This document shows, piece after piece, positions 1-64,000 of a stretch of 64,000 bases of DNA. The translations under genes were made by a program, and so were the position numbers. A model generated the notes under the pieces. The model did no database searches and was not told where the DNA came from. It worked only from the letters and a program-made list of their open reading frames with translations. Numbering within the stretch: position 1 is the stretch's first letter; each line of letters starts with the position of its first letter. Source of the DNA: Candidatus Gottesmanbacteria bacterium (GTDB lineage Bacteria > Patescibacteriota > Microgenomatia > UBA10105 > UBA927); the NCBI GenBank assembly GCA_023245355.1, contig JAHFKN010000001.1, forward strand, positions 268,596-332,595. The letters are read 5' to 3'.

Positions 1-289
1 GGCCATGGGGTATACCGACGTCACCGGAACCCAAAAATAATACATAAGCATGAGAATGACCGGCAACAGCAGCGTCGTAAGCACGATGATGAGCAACCCT
101 CCGCCGACCGGGGTTCCTGCTTTGTGGTGATGAAATTTATCGAACAACGGAGTACGTTTATTAAACATATCCCGGGTGACCTGCTGCAAGCGTTGCAGCC
201 GCAGATGATACAAAAGCTTGATAAACGGAATAAACAGCACGCTGTGCGCAAGCCAGGAAAATAATACGACCCCAAGGAGTAATTGCATA
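1..289 (-). CDS. mraY: Phospho-N-acetylmuramoyl-pentapeptide transferase MraY, N-terminal part (gene continues beyond window start)
   Basis: Reverse-strand translation from ATG at 289 gives MQLLLGVVLFSWLAHSVLFIPFIKLL...FHHHKAGTPVGGGLLII. Membrane N-terminus and the K(R)GTPTMGG-like motif are typical of MraY. Not in the ORF track because it is truncated by the window edge. Confidence 0.7.
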
Positions 290-292
290 AAT

Positions 293-667
293 TTACAGTC
301 CGAACCGGGAAATAAGCTTCGGCCCCAATATAAAAGCGGCCACAACAAGCGCACCTATGGCTACCGTAAGCATCATCCCTGCCGCGACATCTTTTGCTAT
401 TTTGGCATCAGCACGCCATTCTTTCGTAATCAGATCCGTCATCGCTTCAAGCGAGGTATTTATAAGTTCCGCCGAAAGCCCCAATACGATAGTAAATACG
501 ATCACTACCCATTCGATCGGGCTCACCCCGAGAAACCAGCATAAAAATAGCGCAACAAACGAGAGCGCTATATGTACCCTGAAATTCGGCTGCGTGGTTA
601 CGGCCCACCCTAATCCGCTGAATGCGTTTTTAAACGAAATATGGTGCTGCTCTAAAATCTTTTTCAT
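293..667 (-). CDS. dgkA: Diacylglycerol kinase / undecaprenol kinase family (DgkA-like) small membrane kinase
   Basis: 124 aa, three TM segments, conserved SAELINTSLEAM motif of the DgkA/DAGK_prokar family. Confidence 0.75.
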   Translation of the reverse strand: MKKILEQHHISFKNAFSGLGWAVTTQPNFRVHIALSFVALFLCWFLGVSPIEWVVIVFTIVLGLSAELINTSLEAMTDLITKEWRADAKIAKDVAAGMMLTVAIGALVVAAFILGPKLISRFGL

Positions 668-699
668 ATCCTGATATATGCGTGTCAGCCTCCGTTATA

Positions 700-740
700 G
701 TATAGAAAGTCAGAAACGAAAATACAAACCGGCCCGGTTT
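700..740 (-). terminator. Candidate intrinsic terminator downstream of the femAB-like gene
   Basis: Minus-strand AAACCGGGCCGGTTT perfect inverted repeat followed by GTATTTTCGTTTC U-rich tract, in the 80 bp gap before dgkA. Confidence 0.35.
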
Positions 741-746
741 ATCTTC

Positions 747-1811
747 CTAATCATATCCCTTGAGCATTCTTCTTATCGTCTCTATGGTTCTGGTTATCCG
801 GTACAGGGGGGAAACCGGTAAATCCTGCGCATGCAGATATTCGACTAACCGGCCCCCGAAACCGGTTTTGAACAACGTTATCCCCCGCCACGGGTGATTT
901 GGACTGTTTTGAGGAGCAATTCCCCAAAAATTGTACACGTTCATTCCCCGTTTTTTCGCCTCGGTTATCGCTTCCCACTGGATTGCATATGAAACCGGAG
1001 ATTTAGACGGCAATGACGCTCCGTGGTGGTAAATTGCCTGGTTCCCGTAATACAAAATGATTGCGGAACCGATGGTTTTTCCGTCCGCTTTTCCTACGTA
1101 CAACATCGCCTGCTTTTGTCCGGCAAACACTTCAAATTCTTCCCGGATGCCGCCATGCGGCACGAATCCGTGACGAGCACTGGTGGAGGTATACAGATCA
1201 AAAAATTCCGTTAGATGCTTGGGGTCCGTCGTAGAATACACTTGTATCTGTTCTTTGGCAGCCCGTCTGATCTCATAGCGCGTCGTTTTCCTCATGGCGG
1301 ACAGCAGCTGTTCTTCGGAAGCCCCCAAATCCAGCACCCAACAATATTCACCGTCCATGCGGTGAATTGATGCAGGAAGCAACCCGAACGACCGGAAAAA
1401 CGCCTGATTGGCGGATGTATCTTCCACGAGCGGATTAAGGCGCACGAACCAGCATCCCAGACGCTTGGCTTCAGAAGACAAAAATGCAAGAACGCCTTTC
1501 CACAGCTTTGCATCCTGAGAAGCCAAAACGGGCCCATGGCGGACATGGAGAAATGATCCTCTCCGTGCACGGACGAGGCATGCCTGAATCACGCCGACAA
1601 GCACATCTTTTTTATAGACACCGTACCGCAAAACCGTCACTCCTGCCCGTTTCTGTACTTCTCCCCATAACCAGCTTTGGAATAACGCCTGGGGGGACGA
1701 ACGGAGCACAAACAATTCCCATGATGACCGGTCCTCAAAAACCTCAAAGCGGAGTGACATACCGCTATTGTACGTGAAAGCCGATCTCATCGCCAATTGT
1801 CGTTTCCTCAC
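747..1811 (-). CDS. FemAB-family peptidoglycan interpeptide-bridge aminoacyltransferase (FemX/MurM-like)
   Basis: 354 aa; overall length and context (dcw cluster) fit the FemAB fold family. Assignment by family-level resemblance only; real start may be an internal Met. Confidence 0.6.
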   Translation of the reverse strand: MRKRQLAMRSAFTYNSGMSLRFEVFEDRSSWELFVLRSSPQALFQSWLWGEVQKRAGVTVLRYGVYKKDVLVGVIQACLVRARRGSFLHVRHGPVLASQDAKLWKGVLAFLSSEAKRLGCWFVRLNPLVEDTSANQAFFRSFGLLPASIHRMDGEYCWVLDLGASEEQLLSAMRKTTRYEIRRAAKEQIQVYSTTDPKHLTEFFDLYTSTSARHGFVPHGGIREEFEVFAGQKQAMLYVGKADGKTIGSAIILYYGNQAIYHHGASLPSKSPVSYAIQWEAITEAKKRGMNVYNFWGIAPQNSPNHPWRGITLFKTGFGGRLVEYLHAQDLPVSPLYRITRTIETIRRMLKGYD

Positions 1812-2400
1812 CGTGCCCGGGCATCAGCCTGGTTTGAGCAGGATACGACAGTATCCGGCGCACGGAGGCAGCAAGCGTAAGGGGGCTCGCATACGAGTGG
1901 TCCGTTCTGCCGACAGAGCCGTTTGCAAATATAGTATCTCCCGTAAACAGCACACCCGAATGTTTTTCGTACAGGCAAATGCTCCCCGGCGTATGGCCCG
2001 GCGTATGAAGGACCGTAAGACGCACGGCTCCTGCCGCTATAATCCCGCGGTTGGCAAGTTTCCGGTCGACAGACGGCGCGGGGTCGACATATCTAACTTG
2101 CAAAAAATGTTTTGCGGTCTCTTCCATCCGATCTACAAGAAACGTATCGAGAGGATGAATGGCAAACGGGATGCCGAATCCCAGCTTGAGCGCATACGCT
2201 CCCATAATATGGTCGAAATGTCCGTGGGTAGCGACGATAAGCGCCGGCCTGATGCGCAACTTAAGAAGCGTGTCGCTTATATATTCCGGATCATCACCGG
2301 GATCGATAATAATTCCCTCGTGCGTATCCGGATCGGAGACAATGTAGCAATTTGCAGCCATCTGTCCCACGGCAAGCGTTGTGATAACAGGTTTTTTCAT
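1765..2400 (-). CDS. MBL-fold metallo-hydrolase (beta-lactamase-like)
   Basis: HGHFDH metal-binding motif, TPGHTPGS, typical MBL core; start placed at MKKPVITTL to avoid overlap. Confidence 0.8.
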   Translation of the reverse strand: MKKPVITTLAVGQMAANCYIVSDPDTHEGIIIDPGDDPEYISDTLLKLRIRPALIVATHGHFDHIMGAYALKLGFGIPFAIHPLDTFLVDRMEETAKHFLQVRYVDPAPSVDRKLANRGIIAAGAVRLTVLHTPGHTPGSICLYEKHSGVLFTGDTIFANGSVGRTDHSYASPLTLAASVRRILSYPAQTRLMPGHGEETTIGDEIGFHVQ

Positions 2401-2439
2401 GTGATAAGTAGGCGACTCTCTCATGAGCACAGAGAGAGA

Positions 2440-3411
2440 TTAATCGGCAAAAATTTGCGTAAACATGAGTCCGTATATCCCGCCGTCAACGATACCGATT
2501 CCGATCCGGTGAAACCGCGGCTCCAATATATTTTTCCGGTGGCCTTCGCTTGCCATAAGCCCCTGATGTGCGCTCGCTACATCGGGCGCATAGGCGAGAT
2601 TTTCCCCGACCAATGTAAATTTTACATTCGCGTCATTCATTCGGTCGGCCGCGTTTTTTCCTGCGGGGTCATAATGTGAAAAATACCGCTGCTCAAACAT
2701 GTCCGTGCTTTTACTGCGGGCGACGGCTGTTATGGCGACATCCGTACGGAGCTCGGGGATATTCAGACGGACCCGCTCTTTGTTAACCAGCAATATCATT
2801 TCTTTTTCCAGATCTTCACGGACGGTAAATTTGGATTTTTTCTGTGGGATATCCAGAGGGATCCGCTCGTTTGAGCCGGGCTCCACCGTCAGAAACTTAA
2901 GCGCTTCCCGGCTGATTTCTTCAAGTGAAGACTCCATATTCCCTCCGTACCGGTCAGACATGACGACCAGCCTGCTTCCTATGACGGATTGCCGTATATC
3001 CTGTTTGATGGAACCCCGGAGCGGCAACGATAAGGCAAGAAGCAGGAAAAACGCGATAACGAGCAATGCATTACCGGAAGAAAGCAATCCTCCTAACCAA
3101 TGATTTGCCTTTGACGAACTGAGTTTTTCCGGCAGGCGGTCCACAGCATACAAAAGCAGCGACTCGATGAGAATCTGCGACACGAAGGCAACCGCAATAT
3201 ACCCCAACACATTTGTCCATGAAGCGGGAGCACCGAATTTTTCCGTAAAAAAATTTCCGACAGGAGTGTGAAACCGGATCGCCAGCCATAACGATATGAG
3301 GAACGACCCCATATTGGCAAGCAATGAAGTAAACCCGCGCTGCCATCCGTCATATACCGCATAGCAGATAACAGCGATAATGACCCAGTCCACCCAGTTC
3401 GGCATATACAT
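2440..3411 (-). CDS. CvpA-family membrane domain fused to C-terminal CAP/SCP (PR-1-like) extracytoplasmic domain
   Basis: N-terminal 4-TM CvpA-like region (MPNWVDWVIIAVICYAVYDGWQRGF...), C-terminal GHRKNIL...IGIGI motif of CAP domain. Start trimmed to MYMPNW to abut upstream gene. Confidence 0.65.
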   Translation of the reverse strand: MYMPNWVDWVIIAVICYAVYDGWQRGFTSLLANMGSFLISLWLAIRFHTPVGNFFTEKFGAPASWTNVLGYIAVAFVSQILIESLLLYAVDRLPEKLSSSKANHWLGGLLSSGNALLVIAFFLLLALSLPLRGSIKQDIRQSVIGSRLVVMSDRYGGNMESSLEEISREALKFLTVEPGSNERIPLDIPQKKSKFTVREDLEKEMILLVNKERVRLNIPELRTDVAITAVARSKSTDMFEQRYFSHYDPAGKNAADRMNDANVKFTLVGENLAYAPDVASAHQGLMASEGHRKNILEPRFHRIGIGIVDGGIYGLMFTQIFAD

Positions 3412-4649
3412 TATGTTACACCCAATAATGAAATGATGCGCTTTGCATCGCGGGAAGGAATCAGCGTCGGAAGATTGATAATCGTTTTGGCAGCCTGTTC
3501 TGCTTGCGGACAACTTCCTGGTGTATATCCGACGGCGCGAAAATCCGTGCCTGCAGGATCGATAATATTGTGATACCAATTTCCCAACAGAATACCGCGC
3601 TTTTTGGCATCCGCCAGTATGCGTTCCGGTTCAGACAGCAGAACCGGATACCGCAATAACGACGCCCCCCGCACCTCCGGCGGCAATACTGCTTCAGGAC
3701 GTGAAAGCTGCTCCGTATACATATTGGAAATTTTTTGCCGCTGCTTCACATACCGGTCCAGTTTATTGAGCTGACCTAAAAGTAACACTGCCAAGGCATT
3801 GGGGTATTTCGCAGGAAAATCAGCCGGACGTTTTCCCAACTTTTCCTCCCGATATACGGGAACGGAAAGTGCGTGTAATTTCTGCAACAGGACAAGCAGC
3901 GCTCTCCCTATCCCGGATCCATACAGCGGGATAATGACGGAAAACGCGACCGGGTGGAATACCTGCTGTAATGTCCAGCTCCCGCGCGGAAACCGGAGCG
4001 ATGCATGATACCGCCTCATATGTGCAAACGCCGGCTCGTGTGATGCATGAATCACCGCTGCCCCGCCCCACACACTGGAAACCGCCTTGTCCCGACCAAA
4101 ACTGAAAAACGCCGCGTCACCGAGCGTTCCCAGTTTCTTCCCCTGATACTTTCCTCCTAACGCATGGGCGCAATCCTCGATTAGCAGGATGTTGTGTTTT
4201 TTTGCAAGTACCTGCAACCCATGCATATCAGCCGGAATACCGAATGTATGCTGGGCGATTATTGCTTTTGTTTTCCGCGTTATCTTTTTTTCTACATCAA
4301 CCACATCCAGATTGTATGACGCATCGATATCCGCATACACGGGAGTCGCTTTAGACCACAGGACGCTGTTGGGTACGGCAACGCAGGTAAATGCCTGGAC
4401 GATAACCTCGTCTCCCTTTCCGATATCAAATGCCTGCAGGATAGCGAGTAACGCGCTGCGCCCGCTGTTAAACAATGCCACATGAGAACAGTTAAAGTAA
4501 TTCCGGAACCATTGAGCAACTTTATGAAGATCGGTATTCTGAAACCATTTCCACGGGGATAGGGCTACCGACAGCGCGCGCCATACGTCATCCGCTTCCG
4601 TATTCGGGGAAAGAGACGCCGATATAACACGCCGCAGATATATATGCAT
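3411..4649 (-). CDS. DegT/DnrJ/EryC1/StrS-family PLP-dependent sugar aminotransferase
   Basis: 412 aa; FSFGRDK(A) lysine motif region, AHALGG, fold-type I aminotransferase pattern typical of nucleotide-sugar aminotransferases. Confidence 0.75.
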   Translation of the reverse strand: MHIYLRRVISASLSPNTEADDVWRALSVALSPWKWFQNTDLHKVAQWFRNYFNCSHVALFNSGRSALLAILQAFDIGKGDEVIVQAFTCVAVPNSVLWSKATPVYADIDASYNLDVVDVEKKITRKTKAIIAQHTFGIPADMHGLQVLAKKHNILLIEDCAHALGGKYQGKKLGTLGDAAFFSFGRDKAVSSVWGGAAVIHASHEPAFAHMRRYHASLRFPRGSWTLQQVFHPVAFSVIIPLYGSGIGRALLVLLQKLHALSVPVYREEKLGKRPADFPAKYPNALAVLLLGQLNKLDRYVKQRQKISNMYTEQLSRPEAVLPPEVRGASLLRYPVLLSEPERILADAKKRGILLGNWYHNIIDPAGTDFRAVGYTPGSCPQAEQAAKTIINLPTLIPSRDAKRIISLLGVT

Positions 4650-4654
4650 ATAGC

Positions 4655-6256
4655 TTATACCAGAATATTCAGGGTATGTTCCGTATCTTTCCCCTTAAAA
4701 AGCACGGTATCGCCTTTCCCGATGTGGCCGCGTATATAGGCAGCCGCCTGAACCGGACTGACAACCAGCACCGGCACGTCGCGGGACACACGCCGCACCC
4801 CGCGCTCAAATGCCTCCTTATAACTGTCGTTGGTAAGGAGTATCGCGTCACATGCCGCCCCTGCAAGCGCCCCCACCTCCTCGTGAGAACGTTCCGCATA
4901 CGTTCCCAACTCTATCATCGGTTGGAATACGAGTATTTTTTTGCCCTTTTGTCCCTGCAAAAATGCGATGGCTGCGCCCGCTGCATCCGGATTATTATTA
5001 AACGTATCGTCGACAAAAACCGCGCCCTGTATACCGGGAATTACCTCCATCACTTTATGCGCCGCCTGTATCCTGGAAGCGGCCGCGCACGCCTTTTCCA
5101 GTGTGAGACCGCCTGCAACGGAGGCGGCAATAGCTGCCAGTATATTTCCGGCCTGATGGATACCGACGACAGGCGAAGAAACGTGCTCTGTCGTTTTACC
5201 CGATGTACAGTCGAATTCCACCCCGTGTATATCCGTGCGTATTTTCGAAGCACGAAACAGATGATCTCCTGCTATTCCTTTATATGCATGCAAGGCGCCG
5301 CGTGTGGTCCAGCCCCAAAGCTGACATCCGTCGCGGATTGCCCATGTACCCATCGTGCGCGTTTTCTCATCGTCCAGATTCACAATGGCAATCTTTCGCC
5401 CGACCAGCCCCTGAATCAGTTCATATTTTGCCTGCATCGTAACTTCGATGGATCCGAACAAATCCTGATGCTGCGGATTGATCGCCGTAAGCACACCGAT
5501 TTCCGGTTTTACCATGGTTGCCATATACCCGATCTCTCCCCGCTTATATGCACCCATTTCCACGATAAACGCCTGGTGCGCGGACGAAAGCGAGCGGAGT
5601 ATTGTTTCGGCAATCCCGATAGGTGAATTTTTGCTCGCTTCGGTTTTGAGTGTCACTACTGAACCGGAAAGTATCGATGCCAGGTATTCTTTCACGGATG
5701 TTTTTCCGTAACTTCCCGTGATTCCGATGACAGTCATCGGTGCATGATGCGAAAGTGCGCGGACGGCACGGCTGATGATACTCATGTGATATACCCTGGT
5801 GGGAATTGTCATTCCCAGCACGACAAGGGCACTAAACGGGAACAACAGCACGTCTGCAATCGTAAGCCCGATAACGGCAGGATACGGCACGCGTACCGCC
5901 AGCCAGACGATAAACAGAACCAACATAGCACCGAGCACAATCACTTTCGGAGAAACAGGCGGCAGATGCCAGTGCCGGATGCGGCGCACATATGTGATTC
6001 CCAGTACACACAATCCGGCGGAAAACAGAATCTCCGTAACCGGCTTATACGGCAGTACAAACCATGCGAAAGCCGCAATAGCCAGCATGATCCGGGTGCG
6101 GCCCATGACAACCGTACCCCCTTGTTTGGTCCGAAGATGTATCATCATCCGGTCCCAACGGTATTCTTTACGCCACCACAAAAACAACAGGCCGGAAACC
6201 GTGTATCCGAAACGGAGCATGAATCCTAAAATCCCCAGCAGCGATGCAATTTCCAT
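4655..6256 (-). CDS. murF: UDP-MurNAc-tripeptide--D-Ala-D-Ala ligase MurF with ~170 aa N-terminal polytopic membrane domain
   Basis: GITGSYGKTS P-loop, Mur ligase middle and C-terminal domains; N-terminal 4-5 predicted TM helices replace the usual soluble N-domain. Confidence 0.8.
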   Translation of the reverse strand: MEIASLLGILGFMLRFGYTVSGLLFLWWRKEYRWDRMMIHLRTKQGGTVVMGRTRIMLAIAAFAWFVLPYKPVTEILFSAGLCVLGITYVRRIRHWHLPPVSPKVIVLGAMLVLFIVWLAVRVPYPAVIGLTIADVLLFPFSALVVLGMTIPTRVYHMSIISRAVRALSHHAPMTVIGITGSYGKTSVKEYLASILSGSVVTLKTEASKNSPIGIAETILRSLSSAHQAFIVEMGAYKRGEIGYMATMVKPEIGVLTAINPQHQDLFGSIEVTMQAKYELIQGLVGRKIAIVNLDDEKTRTMGTWAIRDGCQLWGWTTRGALHAYKGIAGDHLFRASKIRTDIHGVEFDCTSGKTTEHVSSPVVGIHQAGNILAAIAASVAGGLTLEKACAAASRIQAAHKVMEVIPGIQGAVFVDDTFNNNPDAAGAAIAFLQGQKGKKILVFQPMIELGTYAERSHEEVGALAGAACDAILLTNDSYKEAFERGVRRVSRDVPVLVVSPVQAAAYIRGHIGKGDTVLFKGKDTEHTLNILV

Positions 6257-6257
6257 A

Positions 6258-6977
6258 TTACCGGTGCAAAAAATCTTCTATGTAGGACATAAATATTTTC
6301 GGATGCTTAAACGGAACGCCGTGATCTTCTTCCGGTATCACTTTCAATACTGCCGTGGTTATGGATTCCTGCATACGCCGTGCGATGGCAACCGGCACGA
6401 TCACGTCAAATTCTCCCCATACGAGCAAACAGGGAATTTTTATCGTGGCCATGGCGGACGTGAGATCATCCTGTACGACATATTTAAACGTTTGGCCCAT
6501 CGTGCCTTCGGCACGGATAAATTCGCGCGCCCCGGCCAGATAATACAAAAACCGCCGTGCCCGGTCCGCCATAAGATTGAGCATCGGAAGTGCAAACAGC
6601 AGGCCGCCTATTTTGGAAACGACGAGAAAAAACATCAGCTTTTTCGTCGGTACCGGACTGAATCCCGGCGTTCCCGTCAGAATAAGTTCACGGACATCAT
6701 CCGGATACAGCTGGGAAAATTTCAGTGCGACCCTGCCGCCGAACGAATGCCCGATGATGACGGGGTTACGGATATGATTTTTTTCAACATATGACTTCAA
6801 AAACTCCGCATAATCCACCACATGCCATGGTTTGGCCGGCGGCGGTTCATCTCCGAAACCCGGCAAATCCGGCGCAAACACGCGATGACCGGATTTTATA
6901 AGCAGCTCGGATAGCGGGGCAAACCGCTTACCCGATAAATTCCACCCATGCAGGATAATAATATCGTCTGATTTCAT
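6258..6977 (-). CDS. Alpha/beta-hydrolase fold protein
   Basis: GHSFGG nucleophile elbow, 239 aa. Confidence 0.75.
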   Translation of the reverse strand: MKSDDIIILHGWNLSGKRFAPLSELLIKSGHRVFAPDLPGFGDEPPPAKPWHVVDYAEFLKSYVEKNHIRNPVIIGHSFGGRVALKFSQLYPDDVRELILTGTPGFSPVPTKKLMFFLVVSKIGGLLFALPMLNLMADRARRFLYYLAGAREFIRAEGTMGQTFKYVVQDDLTSAMATIKIPCLLVWGEFDVIVPVAIARRMQESITTAVLKVIPEEDHGVPFKHPKIFMSYIEDFLHR

Positions 6978-6991
6978 AAAAACTGCGGGGA

Positions 6992-8299
6992 TTACAGCTT
7001 GGCCTTATACTTGTGCCGGTCAGCCCCGATTTTTTTGGTATTAGTGGTAACGGTATACCCGCGCGAGGCCACACAAAAGGAATCTGCGGGTATATCGGCG
7101 TCCAGTACGACGCCTGATCCGATAAACGAGTTGGTTCCGATTTTGACTCCCGGCATGATGCTTGCGTTTCCTCCGATTCTGACATCACGCGCAATCATGG
7201 CGCCCAACTTGGTCCGCTGCGTGTTATGGCGTGTATCTCCTACCATGGAATATATGTCTCCCTCATCCAAACGCAGGTTCGCAAGTATCGCGCCCGATCC
7301 CATGCTTACATTTCCTTCCAATACGCTGTCGCCGATGTAATTTGCGTGGAGCCAGCATTGATCCCCGACGTAGCTGCGGGTGATATCGGTATTAAATCCG
7401 GTCACACAGTTTGCTCCGATGTAACTGTCCCTGATGATATTGTTATTTCCGATGACCGTATTGTCACCGATGTACACGGGACCCACAATTTTCGTATTTT
7501 CGAATATCCGGACATTATTGCCGATATACACGGGTCCTTCCAGACTGACATTGTTTTTGATGTCCACGTGTTTTCCCCGTCCCGGCTGCAATCCATGCGC
7601 CAGTACATATGACATGACGTCCAGTATATGCCAGGGGTATTTAAGTGACACAAACCTACCTTCATGCGGAATCAGGGTAAACCTGTGTTCCGCCATAAGA
7701 CTCGAGAGTGCCTGCTCATATATGTCGTCGGATTTCGAATCCGATGATGCGATAGCGGAAAGCAGCAAATCGGCATTTTCTATATACTGACCGCCGAAAT
7801 ATACATAATCGCTCGGGGTTTTTCCTGCTCCCGGTTTTTCACGGATTCCTATCGGGCGGTCTTCGCGGAATACAATGTATCCTCCGGGGAAATATGACTT
7901 GGATTTCCATGCCGTCAATACTCCCATGACGTCAGGACGCGCTGCTTTCAACATGGTCGTAAGAAGTCCCGGATCCGCAATGTCATCTGCGATGACGATA
8001 ACGATACTCCTGCCTGCAATTTCGTGGCTTGCCGCGACGACTGCTCCCGCCATGCCGGTGGGCTTTTCCTGGACGACGACGCGGTGCGGAACCGGAAGAG
8101 TCACATGCTCAAAATATTCCCGGTTCCCGGAGCTTGTTACGATAACACACGAGGTAATCTGCGGCGGAAATTCTTTCGGAATTGCAAAATCAAACATGGT
8201 TTTATCCAGGAAAGGAAACAGATTTTTGTCCGTCACAAACGGCCGGAACCGCTTTCCTTCTCCTGCAGCTAAAATTACCATGACGACGTCTTTTTTCAT
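6992..8299 (-). CDS. GlmU-like bifunctional sugar-1-phosphate nucleotidyltransferase / left-handed beta-helix acyltransferase
   Basis: N-terminal VMVILAAGEGKRF nucleotidyltransferase signature; C-terminal hexapeptide repeats (VYIGNNVRI..., IGANC..., IGGNASIMPGVKIG). Confidence 0.6.
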   Translation of the reverse strand: MKKDVVMVILAAGEGKRFRPFVTDKNLFPFLDKTMFDFAIPKEFPPQITSCVIVTSSGNREYFEHVTLPVPHRVVVQEKPTGMAGAVVAASHEIAGRSIVIVIADDIADPGLLTTMLKAARPDVMGVLTAWKSKSYFPGGYIVFREDRPIGIREKPGAGKTPSDYVYFGGQYIENADLLLSAIASSDSKSDDIYEQALSSLMAEHRFTLIPHEGRFVSLKYPWHILDVMSYVLAHGLQPGRGKHVDIKNNVSLEGPVYIGNNVRIFENTKIVGPVYIGDNTVIGNNNIIRDSYIGANCVTGFNTDITRSYVGDQCWLHANYIGDSVLEGNVSMGSGAILANLRLDEGDIYSMVGDTRHNTQRTKLGAMIARDVRIGGNASIMPGVKIGTNSFIGSGVVLDADIPADSFCVASRGYTVTTNTKKIGADRHKYKAKL

Positions 8300-9636
8300 G
8301 CTGTCTGCTCCTTCTTCCGCCGGATTGTCGCGCCGACTTCAGTCAGCCGCTCTTCTAAATTTTCATACCCGCGGTCAATAAGCTCGACGTTATGCAGATA
8401 ACTCTCTCCGGTAGCGGTAAGCGCCGCAAGCACCAACGATGCTCCTGCCCTGATATCATCGACCGACAATACGGCATCATGCAGTTTCGTGGGTCCCGTA
8501 ATCCGGATCCCCTGATGATATTCTTCTTTGCGGTCCTCCCAATTGAAGTTGTAAAACGCCGGCGGATTGGTAACCTGCGGATCATAAAATTCTATGGCCG
8601 CTCCCATTTTTTTAAGCTCCGACACATACGAAAACCTGCTTTCGAATACGGTCTCGTGAATCGTGGAAACGCCCTGCGCCTGTGTCATAAATACTGCCCA
8701 CGGTGCCTGCCAGTCTGTCATAAATCCGGGATGCGGAAGGGTCACGATATCGGTTTTCTGTAACTGTTTGCCCAGACTGTACCGGGTATGCGTTTCATCC
8801 AGTACTTCATACGCACCTCCCGCACGCGTAAATACCTCCAGGAATGACCCCAGATATTTGAGTTGAGATCCGCTCACGGTAAGATTGCCGCCGGTAATTG
8901 CGGCCGCTATCGCAAACGTCACTTCTTCATTCCGGTCAGGCATGATCGTATATTCCACGCCGTGAAGCGCTGATACGCCGGTAATTTCGATTGTCCGCGG
9001 GTTTACACGCCGGATATCGGCGCCCATAAGATTTAAGCACGTAATCAGATCATCAACTTCTATTTCTTCTGCGGCATTTTCGATAACCGTTTTGCCGTCC
9101 GCTAACACGGCCGCCAAAAGTATCGTCTCTGTTCCGGTATGGGTATTTTTGGGAAAATGCACGGTTGCACCGTGAAGCTTAGAAGCACTTGCATGGAAAA
9201 ATCCGTCCTCGGAATTATAGTCTATCGAAGCGCCCATATCCTTAAGGCCCTCTATATGTCTGTCTATCGGGCGAGCGCCAAGCCGGCATCCTCCCGGATT
9301 CGGAACCGTCGCACTGCCGTAACGCGCGAGTAACGGCCCCAATACCATCGACGACGTGCGGAGCCGCGCGCCGATATCCAGCGGCACTAACGGATGTTTG
9401 GCCATCGTACCGTTTTTGATTCTAAGATCGTGAGCCGTAAATTGTGCACGTACCCCGAGGCTTTTTAATACATCAATGAGCGAAAACACATCTTTAAGAT
9501 GCGGCACATTATGAATCACTATTTCCTCGTCGGTAAGAAGCGACGCGATAAGTATTTTCAGGGCGACATTTTTTGCCCCTCCGACCGGAATTTCTCCGGA
9601 AAGCGGCGTGCCCCCTTTGATGATAAATGTATCCAT
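8296..9636 (-). CDS. murA: UDP-N-acetylglucosamine 1-carboxyvinyltransferase
   Basis: 446 aa, MDTFIIKGGTPLSGEIPVGGAKNVALKIL start and EPSP-synthase-like fold motifs typical of MurA. Confidence 0.9.
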   Translation of the reverse strand: MDTFIIKGGTPLSGEIPVGGAKNVALKILIASLLTDEEIVIHNVPHLKDVFSLIDVLKSLGVRAQFTAHDLRIKNGTMAKHPLVPLDIGARLRTSSMVLGPLLARYGSATVPNPGGCRLGARPIDRHIEGLKDMGASIDYNSEDGFFHASASKLHGATVHFPKNTHTGTETILLAAVLADGKTVIENAAEEIEVDDLITCLNLMGADIRRVNPRTIEITGVSALHGVEYTIMPDRNEEVTFAIAAAITGGNLTVSGSQLKYLGSFLEVFTRAGGAYEVLDETHTRYSLGKQLQKTDIVTLPHPGFMTDWQAPWAVFMTQAQGVSTIHETVFESRFSYVSELKKMGAAIEFYDPQVTNPPAFYNFNWEDRKEEYHQGIRITGPTKLHDAVLSVDDIRAGASLVLAALTATGESYLHNVELIDRGYENLEERLTEVGATIRRKKEQTA

Positions 9637-9638
9637 AG

Positions 9639-10619
9639 TTAAAATTCTCCTACCCGCACGATCTCTTCTTCCAGCTCTACGCCGAATTTTTCATGAACTG
9701 CTTTCCTTGCTTTTTCAATTAATTCTACCACGTCGGCGGCTTTTGCATTTTTGAGGTTAATAATGAAATTGGCATGTTTTTCGGATATCTGCGCATCTCC
9801 GATCCTGTCCCCTTTAAGCCCCGCGTTGTCGACCAAAAATCCGGCGGATGTCGAAAGATTCGGCGTAGAAGCGGTAAGCGCTGCAGCTTTCGAAATATTT
9901 TTAAATGTACATCCTGCGGAAAGAACTCCCTGCGGCTGTGTTTCCCTGCGGTACGATATGCTGGAATTTGCTGTCTCCCACAGCTGGTCTTTCGCTTTTT
10001 GCATGAGTGCAAATGTGACCGAAATGACGATGTCTCCGGTTTTTTGGAGCGCGCTGTAATCGTACGCAAAATGAAAATAGTCGCGGGATACCTGACGCAC
10101 CTCACCTGTGGGAGTGACGATTGTCGCCTGATACACGACATCTCCGACATTCCCTTCGGGTTTCGTCCACTTCGAGTTCATAAACACTGCTCCCCCGACA
10201 CTTCCCGGAAGTCCCAGCTGCATTTCTATGCCGGAGAGTCCTTCTTCTATCGAAAAGCGCACGAATTTATTCATGGGAACACCTGCATCCACCTCAACAA
10301 AGACCGTCCGTGTGGTGCTGCCGGATTCCATGGTTCCCTTAACACCCCGTATGGAAATACCCTGCGAAGAATTCCGTATGACAAACGCACGGATCCCCTT
10401 ATCACCGATCAGCACATTGGTTCCGCCGCCCAAAACAAAAATCGGCAACTTGGATTTGCGCCCCAACGATACTGCTGTCACAAACTCATCGCGGGTTTTC
10501 GCGTCGAAAAAGTAATCCGCGGGTCCGCCGATTTTAAACGTCGTGTACCGGGCCAGCGGTTCGTGTTCCTTAAACCGGTCACCGAATGCTTTTTTCAGAT
10601 CATTGATATGTGGTTCCAT
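9639..10619 (-). CDS. murB: UDP-N-acetylenolpyruvoylglucosamine reductase
   Basis: FAD-binding LGGGTNVL motif, C-terminal GCTFKN...ISEKHANFIIN MurB C-domain. Confidence 0.9.
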   Translation of the reverse strand: MEPHINDLKKAFGDRFKEHEPLARYTTFKIGGPADYFFDAKTRDEFVTAVSLGRKSKLPIFVLGGGTNVLIGDKGIRAFVIRNSSQGISIRGVKGTMESGSTTRTVFVEVDAGVPMNKFVRFSIEEGLSGIEMQLGLPGSVGGAVFMNSKWTKPEGNVGDVVYQATIVTPTGEVRQVSRDYFHFAYDYSALQKTGDIVISVTFALMQKAKDQLWETANSSISYRRETQPQGVLSAGCTFKNISKAAALTASTPNLSTSAGFLVDNAGLKGDRIGDAQISEKHANFIINLKNAKAADVVELIEKARKAVHEKFGVELEEEIVRVGEF

Positions 10620-10625
10620 ATATAG

Positions 10626-12041
10626 TTACAGCGTTTCCGAAACGCTTTTTACTACATCCCTTTCCCAATTATAAATGTCTCCCGCTCCCATAAAAATTAC
10701 AACGTCCCCTGTCGACAGGTGCGCGGCAAGTGTTTGAGACACCGCAGCAGAATCTTTTGCATACAGAACGCTTTTATGATGATTCGATACCTCGGAAACG
10801 AGCGTCATGCCGGTTATTCCCAGTGTTTCATGTTCGCGGGCAGACGCATATATATCCGTAAGGACGACCGTGTCAGCATCGGTAAAACTCGTACCGAACT
10901 CGGAAAGCAATGTTTTCGTACGCGAATATGTATGCGGCTGAAACACGGCAATGATGCGCTGCTTGGGAAACCAAGTGTGCGCGGCCTTCAGCGTTGCGGC
11001 AATCTCCGCCGGGTGATGCGCATAATCGTCATAAAACGTGATGCCTGATTCGGTCGCAATCAGTTCGAAGCGGCGTTTCGTTCCAGTAAAGCGCAACAGT
11101 CCTTCGCGGAGCGCTTCCCATGAAGCGCCCGCCGTATGGGCCGCTATCATGGCTGCGACGGCGTTGGCGACATTGTGCATACCGGGAACTTTGATCGCAA
11201 ACTCACCTAATAAAACGCCACGCTCCTCCACCGTAAAAAACATCCGTCCGTCCCCGACGCCGACATGACTGATATGGAAATCCGCCGCAGGGGAAAAACC
11301 GTAGGTGATAACCGTTCCGGAAGACGCAAGGACCCGGCTGTTAGGGTCATCGCTGTTTATGATAACCAGCCTGCTTTTTTTCTGAAGTGCGAGGAATGCA
11401 TCCTGTACAGCACCAAGGCCCGGATACACATCGGGGTGATCATAATCAATATTGGTAACGACCAGAATGTCCGGCGTCAGCCAGAGAAACCGGGGGGTAG
11501 GATCGTGCGTCGGATCGGTTACATATTCGTCCCCCTCGGCGACAAACCATTCCCCGTCACCTTTTTTTCCTGCGGCTCCCAATCCCGGTATGGATCCGCA
11601 ACCGATCGCAAAACTGGGGTGGTACTGCGCGTATGAAAGCAGTACGGCAATCATGGCGCTTGTCGTCGTTTTCCCGTGACTTCCGCTCACTACAATCTGA
11701 CGCGTATCTTTCATGATGCTTCCGAGTGCCTCACCGTGCGGCATAACCGGAATTCCCATGGAAACTGCCTGCCGGACCTCCGGATTATCGCGTCCTCCGT
11801 GCGCTCCGGTATAGTAGACGGCATCGGGCGTATCCTTACCCTGCAGCCTGGACGCATCAAACCCGGAATATACGGTAATACCTTTTATACGCAGTTCCTC
11901 CTGCGTCGGAAAATCTTCCGGCACGTCAGAACCGGTCACCCGCACTCCCGATTGCGCTAGGTAAACGGCAAGGGAGGCCATGGCCACGCCTTTGATTCCT
12001 ACCAGGTGCACATGTTTTTTTATACGCGCATGTTCTTTCAT
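10626..12041 (-). CDS. murC: UDP-N-acetylmuramate--L-alanine ligase
   Basis: HLVGIKGVAMASLA N-terminal MurC motif, Mur ligase central/C domains. Confidence 0.85.
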   Translation of the reverse strand: MKEHARIKKHVHLVGIKGVAMASLAVYLAQSGVRVTGSDVPEDFPTQEELRIKGITVYSGFDASRLQGKDTPDAVYYTGAHGGRDNPEVRQAVSMGIPVMPHGEALGSIMKDTRQIVVSGSHGKTTTSAMIAVLLSYAQYHPSFAIGCGSIPGLGAAGKKGDGEWFVAEGDEYVTDPTHDPTPRFLWLTPDILVVTNIDYDHPDVYPGLGAVQDAFLALQKKSRLVIINSDDPNSRVLASSGTVITYGFSPAADFHISHVGVGDGRMFFTVEERGVLLGEFAIKVPGMHNVANAVAAMIAAHTAGASWEALREGLLRFTGTKRRFELIATESGITFYDDYAHHPAEIAATLKAAHTWFPKQRIIAVFQPHTYSRTKTLLSEFGTSFTDADTVVLTDIYASAREHETLGITGMTLVSEVSNHHKSVLYAKDSAAVSQTLAAHLSTGDVVIFMGAGDIYNWERDVVKSVSETL

Positions 12042-12048
12042 AGTCGTA

Positions 12049-12768
12049 TTATGACACTAATCCGATAACGCCGATTATTTCGCCGAATGTTTCCCTGCTG
12101 TCCTTACGAAACGAATAAAACGCATCGATCTGGCAGGACGTACAGACAATGGGCGCATCTATATGGTCCGGTACAATACCGGCATCCAGCAGCTCGAACC
12201 TGTTTGCCTGCCCGATATCCAGATGCCACTCTCCGTTTTCTTTTGCTGCAACGGGAGGCACTGTATTAAACGTCGCGAGAAATTGCTGCGCCCGACTTTC
12301 AGGAACCGTATAGCAGCACCCGCCGATATGGGGGCCTATTGAAACCAGAATATTTTTAGGTGTTGCCCCCGACTCAGTCATGCGGGCGACTGCGTTTTTT
12401 GCTATGTGTGCCAGAGTCCCTTTCCAGCCGGCATGAACAGCTGCTACAACCCGGGCCACGGGATCAAAGAATAACATCGGCACGCAGTCAGCTACATGGA
12501 CTTCCAGTAAAATATTATCGGTGCCGCTTACCAATCCATCTGCCAGAGGGACAACACCCGTTGTCGCGCTGTCAACAATTGACACCGCATTTCCGTGAAC
12601 CTGGGCCGCATGGAGCAACGGCAATGCCCGGTCTGTCAGATTCCGTACAATCATGTCTGTATTGGTTCTGATTCTTGCGTCCCCCAGCGCGCGTGTGGAA
12701 TATCCGTGCACAACACCCGGAAGTGTGAGCAGCGAAGAATACCGTATGCCGTTTTTCTGTGTCATCAT
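12049..12768 (-). CDS. pgeF: YfiH/PgeF-family (DUF152, laccase-domain) peptidoglycan editing factor
   Basis: 239 aa, GVVHGYSTR...VHG...H..W.G motifs characteristic of the YfiH/PgeF family. Confidence 0.7.
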   Translation of the reverse strand: MMTQKNGIRYSSLLTLPGVVHGYSTRALGDARIRTNTDMIVRNLTDRALPLLHAAQVHGNAVSIVDSATTGVVPLADGLVSGTDNILLEVHVADCVPMLFFDPVARVVAAVHAGWKGTLAHIAKNAVARMTESGATPKNILVSIGPHIGGCCYTVPESRAQQFLATFNTVPPVAAKENGEWHLDIGQANRFELLDAGIVPDHIDAPIVCTSCQIDAFYSFRKDSRETFGEIIGVIGLVS

Positions 12769-12795
12769 GATAGATACCTAAAAACTATCCCTGTG

Positions 12796-13971
12796 TTATG
12801 TACGCCGTTTCAGCAGTTTCCTTATTTCTTCCTGGTCGCTCCAGGGGTATTCTTTCGTACCTCTGCACAGACTTTTTTCGTGTCCTTTACCGGTTGCTAT
12901 CAGGATATCGCCGGGACGGGCCTGCGAGAGTGCAAATACGAGCGCATCCTTGCGATTTGGGAATCTGTGCACCTCTTTATCCGCCGGTATGCCGGAAGAA
13001 ATTTCGTCCATAATCGTTTCGACGTTTTCCGTCCGGTAATCCTCTTCCGTCAACACGATCACGTCGCTGTAGGTTGCCGACGCTTTCCCCATAAGCGGAC
13101 GTTTCGTAGCATCCCGTAGTCCTGCACTGCCGAATACGTGTATAACACGTTTTTTGGTCATGGCACGCACAGTAGAGAGCGCACTCACTAGCGCGTTGGG
13201 CGTATGCGCAAAATCCACAATCACGCGGAAGGGTTTTTCCGAGATGACTTCCATTCTGCCGGTCACGCCGGGAAACTGCGCTAATGCAGCTGCTGCAACT
13301 TTACGGTTCACGCCCAACACGTCGGCGACAGCCAGCGCGGCAAGAGCGTTATAGCGGTTAAATTCCCCGGGAAGCTTTGTCCTGAACGGAAATGTTTTGG
13401 GGTTGACCATGCTGTCCCGGCGTATGCCGTAGGTGACATACCGCTTCTTCTTGAGCATCGGCATGCTGGCCATATATGTGCCCGCTTCATCGCGGTTGAT
13501 CACGGCAACTTTGCTTTGTCTAAGAAGCGTAAGCTTGGTCTTGAGATAGTTTTCGTACGTCCCGTGCCAGTCCAGGTGCTCGTGCGTAACATTCGTAATC
13601 ACCGAGACATCGAAACGGACGCCGAACACGCGGTGCTGCGACAGTGCGTGACTCGTGACTTCAAGCACCATATGGGTATCGCCGTGATTTACCGCCTCCC
13701 GAAGATACTTTTGTACCCACCACGCGGACGGCGTCGTCACATGGAAACCGGTATCGTAGTCCCTTCCGGCAATCGTGGCATGTACGGAGGTGATTTTGGA
13801 CGCTTTATACCCGGCACTCTTTAATATTTCGTATATGAGTGTGGTTGTGGTCGTTTTACCGTCCGTCCCGGTCACCCCGATCACGGTAAGCTTACGGCTC
13901 GGAAATCCGAACCAGCAATTGGCTACGATTGCCACCACCAGATGATAGAGCCCTTTGAGGCTTCGGAGCAT
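12796..13971 (-). CDS. murE: MurE-type Mur ligase (UDP-MurNAc-L-Ala-D-Glu--diamino acid ligase) lacking the usual N-terminal domain
   Basis: VIGVTGTDGKTTTT P-loop, DFAHTP, GSAGLRDATKRPLMG, LTEEDYRTE (DNPR-like) and ATGKGHE C-terminal motifs match MurE; only 391 aa. Confidence 0.75.
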   Translation of the reverse strand: MLRSLKGLYHLVVAIVANCWFGFPSRKLTVIGVTGTDGKTTTTTLIYEILKSAGYKASKITSVHATIAGRDYDTGFHVTTPSAWWVQKYLREAVNHGDTHMVLEVTSHALSQHRVFGVRFDVSVITNVTHEHLDWHGTYENYLKTKLTLLRQSKVAVINRDEAGTYMASMPMLKKKRYVTYGIRRDSMVNPKTFPFRTKLPGEFNRYNALAALAVADVLGVNRKVAAAALAQFPGVTGRMEVISEKPFRVIVDFAHTPNALVSALSTVRAMTKKRVIHVFGSAGLRDATKRPLMGKASATYSDVIVLTEEDYRTENVETIMDEISSGIPADKEVHRFPNRKDALVFALSQARPGDILIATGKGHEKSLCRGTKEYPWSDQEEIRKLLKRRT

Positions 13972-14057
13972 GTGTGTATTATACCAAAAATATCCGTGCG
14001 AAGAGCAAAAGAGCCACGCTTTGATCAGCTTCAGACTACTCTCGGAAATCCGTCGTG

Positions 14058-15740
14058 CTATTGCGGAGGGATTGCCCAGTAGGTAAACAGGTCACGGGCA
14101 ATGGTAAAAAAGAGCGGAGCTGCCGTTTCCGACCCCCACTGTGAAGAGGAGGGCTCCCGAAGGGTTACCAGCATGACAAACCGCGGCTTGTCAGCAGGCG
14201 CAAAACCGACAAATGAGGCAATTGTTTTCTTATCGTCATAATGCCCGGCCACAGGAATCTGAGCAGTACCGGTTTTCCCCGCCACCCGATATCCTTTAGG
14301 CTTGGCCCATTTGGCCTCCCCGTTATCAACAGCCGACACCATCATTTCGGTGACTATTCGGGCGGTTTCCGCACTCACCACCTGCAAAGACACTTTCGGA
14401 GGCACCGCTATGGTTTTTCCTTTGGATTCGCGGATTTCCTTCACCATATGCGGCTCCATCATACGGCCGCCGTTAGCCAATGCCGCAATCGCCCTGACCA
14501 TCTGAATCGGTGTCACGGCGATACCCTGTCCGAACGAGGCGGTGTATTCATCGACTTCTGCCCAATCTTTGTCTGCCCGAAGTTCCGGTGACGATTCGTC
14601 TTCCAGGTCGATATTAGTCGGCTTCCCGAATCCGAAGCGCCGTATGGCAGACAGCAGCTTCTCTTTCCCCAGTTTTTGCGCAATAAATACCATACCGACG
14701 TTCGAGGAATTCTCCAATACCTGCGTCATGGTAATCTTGCCGTGATATTGGTTATTCCATGTCCGTATCACGTACGGGCCTATCTGTACCGGTCCTGACT
14801 CGTCCATTGTGGTATCGGGAGTTATGAGTTTTTCGTTGATGGCTGCCGCCATAATCAGCGCTTTGAATGTACTTCCGGGCTCAAACGCACTCCCGACGAC
14901 GGGATTTTTATAGAGGGACTTATCAAACTCCGAAAACCGTCTCGGGTCATAGTTCGGGAACGACGCCATGGCTAGTATCCCACCTGTTTCGGGATTCATA
15001 ACCACTACGGATCCTTCTTTGGCTCCGTACCGCTCAATTCCCTCTTTCAGTTTCCGCTCCACTATCTGCTGTACCACTTTGTCTGCGTGCAATATAAGCG
15101 TCCGTCCGTCTTCCGGCGGGAGCCGTTCTTCGGAGCCGATAAGAATCGGCGCGCCGTGCGCATCTTTCTCGAGTCTCATCATGCCGTCTATCCCGCGCAG
15201 CTGCCGGTCATAGTACCCTTCCAGCCCGAAATACCCCTGATCAACGCCGTTTACGTCACTGCCGACAAACCCCAGCAAATGTGCGGCGGTAGACGCTTCG
15301 GGATAAAACCGCTTCGGCTCTTTTTCAAACCCGAGCCCCAAAATATTCTGTGTACGCAGTGTCTGCACTTTGGTAAGTTCCACTTTGTGCGCGAGCGGCA
15401 CCCAAACCAAGTTCGGCTGGGCTAATTTACTTGCTACTTCCATAGGGTCCAGGGCAAGTTCTCCTGCCACGATTTTAGAAAATTGCGGAATATCTTTGAT
15501 GTTGCGGGGTTCTCCGTATACCAGGTAGGAAGGCTGATTGACGACCAGCGGGTTGTTCCCGTAATCCATGATTTCTCCTCTGGCGGCCGGCACGGTAAGC
15601 TGAACGAAATGCTGGCGGGAGGCTTCTTTCCCCAGACGGTCAGCGGAAAATATCTGCCAATAGATGAGGCGGAGCATCAATGCGGCAAACCCTATGACAA
15701 AAGCGCCAAAGAGTACGGAGGAACGCTGTGGAGTGGCCAT
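14058..15740 (-). CDS. ftsI: Penicillin-binding protein / division transpeptidase (FtsI-PBP2 class)
   Basis: N-terminal TM anchor, PBP dimerisation domain and transpeptidase STFK, SSN, KTGT motifs. Confidence 0.85.
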   Translation of the reverse strand: MATPQRSSVLFGAFVIGFAALMLRLIYWQIFSADRLGKEASRQHFVQLTVPAARGEIMDYGNNPLVVNQPSYLVYGEPRNIKDIPQFSKIVAGELALDPMEVASKLAQPNLVWVPLAHKVELTKVQTLRTQNILGLGFEKEPKRFYPEASTAAHLLGFVGSDVNGVDQGYFGLEGYYDRQLRGIDGMMRLEKDAHGAPILIGSEERLPPEDGRTLILHADKVVQQIVERKLKEGIERYGAKEGSVVVMNPETGGILAMASFPNYDPRRFSEFDKSLYKNPVVGSAFEPGSTFKALIMAAAINEKLITPDTTMDESGPVQIGPYVIRTWNNQYHGKITMTQVLENSSNVGMVFIAQKLGKEKLLSAIRRFGFGKPTNIDLEDESSPELRADKDWAEVDEYTASFGQGIAVTPIQMVRAIAALANGGRMMEPHMVKEIRESKGKTIAVPPKVSLQVVSAETARIVTEMMVSAVDNGEAKWAKPKGYRVAGKTGTAQIPVAGHYDDKKTIASFVGFAPADKPRFVMLVTLREPSSSQWGSETAAPLFFTIARDLFTYWAIPPQ

Positions 15741-15780
15741 GAATGTATCCTACCATGTTTCCGCGCCCATGAGATCGGAA

Positions 15781-16104
15781 TTACTCGAGAGGTAACCTGG
15801 CCGGAACATCTGACCGGTTTAAGGCCACCGGAACTTCTAAACTAAGACTGATAATCTGCTTTGCTGTCGGGTCGACAAACCCCTGAGCCTGCGCGCGCTC
15901 ACGGATAACCAACAGAGATGAAGCGGATGCCACTTCGGTCGAAAGTGCTTCACGCATATCCGCTTCTATGCGGACCTGCTGATCTAATTTTCCCAACCGT
16001 TTTCCGAGTGTGGCCAATTCATTGGATACGACGACCTGAAGAACGACTAATGTGATTGCAGCAACCGGAAGAAGAAATCCAATGATACGAATAATGTTTT
16101 TCAT
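15781..16104 (-). CDS. ftsL: FtsL-like small bitopic division protein
   Basis: 107 aa, single TM then coiled-coil-like segment, positioned between rsmH and ftsI as in canonical dcw clusters. Confidence 0.5.
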   Translation of the reverse strand: MKNIIRIIGFLLPVAAITLVVLQVVVSNELATLGKRLGKLDQQVRIEADMREALSTEVASASSLLVIRERAQAQGFVDPTAKQIISLSLEVPVALNRSDVPARLPLE

Positions 16105-17042
16105 ACTGCTTTTTTTACCGCGACGCGCATCTTTGCGCTTCTGCTGCGTATGTTTTCGTTTATTTCCCCTTCAGTCGGACGTACGGGATGCTTGGAAACA
16201 CTCTCCCATATATCCTGCCGCATATACTGTTTTACAATCCTGTCTTCCAGCGAGTGGAAGCTGATTACTACCAATCTGCCTTCCGGCTTTAACACGTTGT
16301 ATGCGCCTTTGAGTCCGTCCCGTAAACTCCCCAACTCATCGTTTACCGCTATCCGAAGCCCCTGAAACACTCTCGACAATATTCCGTACCGGGCACCTTC
16401 ATTCGGTGCGACTGTTTTTACGGCTTCGATCAAATCCCTCACCGTAACAATCGGCTTCACCGAACGCGCGCGGCAAACAGCGTCAGAAAGCTTCCGAGCC
16501 AACTGTTCTTCGCCATACGTGCTAAAAATGTCATACAATTCCTCCGCGCCTGCACGGTTTACCAATTGGGCAGCAGTGTCTCCTCCGGACTGATCAAGTC
16601 TCATATCCAGTGGAGCATCGGTAAACCGGTAACTGAATCCCCGTTCGGGTGTATCTAACTGCATACTCGATACGCCCAAATCAAACAAAATTCCGCTTAC
16701 GTTTATAAATTTCTGTTCCCGTGCTATCGTCTCTATATTCCGAAAATTCCCGTGTATTAATTTCCATGCTCCCTTTGAAACAAGTGTATTTCCCTCTCTC
16801 TCCAGTCGGTCCCTGGCAATATCGAGTGCTTTCTCATCCTGGTCAATGCCGAGCAATACGCCGCCCCGTTTCACTATTTCCAATCCGTGTCCGCCTGCTC
16901 CCGTGGTCGCATCGATATAGGTATTTCCCTGCGTTACGTTCAGCGCGTCGATTGCTTCCTGTATCAACACCGGCGTGTGGGGGATTCCGTTCATACAGCC
17001 TCCAGTTTTGCAGCGTATTGTGTCCACCGCGCCGAGTCCCAA
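16101..17042 (-). CDS. rsmH: 16S rRNA (cytosine1402-N4)-methyltransferase RsmH (MraW)
   Basis: HTPVLIQEAIDAL...YIDATTGAGGHG signature; likely true start at internal MNGIPHTPVL (about 16994). Confidence 0.9.
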   Translation of the reverse strand: MGLGAVDTIRCKTGGCMNGIPHTPVLIQEAIDALNVTQGNTYIDATTGAGGHGLEIVKRGGVLLGIDQDEKALDIARDRLEREGNTLVSKGAWKLIHGNFRNIETIAREQKFINVSGILFDLGVSSMQLDTPERGFSYRFTDAPLDMRLDQSGGDTAAQLVNRAGAEELYDIFSTYGEEQLARKLSDAVCRARSVKPIVTVRDLIEAVKTVAPNEGARYGILSRVFQGLRIAVNDELGSLRDGLKGAYNVLKPEGRLVVISFHSLEDRIVKQYMRQDIWESVSKHPVRPTEGEINENIRSRSAKMRVAVKKAV

Positions 17043-17392
17043 ATCTCAAAATGGTCTCCTGCTCCGATAACCTTGACTTCGCGGGCGATCAGACCGTGCT
17101 CTTTAAGCTGTGCGGGCAGTAAAATACGGCCAAGTTTGTCTATGTCGACTTTTTGCGCTCCAGCAAAGAGGTAACGGCGGACCTGTCGTCCTTTTTCATC
17201 GGTTACCGGTGTGTCAAGGTGCTTTCCCGCTTCCCGTTCCCAACTCTCTTTATCAAATCCGAAAATACATCCCTCATATCCCCTGGCGAGTACTAATTCC
17301 GTTCCTGTGATCTCTTGCCGAATCTTTCGTGGGAGCGTTACGCGGGCCCGATCGTCTAAACTATGGTCGTATTCTCCTAGGAACAAGTTCAT
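16991..17392 (-). CDS. mraZ: Transcriptional regulator MraZ
   Basis: 133 aa, duplicated DxxxR motifs (LDDRARVTLP / second half), first gene of the dcw operon. Confidence 0.9.
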   Translation of the reverse strand: MNLFLGEYDHSLDDRARVTLPRKIRQEITGTELVLARGYEGCIFGFDKESWEREAGKHLDTPVTDEKGRQVRRYLFAGAQKVDIDKLGRILLPAQLKEHGLIAREVKVIGAGDHFEIWDSARWTQYAAKLEAV

Positions 17393-17470
17393 GGCTCTAA
17401 TCTACCACTTCTTCCCACTAATATCCATAGTTACCCATTTTTCACGCCATGTCAATACCCATTTCACGGG
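17393..17470 (-). promoter_or_regulatory. mraZ promoter region with candidate MraZ-operator direct repeats
   Basis: Minus strand carries a direct repeat CGTGAAA(A)ATGGGTA twice plus further TGGG/TGGN boxes at about 10-12 nt spacing. A TTGACA -35 hexamer (plus 17450-17455) lies 17-18 nt from a weak -10. Confidence 0.4.
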
Positions 17471-17804
17471 TTGTTCTGTGCGTACTTGACGAGCATCAGG
17501 TAAACGAGCGAAAATCTGTGCTATTGTATGGCACACGAAGTGTTGCGCGTTCCGGTTATCAGGACAAGGAGTTCGGCTTCCCGCCGCTACCTGTTTTTCG
17601 AGCACCCGCCCGCGCTATGGATCGCGGATGAAAAAGATGAAGGACACGAGAGGATTTTACGGGCATCAGGGCGCAATAAACCGGCCGCTGCAGGGTGGAT
17701 TCTGGCGTTTCATGACGAACTTCAGGTTGATGCAACAGGCTCAATTGACCTTAACATGCCTACGAAGCACCCGAAAAGCGTATGTGTGTTCATCGCCTCT
17801 CTCC

Positions 17805-17845
17805 CGGGGAAAAGCAAACAACAGATAACCGAACACGGAATCTGA
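17805..17845 (-). terminator. Candidate intrinsic terminator after the glyQS-hypothetical transcription unit
   Basis: Imperfect hairpin CAGAUUCCG-UGUU-CGGUUAUCUG followed by UUGUUUGCUUUUCC on minus strand. Confidence 0.3.
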
Positions 17846-17858
17846 GATTTGCGGTCTG

Positions 17859-18344
17859 TTAGAGATCAAAATCTTTGGAGAACTGGCTCTTTTTGCCTGC
17901 CGTATCCGTAAATTCGAGCGCAACGGACACTTTCGCAACTCCCAGATCCGGCTTGCAGACATTGCGCGAACATGTTCCCAGGTATACTTCACGGTCAAAT
18001 CCGTCCTGAGAGGCGACTTCGATCGGCTTGGACCCGGAGTTGACCCCTTTGATAAGCCCCTGGCTGTCATATGTCAGTTCGTACCCGACAGAAGCGTATT
18101 TTGATGCAAGATTACTCACCTTGAGAACAACCGTATTGGGCTTTGCCTTGCTCAGCGTCAGATTCACGGCTATCGAGGCGTCTGCCTGGGGGAGAAGTTC
18201 GGTAACTTCCTCTTCTTTGACCGGGGCGGGTTCGTTTGACGGCGCAAGCACCCGGTATACCACGAATCCCGTGATAGCCAGTAATACTGCCAACCCTCCG
18301 TACAATAGTTTCATTTTATTATCAGTCGTACTTTTAGGTTTCAT
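17859..18344 (-). CDS. Hypothetical membrane-anchored extracytoplasmic protein
   Basis: 161 aa, N-terminal TM (LLYGGLAVLLAITGFVVY), Pro/Glu-rich linker, Cys pair in C-terminal domain; no recognisable family. Confidence 0.45.
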   Translation of the reverse strand: MKPKSTTDNKMKLLYGGLAVLLAITGFVVYRVLAPSNEPAPVKEEEVTELLPQADASIAVNLTLSKAKPNTVVLKVSNLASKYASVGYELTYDSQGLIKGVNSGSKPIEVASQDGFDREVYLGTCSRNVCKPDLGVAKVSVALEFTDTAGKKSQFSKDFDL

Positions 18345-18356
18345 ACAGATCCTCCT

Positions 18357-19733
18357 TTATATAAGTTTTTTCTGAAAATATGCGGTAAGTTCGCGTACGG
18401 GTATCCGCTCCTGTTTGGTCGTATCGCGGTCGCGAACCGTAACTGCACCGTCTTCCAGCGTAGCATAATCGACTGTCACGCACCAGGGAGTCCCGATCTC
18501 ATCCTGAGCCAGATACCGTTTTCCGATGTTACCGCGGTCATCCCACGCGACGGCAAAGGATTGCTTGAGTTCATCGTACAGCGCACGGGCTTTTTGGGTT
18601 AACTCCGGTTTGTTTGCAACAAGCGGAAATACCGCTACCTTAAAAGGAGACAGCTTCGGACTGAGTTTTAATACAATCCGCTTTTCCTCCTGCACATACG
18701 AATCGGCAAGCACCATCAGAAACAGACGGTTAATACCTACTGCGGGCTCGATCACGTGCGGAATGAATTTTTTGCCTGTCTGCGGATTCATATACCGCAA
18801 ATCCGCCCCGGAGTGTTTCGCCTGCTGCGTCAGATCATAATCAGTCCGGTACGCAATTCCCCACAATTCCTTCCATCCGAACGGAAACTGATAATCCAGA
18901 TCAAACGTGTCCTTGCTGTAATGGCTGCGTTCTTTGTCCGTGTGGCGCCTCCACCGCAGATTCGCTTCATCAACCCCCATGGTTTTGGTGATAAACGACC
19001 ACATCGCTTCTTTCCATGCATCAAAAATTTTCTGCCAGTCTTCCGTTTCCGGGTCAAAAAAATATTCTATCTCCGCCTGTTCAAGCTCTATCGTCCGGAA
19101 AATAAACTGCCCGGTCGTAATCTCATTGCGGAATGATTTTCCGATCTGGCCGACTCCGAACGGCAGCTGCACGCGGCTCGAGTCCACGATGTTTCGGAAA
19201 TTCGTAAATATTCCCTGTGCGGTCTCACCCCGCAGATAGAGCGTGGATTTTTCCCCCTCTACCACGCCTAATTTCGTTTCAAACAGCAGGTTAAACGTTT
19301 TGGGGGCACTCAACGGATTTCCGTCGGGACTTTCTACCGCATGTTTACTGATATACTCGCCCATCTGCTCGATCGTCAGATCTTCGACCACCACGCCTGA
19401 ATCAGGATGTGTCTTGAGCCATTCTTCGATGACATGGTCGGCACGGTACCGTTTGTTTGTGACGGTATCCTCCACCAGAGGATCGTTAAACGACCCGACA
19501 TGTCCGCTGGCAACCCAGGTTTGAGGGTGCAGCAATATCTGGCTGTCCAACCCGACCATATCAGCTCTGTCCTGAACAAATGTTTTCCACCAGATATTCC
19601 GGATATTCCGAAGCAGTTCGGCTCCCATCGGTCCGTAATCATACGAGCTCATGAGTCCGCCGTATATATCGCTCGTAGGATACACAAATCCCCGGCGTTT
19701 ACATAAACTTGCGATTGCGTCTAATGTGATCAT
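18357..19733 (-). CDS. glyQS: Glycine--tRNA ligase, alpha2 (GlyQS) type
   Basis: 458 aa, class II aaRS motifs, YDYGPMGAELLRNI start typical of dimeric GlyRS. Confidence 0.9.
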   Translation of the reverse strand: MITLDAIASLCKRRGFVYPTSDIYGGLMSSYDYGPMGAELLRNIRNIWWKTFVQDRADMVGLDSQILLHPQTWVASGHVGSFNDPLVEDTVTNKRYRADHVIEEWLKTHPDSGVVVEDLTIEQMGEYISKHAVESPDGNPLSAPKTFNLLFETKLGVVEGEKSTLYLRGETAQGIFTNFRNIVDSSRVQLPFGVGQIGKSFRNEITTGQFIFRTIELEQAEIEYFFDPETEDWQKIFDAWKEAMWSFITKTMGVDEANLRWRRHTDKERSHYSKDTFDLDYQFPFGWKELWGIAYRTDYDLTQQAKHSGADLRYMNPQTGKKFIPHVIEPAVGINRLFLMVLADSYVQEEKRIVLKLSPKLSPFKVAVFPLVANKPELTQKARALYDELKQSFAVAWDDRGNIGKRYLAQDEIGTPWCVTVDYATLEDGAVTVRDRDTTKQERIPVRELTAYFQKKLI

Positions 19734-19748
19734 ATATTTCCTCCTAAT

Positions 19749-19892
19749 AAAAAAGCCCCCACCACAATATGCTTGTGATAGGGGTCCAAATTATTTCGGA
19801 CGGTTCCACCCTACTTCCCCGATCGTATCGGGACAACTTCATTTATGTTCGGTAAGACTCCCCCGGAGCCACCCGGGATCACCGTCTCACAC
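19749..19892 (-). promoter_or_regulatory. T-box riboswitch leader (glycine-specific by context) with terminator
   Basis: Minus strand AGGGUGGAACCG T-box core (plus 19801-19812). Terminator stem GGACCCCUAUCACAAG/CUUGUGGUGGGGGC with UUUUUUAUU tail (plus 19749-19790). AGGAGG RBS lies 8 nt before the glyQS ATG. Confidence 0.7.
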
Positions 19893-19898
19893 AAAGAC

Positions 19899-19929
19899 AA
19901 GTGTACCGTATGCGAATTTTGTCTGTCAA
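19899..19929 (-). promoter_or_regulatory. Promoter of the glyQS T-box leader
   Basis: TTGACA (plus 19924-19929, minus orientation), 18 nt spacer, TACACT -10 (plus 19900-19905). Confidence 0.5.
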
Positions 19930-20498
19930 GCAATTTTCCCGCGCTCCTCCATAAGAAGCCGTGCAAAATGCGTACTCTTCATTCTCCGCTCCGTAATGGT
20001 TTCTATAAACTGCTGAAGGGCTTGCCCGTTTAATGTTTTGCTCCGCGGCAAAAATCCGAGCGTCCAGAGGAGCTCCAGAGTAAATGTTTTGCTCATCGGA
20101 TACATGCGGGTTCCGCTACACAGATCATCAAGCGCCCGGGTAAGAAGGGAAAATACATCCCGTTGCTCCTGCTTTTCCGGCAGCAGACTGTCTATGAGTT
20201 CGCAGAAATAATACGCCATACTTACACGCGTAAGATCGCCACGCACTGCCTGATACGCGTTTACCGGCTCTGCTTCCGAAATACTTTCAAGCGATTTGCC
20301 GCTGTGAACGACGATGTTCACCCGGGTAAATACCTCAAGATGCGGAGCACGACGGCTGGAAACCTTCCGGATCCCTTTGGCGATCACGCGCATTTTTCCG
20401 TATTCTTTGGTAAACACCGTGATAATCCTGTCTGCTTCGCCGACATTTTTCCGCTTCAGGATTATTCCTTCCGCTTTATAGACGCGTGGGGACGTCAT
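19926..20498 (-). CDS. recO: DNA repair protein RecO
   Basis: AEGIILKRKNVGEADRIITVFTKEYGK N-terminal OB-fold motif typical of RecO; start set at MTSPRVYKAEG. Confidence 0.8.
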   Translation of the reverse strand: MTSPRVYKAEGIILKRKNVGEADRIITVFTKEYGKMRVIAKGIRKVSSRRAPHLEVFTRVNIVVHSGKSLESISEAEPVNAYQAVRGDLTRVSMAYYFCELIDSLLPEKQEQRDVFSLLTRALDDLCSGTRMYPMSKTFTLELLWTLGFLPRSKTLNGQALQQFIETITERRMKSTHFARLLMEERGKIA

Positions 20499-20503
20499 GA
20501 AGA

Positions 20504-22471
20504 TTAAAGCACTACTTCCGTATCGGTATCCAATATCATTTTCTTCCGGTCTTTCCCGTTTAGGCGGATGATCCACTCCTGCCCGTTGGTACCCGACTGT
20601 TTTTGGATCAATAACCGGTATTTACCGTCAGCGGATTTGAGCGGAGACGTGTAGGTGATTTCTATACGGGCTGTTCCCATCGGGTTGACGATCAGGAATC
20701 CCTCAAATACGGTTTTCTGCAAATCAGTGTAGGTATCCACGGGTTTAGACTTACCGTCCGTCGGCGATATGATTCCCTTGCTTTCGACAAGTTTGCTGCC
20801 CGTCGGCGCGTACACCCGTACCCAGTTCCTAAGCGGCGCGTTTAAGCATAATCCTCCGCTTTCCAATCCGCAGTCGCTTCCCTTATACGGATTTTTGTAA
20901 TCAACAGTCAGCTTCGTCGTCACGCTGTCTCCGCTTACCGTGACATCTTTTGTCACTTTTTCACTGACAAACATGTTCGATTTGGCTCCTGCCATATTGC
21001 TGTTATTGAGGTGTACGTAATCCCATCCGTTATTTTCTTTATATGCCAGAAGCGTTGCCGTCTCGGAAGCCGTCATAATACGTCCGGCCATATTGAAGCT
21101 CTCAGCTGCTTTCTGTGCGCCGGGTTCCAGGAAGTACGCAAGCACGTGTTTCTGATTCACTTCGGTCAGAAGCATCTGGAATAATTTGCCCCAGTATTGT
21201 GACGGGGAAACGCCAAGCGCTTTCTGCATGAGTTGCTGCAGTAATGTTCCGATAATGTCCTTGCGTTCCGTCCGGACATAATTGACCGGCCGCGTGGAAT
21301 AATCTTCCAGCTCATAGACTGCCCTCGGGCAATCACACCGCTTGTCCGTATCGGCAGAAAATACCCGTCCGCCGATCGTCTCGGATCCCAGTATTTTCAG
21401 CACTTCGACCAGAACGTGCGTATCGACCGCGATAATACCGTCGATTTTTTCTTTGCCGGCAGCCGTGTCATACATCCTGAGAAACTGCTGCATGGACACT
21501 TTATAATCCGGATTCAGGTTACTGTCCCGGATATACAGGTTATAGACGTTTTTGTGGAATGTCGTAATCTCCCGGGGCGCGGGGAATTTCTGCTTCAATG
21601 CACTGTCGAGATCATAGATATCCGTCGATTTCTCGAGAATCATTTTCCCTTTTTCCAGACGGAACTGGGCATATGCGGTCAAAAATCCGCCCGTACTCCG
21701 GAGTTCTTTGTCATTTTGGAACAGGATAAGATACCGCCGCATCTCCGGTTCTCCCAGCATGGCCGGGAGATTGATAAGAAGCGGCTGGGCATTCACGAAC
21801 AGATTTGCCGCATTATCGATAACGTCTTTCATCTCTACCAACCGCGCACGCACGACTGTTTTGCCGATTTTCGCTGGATACCTATCCGGATTGATCTGAT
21901 CCAGCTCCTTACGCATCGTGTCGATGGAACCTGCCATTTCCGTAATCTTCGGCGTCAATGCTTTCATGGTCTTTACCGCGACTTGGATACGTTCGTCTGC
22001 CGACCCCTGAACAAATTTGCTGCCTCCGGTAAATCCCAGTAAATCCGCGTTCGGCTCCAGTGCTTCTATCGCCCGGTCAGCAGCATCGAGGGCTGCAAAT
22101 CCGGCTGCGATTCCGTGCGATCCGTCATTGACGTATGCCCCTAAGAACGGGATAAATTTAAGAGGTGCCATCTTGTTATATTCTTTTGACAATGCCGTAA
22201 ATGCAGTGCGGGTTTTGGATAACCCGTCTTTGGTAGCAGCTAAATCCTGATTCTTGAGCGCTTCAGCAGTCTGACGGCCGATTGCTGCTACGTCATTTGC
22301 CTTTACCATAACACCCCGGAGCGGCAGCAGCATAACACCGATAATTGCTACCACAACCAGAATGATTCCGAGTGGAATCAGAATAAATTTTGCGGAAAAT
22401 TTTTTCTTTGCGGGAGTCATAACAGGATCAGGTGTCGTATCAACGGTAATTTTTTTGAGTTCTTCAACCAT
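20504..22471 (-). CDS. Large membrane-anchored extracytoplasmic protein, DUF4012-like
   Basis: 655 aa, single N-terminal TM (FILIPLGIILVVVAIIGVMLL) followed by ~600 aa soluble domain; architecture and location at head of polysaccharide locus resemble DUF4012 proteins. Family call from memory, not verified. Confidence 0.45.
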   Translation of the reverse strand: MVEELKKITVDTTPDPVMTPAKKKFSAKFILIPLGIILVVVAIIGVMLLPLRGVMVKANDVAAIGRQTAEALKNQDLAATKDGLSKTRTAFTALSKEYNKMAPLKFIPFLGAYVNDGSHGIAAGFAALDAADRAIEALEPNADLLGFTGGSKFVQGSADERIQVAVKTMKALTPKITEMAGSIDTMRKELDQINPDRYPAKIGKTVVRARLVEMKDVIDNAANLFVNAQPLLINLPAMLGEPEMRRYLILFQNDKELRSTGGFLTAYAQFRLEKGKMILEKSTDIYDLDSALKQKFPAPREITTFHKNVYNLYIRDSNLNPDYKVSMQQFLRMYDTAAGKEKIDGIIAVDTHVLVEVLKILGSETIGGRVFSADTDKRCDCPRAVYELEDYSTRPVNYVRTERKDIIGTLLQQLMQKALGVSPSQYWGKLFQMLLTEVNQKHVLAYFLEPGAQKAAESFNMAGRIMTASETATLLAYKENNGWDYVHLNNSNMAGAKSNMFVSEKVTKDVTVSGDSVTTKLTVDYKNPYKGSDCGLESGGLCLNAPLRNWVRVYAPTGSKLVESKGIISPTDGKSKPVDTYTDLQKTVFEGFLIVNPMGTARIEITYTSPLKSADGKYRLLIQKQSGTNGQEWIIRLNGKDRKKMILDTDTEVVL

Positions 22472-22531
22472 GGAATTATTGTCGGGTGTAGCGGCAAAAA
22501 AGTCAACCCCGCCCGGTACGGATTGGGTTCC

Positions 22532-23167
22532 TTACACTGCTCCTCTGCCCGATATCATAGCCCAGGGGCTTTTAAGCAGAATGTATATATCCAGAAATAA
22601 TGAGCGTTTGAGTACGTAATCAGCGTCCAGTTTTATCCGTTTGTCAAAATTCACTTCGCTTCTGCCTGACACCTGCCAATACCCCGTAATTCCCGGGCGT
22701 GATGACAGCACGATCTGCACAAGTTCCTTCGTATGGGGATATTTGCGCTGCTGCTCAACCAGCTCGTCGGCATAGTACGGACGCGGGCCGACCAGACTCA
22801 TATCTCCTTTGAGCACGTTGAGAAACTGCGGGATCTCATCGAGCGAATGTTTGCGGATAAACCGGCCGACGGCAGTGACCCTGGGGTCTTCCCGGAGTTT
22901 ATAACTGTTCCGTTTATACTCGAGGTACAGTTTCTTGAGCTTCGGATCGGTACGGAGTTTTACATGCGCATTGACGATCATCGACCGGAACTTAAACAGC
23001 TTAAACGGCTTCCCGTTTTTTCCGACGCGCTGCGGCGTATCGGCAAATACCGGACCCGGACTATCAAAAACAATAGCCAGAGCGACGATAATGCTGATAG
23101 GAAGAAAAATAATTGCAAGAATCAGACTTCCGACAATATCAATAAACCGCTTTAAAATAGTGTACAT
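22532..23167 (-). CDS. Bacterial sugar transferase: monotopic polyprenyl-phosphate phosphoglycosyltransferase (PglC/WcaJ-C-terminal type)
   Basis: ILKRFIDIVGSLILAIIFLPISIIVALAIVFDSPGPVF re-entrant helix motif, KFRSM, DEIPQFLNVLKGDMSLVGPRP catalytic region. Confidence 0.85.
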   Translation of the reverse strand: MYTILKRFIDIVGSLILAIIFLPISIIVALAIVFDSPGPVFADTPQRVGKNGKPFKLFKFRSMIVNAHVKLRTDPKLKKLYLEYKRNSYKLREDPRVTAVGRFIRKHSLDEIPQFLNVLKGDMSLVGPRPYYADELVEQQRKYPHTKELVQIVLSSRPGITGYWQVSGRSEVNFDKRIKLDADYVLKRSLFLDIYILLKSPWAMISGRGAV

Positions 23168-23194
23168 AATGCCGCACCACATGACCGTTTGGTT

Positions 23195-24280
23195 TCAGGT
23201 TAAGTGGTCGTTTTCTGTGCCCTGCATGGATTCGACAAGTTTTTTCACTTTCGGTACCGATGTTTTCCGGCATACAAGCAGCACGTCATCGGTGTTGACG
23301 ACCAGTACATCTTCCATATCGATGGTAACGACCAGCTGCTTCCCGTTATAGTTATACACTAAACTGTCCTCTGTATCCGTAAGCATCACTTTTCCCTGCG
23401 TGACGTTTTTCTCTTTTGATTCTTCCAGCGCTTCCTTGAGTGCTTCCCAGGCTCCTATATCGCTCCATTCAATGTTGTCTGATATGACCAGCGCATCATT
23501 GGCATCAAGTTTTTCCAATATGGCGTTATCAAAACTGATTTTTTCCAGCGTCGGGTAGATCTCATCGAGTATGTCAGAAAACTGTGCCGTGCCCCACGCA
23601 TCGGCAATCCGGGTAATACCGGCTGCCAAATTCGGAGCAAACGCTACATACTGCTTCCATAAAAACGCCGGCGTCGTCACAAAATATCCTAAATTCCATG
23701 CATGGTGACCGCTGGCAAAGTACTTTTTGGCGGTGTCTGCATCCGGGCGGTACTGAAAATCCACAAACGAGTGGAAGGATACGCCTTCTTTTTTCATCAC
23801 TTCGCTGCCGTAGGAAATCCATCCTAAATTTTCACTGGCAAACCGGGGCTTTTGGGATACGAACACGATTTTATCCTGATTGTCTTTCACGATATCTCCG
23901 GCTATACGGAGAATTTTCCGGAATAACGCTTCTTTTCTCACCAGATGATCACTCCAGAGAATAACCATGGGTTCGTTCGGCGTTTCTTTGGCAAGCAGCG
24001 CTGTCATGAGTCCTACTGCCGGTCCGACATCGCGCACCTGAGGTTCCCCTATTACGTGTCTCGGAGGTAATTTGTTTAATTGCTCCTGTACGATGGGAAT
24101 ATATTGTTTCCCTGTGGATATAAAAATATCCTCCCAGGTAAAATCCGGGAGCAGCCGCTCAGCAGCAAGCTGCAGCGTGGACCGGTCGCCGATAATTTTT
24201 TCAAACTGTTTGGGTGACTTTTTCCGTGATAACGGCCACAGCCTTGTCCCGACTCCGCCTGCAAATATAATTGCTTTCAT
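23195..24280 (-). CDS. Mannose-1-phosphate guanylyltransferase-like sugar nucleotidyltransferase
   Basis: MKAIIFAGGVGTRLWPLSR N-terminal signature of ManC/GMP-type nucleotidyltransferases; 361 aa. Confidence 0.75.
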   Translation of the reverse strand: MKAIIFAGGVGTRLWPLSRKKSPKQFEKIIGDRSTLQLAAERLLPDFTWEDIFISTGKQYIPIVQEQLNKLPPRHVIGEPQVRDVGPAVGLMTALLAKETPNEPMVILWSDHLVRKEALFRKILRIAGDIVKDNQDKIVFVSQKPRFASENLGWISYGSEVMKKEGVSFHSFVDFQYRPDADTAKKYFASGHHAWNLGYFVTTPAFLWKQYVAFAPNLAAGITRIADAWGTAQFSDILDEIYPTLEKISFDNAILEKLDANDALVISDNIEWSDIGAWEALKEALEESKEKNVTQGKVMLTDTEDSLVYNYNGKQLVVTIDMEDVLVVNTDDVLLVCRKTSVPKVKKLVESMQGTENDHLT

Positions 24281-24338
24281 ACCTGATTATGGAAATTCCG
24301 TTTGTGTTACGGTGACGGAATTCCGTTATCCTTTCTTT

Positions 24339-25526
24339 TTACACTGCTGCCGGTATCATTGTTGTTTTTTGTTTTTGATACAGCTTCGTTACGAGACTGT
24401 GCATACGTTTGCGAAAATGTCCTTCACTCATATTACTCACCTGCGCACGGCAGTCTGACGCCGTATACTCCTGCGTCAGAAATTCCCTGACTGCAGCTAT
24501 CAGCGAATCCGCTGTTTGGTGATCATACAACACACCGGATACATGTTCCTTTACTATTTCCGCTACCCCGCTTTGCCGGTATGCTATTACCGGAACACCG
24601 ATTGCCTGCGCCTCTGCTGCGGCAAGTCCGAAGTCTTCATCGGCTGCATATACAAATGCACGACAACCCTCATAATATCGAACCAGCTCAGAATCTGTCA
24701 AATGACGGTCGATAAACCGGATGTTGGATCGGGCCTGCGATTTCAGTTCCCGCTTCTGCCAGCCGTCCCCGATGATGACAAGCGGGAGACCGAGCGCGTT
24801 AAACGCCTGAATGAGAATATCAAGCCGTTTATAACTCACTAACCGGGACACGGTAAGGAAATATGATCGTTTTTTTGTGCGCTTCCCTGACGTCCGCCGG
24901 AACAATTGCGTATCTACCGGCGGATGGATGACATCGGTCACATCACGGTGATAATACGTTTCGATCCTCTGTTTTACCCGCTGCGAAATGGCCACATAAT
25001 AATCGGGCCTGCTGGCGGAAACGATATCCCATTCCCGCAAAACCGGAGCCATCAGACGCAGTGCTGCCGCAGCTATACCACTGAATAATCCAAACCCCGG
25101 CTGATTCATATACTGTGTAAATCCGCTCCATAAGTACCGGGTGGGAGTGAGACAATAACAGATATGCAGCGTATCCGGCTTGGTAATGACGTTTTTGGCC
25201 TCTGCCGATGTCACCGAAATGACGACGTCATATTCATCAAATGTAAACGATTCAAACGCAATGGGGGTAAGCCCCAGCAACGACTCATGTGCATGGGTTG
25301 CAAACGGAATACGCTGTAAAAACGACGGGTGCACACGGAATACATCCGCCCACGATGCGCGTTTTTTATCATACACCGCCGTAAAAAGAGGAGCCGCCGG
25401 CCAGATTTTATGAAGTGCCAAAAGCACCCGCTCCGCTCCCCCCCATTTATTTACCCGGTCATACACGAATGCAACGTTCATAAATGCTTTGCGTCTCCTC
25501 TGCCATACGTTTCCATGAAAACGCAC
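24339..25526 (-). CDS. GT4-family glycosyltransferase
   Basis: GT-B C-terminal E-x7-E region (LPLVIIGDGWQKRELKS...AADEDFGLAAAEAQAIGVPVIA). Confidence 0.8.
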   Translation of the reverse strand: MRFHGNVWQRRRKAFMNVAFVYDRVNKWGGAERVLLALHKIWPAAPLFTAVYDKKRASWADVFRVHPSFLQRIPFATHAHESLLGLTPIAFESFTFDEYDVVISVTSAEAKNVITKPDTLHICYCLTPTRYLWSGFTQYMNQPGFGLFSGIAAAALRLMAPVLREWDIVSASRPDYYVAISQRVKQRIETYYHRDVTDVIHPPVDTQLFRRTSGKRTKKRSYFLTVSRLVSYKRLDILIQAFNALGLPLVIIGDGWQKRELKSQARSNIRFIDRHLTDSELVRYYEGCRAFVYAADEDFGLAAAEAQAIGVPVIAYRQSGVAEIVKEHVSGVLYDHQTADSLIAAVREFLTQEYTASDCRAQVSNMSEGHFRKRMHSLVTKLYQKQKTTMIPAAV

Positions 25527-26580
25527 TCAGAAATTTTTTATCATTGCCCTGCAATTGCATGACGGTACTGTTCTTTGCCGCTATATCCGTAAGCGCCTTT
25601 GCCAAACTCCCGGAACTGTTCGGATCAAAATATACGGCGTGAGACCCCAATATCTCATGAAATACGGGGATGTCGGAAGCGCATACGATACATCCTAAAG
25701 AAACCGCTTCCAGCGCAGGTAATCCGAACCCTTCCATCAGGGACGGAAAAACAAACGCGGATGCATGCGTATACAGACTGACAAGCTGCGGGTCATTTGC
25801 CGGACCGAAAAAAACGACGGACGAAGAAAGTCCCATCTCATGAACACGGGCATTCACCTGCCGGTAAAAGAAATCATCCGCGCCGACCAACACGAGTTTA
25901 CACGCACCGACGGATTTTTGGGTATCCATAAACTGCCGGAATCCCTCTAAGAGCATTTGGATATTTTTGTGCGGATAGGCATTTCCTACGTAGAGAAAAT
26001 AGGGTTCGTTAATCAGACGTTTTCCTTTCGAAGCGGCATGATTCATAAGCGCCGGGTCCACTCCTTCGTATGTGACGGTTATGTTCTTGCCCGGTATATG
26101 AAAATGATCCATGATTTCCCGTTTTGTCGCCTCTGAAACAGCGATGATATGGCGTGCGCGCCTGAGCCCTATCCATAATTCCAGCCAGTATCCCAGCCGT
26201 TTGAGGTAATACAGCGGCAGCGGCAGCGTCGTGGCTTTGCCGGTAGCAAAATGCAGAATAGTCAGATCGTGAATCGTGATTACCATGCGGCCGGAATATA
26301 AAACCGGCGGATTATGATACGGAACGTGCAGGAGATCCAGATGCTCCGATGCAAACAATTGCGGCATGCGGATCTGTTCTGACAGCGTATGCCAATGCGA
26401 AGGAGCCAGCACTTTCTTCCAGCGGGAAGAGGGAAGCGTAAACGAATCGTAACTTTTCGGCGACAGGAACACCACATACTCATGTCCGGAATCGCGAGCA
26501 CCAAGCTCCCCGATCAGATTCCGGATATATCTTCCTACTCCTGTTTCCTGGATAAGCCGCGCGTCTATACCTATTTTCAT
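25459..26580 (-). CDS. GT4-family glycosyltransferase
   Basis: GT-B motifs FVFPSLMEGFGLPALEAVSLGCIVCASD. Confidence 0.8.
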   Translation of the reverse strand: MKIGIDARLIQETGVGRYIRNLIGELGARDSGHEYVVFLSPKSYDSFTLPSSRWKKVLAPSHWHTLSEQIRMPQLFASEHLDLLHVPYHNPPVLYSGRMVITIHDLTILHFATGKATTLPLPLYYLKRLGYWLELWIGLRRARHIIAVSEATKREIMDHFHIPGKNITVTYEGVDPALMNHAASKGKRLINEPYFLYVGNAYPHKNIQMLLEGFRQFMDTQKSVGACKLVLVGADDFFYRQVNARVHEMGLSSSVVFFGPANDPQLVSLYTHASAFVFPSLMEGFGLPALEAVSLGCIVCASDIPVFHEILGSHAVYFDPNSSGSLAKALTDIAAKNSTVMQLQGNDKKFLSAFSWKRMAEETQSIYERCIRV

Positions 26581-26583
26581 ACC

Positions 26584-27492
26584 TCACACTCCGAATTTTT
26601 CCAACAAAAATATTCTCGTTTTATAGACGCTGTCCACAAAAAACGTAAGCCACGGACCATAGACACGCGCGTAGTTTTTGGTATAAAACAGCCAATTATA
26701 TTTGTGAAAATATATTTCCGTCGTGATACGGCGTTGTTTGAGCGTATTGGAGCGTCCGCTCTGTTTTTTTTTGTGCAGGATGGTTGCCGAGGGAGTAAAC
26801 AGAATTTTCCAGCCCTTTTGCCGTATCCTGTACGCCCAGTCTATATCCTCGCCGTACATAAAATAATCCTCGTCAAGGAATCCTACCTCCCGGAGTGTTT
26901 CCCTCCGTATGAGGAAAAATGCGCCGACAATACAGTCTACCTCGTGATCGACGGACAAATCCTTGTACCCCTGATGATATTCCCCGAATAGTTTCGTTTT
27001 CGGAAACAAACGCTCCAGTTTCAGTATGTAGGTGAGCGATACCCACGGCGTCGGAAATCCCCGGTGACAGGCAGGATCCATGGAGCCGTCGGGCAGCAGA
27101 AGCTTGCAGGTCGATGCTCCCGCTTCCGGGTGATGATCCATAAATGAAATCATCGTACGAATCGTATCGGGAGGCGTTTCCGTATCGGTATTGAGAAGCA
27201 ATATGTATCTGCCCTTTGCACGTTTGATCCCGGGATTATTTCCGGCGGCAAATCCCAGATTTTTCCCGTTCTGTATAAAAATGACGCCGGGGAATTCCTT
27301 CTTTACCATTTCCTCACTTTTGTCGGCCGATCCGTTATCAACAACGATCACTTCCATAACATACGGGCCCAATTCGGACTGAAGCAGTGTCGCAAGACAC
27401 ACGTGGGTGAGATCTCTGGTGTTGTAATTTAATATAACAACGGACAAATCCGGATTATTTTTTCTCATATGCATCTTTCCAGACTCCCTCAA
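26584..27492 (-). CDS. GT2-family glycosyltransferase
   Basis: LSVVILNYNTRDLTHVCL...VVDNGSAD, DxD region LLLNTDTE. Confidence 0.8.
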   Translation of the reverse strand: MRESGKMHMRKNNPDLSVVILNYNTRDLTHVCLATLLQSELGPYVMEVIVVDNGSADKSEEMVKKEFPGVIFIQNGKNLGFAAGNNPGIKRAKGRYILLLNTDTETPPDTIRTMISFMDHHPEAGASTCKLLLPDGSMDPACHRGFPTPWVSLTYILKLERLFPKTKLFGEYHQGYKDLSVDHEVDCIVGAFFLIRRETLREVGFLDEDYFMYGEDIDWAYRIRQKGWKILFTPSATILHKKKQSGRSNTLKQRRITTEIYFHKYNWLFYTKNYARVYGPWLTFFVDSVYKTRIFLLEKFGV

Positions 27493-28639
27493 GTGTTTTG
27501 GCTATATGCTCCCAGCCATACCGCTCTGTTACGAGAACACGCGCTTTCGCAGTCACGGCCTGGGTAAGTTTCGTATTATCCCACACCGCGGCAACCTGCG
27601 CGATAAATTCCTCGGGTGTTTCCGCCTGGAAATAATGCGTACCGGGTATTACATCCAGTCCGCTCATCCCCTGATGAGTCGTCACGACGGGAAGGCCGCT
27701 TGCCATCGCTTCCAGCATTTTAAACTTCGTCCCTCCCGAGATTGCGTGAGGGGCAACGAGAACGTCAGCGTGCGCGTATACATCCGCAATATTCTCTACG
27801 TCCTCGAGAACTTCACCGCCTGAAAGCCGCACGGCAACTGAAAAACGTTTGGGTATATCGCGGCCGACGATGCGGAGTTTCGATTGCGGGAACTGCGTTC
27901 TTATACCCGGCCAGATTCTGCTGACTAACATCTCTGCCGCTTCCCGGTTCGGGAGCCAGCGGAAATTACCGACAAACAATACGACAGGGTGCGTCTGTTT
28001 TTGTATTTTCCGGTACGGAAACAACGCACCGTCGACACCGTTTGGCGTAACCGTGACGGAGTGACTCAGATACTCTTCCATGACTGCGGCGTCTTCTTTC
28101 GACACTGCCGTCAGTTTGTCTGCAGTCCGCCAGCTTATATGTTCCCATTTTTTCAGTTTGGCTACGTCGCGGGCCAACAACTGATGCAGTCCGAACACCG
28201 AATAGAGATCCGCATACGCGCCGTATACGGCATACTCAATATTATGTTCGGACACGACGAGCGGCGTGTTGATAGGTGGGAGCGCCGGCAGCACATAAAA
28301 CGGTTCTATATGAACGACATCAAACGGCCCGCCTTTCAGAAGATCGCTGATAAGCTGCTTCATTTCCTCATTGTGGTAGGTAGCCAAAAGCCACGGATAT
28401 TTCCCGAGCAATGCGGCCAACATGTATTTAGGCTGCCATGCTCTGCCGCGCATAACCACTTCTACGTTCCGGCAAAACCCCAGATGTTTTTTATATTCGC
28501 GTTCACTTGCGTCCCGGATAAAAGAAACGAGCGTAATTTCATGACGAGCGCTTAACGCTTTGAGCAGATTATACATCCGGATTTGCCCGCCGGAATGCAG
28601 AGGCCACGGCAATACTGCGGAAACGAATAAAATTTTCAT
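27455..28639 (-). CDS. GT4-family glycosyltransferase
   Basis: GT-B fold motifs VLVAPHAISGGTKFKMLEAMASGLPVVTT. Confidence 0.8.
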   Translation of the reverse strand: MKILFVSAVLPWPLHSGGQIRMYNLLKALSARHEITLVSFIRDASEREYKKHLGFCRNVEVVMRGRAWQPKYMLAALLGKYPWLLATYHNEEMKQLISDLLKGGPFDVVHIEPFYVLPALPPINTPLVVSEHNIEYAVYGAYADLYSVFGLHQLLARDVAKLKKWEHISWRTADKLTAVSKEDAAVMEEYLSHSVTVTPNGVDGALFPYRKIQKQTHPVVLFVGNFRWLPNREAAEMLVSRIWPGIRTQFPQSKLRIVGRDIPKRFSVAVRLSGGEVLEDVENIADVYAHADVLVAPHAISGGTKFKMLEAMASGLPVVTTHQGMSGLDVIPGTHYFQAETPEEFIAQVAAVWDNTKLTQAVTAKARVLVTERYGWEHIAKTLEGVWKDAYEKK

Positions 28640-30078
28640 GGAGATTTGGGTTTGGTAAGGTCAATAATGGCAAATTTTTCGTTCCGTACAAGAACCGTAT
28701 AGGTTTTGGCAAGCGTCATGGTTTCCCAGTCGTCGTCCGTAGGTGAAACCGTGACATAATGCGTGGCTCCCATTTTGAGTTTTTTGTCTATATCAAATCC
28801 GAGCGGCCAGCCCTGACGTTTGGTTTGATACAAAAATGTCGTATCGCCGTTGTATGGGGCAATCACTTTCGCATCTTTCGGCAGCAGTTTGTCTGCCATA
28901 ATTCCTGCTTCTATAATTTCCGGCCGGTTAATCCAGTAATACGTCCGCATGGTATACCACGAAAACGCGAGCATAAATAAACAACTGGCTATCAGTACGC
29001 CGTACCGGGCAATAGGAGAAAACATTTTTTCGGTCATGAGGAACGCTATGCCGCGCGCGACATATATGCTTATAACCGGCAACAACAGTATCTGGTAATA
29101 ATCATGCTGTACGTTGCCTGCCGCAAAAACCGTAAGATACGCTAGTGCCCCTGCTGCCATGACGGAAAACAGCCAACCTTCTTTTTTACCCGGACGCACG
29201 AGAAATCCGAGAGAAAGCGGCACGATGCCCCAGTATCCCAATATGAGTTCCGCCACCCGTTTAGCAAAAATCCATTGAAACCATGCGCCTTTAAACCGGA
29301 TATTGCCTTTGTTGAGCAGCCAGTCAAATACGGGAATTCCCTCGGGATACTGCAGTATCCATACCCGCCAGCCATAAAACGGCAGCAGACAGATAAGCGC
29401 ATACAGACCGAGTCGTATCACTGAGGCAACCGACACCTTATGCCGCATCAGGATGACATATGGCACCGGCAGCAACAGAAATCCCGCAGTAGGTTTCACG
29501 AGTACGGCAATAGCTCCTGCAACCGCAGCAGCGATAATGCCCCATATACTGCTTTTCGCGCCGTTTGTCGCCGTAAGGGACAGATATATACTCAGCATCG
29601 CCCAAAACACGGCAAATGTTTCCGGCAGGATCGTCCGCCCGTAAAATACGCTGTACGGAAGTATGGCGTACACAAAACCGGCAAGTACTGCCGTAAGCGG
29701 CGAGCTCACCTCAAAAAGGAGCAGTGTTATAAGTGCGGCAGTTCCTGCTGCCGAAAAAATAGTAACCAGACGGAGCCAGATATCGACGGAAACCGAAGGG
29801 TAGAGCCGTGCGGCGGCCGCTGCAAGCCCCTGATACAGCGGAAACTCCACCATGCGCCAGCCGCTGGGATTGTCCTTACCGGACTGGATATTGGATAAAT
29901 CCTGATACCGTGGATGCAGTAAATCTATGCCGTTACGGACATACATCTGAGCTACGGAGGCCGTATCCGTCTGACGGAAACTGTGCCAGTCGGCAACGGG
30001 CGCCGTGACGCGGTAGAGCCTAAGCGCAATAGTGAGAATGACAACAAGAATAATAAATATCCAGTACCGTTTCTTCAT
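28636..30078 (-). CDS. GT-C polytopic glycosyltransferase, PMT/ArnT (GT39/GT83)-like
   Basis: 480 aa, about 11 TM. N-terminal LRLYRVTAPVADWHSFRQTDTASVAQMY loop with acidic/aromatic residues is typical of dolichyl/undecaprenyl-phosphate-sugar dependent PMT_2/ArnT proteins. Confidence 0.65.
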   Translation of the reverse strand: MKKRYWIFIILVVILTIALRLYRVTAPVADWHSFRQTDTASVAQMYVRNGIDLLHPRYQDLSNIQSGKDNPSGWRMVEFPLYQGLAAAAARLYPSVSVDIWLRLVTIFSAAGTAALITLLLFEVSSPLTAVLAGFVYAILPYSVFYGRTILPETFAVFWAMLSIYLSLTATNGAKSSIWGIIAAAVAGAIAVLVKPTAGFLLLPVPYVILMRHKVSVASVIRLGLYALICLLPFYGWRVWILQYPEGIPVFDWLLNKGNIRFKGAWFQWIFAKRVAELILGYWGIVPLSLGFLVRPGKKEGWLFSVMAAGALAYLTVFAAGNVQHDYYQILLLPVISIYVARGIAFLMTEKMFSPIARYGVLIASCLFMLAFSWYTMRTYYWINRPEIIEAGIMADKLLPKDAKVIAPYNGDTTFLYQTKRQGWPLGFDIDKKLKMGATHYVTVSPTDDDWETMTLAKTYTVLVRNEKFAIIDLTKPKSP

Positions 30079-33000
30079 GGTAGTGTAACCGGCTCCTTTT
30101 TCACTTCCCTCAGATTCCCCTGGTCGTCAAACACGAAAATCTTCTGCGTTTTGGAATCCGGGGTCACCATATTGAGAGGCTCCTCAACCGTAGACCACGA
30201 GTACAACCTGGCGTCCGGATTCCGGAAGATAAACCATAACGCATCCGACAGTCCGACCGGGAATACCCAGGCGTCGCGGTACCGGATCGGCACCGATACG
30301 AAGTGGAACTGCATCGGAGTTTCTGCCCATTCATCCTGATAATAACTTTCCATGGAAACGAAAAATCTCTGCACCCGCTCTCCCGCTTCAAACCAGTCGC
30401 GGTGCAGCTGCTGGATACTGGTAATCTGCACCATAAAAAACAGAGAGATGAAAAGGGCTACCACCCCCAGCGCCGCATCCTTCCCGCTTTCCAGCGTCAG
30501 GATATAAATTTTTTCCAGACCAAAAACCAACAGGAATACCAACCCCGCGGAGGCAAGATACCCGTACCGGGGAGAAATATTCCCGAGTCCCAAAAACGGC
30601 AACAGCGTAATAAGGAAAAACCCTGATGCAAACAGCAGAATCGTGCGGTCCCGGGGTGAGAGAAGCTGCCTGATTTTGGGAGCAATCCATACAATAACCG
30701 CTGCGATAATCAGTCCGATAGCTGCGGTCACAATGACGTGCGTGCGCATGTTCGCGCGCACAATCTGATACAACGGGGCGCCGAACGAACCGGTAAGGCC
30801 CAGTAATACATAGCCGAATGCGTTCCCGATAGTGTTAAACGGCAGCTTGAGGAGATTATAGTTATAATCGCCGTTTAACCAGTGACTGCCGGACATAAAC
30901 CGGGCGACTGCATACAAAGGAACGGGCAGCACCAACACCCAGTGCTCAAGGCGCATCCTGAAACCGGTCAGTGTAGGGCGCACTTCGGCAATCGTCCACG
31001 CATACAAGAGGTACAAAAGCGGGGTGACGACACCCAGCTCGTGAAACGTCATGGCAGCCAGGGCAGAAAGTGCCGCCAACAATACGAACCGCATCTTTTT
31101 CTTCTCGCTCCACGCGATATAGCAAAGCAGGCTTGTCAGCATGAATGCGGATGCAAACAAAAATCCGGTTGCCGAAACCCAGAATATCGCCTCCGAAAAT
31201 CCGGAGAGTCCCGCAAACAGAAAGGCGCTTATTGCAGCATGCAGTTTCCGCCGGAACACTTTTATCCCGACTAAAAACACGAGTATGCTGACGATATAGT
31301 GTAGTGTCAGTGATACGGCGTGGTATGCAGTCTGATTCAGCCATGCAAACTGATACATTCCCAGGAAGTACAGTTTGGTTCCCGGCCGATAGAAAAACCC
31401 TTGGGCGTCGGTAAAGTATCCTGCAATCCGTGAAAGACTCGGGACACAGCGCTCGGAAATCGCTGCTGCTGCGTTGCCGCAGTCTGCTGCCCACCTAAAC
31501 CAGGTGAAGTCATCTCCGACAAAGTAATTGCGCGTCATCTGCGAAAAAAGCAGTATGACGACGACAAGAAGATATATCGCGACGGCATAGGATGACATGG
31601 CCATCCGTTTTACTTCGGAAAAGAATTTAAGCGGAATCTTAACATACATCGATACCATTCCCATCACGATGCCGGTTAATAACCATAATACAAACGCTAC
31701 TTTTGACGCTTCAAACACATCGATAAATACCGCGTTGACGGCAAGTCCGGCAACTCCGGCTGCATACCCCAGCACAAAACTTCTGACGACCGGGGAATGA
31801 ATTTTGTCCCACGCGCGCACGATATACACGCCTACTATCAAAAATATCGCAACAAAGGAAATAAATCCTAAGCTCCCTACTTCCGCCAGCATCCTAAGAT
31901 AGCTGTTATCGACGGCCAGACTCACCGAGCCATACCCGCTGCCAAGCAACACGTTTCTTTTGAATGCCAAAAGCGCATTCGGCCACTCCCCCTGAAACCG
32001 CGTGGTAAACGACAGGTCGTAGGCAAACGCTTTTTTCATGAGATACTGCCCGTTTATCACATACACGTCCGCCGATGCGGTTGCCTGCCTGAGGGGAGGT
32101 TCATAGTAAAAGCTTCCCAAGCGCTTCACGACAGGAGAAAGTGTCAGATTGATATACCCGGTGCCGCTGGGCAAATCCTCACCTGTGGGGGCTGACGGCT
32201 CGGTAAGTAACACCGCGGACTCCGGCAATTGCGCAAACGGCACGACAAATGATGCCGTCGGGCTTGCTTTGGTAGCCAAGTCGCCTATGGTCAGGTAAAA
32301 CCGCTGCCATACGCGTTTATCGGCAAAATACGTATTGGGTACTTCTTTGACATGGCCGATCGGATACCCGGTTTTTGCATCGACGATGACGTCGATCGGT
32401 TTGATCGTACTGCCGAAGCGCGCCATAAGCTGAGGCGAAAGAATCAGGAACGCGATACTCCCCACAATAGCCAGCGGCAGAAGTACCATGACCGTTTTCC
32501 TGCTTTGGAAAAACAGCACTGCGGCAAACGACAAGATCAACGCAAAAAACGAAATTCGCGACACCGTCCAGAACAGCACGACGACCCCCAGAAGTACGAT
32601 AACCCCCAGTGCAACCCGCAGGAACCAGTTCCGGTATCCGAACATGAGGCTCGCGATAATCGGCAGGACCAATACGTAATAGGCGGCCAGATCATAATGC
32701 CCTGCAAACGTCGAAGATATACGGGACAACGCCGAAAGCGTGAGCGGCATGCCCTTGGCAAACTCTTCATTCATCGTAAGATATGCGGGAAACCCCAGAT
32801 ATTTCTGACCCAATCCGTACAGACTGATCAGCAGCGTCGTCACAACAACCGTTGCAATCACCGGTGTTGCCGAGTTACGGTCTTTCATCGCGGAAAACGC
32901 AATGAAAAATACGCTCATATACTCGATTCTGCGTAAGAAACTGAGTAACGCTACGTTTGCAAATACTCCTGATATCGAAGGGAAAATAAGCAGCATGCCG

Positions 33001-33263
33001 TGGATAGTTGCAGCCGCTCCGATAAGCCAAAACATAAGAAACGGCAGTGTCAGCGGTGTTTTAAACGATACTTTGTTCCGGATAAACAGGATGACCCAGG
33101 CAAGCAGGACAAACAGCACGAGAAAATCCTCAACCCGGATGTACACCCAGGTATTTTTTATGTCCAGAAGCGGCAGTTTCGGATACAGCGGTATAAACAC
33201 CAGCAAAGCGAGTGTCGCAATCTGCAACCCACGTTCCTTACACCAGTTTATAAGCTTCCGCAT
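30075..33263 (-). CDS. Giant (1062 aa) polytopic membrane protein: O-antigen ligase/polymerase (Wzy_C)-like module fused to a second GT-C-like polytopic module and C-terminal soluble tail
   Basis: First ~540 aa: >10 TM with Wzy_C-type periplasmic loop and SVSLAVDNSYLRMLAEVGSLGFISFVAIFL signature. Residues ~560-980: second set of >10 TM starting FVGDDFTWFRW. Last ~80 aa hydrophilic. Confidence 0.55.
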   Translation of the reverse strand: MRKLINWCKERGLQIATLALLVFIPLYPKLPLLDIKNTWVYIRVEDFLVLFVLLAWVILFIRNKVSFKTPLTLPFLMFWLIGAAATIHGMLLIFPSISGVFANVALLSFLRRIEYMSVFFIAFSAMKDRNSATPVIATVVVTTLLISLYGLGQKYLGFPAYLTMNEEFAKGMPLTLSALSRISSTFAGHYDLAAYYVLVLPIIASLMFGYRNWFLRVALGVIVLLGVVVLFWTVSRISFFALILSFAAVLFFQSRKTVMVLLPLAIVGSIAFLILSPQLMARFGSTIKPIDVIVDAKTGYPIGHVKEVPNTYFADKRVWQRFYLTIGDLATKASPTASFVVPFAQLPESAVLLTEPSAPTGEDLPSGTGYINLTLSPVVKRLGSFYYEPPLRQATASADVYVINGQYLMKKAFAYDLSFTTRFQGEWPNALLAFKRNVLLGSGYGSVSLAVDNSYLRMLAEVGSLGFISFVAIFLIVGVYIVRAWDKIHSPVVRSFVLGYAAGVAGLAVNAVFIDVFEASKVAFVLWLLTGIVMGMVSMYVKIPLKFFSEVKRMAMSSYAVAIYLLVVVILLFSQMTRNYFVGDDFTWFRWAADCGNAAAAISERCVPSLSRIAGYFTDAQGFFYRPGTKLYFLGMYQFAWLNQTAYHAVSLTLHYIVSILVFLVGIKVFRRKLHAAISAFLFAGLSGFSEAIFWVSATGFLFASAFMLTSLLCYIAWSEKKKMRFVLLAALSALAAMTFHELGVVTPLLYLLYAWTIAEVRPTLTGFRMRLEHWVLVLPVPLYAVARFMSGSHWLNGDYNYNLLKLPFNTIGNAFGYVLLGLTGSFGAPLYQIVRANMRTHVIVTAAIGLIIAAVIVWIAPKIRQLLSPRDRTILLFASGFFLITLLPFLGLGNISPRYGYLASAGLVFLLVFGLEKIYILTLESGKDAALGVVALFISLFFMVQITSIQQLHRDWFEAGERVQRFFVSMESYYQDEWAETPMQFHFVSVPIRYRDAWVFPVGLSDALWFIFRNPDARLYSWSTVEEPLNMVTPDSKTQKIFVFDDQGNLREVKKEPVTLP

Positions 33264-34152
33264 AGGTTTCCTTAAGATGCTCGATCCCGAGCAGCGCCCC
33301 GATGCACCAGGTGATAACAGCCTTTGCCCTGAGCATTACGCGCACCATGAACAATCCGTAGGCTGACCCGTGTTTTTTATACAGGTACAGAAATCCCCGG
33401 TAAATGTTTAACACGGGCCCTTTTCTCCTGTTGGTTGAGCTGGCTGCACCTAAGTGTACGATATGGCTCCGGGGATAGAAATAGGCGGGGTATCCTTTTT
33501 TCCTGGCCCGCATCAGAAGGTCGATTTCTTCCATGTACATGAATATCTTCTCATCAAACAGTAAATCCTGCATGAACAGCTTTTTGGGCGCCAAGATACA
33601 CGCTCCCGAAACCCAATCGACTTTCCGTGCCTGATTCGGAGACCAACGGGTAAGCCCGATCACATCGCCTTTGAGAAATAATGACGCGAAAATAACCGGA
33701 AGCGAAAAAAACGGACCGCACGAACTCTGCGGGCTCCGGTCGGGATTGAGCAATTTAGGACCGATAAAGGCATTGGGGTGCTGCCGCCCGAATGACACGA
33801 GTTTGCCGATCGCATTATTGAGGACGACCGTATCGGAATTCAGAAGCAGAATATACTCCCCCGACGCCGCCCGGATTCCCTGATTATTTCCCCGTCCGAA
33901 TCCCACATTCTCGCGGTTTAATATCGTTTTGACGACGGGGAACTTTTTCCTGAGCATCTCGCGGGTTCCGTCAGTCGATACATTATCGACCACCAGAATT
34001 TCCCACGTCAGCTTGGACCCTTTGAGACTCCGGATAGTCGAGGACAGGCAGTCTTCGGTAAGTTTTTTTGTATTGAAGCTGACGATGATAATGGATAAAT
34101 CTATAGCCATATAGAGCGTGAAGAAAACGCATTTATTGGAATAGCCTCGCAA
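33238..34152 (-). CDS. GT2-family glycosyltransferase
   Basis: LSIIIVSFNTKKLTEDCL...VVDNVSTDGT, LLLNSDT DxD region. Confidence 0.8.
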   Translation of the reverse strand: MRGYSNKCVFFTLYMAIDLSIIIVSFNTKKLTEDCLSSTIRSLKGSKLTWEILVVDNVSTDGTREMLRKKFPVVKTILNRENVGFGRGNNQGIRAASGEYILLLNSDTVVLNNAIGKLVSFGRQHPNAFIGPKLLNPDRSPQSSCGPFFSLPVIFASLFLKGDVIGLTRWSPNQARKVDWVSGACILAPKKLFMQDLLFDEKIFMYMEEIDLLMRARKKGYPAYFYPRSHIVHLGAASSTNRRKGPVLNIYRGFLYLYKKHGSAYGLFMVRVMLRAKAVITWCIGALLGIEHLKETYAEAYKLV

Positions 34153-34732
34153 ATTTAAGCCGGTATGTCAGGTTTTTGTTGCGCTGTCGGATAACTTTCG
34201 CCGGTACTCCGCCGACCACGTCATAGGGAGCCACATCATGCGTTACCACGGCTCCCGATGCGACAACTGCCCCTTTTCCGATTGTGACTCCGGGAAGTAT
34301 CGTCACCCGGGTTCCTATGACCACATAATCCTCTATCACAACCGGCCCCCCTGTTTCGGCAAAATCCGGGGAATCGATATCGTGTTCCATGGTGTATATG
34401 CGCACTTCCCCGGCCACGGAAACATTGTTGCCGATCCTAAGCGGACGGTCGCCCTTTCCGGCCAACTGCTTTATATAGCTTGCCGCTTTGCTTTCTCCGC
34501 TCCCGGCGGCCCGTTTATACCTGCCGTCTAAGAATGCATCGTTGCCGATAATCGTATTGTGGCCGATGTGTACTCCTGCCGGATTATTAAACTGTGCACG
34601 CCAGTGGATACTGGAATCCTTTCCGACCCGCACTCCGAACAGATACCGGTAGAGAAACAACCGGATGGTGTGACTCGGGATAAACCCTATAAGCGTACAA
34701 AGATATACCCAAAAATCGATAAAGAGTCTCAT
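34133..34732 (-). CDS. Left-handed beta-helix (hexapeptide) sugar O-acetyltransferase, WbbJ/WcaF/MAT-like
   Basis: Hexapeptide repeats IGHNTIIGNDAFLDG..., IGNNVSVAGEVRI, VIGTRVTILPGVTIGKGAVVASGAVVTHDV. Confidence 0.75.
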   Translation of the reverse strand: MRLFIDFWVYLCTLIGFIPSHTIRLFLYRYLFGVRVGKDSSIHWRAQFNNPAGVHIGHNTIIGNDAFLDGRYKRAAGSGESKAASYIKQLAGKGDRPLRIGNNVSVAGEVRIYTMEHDIDSPDFAETGGPVVIEDYVVIGTRVTILPGVTIGKGAVVASGAVVTHDVAPYDVVGGVPAKVIRQRNKNLTYRLKFARLFQ

Positions 34733-35859
34733 ACTGCCGATCCTTTCTTTCCGACCTCTTCCAACACGGACATCACTTTTTCGGCCGCAAGGTCCCACGT
34801 AAATGCTTTAACGCGTTTTTTTCCGGTTGCCACACGCGATAAGCGCTCTTTTACCGTTTCCGTAAGTGCCTGGGTAATGCCTGAAGCGATATTTGCCGCA
34901 TCCTCGGGATCCACATATATCCCGGCATCGCCGGCTATTTCCGGCAGACTGGAGGTAGAACTCACCACGACCGGCACGTCATAACTCATAGCCTCCAAAA
35001 CCGGCAAACCGAACCCTTCATACAGACTCGGAAGCACGAAACATGCGGCGTTTTTATACAGCTGCGGAAGTGCACTGTCCGGCACGAAATCCATAAACTG
35101 CACACGATTGCTGATACCGAATTTTTTAGGTGCTGAAAGTATTTCGTCGTACAGCCATCCCTTTTTCCCCACGATAACCAGCGAAATTTCCTTATCTTTA
35201 AGGAGACTGACAGCTTCGATCAGGCGCGCGAAGTTTTTACGCGGCTGGAGGGTTCCTACTGAGAGGATGTAGCGTTTCGGAACAGGTAGAGATGAATCAG
35301 TACTCTTTGCCATAGCATCTTTGGAGACGCTATCCGGTAATGCCGGATAGGCAACCACGACGTCCGAATCCGGAATGTGGTATGAATCGATTATAGCATG
35401 TTTGGAAAACTCGCTAATCGTTATGATTTTGGCGGCATGACGCACCGAATACGCAGTCCAATGAACCAATTTATGCAGATCCTGCGCCCTGAATAACTCA
35501 GGATACGAAAGATACGAAACGTCCATAATCGCCATCACTCTGGGAATTTTGACAAACCTCGGGATATAGTGCGTCGGGGAAAAAATCACATCCGGGCGCG
35601 TGCTGTCGGTCATAATACCTATAGGTAACCCGATAAACGTCCAGAACTGCTTGAGGGGTATGCTCCGGTAGGTAAACGTCGCTGACTCTTCGGGCATATG
35701 CGCGGCGACTTGGCCCGGCACATAGACCCGGACCATATCAAACACCCCGCGACCCGCTCGCTGCAGTTTTGCGATATGATCTATAAGTTCAAACGCGAAC
35801 CGACCTATCCCCACCCGGACTCCCGCGTTTGCTTCATACCCGTCGATTGCCAGTATCAT
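34729..35859 (-). CDS. GT4-family glycosyltransferase
   Basis: Complete GT-B: N-domain plus C-terminal FVLPSLYEGFGLPVLEAMSYDVPVVVS. Confidence 0.8.
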   Translation of the reverse strand: MILAIDGYEANAGVRVGIGRFAFELIDHIAKLQRAGRGVFDMVRVYVPGQVAAHMPEESATFTYRSIPLKQFWTFIGLPIGIMTDSTRPDVIFSPTHYIPRFVKIPRVMAIMDVSYLSYPELFRAQDLHKLVHWTAYSVRHAAKIITISEFSKHAIIDSYHIPDSDVVVAYPALPDSVSKDAMAKSTDSSLPVPKRYILSVGTLQPRKNFARLIEAVSLLKDKEISLVIVGKKGWLYDEILSAPKKFGISNRVQFMDFVPDSALPQLYKNAACFVLPSLYEGFGLPVLEAMSYDVPVVVSSTSSLPEIAGDAGIYVDPEDAANIASGITQALTETVKERLSRVATGKKRVKAFTWDLAAEKVMSVLEEVGKKGSAV

Positions 35860-36446
35860 GCTTCCCCCAATCCCGGATACACGACCGTCAGTTTACTTTG
35901 GGAAATGCCCAAGAGTTCCTGTGCATCATGCCTGGTCGCTTCTGAGTCGCAAAAAAATACGGCGCACGCTTTGGCTGCCCGCACGAGTCTTCGGGTGTGC
36001 GTTGCGACGATATTGGCAGCAATCCTGCCGCGCGCGACATCTAACACCGCCTGATTATGAGACTCCTCGGGATACCGCAGCACGGAAAGATCATGGATAG
36101 TGGTAACCCCTATGGCATGGATAAGCGGCGGGTGCGTCCAGTCGCTGCTCCAGAAAATATCCAGAGGACCGGTAAACCATTCAACAGGCACGATATGCGC
36201 GCGGTTCCACAGCCAATCGAGTACCGTAGGCGGCACGGGTATCGACACCAGGCGGACATTCGCGTGTTTTCCGCCAATCGTAGATACGAATTCGGAAAAA
36301 ACGTGCCGCTTCCGCAGGGATGAGCCGAACAACACATATTCATGTTCCGGATACTTTCTGACTAAAGAAGTAACGATACTGCGGACGTATCGTGCAACTC
36401 CGGTGCCCTGATGGGCAATTTGGCTTATATCTATGCCGATTTTCAT
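35856..36446 (-). CDS. Truncated GT4-like protein: Glyco_trans_4 N-terminal domain only (possible gene remnant)
   Basis: 196 aa, GT-B N-domain (MKIGIDISQIAHQGTGVARYVRSIV...) ending VVYPGLGEA exactly where the C-terminal catalytic domain would begin. Stop overlaps start of next complete GT4 (ATGA). Confidence 0.5.
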   Translation of the reverse strand: MKIGIDISQIAHQGTGVARYVRSIVTSLVRKYPEHEYVLFGSSLRKRHVFSEFVSTIGGKHANVRLVSIPVPPTVLDWLWNRAHIVPVEWFTGPLDIFWSSDWTHPPLIHAIGVTTIHDLSVLRYPEESHNQAVLDVARGRIAANIVATHTRRLVRAAKACAVFFCDSEATRHDAQELLGISQSKLTVVYPGLGEA

Positions 36447-36452
36447 ATGGGG

Positions 36453-37442
36453 TTATCCGGAATATCCTTCAGGATGAGTCGCATGCCATCGCATGGCTGA
36501 TTCGACTATATTACGGATATCCGAATGCTTCGGTTTCCAGCCGAATTCGCGCATGAGCTTCCTAGGATCCGATACAAGCACTGCCGGATCCCCGCTTCTC
36601 CGGTCGGATTTCCGGACGTTGAATGTCTTACCTGCGACGTCTTTTACCACGTTTACCACTTCCTGCACGCTCACGCCCTGACCGGTACCCACGTTATATA
36701 CGTCACTCTGATGGCCCGAAAACAGCGCCTCCAGAGCCAATATATGCGCTTCACACAGATCTTCTATATGGATATAGTCCCGTAATGCCGTGCCGTCGGG
36801 AGTTTTATAATCCGTGCCGAATATCATAAACTCCGGGCGTTTCCCGAGAGCCGCCGCACACGCAAGCGGAATAAGATGGGATTCCTCTGCGTGCATTTCC
36901 CCGTTGTTGCCGTCCAACGCGGCTCCTGCAGCATTAAAGTACCGGAGTGCGATGCTTCTGATTGCAAACGACCGGTCATATACCCGGAGCAATTCCTCAA
37001 ACGCCCATTTGGATAACCCATACGGAGATACCGGATCCTTCTTATGATCTTCGGAAATAAGCGGCGTTACCGGATTGCCGTAAACGGCAGCGGTAGAGGA
37101 AAAGATAATATGCTTCACCCCCGCCTCTTTCATCCCCTCAAGCAATGTCACGGGAGCGATCACGTTATTTTTCATGTATTTGATCGGCTGGCGCATTGAC
37201 TCTTCCACGCGGATGTATCCGGCAAAATGCAGGATTCCGTGTATCTTGTGCTCTGCGAAAATCCGCTGTATCAGGGATGCATCACCGACATTTCCCTGTA
37301 TGACGGTCGCTCCATTAGGAAGTGCTTGCCTGTGGCCGAATTCAAATGTATCCAGAACTATAGGCTCGTAGCCGCGGCTTGCCAGCATGCGTGTCATGTG
37401 GCTCCCTATGTAGCCGGCGCCCCCGGTTACTAAAATCTTCAT
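36453..37442 (-). CDS. galE: UDP-glucose 4-epimerase
   Basis: MKILVTGGAGYIGSH, YxxxK (PYGLSKWAFEE), LRYFNAAGA, DGTALRDYIHIEDL - close match to GalE throughout. Confidence 0.85.
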   Translation of the reverse strand: MKILVTGGAGYIGSHMTRMLASRGYEPIVLDTFEFGHRQALPNGATVIQGNVGDASLIQRIFAEHKIHGILHFAGYIRVEESMRQPIKYMKNNVIAPVTLLEGMKEAGVKHIIFSSTAAVYGNPVTPLISEDHKKDPVSPYGLSKWAFEELLRVYDRSFAIRSIALRYFNAAGAALDGNNGEMHAEESHLIPLACAAALGKRPEFMIFGTDYKTPDGTALRDYIHIEDLCEAHILALEALFSGHQSDVYNVGTGQGVSVQEVVNVVKDVAGKTFNVRKSDRRSGDPAVLVSDPRKLMREFGWKPKHSDIRNIVESAMRWHATHPEGYSG

Positions 37443-37447
37443 GCTCT

Positions 37448-37696
37448 TTATTGTACCTGATGGGGCTTCAAAGATGAAATGACGATAAACGTGATAAAAA
37501 ATGCCGCTGCGTACCAGGTAAGCCGCTCAGCGGTAAAAAACGTCCAGGTCGCAAACAACGGTATGGCAAGGGTAAGACTCGCCAGTCCTGCAATAACCAG
37601 CAGTCGGGGTTTACGAACCCCCAGCAGCGCGCCCAAAATAAGAAAAAACAATATATCCTGAGGCTTCATTTCGTTACAGCGCTTTATAATAGGCAA
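37448..37696 (-). CDS. Small hypothetical membrane protein
   Basis: 82 aa, 2-3 predicted TM segments, no recognisable family; start overlaps downstream gene end. Confidence 0.35.
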   Translation of the reverse strand: MPIIKRCNEMKPQDILFFLILGALLGVRKPRLLVIAGLASLTLAIPLFATWTFFTAERLTWYAAAFFITFIVISSLKPHQVQ

Positions 37697-38615
37697 TGGT
37701 TAGCTTGAGTCCTGCATCGACAGGTACCACCGGCGCCCACCCCAACAGCTTCTTCGCTTTGGAAATATCGGGTTTGCGCTGCGTCGGATCATCTGCCGGC
37801 AGATCCTTATGTGCTGTCTCTGACGCGGACTCTGTCATCGTTTTTATTTTGGTCGCCAAATCTACCATCGTGTATTCCTCAGGGTTTCCGAGGTTTACGA
37901 CTTCGCCTTTGGTTTGTTCTTTCTCCATAAGAGAAATAAGACCGGAAACCATATCGCTTACGAAACAAAATGACCGTGTCTGTTTGCCGTCTCCGTATAT
38001 TGTGATCGGCTCACCTTTGAGTGCCTGATTTACGAAATTGGATATCACCCGTCCGTCATCGGGCCGCATCTTCGGGCCGTAGGTATTGAATATCCGGGCG
38101 ATCCGGGCGTCGACGCCGAATTTACGCACGTATAGCATTGTCATCATCTCGCCGAACCGTTTGGACTCGTCGTAACATGCGCGAACGCCGTTAGGATTCA
38201 CATTGCCCCAATATGTTTCCTTCTGCGGATGCTCCTTGGGATCTCCATACACTTCCGACGTGGACGTAAAAAGAAACTTGGCGCCATGTGCTTTCGCAAC
38301 CTTGAGGAGCGCTCTCGTGCCGACGGTGTTAACGAGCGCCGTCTCCTCCGGATAATTCTGATAATCCGGAACCGACGCGGGTGAGGCCAGATGATAGATA
38401 TAATTGATCGGCCCCAGCACCGGCAGCTCGTTGATGACGTCGTATTTTATAAACGTAAAATCCGGATGCTTGCTGGCCTCACGGAGATTATTTTCGTTTC
38501 CGGTCAGCAGGTTATCGAGGGCAAACACTTTATAGCCTTTACTGAGCAATGCATCGACAAGATTGCTGCCGATAAATCCGGCTCCTCCGGTTACTATGCA
38601 TATTTTTTTATTCAT
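37674..38615 (-). CDS. UDP-glucuronate decarboxylase (UDP-xylose synthase, UXS)
   Basis: CIVTGGAGFIGSN, ASPASV, NPNGVRACYDESKRFGEMM, NTYGPKMRPDDGRVISNF - motifs diagnostic of UXS/ArnA-decarboxylase clade. Confidence 0.85.
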   Translation of the reverse strand: MNKKICIVTGGAGFIGSNLVDALLSKGYKVFALDNLLTGNENNLREASKHPDFTFIKYDVINELPVLGPINYIYHLASPASVPDYQNYPEETALVNTVGTRALLKVAKAHGAKFLFTSTSEVYGDPKEHPQKETYWGNVNPNGVRACYDESKRFGEMMTMLYVRKFGVDARIARIFNTYGPKMRPDDGRVISNFVNQALKGEPITIYGDGKQTRSFCFVSDMVSGLISLMEKEQTKGEVVNLGNPEEYTMVDLATKIKTMTESASETAHKDLPADDPTQRKPDISKAKKLLGWAPVVPVDAGLKLTIAYYKAL

Positions 38616-38641
38616 ACCGTATATTATACACGCCCGCGTGG

Positions 38642-41617
38642 TTACTTCAGTATGAGCGGTACTAACACCTGATACATTTTATCTGCAAGCTTTGCCTGGC
38701 TTTGTGGTGACGGATGCACCACATCCTGTAAATCGGAAGTATCCAACCAGGTATACGGATCGATATATGAAATACCCTTTAGAGAAGCTTCTGCCCGTAT
38801 CGCATTGCTGTATGAACGGATTTCCTGTTCAGAAAAATCCTTCCTCCGCAATAATCCGACGGCGATGATGCGCGTAGAGGGAGTTTCTTCCCGTATCCGT
38901 GACAGTAATGCCGCATAATTCGAACGGAATACATCAAGCGGAACCGTATGAGCCAGATCGTTGGTACCCATAAATATGAGCGCAATGTCGGGTTTGAATA
39001 CGCTTATATCGGTGCTGACACGAAGCAAAGCTGAATCCCATCCTGCAATCGGCGAAACGGACGAACCGAATATACCCGCATTATGAACTCTGTATCCTAA
39101 TTGCTTGGCAAGCATATACGAATAATTGTTTGGCCCGAACGAAGACGTGATCGAATCTCCTAAAATTGCCATGACCGGTTTTTCCAAATCCTCCGGAGGC
39201 ATCACGATGCTTCCTTTATCCGCCGATAATTTCCTGACACGCACATCACACGGCACCATTGCACTACTGCAGATTACCCGCGCCGTTACGGGCACCGGCT
39301 CTTTTGACGGTAACGGTATATCAAGGCGTTTGTTACTAAACGGAGATGCGAGTGTATACACTGCATCCCCGATGTGTAGCTCCAGCATCTGTTCGTCCGG
39401 CACGGTATTTACGCCATCTGCTTCAACACGCAGCATCGTCGCATTTTTCAACCGGAATGATACTTCGCTTCCCCCAAATCGGGAGCTTACCATTTGCTCT
39501 CCTGTTATCGGATGAATGAACCGCATCCACTCTGAAGAATACCGAGTGGCGGGACTATTCAACACATCGGATTCCTGAGGAAGAAAACGGTATGCACTAA
39601 ACATTATTCCTGCTAAAACGACGACCATCGCTCCCTTGCCCGCTATGTTCCTTATCCGTCTGTTTCTCATCAGGAAAAACAGCAGAAGAATCAAAAGTGC
39701 GATTCCCGTGCCCCGATACGACCATACCAGCAGTAATTCTTTGGAATACCAGACGGAAACCCTGCTCGTGTAGTTGGAATCGATTACAAAGCTATTCAGT
39801 CCATCTTTCGTTTTTCTGCTCCGGATATATGATTCACCATCCCAGAGTTTCCATGACGGGTCAAAGCTTTCGGAAAATATAAGTTCTACCGGCCGGTTAG
39901 ATGTGTTGATGTTGACCGTATACAACGTCGAACGAACGCGCTGCTCCTGCTGCCGTTCCAGATCAAAATTTTCCAATTCGCGGTAAAAATGTCCGGCGGG
40001 TTTTGCGTATTCATATACCGCAAGTCCGGTAAACTCGGGCAAACGCGTCATGTATGGCACCGTATCCAGCGCTTTCACCATGCGTTCCCGGAGCAAGGGG
40101 TCATACGACCGGTCGGTCAAAAATATCTCCCCCATCGAGTCCTCGGGGATTACAATATATTTAATGGAATACGACCGGATCAATTGTTGCGCTGACGGGT
40201 CAGTGAGTTCTGAAATAATCGCTTCCGGATCACTTGTTTTAAACACATCGCTGGCATTTATAAGCGGATGATGCTCCGACTGAAACACGAACCGCTGTCT
40301 CCAGGGAACGGCGAGTATACGGCTAAATCCCTGATCCGACACGGCCAGCTGTTCAAACCGGGTATAATCTGAAGCGACAGTCACAGTTCCGAATGTGCCT
40401 CGCACTTCGCCTTTCCAAAACGGCAGCAGTAACAGCATCCAGAAAGCCAGGAACGCCGGGAGCACATATGCCGAGTGATACTTCTTTACCTTGCCCAATA
40501 CCATTTCGATACTTCCGACGGCATAGGGCAACAGCACCGAAAACGACAGCGCCGTCAACAAATAAAATTTCGTAGGATCGCGGAATCCGCTAAACAAGGG
40601 AAGATGCGTAAACGCCCAGTTATACACCTGTCCGAACGGAGGATTTACTCCTTTTGCAAAAAACGCGCCGATCAGGGCGAGCATCACAAAAAAACGGTAC
40701 TGACCATGCTCATGCGTTTTCTCCTGACGTGTAAAAACAAGCGGAAGCATGGCAATAAACGGCAACAGCAGAAATTCCGGACGCATAAAATATGTTTTTC
40801 CGAATATATTCTCCGGCCAGTTAGGATGGAGAAGCGACAGTGTCTTGGAAAATTCCGCCCAACTTAAATATGACAGCCATCCGGGATCACCATAGCCGGC
40901 CGGCAATCCGAACGACGGAGCGGCCATAAGCGGGATAAACCAAAACAGATTTGCTGCAATGATCCAGAGAGCAGGGACTATATACATACGCGCCGTGGCT
41001 ATCCAGCGTGATGCAGGAATGCGTATTACGGCATACAACACTAGTGCGGCATAGAGAAGATATGCGTAGCGTATGTCAAAAATAATAAACGCGACGGATG
41101 CGATGGTAAAAAGCAGCGTGTTTCCGCGGATGAAACTGCCCAGCACAAACGGAGCCGCCGCATACGCCATCATAAGTCCGACCTGACCGCCGCCTGAAAT
41201 CATGAGTATGTAGGTATTCGTCATGTATACCAATGCGCCGATAGCAGCCAGCTTGCGTTCTTTTATGACCGACTTTACAAAATAATATGCTCCCGATAAT
41301 CCGAAAAATAAAAACGGCCAGAAAAACATGATGCGCATGGCAATCAGCCATGGGATATGAAAAACGGATACGAGGAGCCGGATTCCGACATGCAGGTAGC
41401 TATCAAGGTTCAGAATATGAAACGTACTCCCGCCCAACCCGTTCCCTGCCACCTCGCTCCATGCAAGCGGAAGCCAGGTAAAATCTCCGAGCCGCTGGGG
41501 ATATAAAAACGTGAAGTCGGGAGCGCTCAGTATTCCGCCTTTAAACCACCGGAGGTACACCGCTGTGACAATTCCAAGGCACGCCAATTTAACAAAAATC
41601 GGGATACGGAACTTCAT
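38642..41617 (-). CDS. Giant (991 aa) YfhO/AftD-like GT-C membrane module fused to C-terminal SGNH/GDSL hydrolase domain
   Basis: N-terminal ~560 aa polytopic. Then a periplasmic beta-rich segment with [16 protein letters not shown]...SFVIDSNY...[13 protein letters not shown] and TM (YfhO-type C-terminal signature). Then ILGDSITSS (block I), GTND (block III), DVVHPS (block V) SGNH motifs. Confidence 0.6.
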
Positions 41618-42210
41618 GGACGTTTTTTGATTTCTCTTGCCGGATTACCGACGACAATCATATATGGCTTCACGCTCTTCGTTACGACAGAGCCGGCACC
41701 GATTACCGCTCCCTTACCGATTCTGACACCGGGAAGAATGATGCAGTGCGCACCAATCCAGACATCATCTTCTATCACGACAGGAGCCGACGTGCACCCC
41801 TGCAGATTTATGGGAACATCACGCTTGGAAAAATTATGATTAAAATCCGTAATGAAGCTATATGCGGATATCTGTACGTGATTGCCTATCTCTATCAGCT
41901 TTTGAGCAGTGATAAAACAATTGTCGTCAATGAGAACGTCCGAGCCGATGCTGACATGCCCGCCGTATCCTGCATCGACACGAGTACATCTTCCGAACCG
42001 CACATTATCTCCGACGCGGATATGCTTTTTATGACTTTGAAAAAAACTATTACTGCCGCCCAAAAACACATCAGCGGACATATCAAAACCACGAAAGTTT
42101 AGTAATACTACATGTATGCGTGAGCAAATAAACTTTATCAACCATTTTGTGGCATGAAAAATAAGTTCAATGTATCCTTTTCTCGCTGTAATTTGTACGG
42201 TGCTGCTCAT
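41614..42210 (-). CDS. Left-handed beta-helix (hexapeptide) acetyltransferase
   Basis: Hexapeptide repeats [31 protein letters not shown]..., [30 protein letters not shown]. Confidence 0.7.
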
Positions 42211-42213
42211 AAA

Positions 42214-42600
42214 CTATTTGCGTAACTCTACTACCATTTTGATAAACACATACCACAACATAAAATAAACAATATTAGCTATTGAATCGACAAGGCTGCT
42301 ATTCAAACCCAGCGCAGGAATGATTGACACAACTAAAGCAACTAATATGCCAATCATAATTGTGCTATGTTTAATCGAAAAAAGCGACATCGCAATAAAT
42401 ACCAATATGAGGTGATATAAAAACGGTGAAATAAGCAGGTTGATATACGGTATTTGGATATATAACCTTAGAACAAACACTGCGACGACAAACAATTCAA
42501 GTTCGATCAAATGTTGCTTAATATAGATCCAAAGATTTTCAAAAAAAAGAAGCTGGCCGGAAAGCAATACTTGCTTGTATCTTTCTATTTTATTCTTCAT
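42214..42600 (-). CDS. Hypothetical small polytopic membrane protein (AT-rich island)
   Basis: 128 aa, 3-4 TM, no recognisable family; about 35-38% GC versus about 52% elsewhere. Confidence 0.35.
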   Translation of the reverse strand: MKNKIERYKQVLLSGQLLFFENLWIYIKQHLIELELFVVAVFVLRLYIQIPYINLLISPFLYHLILVFIAMSLFSIKHSTIMIGILVALVVSIIPALGLNSSLVDSIANIVYFMLWYVFIKMVVELRK

Positions 42601-45600
42601 ATATTTTTGCGTTTTATAACCATAAAAATGATTATTCCGATAATCCCGACGACTGTAACAAGTACGCCTTTATAGAAGAGGGACTGGGGATAAAATTCTA
42701 GTATAAGACTCTTTGCTGGCTTCTCTTTCAGATACCAGGCATTTGCATATCCATTTACCTGCATGTGCATGTTTTCCTCATATGTTGGCGGCCTCCAGCG
42801 TGTTATAACTTCCAGAATATTACCGGTTGAATCAATCGGGCTCAATCTCCACAATCCATTGTAATTTTCATTAAATACCAACACGAGGGGAAATGTTGCC
42901 CGGGAAAGATCGACGACATATTTCGTTTGATTAATCCTGGTGTAGGAAATATTCTGATGAACCTGCTTTTCACCCGTGCCGTTATGAATATATAGCGTTG
43001 GTTTGACTATTTCGTGAACGGAAACGCTATCCTTCAGAACGGTTTCTTCGTCGCCTATAGTGACACACTGGTATATATACGCCCCCGTGTCACCGTCTGA
43101 ACCGGAAAAATATCTTTCTTGTGGTGTCGATTTATAACGGCTGAAATTATACGCATAATCTGGTATAACGACATCATCGTCAATTGAAAATGTATCCGAA
43201 TTGATTTTGTTTTTTCTCAGATAAAACTGCGTGCTGGACGAAAGTGCGGAAGCGTTATTAATAACTAACCGATACGTACGCTCCCAATCAAAACCCTGTA
43301 TTTGCGATATCTGACACATCTGTTTCCGCGAATCAATTGTGACGGCCTTCCTTGTGGTTTCACTTAAAAGCGACTGGCGTTTCGGGAATATAAGTGTTAC
43401 CAACTCCTTTGGTTTCGCTTCATATGCACCCAATTCAAACCGATCTGATAGTGGATTCTTCGCAATTCCCGAAAGGTCGACAAAGCGATTCCCTATCATC
43501 ATGCCAATCGGTAAAACCCTCTTCCCGTCTGTTCCCGTGGCAAGGGTTAGCGGATCCAGATAAAATATCCCCTCAGATTTCTCATCGGGAAGCCGATAAA
43601 CCGCACGATCGTCGTAGACGTTCTTCAATGTTTCGATGCGTTTGATTACTACACCAAGTTGTTTCTGGAATAGAAGAGTCGCTGTTGTATATTTTGGACT
43701 ATTGCCAAGCATTTTATTTACAATTCGATCCTCTGACATAGCGAAGTCATATATACGCGCCACCACATCGATAGCCTCCGGAGAATCGAGGCTTGACGGC
43801 ATAAGAATCTGGACTGAATCCCACTGCTCTGTCAATTCTGCTATCACCGGTAATAATGCATCCGCGTCAACATTCCGCTCTCCAAGACTTGCCAGTTCGG
43901 AAATTCTCTTCAGCGACAAGCCTAGACGATGAGAAATTTTCGTTTCGACGGAAGCGGTATTTTCATCCGGAGTTTTTTCCCTCCATCGCTTTATGCGATA
44001 CAGGAGGGATCCAGGTAAAATACTTGTATAGCGAGGGACAATATCTGCTTCCTGCTTTTGCAACTCACATGTAAAGCAGGCTACACCGCTGATTACATCA
44101 CGTATGGGGAGCGACTCAAAAGAGGGATTAACAATAGATTTACCTACTATTTGCTGCAGAATAAAGTCTGTCGTGCCCCACAAAACGGCTCCCACCGCGT
44201 CTTTTGGCTGTCCGTTCAATTGTGTCAATCCAGAAACACTATAAATTTTATTTTTCGTGTACGTTGGAACTTGATATATCTGCCACGGTCCTTCATTCCA
44301 TACGAGAGGATATGTTTTCTTCTGTGATAACACATCTCTATACACATCAGGCGACTCACTGGGTATATCCGTGCTTTTATACGCTATATCTCCCGCCAGC
44401 AGAATATGTCTGATTTGAAAAAGCGTAAGCAGGTTACCTGCGAGTGTAGAATTACTCTGAATTTCTTTTGCGAGCCGGTTGAACATGGCTAACTGACTTT
44501 CATTAAGGTAATAAGAGTATTGAACGAATGGCTTTGGCCTTATAAGGTTAAGCGGGCTATATAAACTGAAATAATTCCAGCTAAATAATGCTGCTTTCCA
44601 TGTCGAATTAAAGCGAGGCAAAATAAGCGTTCTCCCCTCATCATCCAAATTATCCTTGCTCCATGAATCAAAAGATTCGATATAATCGGGAATCGTAAGT
44701 AACGTTGACAAATTCCTGTTGTAATAAAAAAAGCCACGCTGGAAATACGGGAAGTGATATAACAGTACCAAAACGAAAACTGCTGCAATCGCACTTGAGG
44801 AAAGTATTCTCCGTATGGCCGGACGGTAAAACGCAAAAAATTTACTTTCGGAAATTAGATAATTTATGGTAAATGAAATAAGGATTGCAAAGGAAAGCAG
44901 TAACGCAGGGATAAATTTATATTGGGCCGACCGAAAAACCACAAAACCCGGTACATAAAGCATGAAAAGCGAATATAGCCAACCCGTTGGGGGATGTGAT
45001 CCCGCGGAAAAGAAAATGCCCAATAAGGATAAACCGGTAAAATACAAAATAACTTTTTTCTGCTCAATCTGCCTGACCAAAAGCACCGCCGCATACGCAG
45101 CTGGAGCAAATAGCATACTGACAACAATCAATATTTTTTTCTGAAGAAACTGATTTGCATAAGGATGATACGGATTATCGTACCAATCCGGAAAACCCTG
45201 AAGCCGGAATAGATTGCTGACGCTCGTGTGAATGCTAACGGAATCCGTCCATTTCAGCACCGCGGCTTTTCCGCCTACAGCCTGCAACGTACTGTAATAG
45301 GTTGTTATCACATAATAGAGGAACGGAAATAACCAATAAGCATTGAGAAACAAGCTTGTTACAATCGCAACTCCTACAAATCGTGCCGATCGCTTATATA
45401 ATTCTTTTCGTTCACTCCCTGTGGCCAGAGCAATAAAATACACAAACACCATTACAAATGCAGTAAGTAAGCCCCCGAAAAGCGGAAGACTGAGGCCTCC
45501 CCCACCATTAAATAGGAATAACACTGCTGCGAGCAAAATTCCGGATCTTATCGTGTGCGACGATTTGCGCATGACACCAATACATATCATCACTGTAAGC

Positions 45601-46112
45601 GGAAGCGTGGTATATGCAGAGAATGTTGTTCCGGCGCCATACCTCCACAAAGCTAACAAATAAAAATTAAACACATACAAGAATGCTGCCAGCAAAGGGA
45701 ACCACCTATAACGGAAAATGTCACGCAGGGAAAATGCGAGCATATACATCCCGACTTGCATGGCAAAAAACCAAAACACAAACGTCACCCGCTCTGAGTC
45801 AGCTACCGATAGACCTATCCTGCTTGCCGCTGCCTGTATGGATAATATCGGAATCACGCTTATACTTGTGGTATTATCCAATCCGAAACTATCCTGACTA
45901 TTCCACGTAAAAAATCTGTTTTTATACGCCTCAATGACATTTATCGGATATCCCGAATCGTGTCCTGTTAGTATTTGACCATTCGGAATCCACAACAGCG
46001 GTATACAAGAAATAAATCCAATCACCACGATGTCGAATAATCTCGGAAGCGATTTTAAGAAAAATCTAGTCATATATTTTCTCGTTATAAACAAGCAGCA
46101 AACATCATACAC
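42597..46112 (-). CDS. Giant (1171 aa) AftD/YfhO-like GT-C membrane glycosyltransferase with large extracytoplasmic domain and C-terminal TM anchor
   Basis: N-terminal ~430 aa with about 12 TM. Then ~650 aa soluble region. C-terminal signature LVLVFNENYNGLWRL...NGYANAWYL...LEFYPQSLFYKG followed by a TM helix - the pattern seen in DUF3367/AftD and YfhO proteins. Markedly AT-rich. Confidence 0.55.
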   Translation of the reverse strand: MYDVCCLFITRKYMTRFFLKSLPRLFDIVVIGFISCIPLLWIPNGQILTGHDSGYPINVIEAYKNRFFTWNSQDSFGLDNTTSISVIPILSIQAAASRIGLSVADSERVTFVFWFFAMQVGMYMLAFSLRDIFRYRWFPLLAAFLYVFNFYLLALWRYGAGTTFSAYTTLPLTVMICIGVMRKSSHTIRSGILLAAVLFLFNGGGGLSLPLFGGLLTAFVMVFVYFIALATGSERKELYKRSARFVGVAIVTSLFLNAYWLFPFLYYVITTYYSTLQAVGGKAAVLKWTDSVSIHTSVSNLFRLQGFPDWYDNPYHPYANQFLQKKILIVVSMLFAPAAYAAVLLVRQIEQKKVILYFTGLSLLGIFFSAGSHPPTGWLYSLFMLYVPGFVVFRSAQYKFIPALLLSFAILISFTINYLISESKFFAFYRPAIRRILSSSAIAAVFVLVLLYHFPYFQRGFFYYNRNLSTLLTIPDYIESFDSWSKDNLDDEGRTLILPRFNSTWKAALFSWNYFSLYSPLNLIRPKPFVQYSYYLNESQLAMFNRLAKEIQSNSTLAGNLLTLFQIRHILLAGDIAYKSTDIPSESPDVYRDVLSQKKTYPLVWNEGPWQIYQVPTYTKNKIYSVSGLTQLNGQPKDAVGAVLWGTTDFILQQIVGKSIVNPSFESLPIRDVISGVACFTCELQKQEADIVPRYTSILPGSLLYRIKRWREKTPDENTASVETKISHRLGLSLKRISELASLGERNVDADALLPVIAELTEQWDSVQILMPSSLDSPEAIDVVARIYDFAMSEDRIVNKMLGNSPKYTTATLLFQKQLGVVIKRIETLKNVYDDRAVYRLPDEKSEGIFYLDPLTLATGTDGKRVLPIGMMIGNRFVDLSGIAKNPLSDRFELGAYEAKPKELVTLIFPKRQSLLSETTRKAVTIDSRKQMCQISQIQGFDWERTYRLVINNASALSSSTQFYLRKNKINSDTFSIDDDVVIPDYAYNFSRYKSTPQERYFSGSDGDTGAYIYQCVTIGDEETVLKDSVSVHEIVKPTLYIHNGTGEKQVHQNISYTRINQTKYVVDLSRATFPLVLVFNENYNGLWRLSPIDSTGNILEVITRWRPPTYEENMHMQVNGYANAWYLKEKPAKSLILEFYPQSLFYKGVLVTVVGIIGIIIFMVIKRKNI

Positions 46113-47412
46113 TCATCCTAGATGCATTACTATGACGGTGCTTCTGCATCTCATTAAACGCCCTAGTAAATTGTTGCTCCCACGTATTAGTACGAGCTAT
46201 TCTAATGGCTTCTTTACGCATACGCATATATGTTTGAGCATCGGATAACACCATTAATATTGCATTAGCGAAACTTTGTTCATCGTCATTCGCGAGTATT
46301 GCTGCACCTTGATCCGCCATTTCTTTGCCAAGAGGAGGAACCTTTGAACTGATAATAGGCAATCCCGCAGCACAATATGCTCGTATTTTTCCAGCATCTC
46401 CGTAATACCGCGGTGAGCCGGATATCGACCGGTACGGAGCAACAGCTATTGCACAAGACGTCATAATTTTAGACATTCTCGTTGCGTCGGGAATAAAACC
46501 ATGAAATATAACGGCCTCAATCTGATGATAATCCCGTATGATCGGCCGTAACCAGGCAAAAGTTTTTTCCGTTCCCCCTATAATATGGAGTGTTGCATCT
46601 TTAAATTTCTTCCTCACGAGTGCCAAAGCCCGTATTGCCACGTCAGGACCGTTTTCTGGTCCTAACGTGCCCATAAAAACAATGGAGTTAGGTATGACTT
46701 TGTTAAGAGGATTCACATGTATTTGGGACGGAAATAATCCGTTTGCAACATGAATAACCGGTGCCGCGCTATAACGGTTTAATCCTGCCTTGATACGCGC
46801 CGGATGTATCGCGCGGGAAACATCCCAGATATAATCTGCATGTTTTGCGCTGAATCGGTCGAATATCAGATACAGCGAATTGAACCACCTGTTCTTATAT
46901 CTGTTCGGTGAATAATCCGAAACGTAGTAGATCACCTTTTTCACTCTTCCTAACCTACGCAACATGATACCCGCCAATGTGTTGATACTTTCCAGACCGA
47001 TAAAATAATCGAATTGCGTTTTATCCCTGAGCGTCCAATCCATAATCGAAAGGAAGTCCCGTATCTTAAAAGAAATATGCGTGCCGTTGGTATTCCGTAA
47101 ATACAAAATGGGCTTAAGAAGCAGAAACCACCAGGAAGGTTTATACGGAATAAACTCGTGCTTTTTGTAGTAATACACTTCGATTTTGTGAAGTACGTCT
47201 TCACTGCTGGGAACAAGCTGGTCGATAAGCACCAGTTTTTTTATCCTCGGAACCAAAAAATCGCGAAGCGGTTCGACACTGCCGTTGGTCGGCATACGCT
47301 TACCGTTTGCCCATAAGGAAAATGTAGCAAACAATACAGACGTGTCTTTTGTAAGCCCGAGGTTAGCGTTTTTCATTCTTGATCCGTGCCCTCGCCTCTT
47401 CAACCATCGCAC
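46105..47412 (-). CDS. GT4-family glycosyltransferase with N-terminal extension
   Basis: C-terminal GT-B motifs AIAVAPYRSISGSPRYYGDAGKIRAYCAAGLPIIS; about 45% GC. Confidence 0.7.
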   Translation of the reverse strand: MRWLKRRGHGSRMKNANLGLTKDTSVLFATFSLWANGKRMPTNGSVEPLRDFLVPRIKKLVLIDQLVPSSEDVLHKIEVYYYKKHEFIPYKPSWWFLLLKPILYLRNTNGTHISFKIRDFLSIMDWTLRDKTQFDYFIGLESINTLAGIMLRRLGRVKKVIYYVSDYSPNRYKNRWFNSLYLIFDRFSAKHADYIWDVSRAIHPARIKAGLNRYSAAPVIHVANGLFPSQIHVNPLNKVIPNSIVFMGTLGPENGPDVAIRALALVRKKFKDATLHIIGGTEKTFAWLRPIIRDYHQIEAVIFHGFIPDATRMSKIMTSCAIAVAPYRSISGSPRYYGDAGKIRAYCAAGLPIISSKVPPLGKEMADQGAAILANDDEQSFANAILMVLSDAQTYMRMRKEAIRIARTNTWEQQFTRAFNEMQKHRHSNASRMSV

Positions 47413-48184
47413 GGATCCCGTCCCGAAGCTCGATAGTGGGTAACCACCCTGGGATACGTCCCCGGTTAGGTGAAGCTATAGGGTCATGACCGGTTTTGCT
47501 GCCCGGAACCACGACGGCTCCGGTAAAATCGGCAATCATGTTAGCGACATCGATGATCTGAGCCCATTCATAACTGCTGGCATCATACACGGTTTTCCGC
47601 AGCCCCTTGGAATGAAGCGCCATGTGAAATGCATTGGACAAATCCGTGATGTGAGTGAATTGCCGCCACTCGGCGCCGCTGGTCATCATGGTAATTTTTT
47701 TCGTTTTAAGGGCCTGGTAGATGAAGTCCGAAATCACATGGCTTTTCACATCTTCTCCCTCCATATACCCATACGCATTCCACACCCGCACGCATTTACC
47801 TCCCAAAAGGTCTGTCCACACCTCGCCCAGCCGTTTGGTCACTCCGTAGACCGTATCCACTTCTTCAGAAAGCTGGCTGGACACAAAAAGGAACGGTTTT
47901 TTGGCTTTTTCCAGCTGATCAAACACGTTTTTCATAAGAGCCAAATTCCAGTCAAGCTGATTTTTCTGAAGCTTCGGTTCGTAAAGATACTTGCTGCCTC
48001 CCACATCCCACGCGAGAAAATAGACGGCATCAGCCTTTGCCAACGGAAGTTGTGCTATCCGCGCATCTTCTTTTTCCGTACGCTTTATATCGAAACGGAT
48101 TACCGCTTCCCCTTTCGCTTCGAGGAACGCACAAAACGGCGTGCCGATAAATCCTTCTGAACCGATAACCAGATTTGTATTCAT
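47363..48184 (-). CDS. NAD(P)-dependent epimerase/reductase, short extended-SDR family
   Basis: VIGSEGFIGTPF Rossmann motif, YGVTK catalytic YxxxK; 273 aa. Confidence 0.65.
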   Translation of the reverse strand: MNTNLVIGSEGFIGTPFCAFLEAKGEAVIRFDIKRTEKEDARIAQLPLAKADAVYFLAWDVGGSKYLYEPKLQKNQLDWNLALMKNVFDQLEKAKKPFLFVSSQLSEEVDTVYGVTKRLGEVWTDLLGGKCVRVWNAYGYMEGEDVKSHVISDFIYQALKTKKITMMTSGAEWRQFTHITDLSNAFHMALHSKGLRKTVYDASSYEWAQIIDVANMIADFTGAVVVPGSKTGHDPIASPNRGRIPGWLPTIELRDGIRAMVEEARARIKNEKR

Positions 48185-49194
48185 TTGTCTTTACGTTTCA
48201 GTCTGACCTGTTCTTCTATCCATGCATATGTTTTGGAAAGACCGTCATATAGTTTGCTCGTTGGTTCCCATCCGAGTTTTTTCCGGATAAGGCGGTTATC
48301 AGAAGACCTGCCGCGTACGCCCAGCGGGCCTTTCACGTGCTTAATCGTAAGCGACTTGCCTGCAATATCCATCACCATTTCCGCCAGTTTGTTTATACTC
48401 ACCATTTCTTCTGATCCGATATTTACCGGACCGGAGAATGTACTGCTCATCAGTCTCCGTACGCCCTCCAGACACTCGTCAATATAAAGATATGAACGCG
48501 TCTGTTTGCCGTCTCCCCACATTTCCATACTCCCTCCGTCTTTGGCCTGAGCTACCTTGCGACAGATAGCTGCCGGTGACTTTTCTTTGCCATTATTCCA
48601 GCTTCCTTCCGGACCGAATATATTATGGAACCGCGCGATATGAACCTCGAGGCCGTAATTCTTTGCATACGCCTGATACATGCGTTCACCAAATATCTTT
48701 TCCCACCCATACTCGCTGTCTGGAGCAGCCGGATATGCGGAGGATTCCTCCAAATTAGGATTATTCGGGTCCAGCTGATTGTGCTCCGGATAAATACATG
48801 CGGAAGAAGAAAAGAAAATCTTTTTAATTTTTGCCAATCTTCCGAAATGGAGCGCGTTGAGGTTAATCTGCGCGGAATTATGCATCACATCTGCATCATG
48901 CTCACCGGTAAAAATATACCCTGCCCCTCCCATATCGGCTGCCAGCTGATATACCTCATCATACGGGCGGTCGAACACTTTTTGACAGAATTTCTGATCA
49001 CGCAAGTCACCCACAATAAATTCATCAGCGGGAGATTTGCTGTACTCATGCCGTTTGATATCGACTCCGCGCACCCAATAGCCTTCTTTTTTCAGACGCT
49101 TCACGAGGTGCCCGCCGATAAACCCGCCGGCACCCAATACCAATGCGTTCTTTATGCTTTTCTGCTTAGTCTTCATAATGTATGTATTTGTCAA
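48181..49194 (-). CDS. GDP-mannose 3,5-epimerase (GME)-like
   Basis: Matches my recollection of plant GME over most of its length: ADMGGAGYI, SSSACIYPE, YGWEKI, RFHNIFGPEGSWNNGKEKSPAAICRKV, MWGDGKQTRSYLYIDECLEGVRRL, PVNIGSEEMVSINKLAEMV, GVRGRSSDN. Distinct from Fcl/GMER. Confidence 0.8.
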   Translation of the reverse strand: MTNTYIMKTKQKSIKNALVLGAGGFIGGHLVKRLKKEGYWVRGVDIKRHEYSKSPADEFIVGDLRDQKFCQKVFDRPYDEVYQLAADMGGAGYIFTGEHDADVMHNSAQINLNALHFGRLAKIKKIFFSSSACIYPEHNQLDPNNPNLEESSAYPAAPDSEYGWEKIFGERMYQAYAKNYGLEVHIARFHNIFGPEGSWNNGKEKSPAAICRKVAQAKDGGSMEMWGDGKQTRSYLYIDECLEGVRRLMSSTFSGPVNIGSEEMVSINKLAEMVMDIAGKSLTIKHVKGPLGVRGRSSDNRLIRKKLGWEPTSKLYDGLSKTYAWIEEQVRLKRKDK

Positions 49195-49245
49195 TACTAT
49201 GGAGTTTCTGCAAAATCGTCAACTCATTCCTATTGGAAATTATAA
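49195..49245 (-). promoter_or_regulatory. Candidate internal promoter upstream of GME gene
   Basis: AT-rich 51 bp gap; minus strand TTGACG - 17 nt - TAGTAT. Confidence 0.3.
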
Positions 49246-49812
49246 TTAACCACTTTTAACTCTTTGAGCAGGTATGCCGACGTACACTCCCGGACGTAAA
49301 ATGTCCTTTGTTACAACCGCATTTGCGCCAATGGTAACATTATTTGTTATTGTTAATTTTCCTTTCGCAATAATCTTTGCGCCTGCTCCAATCTGAAAAT
49401 TGTCTCCAATAACAATATTAAAGTTGTTTGTTTTAAAACCTGTTCCTATGGTTACCTGCCCCATGATTGAAGAATTTTTTCCAATCACGGTATTATCGGT
49501 TATTACGATTGATCTGTTATGTAAAAAAAGCCCTCCGTTTATAGTCACTTGTGGTTCAATATGATAATCCAGAATATAATATGTGAAACAAAAATATGCC
49601 GGGTATAATAAATACCCCATTAGCCGAAATATGATAAAAGAATTAAATAATAAATATCGCTCCGCCCGATACCATAACGAAAAATGCATACCCGGACTAT
49701 GGAAAATAACCGCCAACTTATACCAAAGTGGTGCTCGCGTATCGATAAAATACCGCGAAATATCATCTCGTAATTGATCCAAACTATCTTTCAAGGAAAC
49801 AGAACTTGTCAT
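49246..49812 (-). CDS. CysE/WcaB-like hexapeptide O-acetyltransferase
   Basis: C-terminal IVITDNTVIGKNSSIMGQVTIGTG...VIGDNFQIGAGAKIIAKGKLTITNNVTIGANAVVTKD. The listed ORF 49246..50475 extends spuriously upstream; start set at MTSSVSLKD. Confidence 0.65.
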   Translation of the reverse strand: MTSSVSLKDSLDQLRDDISRYFIDTRAPLWYKLAVIFHSPGMHFSLWYRAERYLLFNSFIIFRLMGYLLYPAYFCFTYYILDYHIEPQVTINGGLFLHNRSIVITDNTVIGKNSSIMGQVTIGTGFKTNNFNIVIGDNFQIGAGAKIIAKGKLTITNNVTIGANAVVTKDILRPGVYVGIPAQRVKSG

Positions 49813-49819
49813 AACGGTT

Positions 49820-50608
49820 TTATATTTTCTTAAGTACGGCATGGAACCGGGTAGCATACCGCATATCCTTATCCAGGGTATCAATGAGTAAACCTCCAGT
49901 GTTGGTAATAAAAAATATAAACGGTGCAAACGGAAAAAGAAGTAGCTTAACCAGCCAGTTTTTCTCCATAATTTTCCGTATGACAAACTGATTGGTACCT
50001 GCGGCCATGGAGGTGCCGAAAAACGACCGCGTGTTGATGGAAACGGCGCGTAATCCGTGTTTCTTACCGAGCAAGGTAAGGCACGATTTGGTGTACCGGA
50101 AGTAATCAAATCCCGTTCCTTCGCTGTGTTCCCGGTAATAGTACGGAACGGAAATGATGCAGTGCCCTCCCTTCTTGAGGACGCGCGACGCTTCGGAAAA
50201 AAACGTGTCGGGATCAGATATATGTTCCAATACTTCAAACGAGCAGTAGGTGTCAAACGAACCGGTCTTAAACGGAAGATTGAGGGCATCCGCAACCTGA
50301 TCAACCGAGCTTTTTGTTTTCTGTTTCCCGAAAAGATACGACGACAACACACCCAATACGCTCGTGCGGTTATTGTACCGCACAAATATATCATCCCAGG
50401 ATGAATAATCAGTCGCAAGATATGATGTAATCCGTTTTCCCGCGGCCCTAAGAATCCGTTCCTTATTTTCCCCATTCCCGCATCCTGTTTCTATCACCTT
50501 TCCTTTTATATACCGTTGCATATCGGCATTCCCTAGCGCCATTTGACGAAATTCCAGCCAGTGGGGGTAAAACGGCGTGCCGGATATAAAAAATTGAAGG
50601 ATATTCAT
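49820..50608 (-). CDS. Class I SAM-dependent methyltransferase
   Basis: VIETGCGNGE motif I, FDTYCSFEVLEHI post-II. Confidence 0.75.
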   Translation of the reverse strand: MNILQFFISGTPFYPHWLEFRQMALGNADMQRYIKGKVIETGCGNGENKERILRAAGKRITSYLATDYSSWDDIFVRYNNRTSVLGVLSSYLFGKQKTKSSVDQVADALNLPFKTGSFDTYCSFEVLEHISDPDTFFSEASRVLKKGGHCIISVPYYYREHSEGTGFDYFRYTKSCLTLLGKKHGLRAVSINTRSFFGTSMAAGTNQFVIRKIMEKNWLVKLLLFPFAPFIFFITNTGGLLIDTLDKDMRYATRFHAVLKKI

Positions 50609-50613
50609 GCTGC

Positions 50614-51510
50614 TTACCGCAATAATTTCACGATCGTATCTGTCACATTATACCGCGGTTTCCATGCATAATCATGCATCAATTTGCTGCTATCGGCTTT
50701 CAGGGCGCGGACAAACCCTTTTGCTTCGGCTACATGTGATATGTGAAGTTTGTTTTGGCCGACGCTACGGAATATGTCGGCAAGTTCAGTAAGGGTCAGC
50801 ATTTCTCCTGATGAAACATTGTAAATCGTATCCTGCCAATCCCCGGAAAGCACGGATACAATGGCACTGACCAGATCTTCTACATGAATAAAATCCCTGA
50901 TTTGTTTTCCGTCGCCGGTTATGGAGATAGATCCATTCTTTCTGTATGAATCCGCCATGGTGGTAATCGCTCCCGCTTTGGCATCCTCACCGTAAATATT
51001 CGTCGGCCGGAGGATAGTGTATTTCATGGAGTAAGTGGCGGCAGAGTATTTCAATACCTGCTCTCCGAGGAGTTTAGACATCGCATACCCGGTCGTGGGA
51101 TTCGGATTATCTTTTTCCGTAGGTAATGAATTAATGGCCAGATCGCCGTAAACTGCCGCGGCGGAAATATGGATGACGCGCTTGACGCCGGCTTTGCCGG
51201 CGGACTCAAACAGTTCCATGGGAGTTACAACGTTTGTCTCAAGTTGTTCACGTAGCGGCGGGTCAAACCGGCCGATGAGGTTGATAAACACTTGGGCATC
51301 TTTGAAAAATTCAGCCAATCCCTCACCGGTCTGAATGTTTCCCTTTACGTACGAAACACCGGCAATGTTAGATACCTGGTCATCCCGGACAAGAACGCGG
51401 GGTGAAATCCCGGTTTGTACAAGTGCCAGGATCAGGTGACTGCCGACAAAGCCGCTGCCGCCTGCAATTGAAACATGCATATAAACTTCAGAGAAGCCCT
51501 TCTTTGGCAA
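50614..51510 (-). CDS. NAD-dependent epimerase/reductase (extended SDR)
   Basis: VSIAGGSGFVGSH, YAMSK YxxxK; adjacent to PseB/CapE-like dehydratase, so possibly the 4-keto reductase/epimerase partner. Confidence 0.7.
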   Translation of the reverse strand: MPKKGFSEVYMHVSIAGGSGFVGSHLILALVQTGISPRVLVRDDQVSNIAGVSYVKGNIQTGEGLAEFFKDAQVFINLIGRFDPPLREQLETNVVTPMELFESAGKAGVKRVIHISAAAVYGDLAINSLPTEKDNPNPTTGYAMSKLLGEQVLKYSAATYSMKYTILRPTNIYGEDAKAGAITTMADSYRKNGSISITGDGKQIRDFIHVEDLVSAIVSVLSGDWQDTIYNVSSGEMLTLTELADIFRSVGQNKLHISHVAEAKGFVRALKADSSKLMHDYAWKPRYNVTDTIVKLLR

Positions 51511-52495
51511 TCATTGCTTTAAGCGTAGCCACAGGTATCCGGTTGGTCGTATTGGAAGCATATACCAACGGACCGATACGCTTCATCTTCCCGTATTTTT
51601 TCGTAACTGCGGGTAAGGAAATCTGCGGAAGAATTACATAATAATCATCCATTTCTACCGCCCGGAGCGATTCGGATTCACTGATTAACACTTCATGAAT
51701 TTTTTCTCCCGGCCTGATACCGGTTACTTTGATATTCCTTTTCTGTGCGGGAATGCGTTCCAACATGATATCCAGAATATCCTGCACGGTATGTGCCGGC
51801 ATTTTTTTCACAAATACTTCACCGCCGACACCCTCGGTAAGCGCCTGCATAACCAGCGCTACGCTGTCGGAAAGTGTCATGACAAACCGGGTCATGGTAG
51901 GATCCGTAACCGTAATCGGCTTTCCGGAATCTATAAGCAAGCGGAATAACGGTACAACTGAGCCGCGGGATCCCAGGACATTTCCGTAGCGGGTAGATAC
52001 AAAGCTGATTTTTGTTTCATTGGTATATAGGTTTGCCGTAGTGATAAGCCGCTCCTGCAGGGCTTTTGTCATGCCGTATGCATTAATCGGGTCGACCGCT
52101 TTATCCGTTGAAAGCGCCACTACCTTTTCTACTCCCTCGTCACGCGCTGCGTCGATAATATTCTGGGCACCCGTAATATTTGTCTGAATTCCCTGCCACA
52201 CGTTATATTCCACCTGGGGAATCCACTTAAGGGCCGCCGCATGAACGACGATATCAACACCGCGCATGGCGTTGCGGACACTGCGGTAATCGCGCACGTC
52301 ACCGAGTATATACCGGATATTTTCGTTGCCTAAGTCAAGCTCCATTGCCCCATGCTTATTTTCATCGCGGCTGAACACGATAACCTCTGATGGTTCGTAC
52401 TCCATCAATTTCGCGACAAACATCTTGCCGAATGAACCTGTGCCGCCCGTTACGAGAATACGTTTTCCATGAAATATCGTTTTCATATTGACCAC
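51488..52495 (-). CDS. UDP-N-acetylglucosamine 4,6-dehydratase (PseB/CapE/FnlA family)
   Basis: KRILVTGGTGSFG, FSRDENK, ALSTDKAVDPINAYGMTK, RYGNVLGSRGSVVPLF, TDPTMTRF, GIRPGEKIHEVLI - near-collinear with PseB/CapE. Confidence 0.85.
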   Translation of the reverse strand: MVNMKTIFHGKRILVTGGTGSFGKMFVAKLMEYEPSEVIVFSRDENKHGAMELDLGNENIRYILGDVRDYRSVRNAMRGVDIVVHAAALKWIPQVEYNVWQGIQTNITGAQNIIDAARDEGVEKVVALSTDKAVDPINAYGMTKALQERLITTANLYTNETKISFVSTRYGNVLGSRGSVVPLFRLLIDSGKPITVTDPTMTRFVMTLSDSVALVMQALTEGVGGEVFVKKMPAHTVQDILDIMLERIPAQKRNIKVTGIRPGEKIHEVLISESESLRAVEMDDYYVILPQISLPAVTKKYGKMKRIGPLVYASNTTNRIPVATLKAMIAKEGLL

Positions 52496-52498
52496 ATA

Positions 52499-53632
52499 TT
52501 ACACGGTTATGCCCATGGCTTTCAATGGCTTACGCACCATGCGCTCAAATGAATATGCCCGTGCAGCCTGCACGGCGCGTTCTCTCATAGCCGGATATTT
52601 TCCGGTATATACGGAATCTATCGCACGTACAAAATCAGAAACTGCAGGACGTATAACGACGCCGCAGCGGAATTCGCGTATGACATCAGACGTTGAGACG
52701 ACACCCGTAGTCACGACGGGCAGACCGGCGGCGAGGTATTCGCGGATCTTCATGGAATCGCCGTACCGCGTCCACGGATCTTTATCTATATATAGCGCAA
52801 GGCCTATGCCTGCGGTAGAAAGAAACTCGTGCACTTTTTCGCGACATAGTGGTCCGTGAAGTACAACAGTTTTTTTCCTCTGCCAGCGCGTAATTTCATT
52901 TTTTATGGCTTTCGGAAAATTAAGTTCGCCGATGATGTGCAGCCGTATATCCGGATATTTTTTCGTGAGGGGCACCAGTGCATCCAGTACAACTTCGTAA
53001 TTTAAAGACGTCGTTGACGTACCGACGATGACCATCCAATGCGCATGATGCGCATCCTTACCCTCATGCACTCCGACCGGAGCATTCGGAACGAAATAAT
53101 TTTTCTCTTTGGAAACTCCCTGTGTTACGCGGTGCTCGAAAATACGCGTCGAGACATTCCACACCTGATCGGCATGACGGATACAAAATCTGTCAATGCA
53201 ATGATATATGCCGTTGAGCAGTCTGTTTCCGAACCGTGAATCAGCATAATCCGCCGTATAGTAAATCACTCTGTTAACCAGACCGGCGTACCTGCCTACA
53301 ATTCCCCAAAGGGCGTTAAGCGGATCTATCCCGATATACAAAGAAACTTTTCCGGTTTTTACAAGCGCGGTCAACACAATGTATGCCTCGATTAGTGTAC
53401 GGAGTGGTAGTAACGCCGGAGTTTTTTGCATCTGGTACCGCTGAACACCGGAAGACGCATACTGCTCGTGCAAAATTCTGTATGTGCCGTAAATCGGAAA
53501 ATGAAGAACAGTAAACGGGATTTTTTTGGAGGAAAGCAAATCGAACAATGACGCCCCCGTCCCGCTCACCGCCTTCCCATCGCCCAAAAACAACGAGTGG
53601 ATCGCGATAAGAATCGTTTTATGTTCAGCCAT
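52499..53632 (-). CDS. GT4-family glycosyltransferase
   Basis: GT-B C-domain: LHIIGELNF...REYLAAGLPVVTT. Confidence 0.75.
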   Translation of the reverse strand: MAEHKTILIAIHSLFLGDGKAVSGTGASLFDLLSSKKIPFTVLHFPIYGTYRILHEQYASSGVQRYQMQKTPALLPLRTLIEAYIVLTALVKTGKVSLYIGIDPLNALWGIVGRYAGLVNRVIYYTADYADSRFGNRLLNGIYHCIDRFCIRHADQVWNVSTRIFEHRVTQGVSKEKNYFVPNAPVGVHEGKDAHHAHWMVIVGTSTTSLNYEVVLDALVPLTKKYPDIRLHIIGELNFPKAIKNEITRWQRKKTVVLHGPLCREKVHEFLSTAGIGLALYIDKDPWTRYGDSMKIREYLAAGLPVVTTGVVSTSDVIREFRCGVVIRPAVSDFVRAIDSVYTGKYPAMRERAVQAARAYSFERMVRKPLKAMGITV

Positions 53633-53671
53633 ATAAACGGAATCAGGTCAGCGCATGCCTAATATGCGCGT

Positions 53672-54607
53672 CTACTTCTGATGAAAAGAAACGTACCACT
53701 CTATCGTTTTTCTAAGCCCGGCTTCCAGCGTGACTTTCGGCGACCATCCCAACACCTGTTTTGCCTTTAACCAGCTCACCTCCTGTTTATCCAGCTCGTT
53801 TTGTCGGCCGTCAGGGGTTTTGTGTATGGCAGAACGTTTTCCCATCAGCAGAATAATGGTCTCAATCATTTTTTTGGCAGTGACGGAATTGCCGGTCGCG
53901 AAATTAAATATCCTGTTGCGCTCGATCTGCGCATCGGATATTTTACCCAACAGATCGTACGCGCGGAGCGCGTCATCTATATACAGATAATCGCGTTTTG
54001 CTCCCCCTCCCCATAATGTCGGCTGTTTTCCCTGAAGCAATGAGCTGACAGTTTTCGGCACGATACGGGAGGAGTTCATGTCTCCCGGACCGTAAATATT
54101 TACAAACCGCGGAATAAGAACCGGTAATTCATACGTGTCGGCATACGATTGCGCTATCAGATCCGCGCATGTTTTGGACGTTTCATACGGCCGCGACGGC
54201 CGCGCAGGTTCATCTTCCTTATACGGAAACGGTGAATTTCCGTATACATGAACCGTCGAAGCCATAACAATTCTGGAAACTTTGGTGTTTCTGCATGCTT
54301 CCAATACATTGAGCGCACTTTCGATATTATTATGAAACGTATGATAGGGATCGGATTGACCCGATTCCACAAGCGCTTCGCTTGCGAGGTGAAAGAACGC
54401 ATCAGGCCTGAATGTATCCACAACGGAAAAAAGCTTCTTTCTGTCTGTAAGGTCTACGGAGACGTGATGGTCGGACGTTTTTTTACCGCGGACAATACCC
54501 AATACCTGTGCGTGACGCTTCTCAAAATATGTAAGCAGGTGGCTGCCGATAAATCCTCCGGATCCGGTAATGAGAACGCGCTTATTTGCCCAGGATGTAA
54601 TTTGCAT
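53672..54607 (-). CDS. NDP-sugar 4,6-dehydratase-like SDR (closest to CDP-glucose 4,6-dehydratase RfbG pattern)
   Basis: KRVLITGSGGFIGSHL, FHLAS, PYETSKTCADLI (versus PYSNSKGCAELV in RfbG), NIYGPGDMNSSRIVP. Confidence 0.55.
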   Translation of the reverse strand: MQITSWANKRVLITGSGGFIGSHLLTYFEKRHAQVLGIVRGKKTSDHHVSVDLTDRKKLFSVVDTFRPDAFFHLASEALVESGQSDPYHTFHNNIESALNVLEACRNTKVSRIVMASTVHVYGNSPFPYKEDEPARPSRPYETSKTCADLIAQSYADTYELPVLIPRFVNIYGPGDMNSSRIVPKTVSSLLQGKQPTLWGGGAKRDYLYIDDALRAYDLLGKISDAQIERNRIFNFATGNSVTAKKMIETIILLMGKRSAIHKTPDGRQNELDKQEVSWLKAKQVLGWSPKVTLEAGLRKTIEWYVSFHQK

Positions 54608-55634
54608 ACGAGGAGATTCGCCGATGTATTATGACAAATCCGTACAGAATTACAAGGCTAAAACACATAAGGGGGTTGAGAAACCACGCAAAATCCCTAA
54701 TCCGGATAAACCCGCGGACCGCATCTATAAACGGTACCACAACAGTGAGACTCAACAGTACAAACCGCATGGTCGGGAAAAAATCACCTTTTTCGTACAG
54801 GCTGTACCGTCGTTTACCTCCGCTCATAAAATGATATTTCTCCATAAACAGTTTTCTCCGCCGGAGGTAATCCCATATCCCCCGTTCGTCCGTTTTATGA
54901 TGAAGGGAATCTTTTATAAATGCATATCTGTTATACCCTTTGCGGATCAGATCGACATTTACGTCGATATGGAAAAACTCGTCCGGGCTGGTTTTTGCGT
55001 GTGCAAACAATACACTGCGCCGTATCATAAACCCGTTGGAACCGAGCGTGGGTATACCGTTTTTCGCAAAATCTACGGAAAAATATGAACCTTTATCCGT
55101 AACGTTCGCACGCCTGAATACTCCGTACGAAGAAGGGTCGTCATAAAAATATGCCATCCGGTCGGCTTTCCCGACGTAGAAAGCGAAAATATCATTTGCA
55201 CCGAACAACGAAAAATATCTGCCGATAAACGAATCACCGGGATTGTAGAAATAATGAAGCGTTTCAACGCCTACCATAGATGCATCGTCCTGAAACGGCC
55301 GCACCATCGCCTGCATCCATTTGGAATGCGGCAATACATTATCATGATCGACGAATAATATGATATCGTGCTTTGCTTTCCGCGCGCCGACCGCCCGGTT
55401 GTATTCTGCTCCCTGCTTATCTTTAGGAACATGCAAAACGGCAGCATGAAACCTGCGTGCTACCTCAAATGTTTTATCTCGTGACCCTCCGTCTGCCAGA
55501 ATAATTTCAATACGGTCTTTGGGGTACTCCTGCGTCCGTATACTTTCCAGACACTCCGTTAACGTTTTTGCAGAATTATATGTAGCAATGACGACGGAAA
55601 TTGTGGGGTAAGCTGATTTCATATTGTTATGTGA
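54582..55634 (-). CDS. GT2-family glycosyltransferase with C-terminal TM segments
   Basis: PTISVVIATYNSAKTLTECLESI...ILADGGSRD, DHDNV DxD; hydrophobic C-terminus. Confidence 0.75.
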   Translation of the reverse strand, partial: SHNNMKSAYPTISVVIATYNSAKTLTECLESIRTQEYPKDRIEIILADGGSRDKTFEVARRFHAAVLHVPKDKQGAEYNRAVGARKAKHDIILFVDHDNVLPHSKWMQAMVRPFQDDASMVGVETLHYFYNPGDSFIGRYFSLFGANDIFAFYVGKADRMAYFYDDPSSYGVFRRANVTDKGSYFSVDFAKNGIPTLGSNGFMIRRSVLFAHAKTSPDEFFHIDVNVDLIRKGYNRYAFIKDSLHHKTDERGIWDYLRRRKLFMEKYHFMSGGKRRYSLYEKGDFFPTMRFVLLSLTVVVPFIDAVRGFIRIRDFAWFLNPLMCFSLVILYGFVIIHRRISSYANYILGK

Positions 55635-56772
55635 GACTCCCCAAAAATATCCTAAAACTCGTTTCCCACTCAAACGTATCGGAGTATTTCTTCGCCGCAT
55701 GGGAAAGCGAAAGCAGCTTCTTTCCATCGGAAATCAGCAGTAGCATACTCTCTGCCAATTCCCCGGCTGACGGTTCTGAAGAAATATGTACTCCCGTTTT
55801 GCCGTGCAGCACTGAATCCTGTACTCCTGTCACTTTTGTAACTATACCGGGTGTGCCGCACGCTGCAGCTTCGGTCACCACCATACCCCACCCTTCTTTC
55901 ACGGATGGCAAAAGCAAGGCCCACGCCTGCTGCATAAGTTTCACTTTCTGATCTTTCGGATCCGTATCAAAAAATAAATGGTCTTTATTCACGACATATA
56001 CATTTTTTTCCAGTTTGTGAGTCTGTATCATGTCATGCAGCTTCTTCTCCATCGGTCCGTATCCCACGATGGCAAGTTTTGCAGTGGGATACTTTTGTAC
56101 GACGATACGCATCGCTTCCACGCAAAGATCCGGTCGCTTCATCGCGGTCAACCTGGCCACAAAAAGAAACAGAGGATCACGGGATTTTTTACCCGGCTTG
56201 TACCGGTTATGATCAATTCCTATCGGGAACGTCGAAATATTTGTTTCCGGAATGCCAAAGGTAGTGATGTCTTTTTTTACGCTTTCGGAATAGCAGAGAA
56301 ATTTCGTATCGCGGTATGTGAGGTATTCCAGCGGCTCCAATACGTATGCGATGTACGACAGTATTGGGGGCAATTCATAAAAAAATACTTCTTTTGCCAA
56401 TTGATTCACGTATGCGATGCGCTTTTCTTTGGGCACATACAGCGGCGTCTGCCAGCAAATCGTGTTCACACAGTCCAATACTTTATCCGGCTTCACTGAA
56501 AGCGACCGATAATATTTGTAGGCTTCCCAATAAACGGTGAACCTGTTTCCCCGGCGGATTATCCTGATACCATCGATCGTTTCTTCCGGTTTCGCACCCT
56601 TAAAACTCCGGCAGAACCAGGTAACGGTATGCCCCTCACGTACTAGGCGTTTCGATAATTCGTACAGTATGATCTCGGCCCCGCCAACATCGGGATTTTT
56701 TATATCTTTCCAGTTGAGAATAAGTGCATTCATGCGGATATAAAGCCAATTATACCGCTTTTTGTGCTGCAA
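55627..56772 (-). CDS. GT4-family glycosyltransferase
   Basis: GT-B: LLLPSVKEGWGMVVTEAAACGTPGIVT. Confidence 0.75.
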   Translation of the reverse strand: MQHKKRYNWLYIRMNALILNWKDIKNPDVGGAEIILYELSKRLVREGHTVTWFCRSFKGAKPEETIDGIRIIRRGNRFTVYWEAYKYYRSLSVKPDKVLDCVNTICWQTPLYVPKEKRIAYVNQLAKEVFFYELPPILSYIAYVLEPLEYLTYRDTKFLCYSESVKKDITTFGIPETNISTFPIGIDHNRYKPGKKSRDPLFLFVARLTAMKRPDLCVEAMRIVVQKYPTAKLAIVGYGPMEKKLHDMIQTHKLEKNVYVVNKDHLFFDTDPKDQKVKLMQQAWALLLPSVKEGWGMVVTEAAACGTPGIVTKVTGVQDSVLHGKTGVHISSEPSAGELAESMLLLISDGKKLLSLSHAAKKYSDTFEWETSFRIFLGSLT

Positions 56773-57541
56773 CGATCAGCGACGTCCCAAATGGTAAAGG
56801 GACAATTTTGGAAAAAAACATGTCGAGGGCAAATGACTGTTCCAGCAGGCGGTTAAGTATTCCCGGAGGCTGCCAAACAACTTTTTTGAGTATGGGCATC
56901 ACATCTTTGGAAGTGTTACCGGATTTAGACAGCATGAACCGCTTCATGATCAGGTGAGGAATATACTGGAAAAATCCGAAATATGAAATTGAGCGGATCC
57001 TGAAACCTCCGGCGGTAAGTACCTCAACAAGCGACCTCTTCGTGTACCGGCGTTTGTGACCGGAAATATCATCGTAAACAGACCACAACTCCGGCCTGGC
57101 AGGAACGGTAATGTAGAGTATGCCGGCTTTACCGATGAGCCGCGAACACTCTTGGATGGCTTGCTTGTCGTTTGGAATATGCTCCAGTACGTCAAACATA
57201 CCTACTGCATCAAAAAGCTTTTTGGGCCTGAACTGATCTAATTTTCCGGCAAAAAAAGACGCAGAAGGTACTCTTTGCCTGGCATATGCCAATCCCTCTT
57301 CGTGCATGTCTAACCCGGTTACCCTAAATCCTATCCGTGCCAATTCCGCCAGCACATACCCGGTTCCGCATCCCACTTCCAGAAAACTCTTCCCCTGATA
57401 CGAATGAAGTGACGACCGGATAATTTCGCGGATAACCATATTTCTGCCCCGGAACCAAAAGTGCTTTTTTTCACTTTCCGCAAGCAGTGCATAAGCCTCC
57501 GCAGGATAATCATGAAGCGACGCGGTGTTGTGAGATTTCAT
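56750..57541 (-). CDS. Class I SAM-dependent methyltransferase
   Basis: FLEVGCGTGY motif I, FDAVGMFDVLEHI. Confidence 0.75.
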   Translation of the reverse strand: MKSHNTASLHDYPAEAYALLAESEKKHFWFRGRNMVIREIIRSSLHSYQGKSFLEVGCGTGYVLAELARIGFRVTGLDMHEEGLAYARQRVPSASFFAGKLDQFRPKKLFDAVGMFDVLEHIPNDKQAIQECSRLIGKAGILYITVPARPELWSVYDDISGHKRRYTKRSLVEVLTAGGFRIRSISYFGFFQYIPHLIMKRFMLSKSGNTSKDVMPILKKVVWQPPGILNRLLEQSFALDMFFSKIVPLPFGTSLIVAAQKAV

Positions 57542-57547
57542 GGGGCA

Positions 57548-58576
57548 TCATGAGCGGAAGAGCGTTTTATTTGCTGTTATCCATTCGTACAGGGTTTTCA
57601 CTCCCGCTTCTACACTGATTGTTGGTTCCCATCCGAATTCTTTTTTTGCTTTCCGTATGTCTGCCACGAATATTTTCTGATCTCCCGGACGCCAATTCTC
57701 CGGCGTAACAGGAATATTTTTACCGAACAGATGTTCCAGCATGGGGCCGAATTCCTGCCACACCGAAAGCGTATTATGATGCCCTCCGCCGATGTTATAA
57801 ATTTTTCCGCGGGTTTTCGGTCCTGCTAGGATAGCCATATCATACGCGCGGATAAGATCATCGACGTGCAAAAGATCGCGCACCTGCTTACCGTCGCCAT
57901 ACAGGGACAATTTTTTCCCGAGTACGGTAGCGATGATAAACCACGCCACCCACCCCTGATCCTCCACTCCGAATTGCCGCGGCCCGTAGATACATGACTG
58001 CCGCATTACTACCGTATCGAGCCCGTAAATTCTGCTGTAGTCATGCACGTACTGGTCAGCCGCCCCTTTGGAACACCCGTACGGGGAATGAAAATCGAGC
58101 GGACGCTCCTCACTGGCGCCATACGGCAAATCCGCATATTCGTACCGGGTATCTTTTTCGACGACAGGGACATCGTCCATACCGCCGTATACTTTGTTTG
58201 TCGAAGAATAAATGAATTTTGCTCCACTGCCCGCTGCCCGCATGGCCTCCAGCATGTTAAATGTTCCCAAAGCATTGATTTCAAAATCTTCTCTGGGATT
58301 GGTAACGGACGTCGTCACAGCGACTTGAGCCGCCAGGTGAAGCACCGCATCTGCCGATGCCAAAAAAGAAATAAGTTTGCCCGTCTCTTTCACGGAACGC
58401 ATGTCACCTTTTATATAGGTAAGGTTGCCTCCTAGCCCTTTAAGCCAGGCAAGATTTTTATCCGTATTTTTACGGGACAGATTATCAAAAATGACGACCT
58501 CGGCTTTTTTCCCGAGATAATACGCGGCCGCGTTACTGCCGATGAATCCTGCCCCGCCTGTTATGACTATTTTCAT
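57548..58576 (-). CDS. CDP-paratose 2-epimerase (TyvE/RfbE)-like nucleotide-sugar epimerase
   Basis: FDNLSRK, HLAAQVAVTTSV, FEINALGTFNMLEA, IYSSTNKVYG, DFHSPYGCSKGAADQY, DQGWVAWF, GDGKQVRDLLH - collinear with TyvE as I recall it. Confidence 0.75.
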   Translation of the reverse strand: MKIVITGGAGFIGSNAAAYYLGKKAEVVIFDNLSRKNTDKNLAWLKGLGGNLTYIKGDMRSVKETGKLISFLASADAVLHLAAQVAVTTSVTNPREDFEINALGTFNMLEAMRAAGSGAKFIYSSTNKVYGGMDDVPVVEKDTRYEYADLPYGASEERPLDFHSPYGCSKGAADQYVHDYSRIYGLDTVVMRQSCIYGPRQFGVEDQGWVAWFIIATVLGKKLSLYGDGKQVRDLLHVDDLIRAYDMAILAGPKTRGKIYNIGGGHHNTLSVWQEFGPMLEHLFGKNIPVTPENWRPGDQKIFVADIRKAKKEFGWEPTISVEAGVKTLYEWITANKTLFRS

Positions 58577-58581
58577 ATGTG

Positions 58582-59382
58582 TTACGGGAGCGGCACGTTA
58601 AAATTCAGCTCCTTATCAAACCGCCATTTCCGTTTATTGAGGTTATCATAATAGTGCAATATATGCAGCCGGTAATACACCGCGAATGTATCCCACAGCA
58701 TGCTCGATATTGTTTTCAAAACGCTTAGCGATGTAATGCTGGATCCTCCGAAATCGAGTTCGACCGGTGATTCAAAAATACGCCGGTATCCTAAGTAGTA
58801 CGCGACGGCAAGAATTTCAATATCAAAGGCGAATTTCTTTACCACAAGTCTGGGGAGTACGTCTTCCAGCACTTCCCTGCGGTATAATTTCATGCCGACC
58901 TGGGTATCCCGGGTATTAAGCCCGAATAGCAAACGCACGAGCTGTTGATATCCCCAGGACAATATTTTGCGGGTCAACGGGTAACGGATTTTGGATACCG
59001 GATGACGCTTGCTGCCGATAATGATATCCGCGTTGTACCATTTGTAATGTTCAATCATCATTGACAGCCCTAATTCGCTCAAATCTCCGCCTGCATCTAT
59101 AAATCCCACGACATCACCGCGGCTTTTTCCCATACCAAACCGGACCGCATACCCTTTGCCGTGGTTTGTTTTATACCCGGTAACGGTAATTTTGTCGGAA
59201 CGGACTTTTTTGGCCTCCTCAAAACTTGCATCATCGAATCCGTCAATTACCACAATCACCTCATACGGAGTGGCAAGCAGTTCGAGTTCACCGAGGATAT
59301 TCTGCAGCTGTTTCCGGATCGTCCGTTCCTGACGATACACGGGAATGATGAGAGACAGCAATTTAATGGTTTTTGACCGCAT
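58582..59382 (-). CDS. GT2-family polyprenyl-phosphate glycosyltransferase (DPM1/Ppm-like)
   Basis: LSLIIPVYRQERTI...VIVVIDGFDD, small soluble GT-A of the dolichyl-phosphate sugar synthase type. Confidence 0.65.
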   Translation of the reverse strand: MRSKTIKLLSLIIPVYRQERTIRKQLQNILGELELLATPYEVIVVIDGFDDASFEEAKKVRSDKITVTGYKTNHGKGYAVRFGMGKSRGDVVGFIDAGGDLSELGLSMMIEHYKWYNADIIIGSKRHPVSKIRYPLTRKILSWGYQQLVRLLFGLNTRDTQVGMKLYRREVLEDVLPRLVVKKFAFDIEILAVAYYLGYRRIFESPVELDFGGSSITSLSVLKTISSMLWDTFAVYYRLHILHYYDNLNKRKWRFDKELNFNVPLP

Positions 59383-60622
59383 GGCGATAGTATAACAAAA
59401 GGCCGGTAAATAAACCGGTTAATGTCAGGCAATTTACCCATAAAATGGCGCTGATATCGGAGTGATACAGCGTAATTGCCGCTATCTGTATAAGCGACGC
59501 TGTTGCCACAAAAAGCCAAACCAGTACATTTCCCCGGCCAAGAAGTGTCATCATCAGAAGATAAGAAAGCGAGTACAAAGACAAGAATACGCCGAACCAT
59601 CCTAAATACGGAGCCGCGGGAAAATAGGAAGACCCGAACAGTAACAGAAGCGCCAGTTTCGGAAGCAACGCATAGCCGGCGGTAATCCCCAGGGATATTA
59701 CACCGATGGCAGCCAACGCGGAATACACCAGACGCCGGGAATCAGACTGCTCCTTCGCCCGCTCTGCCACCACGGGAAACAGCACATAGGATATACTGCT
59801 GCCGGCAAAAAATATTATTTTCCCCATGACGGAGAGCGCCGCATAATATCCTGCTTCGACAGGCGGCAGAAAATGTTTCGCCAGCAGAATATCCGTGCTA
59901 TACAGCGACGTCATCCCGAGCATGGAAATAAGCGAGGGAAACGAATATGAAACCAGTTCTTTGGTACTGATATTCGGGGGCTCCTCTTTTGCCCGGTACA
60001 GAAACCTGAGCGGAATAAAATACGCGAGCAGGCCGATCACCCCGGTGATAAGACCGGCGGCAACCGTTTCCACTACCCCCATCATCGCACCCAGTGCGCC
60101 TCCTCCCAGACGGAGAAGGGCTATGACATTTGTCAGTATCATCGCAGGGACGAACATCTGGAATCCCTGAAGCAGACTCGCCTGGATAACGGTCACGAAC
60201 CAGAGTGCGGACGTAAGATACATGAAAAGCACCGAAATATGACGATCGATATGCAGAAATCCTGAAATAATACCGGTAAGCGGCCATATGACGGCAGTAC
60301 CAATGAGGGATATGACGACGATCCGCTTCATCACAAACAGACTCAAAGACTTTGCTTTCCCGACTTCCTGCTTCGCACGGAACCCTGCAATATATTTTGT
60401 AAGCACTGTCTGCAGAACCAGGGAGGGAACGTTTAACAGATACGAAAACGAAAAAAGAGACGCCAGTTCGCCGTACTGCTGGGGGCCCAGAAGCCTGCCC
60501 ACGATGAGATGATACGCATACGCACCGATATTGGCCAGTGTCGTGCCCGCAAGCACTATCGCACTGCCCCGTGCCAGCGGATGAGAGGCCATATGCGATA
60601 TTTTTTCAGCGATGCGCTTCAT
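59363..60622 (-). CDS. Wzx-type flippase (MOP superfamily polysaccharide biosynthesis protein)
   Basis: About 12-14 TM helices, N-terminal MKRIAEKISHMASHPLARGSAIVLAGTTLANIG typical of Wzx/PST proteins; start trimmed from ORF 59363..60748. Confidence 0.7.
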   Translation of the reverse strand: MKRIAEKISHMASHPLARGSAIVLAGTTLANIGAYAYHLIVGRLLGPQQYGELASLFSFSYLLNVPSLVLQTVLTKYIAGFRAKQEVGKAKSLSLFVMKRIVVISLIGTAVIWPLTGIISGFLHIDRHISVLFMYLTSALWFVTVIQASLLQGFQMFVPAMILTNVIALLRLGGGALGAMMGVVETVAAGLITGVIGLLAYFIPLRFLYRAKEEPPNISTKELVSYSFPSLISMLGMTSLYSTDILLAKHFLPPVEAGYYAALSVMGKIIFFAGSSISYVLFPVVAERAKEQSDSRRLVYSALAAIGVISLGITAGYALLPKLALLLLFGSSYFPAAPYLGWFGVFLSLYSLSYLLMMTLLGRGNVLVWLFVATASLIQIAAITLYHSDISAILWVNCLTLTGLFTGLLLYYRHAVKNH

Positions 60623-61322
60623 GAAGGGATGATTTCGGTTTCCACCAGCGGTATTTGATAAGCGTAATAAGCGCAACGATTCCATCCCGCCAGGTAAGTT
60701 TCTTCCCCTCCTCAAATTTCCTGCCGAAGTATGAGATAGGGACTTCATAAATCTGATGGCCGCTCCGCAACAGCTTTACGGTAATCTCCGGCTCGAAGTC
60801 GAACCGCTTTGCTCTGATGTCAAAATCTTTGACTGCCGCTTTGCGGAATGCTTTGTAGCCGGTTTCCATGTCGGTAATATTTGTGTTGTAGAGGATGTTG
60901 GTAACAAATGTCACGAATTTATTTCCCAGCGCATAGACAAACATGGTTGAAAGATGTGAGCCCAGAAACCGTGATCCGTATACTGCCGTCACTCTGTCAT
61001 TTTCAAACGGTGCAAGCAGAATCGGATAATCATCAGGACTATACTCCAGATCAGCATCCTGAATAAGGATGATGTCGCCGGTAGCCCGCCGGAGCCCGGC
61101 CGTCACGGCCGCTCCCTTCCCCTGGTTGCGCAGCAGATTCACCACGGTAACGCGATCCTGCCATTTCTTAAGAATAGTGGCTGTCGTATCCACCGACCCG
61201 TCATCCACGACAATAATCTCTTTTTGCCAGCCGGGAAGTGCCGCTTTCGTCACACGCTCCAACACCTCACGGATTGTTTTTGCTTCGTTATATGTCGGAA
61301 TGATAATGGATATCGTTTTCAT
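60606..61322 (-). CDS. GT2-family polyprenyl-phosphate glycosyltransferase (DPM1/GtrB/ArnC-like)
   Basis: ISIIIPTYNEAKTIREVLERV...IIVVDDGSVDTT, QDADLEYSPDD DxD/ED region. Confidence 0.8.
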   Translation of the reverse strand: MKTISIIIPTYNEAKTIREVLERVTKAALPGWQKEIIVVDDGSVDTTATILKKWQDRVTVVNLLRNQGKGAAVTAGLRRATGDIILIQDADLEYSPDDYPILLAPFENDRVTAVYGSRFLGSHLSTMFVYALGNKFVTFVTNILYNTNITDMETGYKAFRKAAVKDFDIRAKRFDFEPEITVKLLRSGHQIYEVPISYFGRKFEEGKKLTWRDGIVALITLIKYRWWKPKSSLHEAHR

Positions 61323-61336
61323 AATATTCCTTGCAA

Positions 61337-62395
61337 TCAGCGTACCGTCCGCTCATAGACCTCTACGGTTTCCCGGGCCACCCGCCGCCAGCTGAAGTGA
61401 CTGACCCACTCAAACCCGCGTTTTACGAGTTCCTGTTTCTCGGATACATCCAGCTGTAATACCTCCAGAACGGATTTTGCAAACCCTGCAGTATCGGAAG
61501 GGTTAAATACGCGCGCCGGACCGGCTATTTCGGGCACACTTGCCCGGTTCGTCACGACGACCGGCACGCCGCAGGCCATGGCTTCCAATACCGGGAATCC
61601 GAATCCCTCGTACCACGACGGTAACACGACGCAATCGGCACCCGAATACACCCCTGCCATATCCTCGGCTTTTATAAATCCCGGGTGCACGATGTATTTT
61701 GTCAGCCCCAAAGACTCGATAAGATGAAAAATCTCACGCGTCTCCCGGATTTCCATATCCGTAAATGCCGACCCGGCCAGCACCAGTTTACAATCCCGTG
61801 ATTTAGAAAGCTTACCCCGCACTATTTTCCAGGCATTGATAAGACCGGTCACGTTTTTATTCCAATTCACGTCTCCTATGTACAGGACATATTCCTGCGG
61901 CAGATGGTACCGTTTCCGTATATCTTCCAAAGCGCTTTCACTCCGCACCTGTTTGTAATTCGGGCTCGGAGCCAACGGAACCACATGAACCCATTCAGGC
62001 TTTCTGCCGGTCAGACGCAGAATATCGTCCTTACTGCATTTGGAATCGGTTATGACTCCCGATGAACCCAGAAGCGACAGGCGCTGAATCTGCCATTTGA
62101 ATTTCCCGCGCACTCCCGGGGGAAATTTATCCGGAAACACCAACGGAATGACATCGTGAACCGTTACGACGGTCGGGAATCGTTTATTAAACGGCAGCGT
62201 CAGGAAAAAGGGGTCAAAAAAAGGATAATGCACGATATGGGTACCCCGCGGGATATCCTCTATACGGGTAAAAAACGAATATGAATGTCCTTTTTCGTAT
62301 TTTTGCAGGGCATCTATCAGATTTTTGGTATAGACGCCTGTTCCCCGCATCCGGTGTTCGGTCGAAAGCGGCAATGTATTAATCGCTATGTTCAT
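61337..62395 (-). CDS. GT4-family glycosyltransferase
   Basis: GT-B: VVLPSWYEGFGFPVLEAMACGVPVVVT. Confidence 0.8.
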   Translation of the reverse strand: MNIAINTLPLSTEHRMRGTGVYTKNLIDALQKYEKGHSYSFFTRIEDIPRGTHIVHYPFFDPFFLTLPFNKRFPTVVTVHDVIPLVFPDKFPPGVRGKFKWQIQRLSLLGSSGVITDSKCSKDDILRLTGRKPEWVHVVPLAPSPNYKQVRSESALEDIRKRYHLPQEYVLYIGDVNWNKNVTGLINAWKIVRGKLSKSRDCKLVLAGSAFTDMEIRETREIFHLIESLGLTKYIVHPGFIKAEDMAGVYSGADCVVLPSWYEGFGFPVLEAMACGVPVVVTNRASVPEIAGPARVFNPSDTAGFAKSVLEVLQLDVSEKQELVKRGFEWVSHFSWRRVARETVEVYERTVR

Positions 62396-63936
62396 AAGGG
62401 TTTATGCTTCCTGAGTATAAATGAAACGGACAAAGCGGACAACGAAAGAATGCTTATTGCTGCCGCAGCAGTCTGCAGCGGTGTTCTCCCCAACCATATG
62501 CGTATCTTGTGATCCCCTTTCGGAACAGACAGCGATACCAGTCCGTTTGCATCAGGCGAAGCGGCAATCTGTCTTTCGTCCACGCGCGCCTGCCAGCCGG
62601 GATAATACGCGACGGGGGCACTAAATACCGCAGATTCCGATGCAGTCACGGTAAATATGTATGAGGTGGGTGCCTGTTTAGTCACTCCGGTAACCGTACC
62701 GGAAAATACAGTATCTTTCCGGGGCGAACCCGCAAGCCAGACAGTCTGAAACATATCCCCGAGCGACGACGTACCGCTCGTAAATGACGGGTTCTCCAGA
62801 TACTGAGCATCAGTCCGCATCTCATACATCACCGGCCTTGCGTAATGGTAGGCAAACAACACGGAAAGCAACATCAGAATAATTCCCCATTTGGGCAGCT
62901 TACCGGTCACCAATCCGGCCAGTATCGGGGTCGCGATAACAAAAACGGACAGTAACCGCCAGGGAAACTGCATGAACCGGATAAACGGCAAAGCTGCCCA
63001 CAGGAACGCCGCATATTCGGTCATGAGAAACGCCGAAACCGTAATACCCGTCAGGGCAAGTATGCTGTACCACCGCACGGACGCGGACATCTTCGTGCGT
63101 TTGAGGACAAGTATTCCTGCGGTAACCAACACAAGAAGAGGAATAATACCTATCTGAAATGACATTTGATCCCCGAGTCCCGGTACGGAATATCCGCTTC
63201 CCCACGAAGGAAACAGCATCTGTACCAGTGCGGGAAAGTGATCTCTGTAATCTACCGTATTTAGGCCGGTAACATATGCCCGTTCCAAAAGCGCAGGCAG
63301 CCAAAAGTATGCTGAGAGACCTATACCCGCCGCCCAATACACGAGCATCTTCCTGGTTTTTGCCGCGGCAATGCATAGCACCGGAACAAATATCATGGCC
63401 AGAATGTTATGTGAAAGAATGAGCGCGCCGACTGCAAACGCAAACAAACGCGGTTTAACATAGGCAAGTGCACAGAGTGCAAGCATCACAAACGACAGCG
63501 CCCATACTTCTCCGACCGATCCGCGGACATAGATATCGACGAACCAGTACGGTACGTAGGAAAATATGACGGTTGCGATAACGGCTGTTTTCATACCGAA
63601 TTCTTTTTTTATAAACAAATAACACCACACCACGGCAGTCAGGTACCCCAATGCCATCGTCCATTTGAAACTGTCCACGAAACTCAAACCGAATACATGG
63701 AAGAAACTTCCGATATAGTTCGGGAACGGATAGTTAAAGGTAAATAACGGAATTCCCAGTCCGTTGTTTAAATCCGGCGCCCACCGCGGAAACCACTGAC
63801 CGGAGGAAAGCATGGTAAAAAACTGCCAGAACCTGATGATGTGGTATTCCCCGTCATGCGTCGGGATAAACTTTGAACCGAAAAGCGGCAATGAAGCGAT
63901 AAACGCCGGGATCAGTGCGAGGAACAATGCGGTCAT
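62392..63936 (-). CDS. Polytopic GT-C-like membrane protein (YfhO/PTPS-related type)
   Basis: 514 aa, >=12 TM, N-terminal THDGEYHIIRFWQF loop with Asp/His, periplasmic C-terminal segment then final TM. Family call tentative. Confidence 0.5.
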   Translation of the reverse strand: MTALFLALIPAFIASLPLFGSKFIPTHDGEYHIIRFWQFFTMLSSGQWFPRWAPDLNNGLGIPLFTFNYPFPNYIGSFFHVFGLSFVDSFKWTMALGYLTAVVWCYLFIKKEFGMKTAVIATVIFSYVPYWFVDIYVRGSVGEVWALSFVMLALCALAYVKPRLFAFAVGALILSHNILAMIFVPVLCIAAAKTRKMLVYWAAGIGLSAYFWLPALLERAYVTGLNTVDYRDHFPALVQMLFPSWGSGYSVPGLGDQMSFQIGIIPLLVLVTAGILVLKRTKMSASVRWYSILALTGITVSAFLMTEYAAFLWAALPFIRFMQFPWRLLSVFVIATPILAGLVTGKLPKWGIILMLLSVLFAYHYARPVMYEMRTDAQYLENPSFTSGTSSLGDMFQTVWLAGSPRKDTVFSGTVTGVTKQAPTSYIFTVTASESAVFSAPVAYYPGWQARVDERQIAASPDANGLVSLSVPKGDHKIRIWLGRTPLQTAAAAISILSLSALSVSFILRKHKPL

Positions 63937-64000
63937 AGGTACCTTTTAAGCAGAGTAAACGGCCGCAGTATTTTTTTCCGGAACCGGATACAGATATATA

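Follow-up and report, generated by a model that had tools for sequence, protein, structure and literature searches.

Gene content and order of the cluster

The 64-kb stretch of Candidatus Gottesmanbacteria DNA analysed here (the window) carries, on the minus strand from coordinate 17392 down to 1, 18 co-directional, tightly packed genes identified from open reading frames and from Pfam and NCBIfam matches. The order runs mraZ, rsmH, an ftsL-like gene, ftsI, murE, pgeF, murC, murB and murA, followed by an archaeal-type glmU-like gene, an alpha/beta hydrolase gene (abH), a MurF-like ligase, a DegT aminotransferase, a CvpA-CAP fusion, an MBL hydrolase, a FemX-like gene, dgkA and mraY. A preliminary description of this DNA had listed all 18 genes in this order and on this strand, and its observation that most cytoplasmic precursor steps are co-localised is likewise borne out by the gene list. 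Junctions between cluster genes are overlaps or gaps of 1–86 nt. The starts of the CvpA-CAP, MBL, FemX-like and rsmH genes given below were refined from gene calls on a second contig, L063.

16991–17392, minus: mraZ, 133 aa; PF02381; TIGR00242 108.6 bits (cut-off 98.35)
16101–16994, minus: rsmH/mraW; PF01795 302 bits; TIGR00006 280.7 bits (cut-off 154)
15781–16104, minus: ftsL-like small bitopic protein, 107 aa, assigned by position, size and single N-terminal hydrophobic helix only
14058–15740, minus: ftsI-type class B penicillin-binding protein, 560 aa; PBP_dimer and Transpeptidase, 272.9 bits
12796–13971, minus: murE, short form, 391 aa; TIGR01085 382.6 bits (cut-off 257)
12049–12768, minus: pgeF, peptidoglycan editing factor, YfiH family; TIGR00726 154.9 bits (cut-off 141)
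10626–12041, minus: murC, full three-domain, 471 aa; TIGR01082 402 bits (cut-off 335); PF01225, PF08245 and PF02875
9639–10619, minus: murB; NF010480 265.1 bits (cut-off 259)
8296–9636, minus: murA; TIGR01072 455.3 bits (cut-off 393)
6992–8299, minus: glmU-like archaeal-type bifunctional sugar-1-phosphate nucleotidylyltransferase/acetyltransferase; TIGR03992 213 bits (cut-off 292)
6258–6977, minus: abH, alpha/beta-fold hydrolase, 239 aa; PF00561, PF12697; generic PDB relatives only
4655–6256, minus: membrane-embedded MurF-like ligase, 533 aa; TIGR01143 203.5 bits (cut-off 288.6)
3411–4649, minus: DegT/DnrJ/EryC1-type PLP aminotransferase, 412 aa; PF01041 207 bits
2440–3411, minus: CvpA-CAP, 323 aa; PF02674 and PF00188; TIGR02909 112.7 bits
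1765–2424, minus: MBL-fold hydrolase, glyoxalase-II/YcbL-like, 219 aa; PF00753; PDB relatives 7ev5, 2zwr, 2xf4
747–1760, minus: FemX-like aminoacyl-tRNA-dependent transferase, 337 aa (347 aa for the alternative 747–1790); PF02388 111 bits
293–667, minus: dgkA-family lipid kinase, 124 aa, putatively an undecaprenol kinase; PF01219 103 bits
1–288, minus: mraY, first 96 codons, truncated by the window edge; full gene on L063, PF00953, 344 aa

The ftsL-like protein has no Pfam or NCBIfam match. The rsmH ATG at 16994 overlaps the stop codon of mraZ as ATGA, and the longest open reading frame begins at a TTG at 17042. Inspection of the same contig past coordinate 1 revealed the run mraY-ftsW-murG-ftsQ-ftsA-ftsZ, which is the canonical continuation; 24 genes from mraZ to ftsZ lie on this contig. 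The genes ftsW and murG, earlier described as absent, are thus not missing and sit directly downstream of mraY outside the window. Nothing was to be expected of them between murF and mraY, since the canonical order is murF-mraY-murD-ftsW-murG.

Conservation across Candidatus Gottesmanbacteria

The same order is found in ~50 species-level genomes of Candidatus Gottesmanbacteria (CPR). Loci retrieved via MurA share the arrangement in 52 of 62 cases and it is therefore conserved far beyond chance. Among the 52 loci, murA adjoins the glmU-like gene in all 52, murB adjoins murA in 51 and murC adjoins murB in 48; dgkA-mraY and murE-pgeF are adjacent in 41 and 40 loci, the order murE-pgeF-murC is kept in 40–42, and an ftsL-like gene lies between rsmH and ftsI in 35. 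Given that the source is metagenome-assembled and the order unlike that of model organisms, one might suspect an artefact of assembly or binning, or else a single recent rearrangement confined to this genome, but this has virtually no probability: four independent assemblies of the organism (two ENA, two Logan) agree in both gene content and gene order, L063 is 100% identical to the window over 10,667 nt, GC content is uniform (0.50–0.53) across 1–18 kb, and the core order is common to 52 species-level loci. Both forms of this explanation are refuted by the independent assemblies and the shared core order. The cluster is the lineage-typical cell-wall gene cluster of Gottesmanbacteria and not a local rearrangement. 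The earlier characterisation as a rearranged dcw cluster holds in so far as the order is permuted relative to E. coli and Bacillus, but the permutation is not idiosyncratic to this genome. Wide conservation in a known lineage, which that description had named as an alternative, is what the 52 Gottesmanbacteria-type loci display, although a search of the literature found no published description of the order.

Promoter-like sites and putative transcription units

Three intergenic sites carry promoter-like motifs that are conserved among relatives.

17405–17455, minus: mraZ promoter-like site with operator-like repeats, recognised by sequence and by conservation in relatives
13978–13986, minus: extended -10 inside the cluster, resembling a promoter (TGGTATAAT), its 3' end 6 nt upstream of the start codon of murE
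699–742, minus: femX-dgkA spacer, with a terminator-like hairpin (742–724) followed by TTTGTA, 17 nt and TATACT (-10-like, 704–699)

The mraZ site combines TTGACA (17450–17455), a 17-nt spacer and AACTAT (17427–17432), and is overlapped by four TGG(G/A/T) boxes with an exact 10-nt period spanning 17405–17437. The spacing between TTGAC and the mraZ ATG is constant at 58 nt in 29 of 33 relatives, and four TGG boxes with the 10-nt period occur in 31 of 33. We take these boxes to resemble the E. coli MraZ operator. Of 37 relatives, 33 have a TATAAT whose end lies 6–7 nt from the murE start codon, and 36 have one within 9 nt; so short a distance implies a leaderless murE transcript. TATACT precedes dgkA in 39 of 42. 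The remaining junctions, compared as a control for these motifs, mostly gave 0–1 matches, with murB (9/41) and murC (5/45) as exceptions, and a generic promoter scan was at background (22 sites, 19.7 expected).

Comparison of junctions across relatives found a conserved promoter motif only before mraZ, murE and dgkA and none before the inserted genes, so that independent transcription of the latter, a possibility raised in the preliminary description, appears improbable from sequence. We infer that the three sites split the cluster into three modules; promoters and terminator are putative, as is the leaderless start. Module (i), mraZ-rsmH-ftsL-ftsI, would lie behind the TTGACA/AACTAT site with its TGG boxes; module (ii), murE-pgeF-murC-murB-murA-glmU*-abH-murF*-degT-cvpA/CAP-MBL-femX (asterisks mark the glmU-like and MurF-like genes), would be read from the TATAAT at murE; and module (iii), dgkA-mraY-ftsW-murG-ftsQ-ftsA-ftsZ, would follow the hairpin and TATACT.

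Precursor enzymes and a membrane-embedded MurF-like ligase

MurE has the central and C-terminal domains of the Thermotoga maritima (4bub) and E. coli (1e8c) enzymes and scores above the TIGR01085 cut-off, but differs from them in lacking N-terminal domain 1: the protein begins at the equivalent of residue ~89, aligning to 4bub from residue 89 and matching NF001126 only from model position 88, and its P-loop starts at about residue 33. The length is ~390 aa in all relatives, which suggests that the UDP-binding domain 1 has been lost. EDYR replaces the DNPR/DDPR of mDAP/Lys-type enzymes. The glmU-like protein, whose gene overlaps murA by 4 nt, falls below both GlmU cut-offs and is matched over its full length by Sulfolobus tokodaii ST0452 (2ggo, 5z09; E 3e-40; residues 8–407 against 4–397), sharing the nucleotidyltransferase and left-handed beta-helix domains. 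It differs from ST0452 in being bacterial, in lying beside murA and in scoring under the TIGR03992 cut-off, and its sugar specificity is putative.

In the MurF-like protein, domain 1 is replaced by residues 1 to ~170, which form a membrane domain of five helices restricted to the lineage, with topology predicted from hydropathy and the positive-inside rule. An invariant motif in alignment A1 (W27, K30, E31, Y32, R33, D35, R36, M37, H40, Q45, G46) is basic and aromatic and predicted to face the cytoplasm, and may tether the last soluble step to the membrane beside MraY. Residues ~175–533 correspond to the MurF central ATP-binding and C-terminal domains; the P-loop, the E of 'EMGA', the H of 'HQDLF' and the 'DDTFNNNP' stretch align with E. 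coli MurF. Like MurF of known structure (1gg4, 4qf5, 3zl8), the protein thus has both domains, the P-loop and catalytic signatures and the murF slot, at 24–27% identity over ~384 aligned columns.

MurT, the other Mur-family ligase without domain 1, works at the membrane, where its lipid-linked substrate is lipid II. The MurT of the lipid II amidotransferase MurT/GatD (6h5e, 7q8e) is also among the structural neighbours of the window protein, but it is a soluble protein with a DUF1727 C-terminal domain and depends on GatD, whereas the window protein is membrane-integral and MurF-like throughout its soluble part, with no gatD present. The membrane protein might not add D-Ala-D-Ala but be a new ligase, with for instance an abH/DegT-derived donor or a lipid-linked acceptor as in MurT, canonical MurF being encoded elsewhere or absent. 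Its sub-cut-off score, the missing domain 1, the lineage-restricted membrane domain with its invariant motif, and the fact that ddl never occurs in clusters carrying the membrane MurF all fit such an enzyme. We nevertheless consider it unlikely, as MurF is by far the closest family in both sequence and fold, the gene occupies the murF slot, and two ligase searches gave, among the 120 matches listed for each, no further MurF-type protein on the large contigs of the genomes concerned. Seven loci moreover have abH-DegT-FemX and no membrane MurF. Soluble CPR MurF proteins (L029, L047) share the loss of domain 1, which alone is therefore no sign of a new substrate. The substrates of the MurF-like, GlmU-like and FemX-like proteins remain putative, since all three score below NCBIfam equivalog or subfamily cut-offs.

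Accessory genes between murF and mraY

The DegT protein has a ~50-aa insertion relative to QdtB, and its Schiff-base Lys falls at the 'AK' site of that enzyme in the alignment. CvpA-CAP fuses a Colicin_V/CvpA membrane domain to an extracytoplasmic CAP/YkwD domain. Weissella viridescens FemX (1ne9), a UDP-MurNAc-pentapeptide:L-Ala transferase, is the best PDB relative of the FemX-like protein: the two are similar in length (337 and 335 aa) and share the FemAB fold and the absence of a coiled-coil insert, but the likeness is weak (E 7e-10; NF047883 44 bits, cut-off 500).

The architecture abH-TMmurF-DegT-..-femAB, in which TMmurF is the membrane form, occurs in 30 of 42 loci. The genes abH, DegT and FemX are found together in 37 of 37 loci, and in 0 of 4 with the ddl and soluble-murF (murF2) pair of sister lineages; this strict pattern argues that these three, at least, probably belong functionally together. 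The preliminary description proposed that the inserted genes may modify the precursor. It is conceivable, though we think it rather less probable, that abH, DegT, CvpA-CAP, MBL and perhaps dgkA are unrelated housekeeping passengers of a compact genome that take no part in making peptidoglycan. Their families are broad and their best matches generic, CvpA-CAP occurs in just 15 of the 42 loci and MBL is missing from 5, and adjacency alone is weak evidence given that CPR genomes are gene-dense and the entire 64-kb window is co-directional. Against a passenger status, accessory positions are kept down to ~60% MurA identity, the inserted genes show no conserved promoter motif and their junctions span 1–15 nt, and the distribution of abH-DegT-FemX is module-like and tied to the last stem-peptide steps.

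Location of murI, murD and ddl

No further Mur ligase or Ddl was found within the 64-kb window and 10 kb downstream, and MurD, MurI and Ddl were not located in the ~75 kb inspected of a roughly 1-Mb genome. Nine of 31 relatives with informative loci have mraY-murI-murD-ftsW, while in 21 of the 31, as on the contig analysed here, mraY is directly followed by ftsW; the order murA-(glmU*)-ddl-murF also occurs among relatives. Both the murI-murD and the ddl arrangement look ancestral. The direct mraY-ftsW junction and the absence of these genes from the inspected sequence could mean that the clade truly lacks murI, murD and also ddl and makes a non-canonical stem peptide or scavenges precursors from a host, in keeping with the reduced metabolism described for CPR bacteria in the literature. 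We regard this as very unlikely, because MurC, MurE, MurF, MraY, MurG and FemX are all conserved in intact form and would make little sense without a D-Glu step, and because the inspected part of the genome is small. Relocation is also common, as on other CPR contigs (L078–L096) murD or murI-murD stands apart from all dcw genes.

Proposed pathway

Taken as a whole, the locus is probably best explained as a conserved three-module Gottesmanbacteria wall cluster serving the canonical pathway. Module (ii) would make the soluble precursor: the archaeal-type GlmU would supply UDP-GlcNAc, MurA and MurB would convert it to UDP-MurNAc, MurC would add L-Ala with PgeF proofreading, MurE the diamino acid, MurF the terminal dipeptide and FemX a side-chain residue. 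Module (iii) would make and use the lipid carrier, with DgkA as an undecaprenol kinase feeding MraY, and MurG and FtsW completing lipid II and then using it for wall synthesis. The D-Glu module (murI-murD) and ddl, which in this clade are not part of the cluster, presumably lie elsewhere in the genome.

Comparison with the canonical dcw cluster

As given in PMC8871954 and by Megrian et al. (via PMC10221324), the canonical dcw order of E. coli and Bacillus is mraZ-rsmH-ftsL-ftsI-murE-murF-mraY-murD-ftsW-murG-murC-(murB)-ddlB-ftsQ-ftsA-ftsZ, and a 17-gene 'complete' version includes murA and murB. The Gottesmanbacteria cluster shares with it the head mraZ-rsmH-ftsL-ftsI-murE, the tail mraY...ftsW-murG-ftsQ-ftsA-ftsZ, the single orientation and a MraZ-operator-like repeat array at the first promoter-like site, and, like the clusters of some Firmicutes, it encloses murA and murB. 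It differs in that the murC-murB-murA block has left the 3' half and lies between murE and murF, accompanied by pgeF and the glmU-like gene, in the five to six non-dcw genes that, along with dgkA, separate murF from mraY, in the placement of murD, murI and ddl outside the cluster in the clade of the window, and in the conserved internal promoter-like motifs at murE and dgkA.

Gene content and order

ORF calling places every ORF chain between positions 1 and 17392 on the minus strand, with gene junctions that are overlaps or gaps of 1–86 nt. Pfam and NCBIfam scans bear out all 18 genes of the preliminary description, in the order in which it listed them.

Genes of the cluster, identified by Pfam and NCBIfam scans unless stated otherwise
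16991–17392, minus strand, mraZ
16101–16994, minus strand, rsmH
15781–16104, minus strand, protein in the ftsL position, 107 aa, single helix (position and topology only)
14058–15740, minus strand, ftsI
12796–13971, minus strand, murE
12049–12768, minus strand, pgeF (TIGR00726, 154.9 bits against a cut-off of 141.15, reaching the equivalog score)
10626–12041, minus strand, murC
9639–10619, minus strand, murB
8296–9636, minus strand, murA
6992–8299, minus strand, glmU-like gene (glmU*), nucleotidyltransferase plus hexapeptide-acetyltransferase protein
6258–6977, minus strand, alpha/beta hydrolase (abH)
4655–6256, minus strand, MurF-like ligase
3411–4649, minus strand, DegT aminotransferase (PF01041, 207.4 bits)
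2440–3411, minus strand, CvpA-CAP fusion
1765–2424, minus strand, MBL hydrolase
747–1760, minus strand, FemAB-family protein (PF02388, 111.4 bits against a cut-off of 24, placing it in the fold family)
293–667, minus strand, dgkA (PF01219, DAGK_prokar, 103 bits)
1–288, minus strand, mraY, first 96 codons (continued on contig L063)

The dcw head mraZ-rsmH followed by ftsL-ftsI is present, with ftsL recognised by position and topology only; the 107-aa protein in this slot has no family match in the Pfam and NCBIfam scans. At the other end, contig L063, which is 100% identical to the window across 10,667 nt, runs on beyond coordinate 1 through mraY (344 aa, PF00953), ftsW, murG, a 221-aa POTRA_1 protein (FtsQ; 24.7 bits against a cut-off of 23), ftsA and ftsZ. 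Both ftsW and murG, which had been reported as absent between murF and mraY, are thus found in their canonical place. Taken together, the window and L063 form a single co-directional array that includes the Mur ligase genes as well as mraY, ftsW and murG and closes with ftsQ-ftsA-ftsZ.

Conservation of the cluster among relatives

By its MurA relatives the window belongs to Candidatus Gottesmanbacteria (CPR/Microgenomates). Four independent assemblies carry the same genes (exact-protein look-up), and the best MurA-relative loci are 82–88% identical to the window MurA. A tblastn comparison using the window proteins revealed the window's gene order in 52 of 62 MurA loci, down to approximately 60% MurA identity. 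Adjacency counts among the 62 loci are murA-glmU* (52), murB-murA (51), murC-murB (48) and glmU*-abH (46), followed by pgeF-murC (42), dgkA-mraY (41), murE-pgeF (40), femAB-dgkA (37) and abH-murF (36). Recurrence in four assemblies and 52 loci rules out a chimera or a private rearrangement, and the cluster order is therefore a lineage trait. It is a stable alternative dcw layout in this CPR lineage, with nearly the whole soluble precursor pathway in one module.

In more distant CPR contigs the Mur genes are still clustered but in other permutations, for example murE-pgeF-murC-murB-murA-ddl-murF (L047, a non-Gottesmanbacteria relative) and murB-murA-mraY-ftsW-murG-ftsQ-ftsA-ftsZ (L051), with further variants in L076 and L077. 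The L047 cluster stops after murF and is followed, a few kb on, by a fragment of an IS1595-type transposase (18531–19133). Two Gottesmanbacteria-type loci, L017 and L050, have no murE, murF or murD, and ftsI is followed directly by pgeF, from which it follows that single Mur ligase genes of the cluster can move or be dispensed with in this lineage.

The position of murD

The preliminary description also listed murD as missing between murF and mraY. The gene is indeed absent from the locus, but its expected site is a different one, the canonical order being murF-mraY-murD-ftsW-murG. Of the 31 relatives that are informative here, 21 have ftsW immediately after mraY, nine read mraY-murI-murD-ftsW and one mraY-murI-ftsW; MurD of the mraY-murI-murD loci scores 357–367 bits with TIGR01087 and the preceding gene encodes an Asp/Glu racemase. 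No further Mur ligase or Ddl was found in the 64-kb window or the 10 kb downstream. When a profile of eight Gottesmanbacteria MurD sequences was searched against 5.8 billion proteins, the best 120 matches were all MurD of the post-mraY type (at least 737 bits), and none of these 120 was located on a large contig from the murD-less clade. Scanning metagenomes with this profile gave at least two close relatives among the matches listed, both with murD after mraY, and many more distant CPR contigs with murD or murI-murD away from the dcw genes. Because such contigs hold these genes apart, relocation of murD to elsewhere in the genome would be the parsimonious reading for the window clade.

Promoter-like sites and proposed division into modules

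A generic consensus scan for promoters and terminators returned 22 promoter-like sites against 19.7 expected, equivalent to background. It was replaced by aligning the intergenic spacers of relatives and counting conserved motifs. The evidence on transcription consists of junction lengths and conserved motifs.

Promoter-like features upstream of mraZ and murE
17450–17455, minus strand, TTGACA of the mraZ promoter-like site, followed by a 17-nt spacer and AACTAT
17405–17437, minus strand, four TGG(G/A/T) boxes with an exact 10-nt period, overlapping the -10 element
13978–13986, minus strand, murE -10-like site, TGGTATAAT

Upstream of mraZ, 29 of 33 loci have TTGAC at a constant distance of 58 nt from the ATG, and 31 of 33 keep the array of four TGG boxes. 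By pattern match the array looks like a putative MraZ operator, resembling the direct-repeat MraZ operator of E. coli. The spacer itself (17393–17858, 466 nt) is unusually long for a CPR genome and has no Rfam match; only its last ~70 nt, with the putative promoter and operator, are conserved, and its length in relatives ranges from 88 to 2168 nt. It is bordered by the gene of a 161-aa protein (17859–18344) that begins with a hydrophobic helix, has no family match and is conserved between glyS and mraZ in ~22 relatives.

The second site is a TATAAT, often TGnTATAAT, that in 33 of 37 loci ends 6–7 nt ahead of the murE start codon, a geometry kept even where the total spacer is only 16–18 nt. 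This position predicts an internal promoter yielding a leaderless murE mRNA. Three longer ftsI-murE spacers (L011, L032 and L052; 429–734 nt) share a ~60-nt element that contains a (GA)n run and then TTGTCAAGCCTATAGTG...TTTTTGG, and a related stretch, CTCTCTCTC...TTTTGTCAAG, occurs upstream of mraZ in L055; this element is possibly a short repeat that is mobile or regulatory.

The third site, TATACT, precedes dgkA in 39 of 42 loci (699–704 in the window). Before it, in the window and close relatives, lies a terminator-like hairpin (724–742), the sole intergenic terminator-like site that the scan detected on the coding strand. At other junctions the same motifs mostly have 0–1 matches (murB 9 of 41, murC 5 of 45), and comparison of the spacers of relatives identified no conserved promoter motif belonging to the inserted genes.

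The three conserved promoter-like sites would therefore split the array into three modules: mraZ-rsmH-ftsL-ftsI as a regulatory and divisome head, the 12 genes from murE to femX as a soluble-precursor module that appears to have its own promoter, and dgkA-mraY-ftsW-murG-ftsQ-ftsA-ftsZ as a module for the lipid carrier, the membrane and division.

MurE and MurF without the UDP-binding domain

The murE product (391 aa) is a bona fide MurE, with 382.6 bits for TIGR01085 against a cut-off of 257.3. It is matched only from position 88 of the NF001126 profile and residue 89 of Thermotoga MurE (4bub), its P-loop begins near residue 33, and the Pfam scan gave no PF01225 match, in contrast to the three-domain architecture of MurE with domain 1. 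A domain 1 hidden by a frameshift or in an upstream ORF is ruled out by the gap of only 86 nt between the ftsI stop and the murE ATG and by murE ORFs of ~390 aa in all relatives; the UDP-binding domain is therefore truly absent. Where the specificity motif elsewhere reads DNPR (mDAP) or D(D/N)P(N/A) (Lys), the window MurE has EDYR, which aligns with DDPR of Thermotoga MurE and keeps the Arg, the rest being different.

The 533-aa MurF-like ligase has a central domain with a P-loop (PF08245, 121 bits) and a C-terminal domain (PF02875, 50.8 bits). Among Mur ligases it is closest to MurF, scoring 203.5 bits with TIGR01143 versus 68.9 for MurD, 66.7 for MurE and 59.4 for MurC, which also leads us to reject it as the missing MurD. 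Its best PDB and Foldseek matches are MurF structures, those of Foldseek with ~384 aligned columns, E. coli MurF (1gg4) being matched from residue 93 (E 7.5e-50) and the TIGR01143 profile from position 66. The score remains under the curated cut-off of 288.6 bits because residues 1 to ~170 are not the UDP-binding domain 1; they form a hydrophobic, helical membrane domain. The AlphaFold models, with a high pLDDT of 90.5 overall and 95.5 for the N-domain, show helices at 2–29, 34–41, 44–51, 53–67, 71–91 and 103–122 and a long helix (127–169) leading into the ligase. An N-terminal block (W27, K30, E31, Y32, R33, D35, R36, M37, H40, Q45, G46) is invariant in an alignment of 47 sequences and, by the positive-inside rule, probably faces the cytoplasm.

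At least 120 full-length homologues with 44–95% identity are among the matches listed, labelled in their sources as MurF, 'Mur ligase family protein' or 'hypothetical protein'. We found neither other architectures nor a fold relative for the membrane domain, and a search with soluble MurF2, the MurF type of sister loci, identified no second MurF on the contigs with membrane MurF among the matches listed, where murF2 is a small family. The soluble MurF of neighbouring CPR lineages (L029, L047) likewise lacks domain 1. NCBI records name the MurF2 proteins of L029 and L031 (P0256, P0265) 'cyanophycin synthetase', probably a mis-annotation arising from the missing domain. For annotators, the MurF and GlmU proteins of this cluster fall below curated cut-offs and appear under the labels 'hypothetical protein', 'Mur ligase family protein' or 'cyanophycin synthetase'.

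Accessory genes and alternative modules

The glmU-like protein reaches the cut-off neither of the bacterial GlmU equivalog (TIGR01173, 91.7 bits against 366.85) nor of TIGR03992 (213 against 292.1), and matches the full length of Sulfolobus ST0452, an archaeal GlmU-type dual enzyme (E 3e-40). Its gene shares 4 nt with murA in the window and adjoins murA in 52 of 52 loci, and UDP-GlcNAc supply would be its obvious role. PgeF removes mis-incorporated residues at stem-peptide position 1, an editing role that the location of pgeF immediately before murC fits. The FemAB protein is FemX-sized and without a coiled coil, and stays far below the cut-off for UDP-MurNAc-pentapeptide-lysine N6-alanyltransferase (NF047883, 44.2 bits against 500). 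The DegT protein is a fold-type I PLP enzyme whose Schiff-base Lys aligns with that of QdtB, from which it differs by an insertion of ~50 residues. The MBL protein resembles YcbL-type glyoxalase II, and abH has generic relatives only. DgkA has no NCBIfam match; adjacency to mraY in 41 loci suggests an undecaprenol kinase rather than a diacylglycerol kinase. Gram-positive DgkA provides a precedent for this activity.

Between glmU* and dgkA, 30 of 42 spanning loci read abH-TMmurF-DegT-[CvpA-CAP]-[MBL]-femX, where TMmurF is the membrane MurF and brackets mark variable genes, seven read abH-DegT-[MBL]-femX, four ddl-murF2-MBL, and one has MBL only. The genes abH, DegT and FemX occur together in 37 of 37 loci and never with ddl, which is confined to the four murF2 loci and outgroup L047; the latter lacks glmU*, and its ddl/murF slot follows murA. 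This pattern of co-occurrence and exclusion indicates that the slot after glmU* holds either Ddl with a soluble MurF or abH, membrane MurF, DegT and FemX, and argues that the accessory genes may have functions linked to the last part of stem-peptide assembly. In L038, FemX is missing from between MBL and dgkA, and its place (14004–16400, minus strand) is taken by an AMMECR1-Memo-radical SAM trio of opposite orientation.

The remainder of the window

Positions 19926–64000 lie entirely on the minus strand and include recO. Most of this stretch is one very large region for the biosynthesis of a glycan or cell-surface polysaccharide, with about a dozen GT1/GT2/GT4 glycosyltransferases, approximately eight NAD-dependent epimerases/dehydratases, methyltransferases and a Polysacc_synt_3 flippase-like gene. 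Rfam and tRNA scans found no tRNA or Rfam family in the whole 64-kb window.

Further features of this stretch
20504–22471, minus strand, DUF4012
22532–23182, minus strand, Bac_transf priming transferase
28636–30078, minus strand, PMT-family protein

Embedded between glycosyltransferase genes are those of a 1062-aa protein with no Pfam match (30075–33263) and a 991-aa protein with a GDSL lipase/esterase domain (38642–41617). GC content falls to 0.40–0.45 at 42000–50000 compared with ~0.50 elsewhere, and this part of the glycan region may be horizontally acquired; a 1171-aa ORF at 42597–46112 has no Pfam match on record.

Pathway and comparison with known systems

Most likely, the cluster encodes an ordinary peptidoglycan-precursor pathway in three transcriptional modules, with MurF membrane-tethered next to MraY. 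A rather improbable alternative is that most Gottesmanbacteria have re-engineered the last stem-peptide steps. The soluble Ddl-MurF pair, which a sister group still has (glmU*-ddl-murF2), would in them have given way to a module of the alpha/beta hydrolase, the DegT-type aminotransferase, the FemX-like transferase and a membrane-integral MurF with its lineage-specific domain and an invariant motif turned to the cytoplasm. As MurE and MurF both lack the UDP-binding domain, MurF might operate within the plane of the membrane: its product could pass straight to MraY, its acceptor could be lipid-linked, or its donor could be something other than D-Ala-D-Ala from Ddl, and any such route, if true, would constitute a non-canonical precursor pathway.

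We know of no integral membrane Mur ligase of the UDP-precursor pathway so far. If functional, the membrane MurF would be the first, with a bearing on the coupling of cytoplasmic and membrane steps and on D-Glu and D-Ala-D-Ala supply in ultra-small, host-dependent bacteria.

The full-text literature outside subscription journals yielded no account of this gene order in Gottesmanbacteria, of MurE lacking domain 1 or of a MurF embedded in the membrane. A 17-gene dcw cluster including murA and murB has been described, with murA inside the cluster in some Firmicutes, in a study that does not cover CPR (PMC8871954). Conservation of dcw across more than 1000 genomes including CPR is attributed to Megrian et al. 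in two citing papers, among them PMC10221324.

The dcw cluster is among the most conserved bacterial gene arrays and is used in phylogeny as a marker as well as to map wall synthesis. To this map the present lineage adds three enzyme oddities, namely a MurE that lacks domain 1, a novel membrane domain fused to MurF, and the mutual exclusion of ddl/murF2 and the abH module. The cluster is, as first proposed, permuted and enriched relative to textbook clusters, but rather than being a local oddity this layout is standard in a CPR lineage: where the canonical internal order is murE-murF-mraY-murD-ftsW-murG-murC-murB-ddl, here it reads murE-pgeF-murC-murB-murA-glmU*-abH-murF*-...-dgkA-mraY-ftsW-murG (murF* being the membrane MurF), with neither murD nor ddl in the cluster.

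Follow-up and report, generated by a model that had tools for sequence, protein, structure and literature searches.

A conserved core and a lineage-specific extension in a putative envelope-glycan locus of an uncultured Gottesmanbacteria-like bacterium

A stretch of 64 kb of DNA (the window) from an uncultured Gottesmanbacteria-like Microgenomates bacterium (CPR/Patescibacteria), a host with a tiny genome, contains a long and compact run of genes for glycan-polymer assembly. Does this run encode one pathway or several, and what could be its product? The preliminary description saw at positions 20504–63936 a single-strand supercluster of ~43 kb. Our analysis points, with a probability of about 70%, to polyprenol-dependent assembly of an envelope glycan in two evolutionary layers, an inherited core and a lineage-specific part.

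Content and limits of the gene block

Pfam and NCBIfam analyses of every ORF, as had been proposed, led to family calls for all 37 genes of the region 20504–63936 (Table 1), i.e., 36 ORFs of at least 100 aa and a conserved 73-aa gene. Their spacing is as tight as first described (widest intergenic gap 138 nt, 21 overlapping junctions), with slightly fewer genes than the ~40 announced. The PglC-like initiating phosphotransferase and the Wzx flippase were recovered, as were the ~9 GT4 (eight full-size genes plus the conserved 196-aa N-terminal half gene), the ~5 GT2 (exactly five) and the eight or more nucleotide-sugar enzymes (eight SDR proteins and the ManC-like guanylyltransferase), among which only GalE clears an NCBIfam equivalog cut-off. 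Two counts had to be lowered: there are three LbH acetyltransferases instead of four, the fourth left-handed beta-helix being the C-terminus of the ManC-like protein, and one methyltransferase instead of two. The 73-aa gene, absent from the first ORF list, is also called in three relatives (L010, L011 and L092).

Table 1. Genes of the block, in window coordinates, with family evidence and occurrence in related loci (TM, transmembrane segment)
Position	Strand	Part	Product	Length (aa)	Remarks
20504–22471	-	core	DUF4012 protein	655	last gene before recO; N-terminal TM, helical bundle, alpha/beta domain, beta-rich C-terminus
22532–23182	-	core	small PglC-type polyprenyl-phosphate phosphoglycosyl transferase	216	Bac_transf 201 bits; one N-terminal hydrophobic helix; matches WbaP and WcaJ catalytic domains; 53/56 loci, median identity 66%
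23195–24280	-	core	ManC-like mannose-1-phosphate guanylyltransferase	361	NTP_transferase and ManC beta-helix, no PMI domain; TIGR01479 226 bits, below cut-off; 56/59 loci
24339–25481	-	core	GT4	380 (called)	58/60 loci
25459–26580	-	core	GT4	373	61/62 loci
26584–27474	-	core	GT2	296 (called)	59/63 loci
27455–28639	-	core	GT4	394	69/69 loci
28636–30078	-	core	PMT-like GT-C	480	PF02366 PMT 35.8 bits (gathering 22.7); 9 TM; 71/71 loci
30075–33263	-	core	WaaL-like/GT-C fusion	1062	
33238–34152	-	core	GT2	304	68/71 loci
34133–34798	-	core	hexapeptide acetyltransferase	221	65/65 loci
34729–35859	-	core	GT4	376	62/62 loci
35856–36446	-	core	stand-alone GT4 N-terminal half	196	Glyco_transf_4, weak; separate ORF in 56/58 loci
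36453–37442	-	upstream	GalE UDP-glucose 4-epimerase		TIGR01179 404 bits (cut-off 262)
37448–37669	-	upstream	conserved membrane protein	73	motif PLFATWxFFTAERLTWYAA
37674–38615	-	upstream	SDR	313	UDP-xylose-synthase/ArnA-like, low score
38642–41617	-	upstream	AftD-like GT-C with SGNH/GDSL esterase	991	GT-C residues 6–538, esterase 819–973
41614–42210	-	upstream	hexapeptide acetyltransferase	198	
42214–42600	-	upstream	4-TM protein after AftD-like gene	128	no GtrA or other family match; conserved in L092 (32% identity, E 7e-22); IPYxNL motif common to L011
42597–46073	-	upstream	AftD-like GT-C	1158 (called; ORF 1171)	
46105–47412	-	upstream	GT4	435	
47363–48184	-	upstream	SDR	273	
48181–49194	-	upstream	SDR	337	weakly GDP-fucose-synthase-like
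49246–50475	-	upstream	protein with C-terminal hexapeptide acetyltransferase domain	409	Hexapep; residues 252–407 EpsC/CysE-like, no family assigned to N-terminal 250 aa
50614–51510	-	upstream	SDR sugar reductase/epimerase	298	
51488–52486	-	upstream	PseB/FnlA-like UDP-GlcNAc 4,6-dehydratase	332 (called)	Polysacc_synt_2 334 bits; TIGR03589 PseB 353 bits, below 408 cut-off
52499–53632	-	upstream	GT4	377	
53672–54607	-	upstream	SDR nucleotide-sugar enzyme	311	
54582–55622	-	upstream	GT2, GtrB/CsbB-like architecture		Glycos_transf_2 91 bits; two C-terminal TM helices, at 316 and 349 of ORF
55627–56733	-	upstream	GT4	368 (called)	Glycos_transf_1 126 bits
56750–57541	-	upstream	SAM-dependent methyltransferase	263	Methyltransf_23 and Methyltransf_11
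57548–58576	-	upstream	SDR nucleotide-sugar epimerase/dehydratase	342	Epimerase and GDP_Man_Dehyd; below every NCBIfam equivalog cut-off
58582–59382	-	upstream	GT2	266	28% identical to DPM1-like GT2 60606–61322
59363–60622 (ORF to 60748)	-	upstream	Wzx-type flippase	419 (called)	Polysacc_synt_3 45 bits (gathering 23); at least 9 TM
60606–61322	-	upstream	DPM1-like GT2, candidate polyprenyl-phosphate-sugar synthase	238	Glycos_transf_2 129 bits; no TM; best NCBIfam matches AglJ, ArnC, dolichyl-P-hexose transferase, PgfS, PpgS, all below equivalog cut-offs
61337–62395	-	upstream	GT4	352	Glycos_transf_1 102 bits
62392–63936	-	upstream	polytopic GT-C candidate, YfhO/PTPS-related type	514	PTHDGEYH motif after TM1

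The 3′ boundary of the block is real, being followed by RecO, GlyRS and then the dcw cell-wall cluster, and its apparent 5′ end reflects nothing but the point where the window stops. Contig L007, 100% identical across an 11.6 kb overlap, carries eight more glycan genes beyond this edge, and in strain L093 (89–97% nucleotide identity) the co-directional train starts ~13.6 kb past it, which brings the run to ~57 kb overall. The extension contains eight more GT-C genes, and the PMT/PMT_2, GT87 and YfhO genes of this upstream continuation pass Pfam thresholds; three further GT-C genes, located farther upstream, are transcribed divergently. Within the window, the minus strand carries every tiling ORF of at least 100 aa in the ORF list of the whole 64 kb, and the same strand persists through the unrelated dcw genes to position ~300, so that a shared strand alone does not prove the existence of a single operon. 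The supercluster of the preliminary description is thus on one strand as stated, but it extends farther and is a composite of a class-wide conserved core and a lineage-specific extension rather than one uniform unit.

A conserved core and a variable upstream part

The core (13 genes, 20504–36446, 16 kb) ends at recO. We found 583 related stretches matching it in species-representative genomes, all relatives of the locus being MAGs of uncultured Patescibacteria. The synteny search suggested earlier revealed a colinear core gene order in the loci of 75 out of 80 sampled species, each core gene being found in 86–100% of the loci covering its position. The DUF4012 gene always adjoins the gene encoding the priming transferase, and its product exhibits a weak resemblance to the LCP fold. 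No Wzx homologue could be detected within 10 kb of the core in any of the 80 loci; of the Wzx/Wzy-type pathway initially proposed, the flippase is present, though not in the conserved core, and a Wzy role would fall to the WaaL-like/GT-C fusion.

Just upstream of the core, an AftD-like GT-C is present in 33 of the 80 loci, sometimes accompanied by a DPM1-like GT2 or GalE, and the two AftD-like genes of the window (38642–46073) recur at this place in many other species. The upstream part as such is syntenic in near relatives only, with one gene swapped (in L092, a 262-aa methyltransferase replaces the 409-aa hexapeptide protein), and its GC content dips to 0.40–0.45. Between the host and L092, extracytoplasmic GT-Cs diverge faster than cytoplasmic enzymes (50–51% identity versus 45–83%, median ~70%).

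The differences between the two parts in evolutionary depth and GC content could indicate that the block consists of independent systems, brought together only by the compact, co-directional organisation of CPR genomes. The conserved core glycan locus would then stand next to at least one decoration module of the Gtr/CsbB-YfhO type and to a Wzx-dependent exopolysaccharide locus distinct from both. The single strand of the entire window, unrelated dcw genes included, the distance of 26 kb between the Wzx and primer genes and the divergent GT-C genes farther upstream all agree with such a juxtaposition. We nevertheless consider it rather doubtful, since no second priming transferase was found in ~57 kb, which leaves the upstream Wzx, GT4 and GT2 without a primer of their own nearby and is what one would expect if every gene served a single primed glycan. 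Moreover, there is no flippase near the core, and synteny from the GT4 at 55.6–56.7 kb through to the core is retained in a relative with ~60–78% identity in its core genes.

GT-C identity of the polytopic proteins

Five polytopic proteins (514, 1171, 991, 1062 and 480 aa), with 7–19 predicted TM segments, can all be assigned to the GT-C enzymes from their family matches, which rule out unrelated transporter families. The preliminary description had already proposed five such enzymes, three of them of 1000 aa or more; two reach this size, the third having 991 aa. None of the three largest window proteins, the 1171-aa protein included, has a significant direct Pfam match.

The 1171-aa protein begins with 10 TM segments, continues with a large extracytoplasmic domain and ends in a TM anchor; an aspartate in its first loop (D52) is invariant. 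Its 134 homologues all belong to Patescibacteria, and many of them carry a precomputed PF11847 GT-C_AftD annotation; the top PDB match of the family profile is AftD (6w98/6wbx), in three colinear pieces. The link to AftD depends on these annotations of homologues and on the PDB match, itself marginal (E 0.003). The 991-aa protein is related to the 1171-aa family through its N-terminal half (hhalign probability 98.8%, E 5.6e-17), and its esterase domain (Lipase_GDSL_2, 80 bits) matches SGNH esterases in the PDB; in most relatives, the orthologues have 520–710 aa and lack the SGNH domain. The 514-aa protein, with at least seven TM segments, shows weak C-terminal matches to YfhO and PgfM1, below threshold, and is a paralogue of a 554-aa protein of L007 (E 3e-55); a relative of the latter, with 33% identity to it, scores above the PTPS_related and GT-C_AftD thresholds.

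The 1062-aa protein combines a WaaL/Wzy_C-like N-terminal half, with invariant basic residues and a beta-rich outer insert of ~130 aa (~288–416), and a C-terminal GT-C half of the PMT/STT3/ArnT type, in which D584 and D585, following a TM segment at ~557–578, are invariant. Both halves also exist as separate proteins elsewhere, which argues that they cooperate. The Wzy_C/WaaL-like half might be an O-oligosaccharyltransferase similar to PglL, PilO/TfpO or WsaB, in which case the island would perform general protein O-glycosylation. The lipid-linked oligosaccharide made by the core would then be attached in one piece to Ser/Thr of surface proteins (type IV pilins, adhesins or S-layer proteins), and the many PMT-type GT-Cs would use polyprenyl-phosphate-sugars to modify proteins with single sugars. 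The island indeed shares a PglC-type primer, a Wzy_C-like transferase and PMT-family GT-Cs with these systems and with actinobacterial Pmt O-glycosylation. However, the fold of the 1062-aa protein does not discriminate between ligase, polymerase and O-oligosaccharyltransferase, the island encodes no acceptor protein, and DUF4012 goes with EPS/CPS loci. The fusion architecture is foreign to protein O-glycosylation systems, as are the AftD-like and GT87 enzymes, which are known from the synthesis of polysaccharides. We thus regard this alternative as unlikely.

Proposed function and comparison with known systems

The most likely role of the island is to assemble a conserved envelope glycan on a polyprenol carrier, with a GT-C battery decorating it outside the membrane. 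In the vertically inherited core, the PglC-type transferase would prime polyprenyl phosphate at the cytoplasmic face, and the four GT4, the split GT4 and the two GT2 would extend a lipid-linked oligosaccharide of probably ~7 sugars from GDP-mannose (ManC) and UDP-hexoses (GalE), which the hexapeptide acetyltransferase would modify. Once flipped across the membrane, this oligosaccharide would be transferred or polymerised at the outer face by the WaaL-like domain of the fusion protein (1062 aa); the GT-C half of this protein, together with the PMT-like GT-C that is translationally coupled to it, would add sugars from polyprenyl-phosphate-sugar donors. DUF4012 would be an extracytoplasmic partner and may be an LCP-like anchoring enzyme. 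The lineage-specific layer (~37.4–63.9 kb of the window and ~13.6 kb beyond) would contribute the Wzx flippase, further GT4 and GT2, 6-deoxy/amino-sugar enzymes, lipid-sugar synthases of the DPM1/GtrB-like kind and some ten additional GT-Cs (PMT_2, GT87/MptA-B, YfhO/PTPS and AftD types), which would decorate the conserved glycan outside the membrane. The analysis establishes protein families and folds, gene order and the conservation of that order; we infer the reaction sequence, the identity of the sugars and of the acceptor, and the existence of one common product. The two layers may correspond to separate products. The core gene order being kept across most sampled species of the class, this surface glycan is now testable in the laboratory.

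As the preliminary description had anticipated, no characterised locus with the same gene order was found, and full-text literature searches returned no published description of it. That the island is an O-antigen locus for LPS or a Gram-negative capsule locus, in which WaaL would ligate the glycan onto lipid A-core, is highly improbable. According to a published report (PMC6744442), CPR bacteria do not possess a Gram-negative envelope. Genes for Wzz/PCP, Wza, Lpt or lipid A are absent from the window and its extensions, and the island likewise has no outer-membrane export genes. Unlike its counterpart in the Wzx/Wzy pathway, the WaaL-like domain has the beta-rich insert and forms one protein with a GT-C. 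The core keeps its gene order across a class, the opposite of hypervariable O-antigen and capsule loci, and has no Wzx nearby. FemAB is also encoded, as is DUF4012, a domain of Gram-positive type.

In the Bifidobacterium longum 105-A EPS/CPS locus, a DUF4012 gene directly follows the priming transferase gene (PMC5412050), an adjacency common to the island, although that locus has Wzz and no GT-C battery. With GtrA/B/C, CsbB-GtcA-YfhO (LTA/WTA) and the Streptococcus mutans Pgf system, the island has in common DPM1/GtrB-like GT2s, one of which has the C-terminal pair of TM helices characteristic of GtrB/CsbB, and YfhO-type GT-Cs; its PgfS and PgfM1 matches are weak, and it differs from these three-component systems by 13–16 GT-Cs instead of one and by having no detectable GtrA-family flippase.

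Mycobacterial and corynebacterial arabinogalactan and LM/LAM assembly relies on WecA, cytoplasmic glycosyltransferases, AftA-D, Emb, MptA/B/C (GT87), PimE, Ppm1, Pmt and Lcp1. The island differs from this set by its small PglC-type primer in place of WecA, by the WaaL-like/GT-C fusion where mycobacteria have Lcp1, of which it has no recognisable homologue, by the absence of DPA-pathway genes (UbiA, DprE) from the 64 kb window and the 13.6 kb extension, by the marginal likeness to AftD and by its CPR host, the longest contigs of whose relatives are ~1.1–1.3 Mb. The echo of mycobacterial and Gram-positive extracytoplasmic glycosylation noted earlier is borne out at the level of protein families: AftD-like, GT87/MptA-B-like, PMT and DPM1/Ppm1-like GT2 enzymes are shared with mycobacteria, and YfhO-like proteins are present as well. 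As mycobacteria do, the island would begin a polyprenyl-linked glycan in the cytoplasm and elaborate it outside by a GT-C battery fed with polyprenyl-phosphate-sugars.

Extent and composition of the gene train

ORF calling resolves the window into one unbroken train of minus-strand genes. The region 20504-63936, which the preliminary description had presented as a co-directional block with small gaps, contains 37 genes (36 ORFs of at least 100 aa and a conserved 73-aa membrane protein), all on the minus strand, with gaps of at most 138 nt and 21 overlapping junctions. An operon boundary at 37443-37673, suggested by an apparent gap of 232 nt, was rejected because the gene of the conserved 73-aa protein occupies this space; the same gene is called just 5′ of GalE in three related loci (L010, L011 and L092), and its product has been assigned to no family.

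Annotation with Pfam and NCBIfam recovered the previously proposed PglC-like initiating transferase and Wzx flippase, five GT2 glycosyltransferases, the nucleotide-sugar enzymes (eight SDR proteins and a ManC-like guanylyltransferase, at least eight having been claimed) and the five polytopic GT-C proteins (514, 1171, 991, 1062 and 480 aa, with 7-19 predicted transmembrane segments each). The estimate of about nine GT4 proteins becomes eight plus a stand-alone N-terminal half, and we found three hexapeptide acetyltransferases instead of four and one methyltransferase instead of two. With these slight corrections to the counts, the original observation is confirmed. The GT4 half has an ORF of its own in 56 of the 58 species loci, indicating a conserved split or accessory subunit rather than a frameshift.

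The priming enzyme has the characteristics of a PglC-type monotopic phosphoglycosyl transferase (PF02397, 201 bits; 216 aa; a single hydrophobic segment at residue 20). The flippase belongs to the MOP family (Polysacc_synt_3, 45 bits against 23), in which 10-14 transmembrane segments are expected; a crude hydropathy scan detected at least nine. GalE is the sole protein above an NCBIfam equivalog cut-off, the PseB/FnlA-like dehydratase falling near but below it, and the sugar pathway cannot be named from NCBIfam. The best NCBIfam matches of the DPM1-like GT2 are AglJ, ArnC, dolichyl-P-hexose transferase, PgfS and PpgS, and the GtrB-like GT2 carries two C-terminal transmembrane helices.

The downstream limit of the cluster is clean: the DUF4012 gene is followed by RecO, GlyRS and a dcw cluster (MraZ, MraW, PBP, Mur ligases, MurB, MurA, GlmU, FemAB). 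The upstream limit, on the other hand, was an artefact of the window edge. Contig L007, 100% identical to the window across 11.6 kb, adds eight upstream genes, and in the strain contig L093, whose nucleotide identity to the window is 89-97%, the co-directional train begins about 13.6 kb past the edge with PMT_2 and GT87 proteins, beyond which lie three divergently transcribed GT-C genes, each above its Pfam threshold. The whole glycan train thus comprises some 47 genes in about 57 kb, 13 of them of GT-C type, with three more adjoining, a number comparable to that of the entire Mycobacterium tuberculosis. The dcw genes lie on the same strand as the island, so that a shared strand by itself is no proof of a single operon, and several independent systems might merely lie side by side. 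We consider this somewhat unlikely: there is only one priming transferase in 57 kb, which fits one primed glycan, variably decorated. Scans of 36-52 kb were uninformative both for promoters (40 promoter-like sites against 31.5 +/- 4.7 expected) and for terminators (14 terminator-like sites against 16.5 expected), and the window yielded no tRNA gene and no match to Rfam.

Some further observations concern the downstream flank. The mechanically called RecO ORF and the DUF4012 gene share 73 nt, because the earliest possible start codon was taken; in identical contigs RecO is called at 190 aa, starting just 3′ of the DUF4012 stop. The dcw-type cluster also includes a Cu-oxidase_4 (YfiH-like) gene, and interspersed in it are genes for an alpha/beta hydrolase, a CvpA-CAP fusion and a metallo-beta-lactamase-fold protein. 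The product of the DegT-type gene could serve a PseB-like amino-sugar branch of the glycan island. Between the aminotransferase and hydrolase genes, a Mur-ligase-like protein with middle and C-terminal domains, and no recognised N-terminal catalytic domain, may be MurT/CapB-like or an atypical ligase.

Features of the glycan island and its flanks (window coordinates unless a contig is named)
Feature	Position	Strand	Remarks
dcw-type cluster	747-17392	-	
CvpA-CAP fusion	2440-3579	-	within dcw cluster
DegT-type sugar aminotransferase	3411-4649	-	within dcw cluster
Mur-ligase-like protein	4655-6256	-	533 aa
RecO, mechanical ORF	19926-20576	-	
DUF4012 protein	20504-22471	-	655 aa
PglC-type transferase	22532-23182	-	Bac_transf
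GT4 N-terminal half	35856-36446	-	196 aa; directly before full-length GT4
GalE	36453-37442	-	
Conserved membrane protein	37448-37669	-	73 aa; motif PLFATWxFFTAERLTWYAA; directly upstream of GalE
991-aa protein, AftD-like and SGNH	38642-41617	-	
4-TM protein	42214-42600	-	128 aa; directly after 1171-aa AftD-like gene
1171-aa AftD-like protein	42597-46112	-	
PseB/FnlA-like dehydratase	51488-52486	-	
GtrB-like GT2	54582-55622	-	
Wzx flippase	59363-60622	-	
DPM1-like GT2	60606-61322	-	
PMT protein	L007		upstream gene
PMT_2 proteins (two)	L007		upstream genes
Membrane protein	L007		498 aa; unassigned; upstream gene
YfhO-like protein	L007		554 aa; upstream gene
GT2	L007		upstream gene
DUF5667 protein	L007:8308-8838		176 aa; upstream gene
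MptA/B-family protein	L007		upstream gene
PTPS_related/GT-C_AftD protein	L093		divergent
YfhO protein	L093		divergent; 63 bits
PMT protein	L093		divergent
GIY-YIG protein	L005:1249-1518		89 aa

A conserved core and a lineage-specific extension

A scan of one genome per species identified at least 583 stretches encoding relatives of the 1062-aa protein, and gene order was compared in the best 80 of these loci. The core runs in the order GT4 half, GT4, acetyltransferase, GT2, 1062-aa fusion, PMT-like GT-C, GT4, GT2, GT4, GT4, ManC, PglC, DUF4012 and recO. Among the best 80 of at least 583 loci, each core gene was found in 86-100% of those covering its position, and the core is colinear in 75, despite median protein identities of only 37-66%. 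Of the 80 loci, 33 carry an AftD-like GT-C in the sampled 10 kb upstream, 26 a DPM1-like GT2, 13 GalE and six a further AftD-like gene, of 1171-aa type; a flippase was found in none of the 80 within 10 kb of the core. The single supercluster of the preliminary description is therefore better divided into a class-wide core, apparently inherited vertically, and a lineage-specific extension.

Exact matches to proteins of the locus came from metagenome contigs alone. Homologues of the large proteins were found in Patescibacteria MAGs alone, named Gottesmanbacteria, Woesebacteria, Levybacteria and Roizmanbacteria, the closest named relatives being Gottesmanbacteria. Three locus-bearing MAGs (L012, L015, L020) and about 35 others are titled ‘uncultured Gammaproteobacteria bacterium’, and another (L079) ‘Candidatus Pacearchaeota archaeon’; since their gene content and identities match Gottesmanbacteria/Levybacteria, these titles look like placeholders or mis-binning. 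In a strain about 95% identical (L005; JGI 3300013137), a GIY-YIG gene absent from the window lies between two core GT4 genes, possibly as a mobile insertion of homing-endonuclease type in the conserved core.

The region from 46 kb upward is common to near relatives only. One of these, L092, is syntenic over the upstream region except for one swap, a methyltransferase replacing the 409-aa acetyltransferase. Its extracytoplasmic GT-Cs are 50-51% identical to those of the window, compared with 45-83% (median about 70%) for the cytoplasmic enzymes. The GC content drops to 0.40-0.45 at 42-50 kb, against about 0.50 elsewhere, over the genes of the 1171-aa AftD-like protein, a GT4, two SDR proteins and the 409-aa acetyltransferase. 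Beyond the strain cluster, the 1171-aa protein has no homologue closer than 55% identity. The dip in GC could correspond to acquisition or recombination from a relative of lower GC content.

GT-C proteins, the WaaL-like fusion and DUF4012

The possibility that the GT-C candidates belong to unrelated transporter families, raised earlier as a ground for rejecting the cluster, was checked and is contradicted by PMT, AftD-like and paralogue evidence. The proteins have the transmembrane fold of the superfamily. Membership of a curated family is direct for the 480-aa protein (PMT in Pfam, 35.8 bits against a gathering score of 22.7) and transitive via relatives for the 1171-, 991- and 514-aa proteins, which have no direct Pfam match above threshold. 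Conserved acidic residues lie in the first extracytoplasmic loop, as sided by transmembrane prediction: the 1171-aa family has an invariant D52, the 514-aa and 554-aa proteins have HD motifs after TM1, and D584 and D585, directly after the first transmembrane segment of the C-terminal half, are invariant in the 1062-aa family. A PDB sequence search with the five membrane proteins retrieved SGNH esterases only, all matching the C-terminus of the 991-aa protein.

The 1171-aa family comprises 134 homologues, from Patescibacteria alone, and about a third of those listed have a precomputed match to PF11847 (GT-C_AftD); the window protein itself gave no match to this family at E up to 1. A profile of 46 family members retrieved mycobacterial AftD (6w98) as best PDB match, with an E-value of 0.003 in three colinear pieces, a match that is marginal at the sequence level. 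No UbiA- or DprE-like genes of the DPA pathway were found in the window or its extensions that would meet the requirement of AftD for decaprenyl-phospho-arabinofuranose; we therefore call the protein AftD-like and not an arabinofuranosyltransferase. Residues 6-538 of the 991-aa protein are homologous to the same family (hhalign probability 98.8%, E 5.6e-17), and after two extra transmembrane helices this protein ends in an SGNH/GDSL esterase domain (residues 819-973). This fusion is confined to the window, L012 and L092, orthologues elsewhere having 520-710 aa and no SGNH domain; the domain could act on the glycan outside the membrane, as O-acetyl transferase or esterase. The 514-aa protein matches the AftD-like family only weakly (hhalign probability 10%), and its GT-C status is reached instead via its paralogues: it is related to the upstream 554-aa protein (E 3e-55), a 33%-identical relative of which passes the PTPS_related and GT-C_AftD thresholds.

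Two smaller features accompany these proteins. DUF5667 gives a match below gathering score (E 3e-5) in the 176-aa upstream protein and a weak match to the extracytoplasmic helical part of the 1171-aa protein (residues 697-771), and may be a module tied to these CPR GT-Cs; some homologues carry PF11847 together with PF18915. In L092, too, the orthologous gene is followed by a counterpart of the 128-aa protein (32% identity), and a common IPYxNL motif makes another probable in L011. No protein matched the GtrA family (the 128-aa protein was tested at E up to 1); considering the latter as a GtrA, from its size and topology, is a guess.

The 1062-aa protein is a fusion of a WaaL-like N-terminal half, with a beta-rich insert at about 288-416, and a C-terminal half that is a classical GT-C. 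The N-terminal half has a WaaL-type fold; its match to PF04932 (Wzy_C) is below threshold (15.7 bits against a gathering score of 31.7, E 0.013), and one homologue (P0161) has a precomputed PF04932 match. The family profile retrieved nothing from the PDB by sequence, and the protein was resolved by fold search alone. A library-wide search with an E-value limit of 1e-30 yielded 306 cluster representatives, and the fused form persists down to 34% identity. Relatives of each half also exist as separate proteins, which argues for a joint working of the two halves. Protein O-glycosylation is a serious alternative function for the locus, given that O-oligosaccharyltransferases occur among the Wzy_C-type enzymes and that the GT-C fold is matched best by enzymes that modify proteins; we nevertheless hold it to be unlikely.

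Among near relatives, the DUF4012 protein is the most conserved core protein (best 120 homologues 67-100% identical), and its gene always follows that of the priming transferase. The same adjacency occurs in the EPS locus of Bifidobacterium longum (PMC5412050), and the family is enriched in CPR and Gram-positive bacteria (PMC6744442). In the predicted model (pLDDT 75), a transmembrane helix and a helical bundle are followed by an alpha/beta domain (about residues 240-470) and a C-terminus rich in beta structure; R246, D254, R258, R271, D316, D322, D350, R369 and R403 are invariant. A resemblance to LCP proteins is a lead rather than a finding, to which sequence profiles give no support: a profile of 29 diverse DUF4012 proteins found no LCP match in the PDB at E up to 10, all 29 matched only DUF4012 in Pfam at E up to 10 (no PF03816), and a motif scan of 1910 ORFs from related loci found no LCP-like gene for comparison. 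If an LCP-like fold were confirmed, a widespread DUF of Gram-positive EPS loci would gain a function.

Proposed pathway and relation to known systems

From the family and fold assignments, gene order and conservation, which are established directly, we infer the following steps of priming, extension, flipping, ligation and decoration. The PglC-type enzyme would prime polyprenyl phosphate, on which six or seven cytoplasmic glycosyltransferases and the acetyltransferase would build an oligosaccharide from GDP-mannose and UDP-hexoses. This would be flipped over the membrane, the sole nearby flippase being the Wzx of the lineage-specific part, and ligated or polymerised at the outer face by the WaaL-like domain. 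The fused GT-C, the translationally coupled PMT-like GT-C and the AftD-like enzymes would then add sugars from polyprenyl-phosphate-sugar donors, presumably made by the DPM1-like GT2, with the GtrB-like GT2 as a second candidate donor synthase. Candidates for the acceptor are peptidoglycan, a lipid anchor and surface proteins.

We give a probability of roughly one in four to the reading in which the core builds an essential, invariant, probably mannose-containing wall glycopolymer, with the WaaL-like/GT-C fusion and DUF4012, as a divergent LCP-type anchor, for hallmarks, and in which 13-16 lineage-specific GT-Cs remodel its surface to favour attachment to hosts or escape from phages. The polymer would then be a Microgenomates counterpart of arabinogalactan or teichoic acids and, as such, a class of bacterial wall polymer not recognised before. 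The ultra-small, mostly episymbiotic CPR/Patescibacteria attach to their hosts via their surface, whose chemistry is, to our knowledge, essentially uncharacterised since almost none have been cultured. The island offers a concrete test locus, a 16-kb, 13-gene core whose order is kept in Gottesmanbacteria, Levybacteria, Roizmanbacteria and Woesebacteria, small enough for synthesis and expression in glyco-engineering hosts, which makes a Microgenomates surface glycan experimentally addressable. The longest contigs of relatives with orthologues (1.07-1.29 Mb) fit small CPR genomes, of which the island would represent about 5%, a heavy commitment where most biosynthetic pathways have been lost.

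The preliminary description had found no matching canonical locus, and our search of the full-text literature likewise found no description of the locus, of a WaaL-GT-C fusion or of CPR GT-C batteries. An LPS O-antigen locus was considered and rejected. Canonical O-antigen loci have Wzz/PCP and ligation to lipid A-core and are hypervariable, whereas the island has no Wzz/PCP, its core order is kept in 75 of 80 species (best 80 of at least 583 loci) and the CPR envelope is reported not to be Gram-negative (PMC6744442). The parallel drawn earlier with mycobacterial arabinogalactan/LAM and with Gram-positive decoration holds for the logic of the pathways, but the defining features of each are missing. 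Compared with arabinogalactan/LAM assembly, the island has no DPA pathway genes and only a marginal link to AftD; compared with the three-component Gtr/CsbB-GtcA-YfhO systems, it has a GtrB-like GT2 and GT-C proteins, but the GtrA flippase was not found. It also has no Wzz, and no LCP detectable by sequence. For this reason, we call its enzymes AftD-like, WaaL-like, etc., and not members with known activities. The parts of the island are familiar; their architecture, class-wide conservation and GT-C density in a minimal genome appear to be undescribed.

Follow-up and report, generated by a model that had tools for sequence, protein, structure and literature searches.

The closest described counterparts of the gene analysed here are found among glycosyltransferases of the GT-C fold. 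In the ligase WaaL, the phosphates of undecaprenyl diphosphate (Und-PP) are contacted by two essential arginines, numbered R191 and R265 in the solved structure and, as a conserved pair, R215 and R288 in the Escherichia coli enzyme; the role of E. coli R215 has been described (PMC3643930, PMC10920833). The catalytic histidine of ligases and O-oligosaccharyltransferases (O-OTases) corresponds to H338 in Escherichia coli WaaL and H349 in PglL (PMC3643930), and an Asp or Glu at this position is a criterion for the Wzy-type polymerases of CAZy clan GT-C1 (PMC10920833). WadA, present in Brucella and Rhizobiales, is a bimodular O-antigen ligase composed of GT25 and GT121 modules (PMC9938171, PMC10920833). 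In three-component periplasmic glycosylation systems (GtrA/GtrB/Gtr GT-C; CsbB/GtcA/YfhO; Pgf), a GT-C enzyme works outside the membrane, where it decorates an Und-PP-linked or surface glycan with single sugars taken from a polyprenyl-phosphate sugar (PMC11127046).

The cell envelopes of candidate-phyla-radiation (CPR) bacteria are little known. The current study concerns a gene of Candidatus Gottesmanbacteria, contained in a 64,000-nucleotide stretch of DNA (hereafter the window), which unites a WaaL/Wzy-like module and a PMT/ArnT-like module in one polypeptide. Literature searches revealed no description of such a fusion, which appears to be undescribed.

Results

Organisation and conservation of the fusion gene

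The gene constitutes a single unbroken frame on the minus strand with an ATG start (Table 1). The earlier note had proposed an intact frame of 1062 residues, and this was borne out, with SVSLAVDNSYLRMLAEVGSLGF located at residues 446–467 and FVGDDFTWFRW at residues 581–591. Hydropathy and AlphaFold secondary structure place approximately 12 transmembrane (TM) helices in residues 1–538 and approximately 11 in residues 558–950, which, together with the alpha/beta tail at residues 951–1062, agrees with the suggestion that the C-terminal half carries ten or more helices and a soluble tail. The linker between the modules is rich in Lys and Arg, and both its length and its charge are maintained in homologues. 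The AlphaFold model of the whole protein attained a pTM of 0.74, a value that would be compatible with a defined packing of both helix bundles. In a positive-inside topology analysis of the homologues, the K+R density was 0.26 in predicted inner loops as against 0.09 in outer loops, a contrast which places the invariant polar residues of both modules on the outside; both active sites are predicted to lie outside the cytoplasmic membrane.

Full-length homologues form more than 120 clusters, the best 120 of which are nearly all 1040–1070 aa in length with 50–91% identity. Eighty loci from GTDB species-representative genomes of Microgenomates-type Patescibacteria were compared, and approximately 70 of these gave a single in-frame match spanning residues 1 to approximately 1056 within an open frame of 1045–1104 codons, the exceptions being truncations at contig ends or frameshifts, the latter scattered over sites distant from the junction. 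Carriers of the fusion include Gottesman-, Levy-, Roizman- and Woesebacteria. The homologue clusters and in-frame loci rule out the assembly or frameshift artefact by which the fusion might have been refuted: it is real and conserved.

The N-module and the C-module each also occur as independent genes. Where the modules are split, the corresponding operon contains three neighbouring genes, one Wzy-like, one for the C-module and one for a PMT_2 protein, with spacers of 12 or 61 nt. Clean intergenic spacers between the modules were observed in L006/L007 and in a JGI contig, which were used as the examples of splitting since the split in locus L005 falls at an A-rich overlap and may be a sequencing frameshift. 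A seemingly stand-alone C-module (P0122) is cut by a contig end and was excluded from the splits.

Table 1. Features of the fusion gene and its surroundings, in window positions.
Feature	Positions	Strand	Basis
Entire fusion gene (1062 aa and stop codon)	30075..33263	minus	ORF list; full-length homologues; in-frame conservation in ~70/80 loci
N-module, aa 1-538: 12-TM WaaL/Wzy-like (GT-C class B) domain, both termini cytoplasmic	31650..33263	minus	
R236 (in TVSRIS), equivalent of E. coli WaaL R215	32556..32558	minus	Both at Wzy_C profile position 16
Enlarged extracytoplasmic loop, aa 276-455, beta-rich insert, invariant R422	31899..32438	minus	AlphaFold strands 287-415; low K+R density
Wzy_C motif AVDNSYLRMLAEVGSLG, aa 450-466, D452-N-x9-G-x-x-G	31866..31916	minus	Asp at ligase catalytic His position
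Cytoplasmic linker joining the modules, aa 539-557	31593..31649	minus	Mean K+R 3.3 in homologues; between helices 520-538 and 558-578
C-module membrane domain, aa 558-950: ~11 TM helices, GT-C class A, PMT_2/ArnT-like	30414..31592	minus	
NYFVGDDFTWFRW, aa 579-591, invariant D584-D585, candidate catalytic acidic pair	31491..31529	minus	Start of first extracytoplasmic loop
Soluble alpha/beta domain at the C-terminus, aa 951-1062, predicted extracytoplasmic	30078..30413	minus	pLDDT ~85-90, strands 985-1054; topology count
Conserved glycan operon holding the fusion	20504..37442	minus	Pfam; gene order same in L001, L002/L003
Downstream PMT/PMT_2-like GT-C gene, 480 aa	28636..30078	minus	Pfam PMT E 8e-9; ATG overlaps fusion TGA (ATGA)
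Upstream GT2 gene	33238..34152	minus	Pfam Glycos_transf_2; overlaps fusion start by 26 nt; position conserved
Wzx-like flippase candidate (Polysacc_synt_3)	59363..60748	minus	Pfam E 1e-11
238-aa GT2, candidate polyprenyl-phosphate hexose synthase, possible lipid-P-sugar donor source	60606..61322	minus	NCBIfam

The N-module

The N-module has the 12-TM fold of WaaL, with a large outer loop preceding TM10, and the ligase WaaL was its top structural match. The assignment of this half to Wzy_C (PF04932) in the earlier note was upheld with two qualifications: the catalytic His is replaced by Asp, and the Pfam score (15.7 bits for the whole protein, 17.0 for the N-half) is below the gathering cut-off of 31.7. 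Among relatives, P0041 scored 28.9 and the L005 split orthologue 33.1, the latter being the sole one above the cut-off. An NCBIfam scan returned a weak match to IctB on the N-half and nothing else, and sequence-profile searches of the PDB, employing the 66-sequence alignment or the L005 Wzy gene, yielded no relevant chain. As hhalign gave no match between the family profile and the E. coli WaaL sequence, residues were mapped through shared Pfam profile coordinates.

At Pfam profile position 130, where E. coli WaaL carries H338, the fusion carries D452, which is the same in all 66 sequences aligned, and the split relative L006 also has Asp. The catalytic His of the ligase motif H-[NSQ]-x9-G-x-x-[GTY] is thus absent from the fusion family, and in D452 the N-module possesses an acidic residue at this position, as expected of Wzy-type polymerases. 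R236 is similarly invariant (66/66), and the invariant R422 (TTRFQGEW), mapped inexactly, is likely to be the equivalent of E. coli WaaL R288. Invariant columns of the loop comprise G361, E362, Y415, D416 and R422, and the invariant polar residues of the N-half on the predicted outer face include R236, R422, D452, R457, E461 and D515/E518/K521.

The C-module

A direct Pfam scan of residues 546–1062 gave no PMT or PMT_2 match up to an E-value of 10; the DUF6057 match obtained for the C-half (E 0.33) was rejected as noise. Two intermediates do pass these models, P0257 for PMT_2 (27.0 vs 26.1 bits) and P0240 for PMT (25.9 vs 22.7), and hhalign of A2 against P0257 gave 99.7% and an E-value of 1.9e-25 over 428 columns. 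Via such intermediates the C-module is, as judged from sequence, homologous to the PMT/PMT_2 family. Its fold is GT-C class A, with STT3B, AglB and PglB among the best structural matches and ALG12, Pmt4, Pmt2 and ArnT scoring equally high, and the WWD/WWDxG motif was absent from all 35 C-halves. No GT25 or any other soluble GT domain was detected in the fusion protein by Pfam or structural comparison.

The D584-D585 pair is invariant (66/66), lies six to seven residues past helix 558–578, on the outer face according to the positive-inside analysis, and is retained in P0257, a distant stand-alone relative. Other invariant polar residues of the C-half on the predicted outer face include R590, R626, E691, E742, D799 and R899, and the motif set consists of NYFVGDDFTWFRW, GFFYRPG, SHWxxGDYNYN and LPFLGLGNxxxRY. 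The fusion also draws attention to a large group of GT-C proteins, with 36,868 profile matches, for which Pfam coverage may be only partial: 3 of 10 stand-alone relatives scanned with Pfam had a PMT or PMT_2 match.

Genomic context

The operon encodes DUF4012, a Bac_transf phosphoglycosyltransferase (22532–23182), ManC, two GT4 proteins, GT2, GT4, the PMT-like protein, the fusion, GT2, a hexapeptide acetyltransferase, GT4, a GT4 N-domain ORF and an epimerase. It adjoins cell-wall (dcw) genes. The PMT-like gene also follows the fusion or its counterpart in L001, L005, L006 and the JGI contig; neither hhalign nor BLASTP matched its product to the C-half, which shows that the two class A genes did not arise by recent duplication. 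For the two GT2 genes that flank the fusion, an identity as polyprenyl-phosphate-sugar synthase was not supported when checked. The best NCBIfam matches of the 238-aa GT2 elsewhere in the window were AglJ (7e-36), ArnC, Dol-P-hexose transferase, PgfS and PpgS; none of these reached its equivalog cut-off. The sole Wzx-like gene found is 27 kb away, and none was present within 8 kb in L001. No chain-length regulator or co-polymerase was recognised, no LCP-type ligase was present among the genes scanned, no GtrA-type flippase was identified beside the fusion, and no acceptor gene was evident in the operon. Both folds, the conserved residues, the split-gene relatives and synteny support, overall, the original reading of the gene as a fusion of a Wzy/ligase and a GT-C enzyme.

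Discussion

On balance, the gene would seem to encode a bifunctional glycosyltransferase of approximately 23 TM helices, acting outside the membrane as part of the surrounding envelope-glycan operon. The phosphoglycosyltransferase and the GT4/GT2 enzymes of the operon would build up an Und-PP-linked oligosaccharide within the cytoplasm, which would then be flipped, after which the N-module may hold the Und-PP-linked glycan via R236 and R422 and transfer it en bloc, with D452 as the general base replacing the ligase His. Since Asp occupies the position of that His, a Wzy-type polymerase seems to us somewhat more likely than a WaaL-type ligase. The C-module, with D584-D585 as its putative catalytic residues, would move single sugars, probably a hexose such as mannose, from a polyprenyl-phosphate sugar onto the growing glycan or its acceptor, and the translationally coupled downstream PMT-like GT-C could act as a third partner, the fusion serving to keep both outer-face steps in one place. 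What we infer in this scheme is the topology, the donors and acceptor, the choice between polymerase and ligase and any channelling.

Given that several Microgenomates lineages have kept the operon and that it is situated beside dcw genes, it probably makes a surface glycan of core importance. It is conceivable, if somewhat short of probable, that dual outer-face transfer (of an Und-PP-oligosaccharide en bloc and of single polyprenyl-phosphate sugars) forms, with the third GT-C, the core machine for an undescribed and conserved envelope glycoconjugate of Microgenomates-type CPR bacteria, and that the C-module represents a new GT-C class A family.

A different division of labour, which we regard as possible yet rather unlikely, would make the N-module a true ligase (WaaL/PglL-like) attaching a finished Und-PP-linked oligosaccharide once to an acceptor, such as a lipid anchor, S-layer protein, pilin or wall polymer, on which the C-module has first placed the acceptor sugar from a polyprenyl-phosphate sugar. 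This follows the logic of Brucella WadA with both steps on the outer face, and WadA provides the precedent of a GT module that makes the ligation site fused to an O-ligase (PMC9938171, PMC10920833). The structural match to WaaL, the name 'O-antigen ligase family protein' given to relatives by NCBI and the glycosylation of proteins by PMT relatives are in keeping with such a role, as are the many cytoplasmic glycosyltransferases of the operon, which would suit a single long non-repeating glycan, and the failure to find a chain-length regulator. The invariant Asp in place of the catalytic His of ligases and O-OTases argues against it, as does the operon's want of an evident acceptor gene. To our knowledge, moreover, Patescibacteria possess no lipid A-core acceptor.

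It is improbable that the N-module polymerises and the C-module, acting like an oligosaccharyltransferase, then hands over the completed polymer en bloc from Und-PP to protein or wall. The matches to STT3B, AglB and PglB, and the lack of an LCP-type ligase among the genes scanned, could be cited for this arrangement, but the structural scores of ALG12, Pmt4, Pmt2 and ArnT equal those of the oligosaccharyltransferases, the homology of the C-module leads to PMT/PMT_2 and not to STT3, and the WWD/WWDxG motif is missing throughout; GT66 is, furthermore, the sole class A family with lipid-PP-oligosaccharide donors in Table 1 of PMC10920833. Slightly less credible still is that one module alone is catalytic and the other has degenerated into a scaffold, perhaps one that anchors the protein in the membrane or binds a partner: Pfam scores are weak or absent in both halves and the canonical His is gone, yet the predicted outer face of each half is densely set with invariant polar residues and both modules exist as independent genes. 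That an assembly error, frameshift or chance read-through united two genes is vanishingly improbable, for despite the split versions in relatives, one of which (L005, with its overlap at an A-rich run) may be a frameshift in its own right, the fused frame persists at 40–91% identity in assemblies made independently from numerous samples and species, with linker length and charge conserved.

Under the preferred reading of a bifunctional enzyme, the fusion and its split relatives present a Rosetta-stone case, indicating that WaaL/Wzy-type and PMT/ArnT-type enzymes share one substrate, a partnership that is hard to establish genetically elsewhere. The protein, in which the two structural classes of GT-C enzyme naturally occur in tandem, could also serve structural work and glyco-engineering.

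Comparison with known systems

Relative to WaaL (PF04932, GT121, GT-C class B; Cupriavidus metallidurans 7TPG/7TPJ and E. coli), the fusion has D452 in place of His, a loop extended by approximately 100 residues and containing a beta-rich insert, a sub-threshold Pfam score and a second glycosyltransferase at its C-terminus; its host lineage is not known to produce LPS. Among the Wzy-type polymerases and SEDS proteins (CAZy clan GT-C1; GT119, GT125-129), no family has been described as carrying an additional module of GT-C class A. The C-module differs from PMT_2/ArnT/PMT enzymes (PF13231, PF02366; GT83/GT39; class A) in having no direct Pfam match, a motif set of its own and no MIR domain, and in its position behind a WaaL-like module. 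The fusion resembles WadA in that a single polypeptide holds a WaaL-like module and another glycosyltransferase from the pathway in which that module acts (PMC9938171, PMC10920833). The additional module of WadA is, however, a soluble, cytoplasmic, N-terminal GT-A domain with a nucleotide-sugar donor, whereas that of the fusion is a polytopic, C-terminal GT-C domain with a site predicted to face outwards, as does the WaaL-like one. Finally, as in three-component systems, a candidate polyprenyl-phosphate-hexose synthase is encoded in the window; the GT-C enzyme of those systems is a separate protein, whereas here it is joined to a polymerase/ligase-like module.

Architecture and conservation of the fusion protein

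The fusion ORF is uninterrupted over 1062 aa from its ATG start. Hydropathy and AlphaFold secondary structure divide the protein into approximately 12 TM helices (aa 1-538; N-module), a short basic linker (aa 539-557), and a C-module of approximately 11 more TM helices (aa 558-950) followed by a soluble alpha/beta tail (aa 951-1062), in agreement with the ten or more TM helices and soluble tail previously noted for the C-terminal half. The two sequence strings quoted in the earlier note were located at aa 446-467 and aa 581-591.

That note had proposed a frameshift or assembly error joining two genes as the artefact to be tested for, and this explanation is refuted by full-length homologues and by in-frame read-through in related genomes. 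Searching 5.8 billion proteins yielded more than 1400 relatives. Nearly all of the best 120 clusters have lengths of 1040-1070 aa, with end-to-end query coverage and 50-91% identity, and their members belong to Gottesmanbacteria, Levybacteria and the ‘Patescibacteria group’. In a scan of GTDB species representatives a relative was present in 175 genomes, those named being Gottesman-, Levy-, Roizman- and Woesebacteria; 80 loci were kept, approximately 70 of which gave a single in-frame tblastn match from residue 1 to about 1056 within an open frame of 1045-1104 codons, while the remainder exhibit contig-end cuts or frameshifts that are scattered and away from the junction. The family is already in the databases under a partial name, the best 120 clusters being labelled ‘O-antigen ligase family protein’ or ‘hypothetical’, and the window's own protein is deposited in NCBI/ENA without a name, encoded on a contig of 385 kb. 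Close homologues are also held by many TPA_asm MAG records labelled ‘uncultured Gammaproteobacteria bacterium’ (loci L008, L009, L014, L017 and others), with C-half identity of up to 87%; this organism label appears to be either a placeholder or mistaken.

Using the helices of the AlphaFold model as TM segments and counting loop charge across 66 homologues, the K+R density of short loops was 0.26 per residue for those assigned as cytoplasmic versus 0.09 for those assigned outside. We infer from this that the 12 TM helices of the N-module start and finish in the cytoplasm, where the linker also lies, and that the 11 TM helices of the C-module end outside. On the outer face would then lie the large N-module loop (with R422 and D452), the DD motif of the C-module and the C-terminal domain. 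An even number of TM helices in the N-module would allow the C-module to retain the usual GT-C class A orientation.

The N-module resembles WaaL/Wzy proteins

The Wzy_C signature claimed for the N-terminal half stood as regards its position, with a match at the motif region (aa 405-471, profile positions 62-149), but not as a formal assignment, since the whole protein scored 15.7 bits and the N-half alone 17.0 bits, below the Pfam cut-off of 31.7 bits. NCBIfam yielded a weak IctB match, and a sequence-profile search of the PDB returned no match. By fold, the N-module is of the WaaL/Wzy type; the formal ligase features of a Wzy_C score above cut-off and a catalytic His are lacking. Its outer loop (aa 276-455) is approximately 100 residues longer than the ligase loop and carries a beta-rich insert in the AlphaFold model.

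Residue equivalences to E. coli WaaL, in which R215, R288 and H338 are reported to be important (PMC3643930), were drawn through shared Pfam profile coordinates and not by superposition. WaaL aa 205-354 occupy profile positions 6-146, with R215 at position 16 and H338 at position 130; these positions correspond to R236 (placed through the homologous protein P0041) and D452 (placed through the query), respectively, and WaaL H338-N-x9-G-x-x-G corresponds to D452-N-x9-G463-x-x-G466. Each of the 66 relatives compared carries R236, R422 and D452. SEDS enzymes and polymerase families of the same clan have Asp or Glu where ligases have His (PMC10920833), and by this criterion the N-module, with D452 at the profile position of the ligase catalytic His, appears closer to the polymerases than to the ligases.

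The C-module is a divergent GT-C subfamily

Residues 546-1062 gave no Pfam match at E values up to 10. Modelling from 35 C-halves gave a high-confidence structure (pLDDT 87, pTM 0.88), and Foldseek against the PDB retrieved STT3, PglB, Pmt4, DPY19, ALG9 and EmbA/B (best matches at probability 1.0, E ~1e-4), bearing out the GT-C fold anticipated for this half. A C-module profile found 36,868 relatives among 1.84 billion representatives, 8,167 of them with E <1e-10. The distant stand-alone relatives P0240 and P0257 score above the Pfam cut-off for PMT or PMT_2, hhalign joins the C-half profile to P0257 (99.7%, E 1.9e-25, 428 columns, taking in motifs NYFV(G/S)DDF and FYRP), and none of the 35 C-halves contains the STT3 motif WWDxG. 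The C-module is therefore a divergent PMT_2/ArnT-like GT-C class A subfamily, recognised by fold and transitive homology and invisible to direct Pfam searching. Its invariant residues comprise D584-D585, just past its first TM helix, and R590, R626, E691, E742, D799 and R899.

Split relatives

Loci L006 and L007, which hold the same operon, carry three consecutive genes: a Wzy-like gene (535 aa, 41% identity to query residues 13-532), a C-module gene after a 12-nt spacer (467 aa, 30% identity to residues 566-1004), and a PMT_2 gene (33% identity to the window's PMT-like protein). A JGI contig similarly has 540-aa and 480-aa genes separated by a 61-nt gap and followed by a PMT gene. From these gene arrangements the modules are independent folding units, kept as neighbours or as a single chain, which provides a comparative-genomics argument that they act in the same pathway. 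In L005, where the Wzy gene exceeds the Pfam Wzy_C threshold, the Wzy_C and C-module genes share 20 nt in an A-rich stretch (7990-8020; EKKAK / RKKQ); rather than a true split, this could be a fused gene broken by a sequencing frameshift.

Genomic context

The minus strand carries every family-matched ORF of at least 200 aa in the 64-kb window, which has a negative GC skew along its whole length. The gene order of the fusion operon is repeated around homologues of 53-57% identity (L001, L002/L003). The pair formed by the GT4 N-domain ORF and the complete GT4 is kept in L001 (4825-6536) and L002 (4985-6606), therefore a local frameshift is not involved.

Features of the fusion operon and its surroundings
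Feature	Position	Strand	Remarks
MraW, PBP transpeptidase, Mur ligase (dcw genes)	12796-17042		Cell-wall genes just downstream of glycan operon
DUF4012 protein	20504-22471	-	655 aa, single-pass; at operon end, adjoins phosphoglycosyltransferase; also in L001, L002
Bac_transf phosphoglycosyltransferase, then ManC	Fusion operon	-	Family matches
Two GT4, one GT2, another GT4	Between ManC and PMT-like gene	-	
PMT/PMT_2-like GT-C	28636-30078	-	ATG overlaps fusion TGA (ATGA)
Fusion ORF	30075-33263	-	
GT2	Directly upstream of fusion	-	26-nt overlap with fusion start
Hexapeptide acetyltransferase	After upstream GT2	-	
GT4, complete	34729-35859	-	
GT4 N-terminal domain only	35856-36446	-	196-aa ORF directly upstream of complete GT4
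Epimerase	Past GT4 N-domain ORF	-	Last listed operon gene
GDSL/SGNH protein	38642-41617	-	991 aa; ~10 N-terminal hydrophobic segments, C-terminal hydrolase domain (Pfam E 3e-22)
1171-aa ORF	42597-46112	-	~10 TM segments; sole match weak DUF5667
Small GT2	58582-59382	-	Like polyprenyl-P-sugar synthases
Wzx-like	59363-60748	-	
Small GT2	60606-61322	-	238 aa; like polyprenyl-P-sugar synthases; NCBIfam best: AglJ, ArnC, Dol-P-hexose transferase, PgfS, PpgS
514-aa protein	62392-63936	-	Weak YfhO/PgfM1 matches

The DUF4012 protein is a possible candidate for a chain-length or export role. For the GDSL/SGNH protein, NCBIfam also gives a weak match to MmpA, a trehalose-lipid delivery protein; the protein could serve the same island as a glycan acyl-esterase or acyltransferase. 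GC content falls to 0.40-0.45 at 42001-50000 from approximately 0.50 elsewhere, suggesting that this portion of the glycan island is variable or acquired; the 1171-aa ORF lies at the edge of this segment. A second gene set (58582-63936), which also includes a GT4, resembles a three-component system. The NCBIfam matches of its 238-aa GT2 are all polyprenyl-phosphate glycosyltransferases, all under equivalog cut-offs.

Proposed function and relation to known systems

The best-supported reading is that the fusion is a bifunctional outer-face enzyme, its donors, acceptor and product all being putative. The cytoplasmic enzymes of the operon would make an Und-PP-linked oligosaccharide that is then flipped and moved en bloc by the N-module, whose Arg residues would hold the diphosphate with D452 as base. 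Using a polyprenyl-P-sugar donor, the C-module would attach single sugars to that glycan or to its acceptor, much as O-antigens receive single sugars from Gtr-type GT-C enzymes (PMC11127046), and the PMT-like protein would be a third partner. Because of the His-to-Asp change we lean towards a role in polymerising and decorating or extending the glycan. A serious rival, possible though on balance doubtful, follows the same logic as WadA (PMC9938171): the GT-C module would put in an acceptor sugar to which the WaaL-like module ligates once. A polymerase combined with an OST-like ligase is less likely, given the missing WWDxG motif and the homology of the C-module to PMT_2. It is likewise less likely that one module is dead, as both keep invariant outer-face residues.

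A literature search found no description of a protein joining a WaaL/Wzy-type module to one of GT-C class A. Among known systems, WaaL/Wzy come closest to the N-module and PMT_2/ArnT/PMT to the C-module; three-component periplasmic glycosylation systems and the bimodular ligase WadA (GT25 + GT121), presented as the first bifunctional O-ligase (PMC9938171), complete the list of closest systems.
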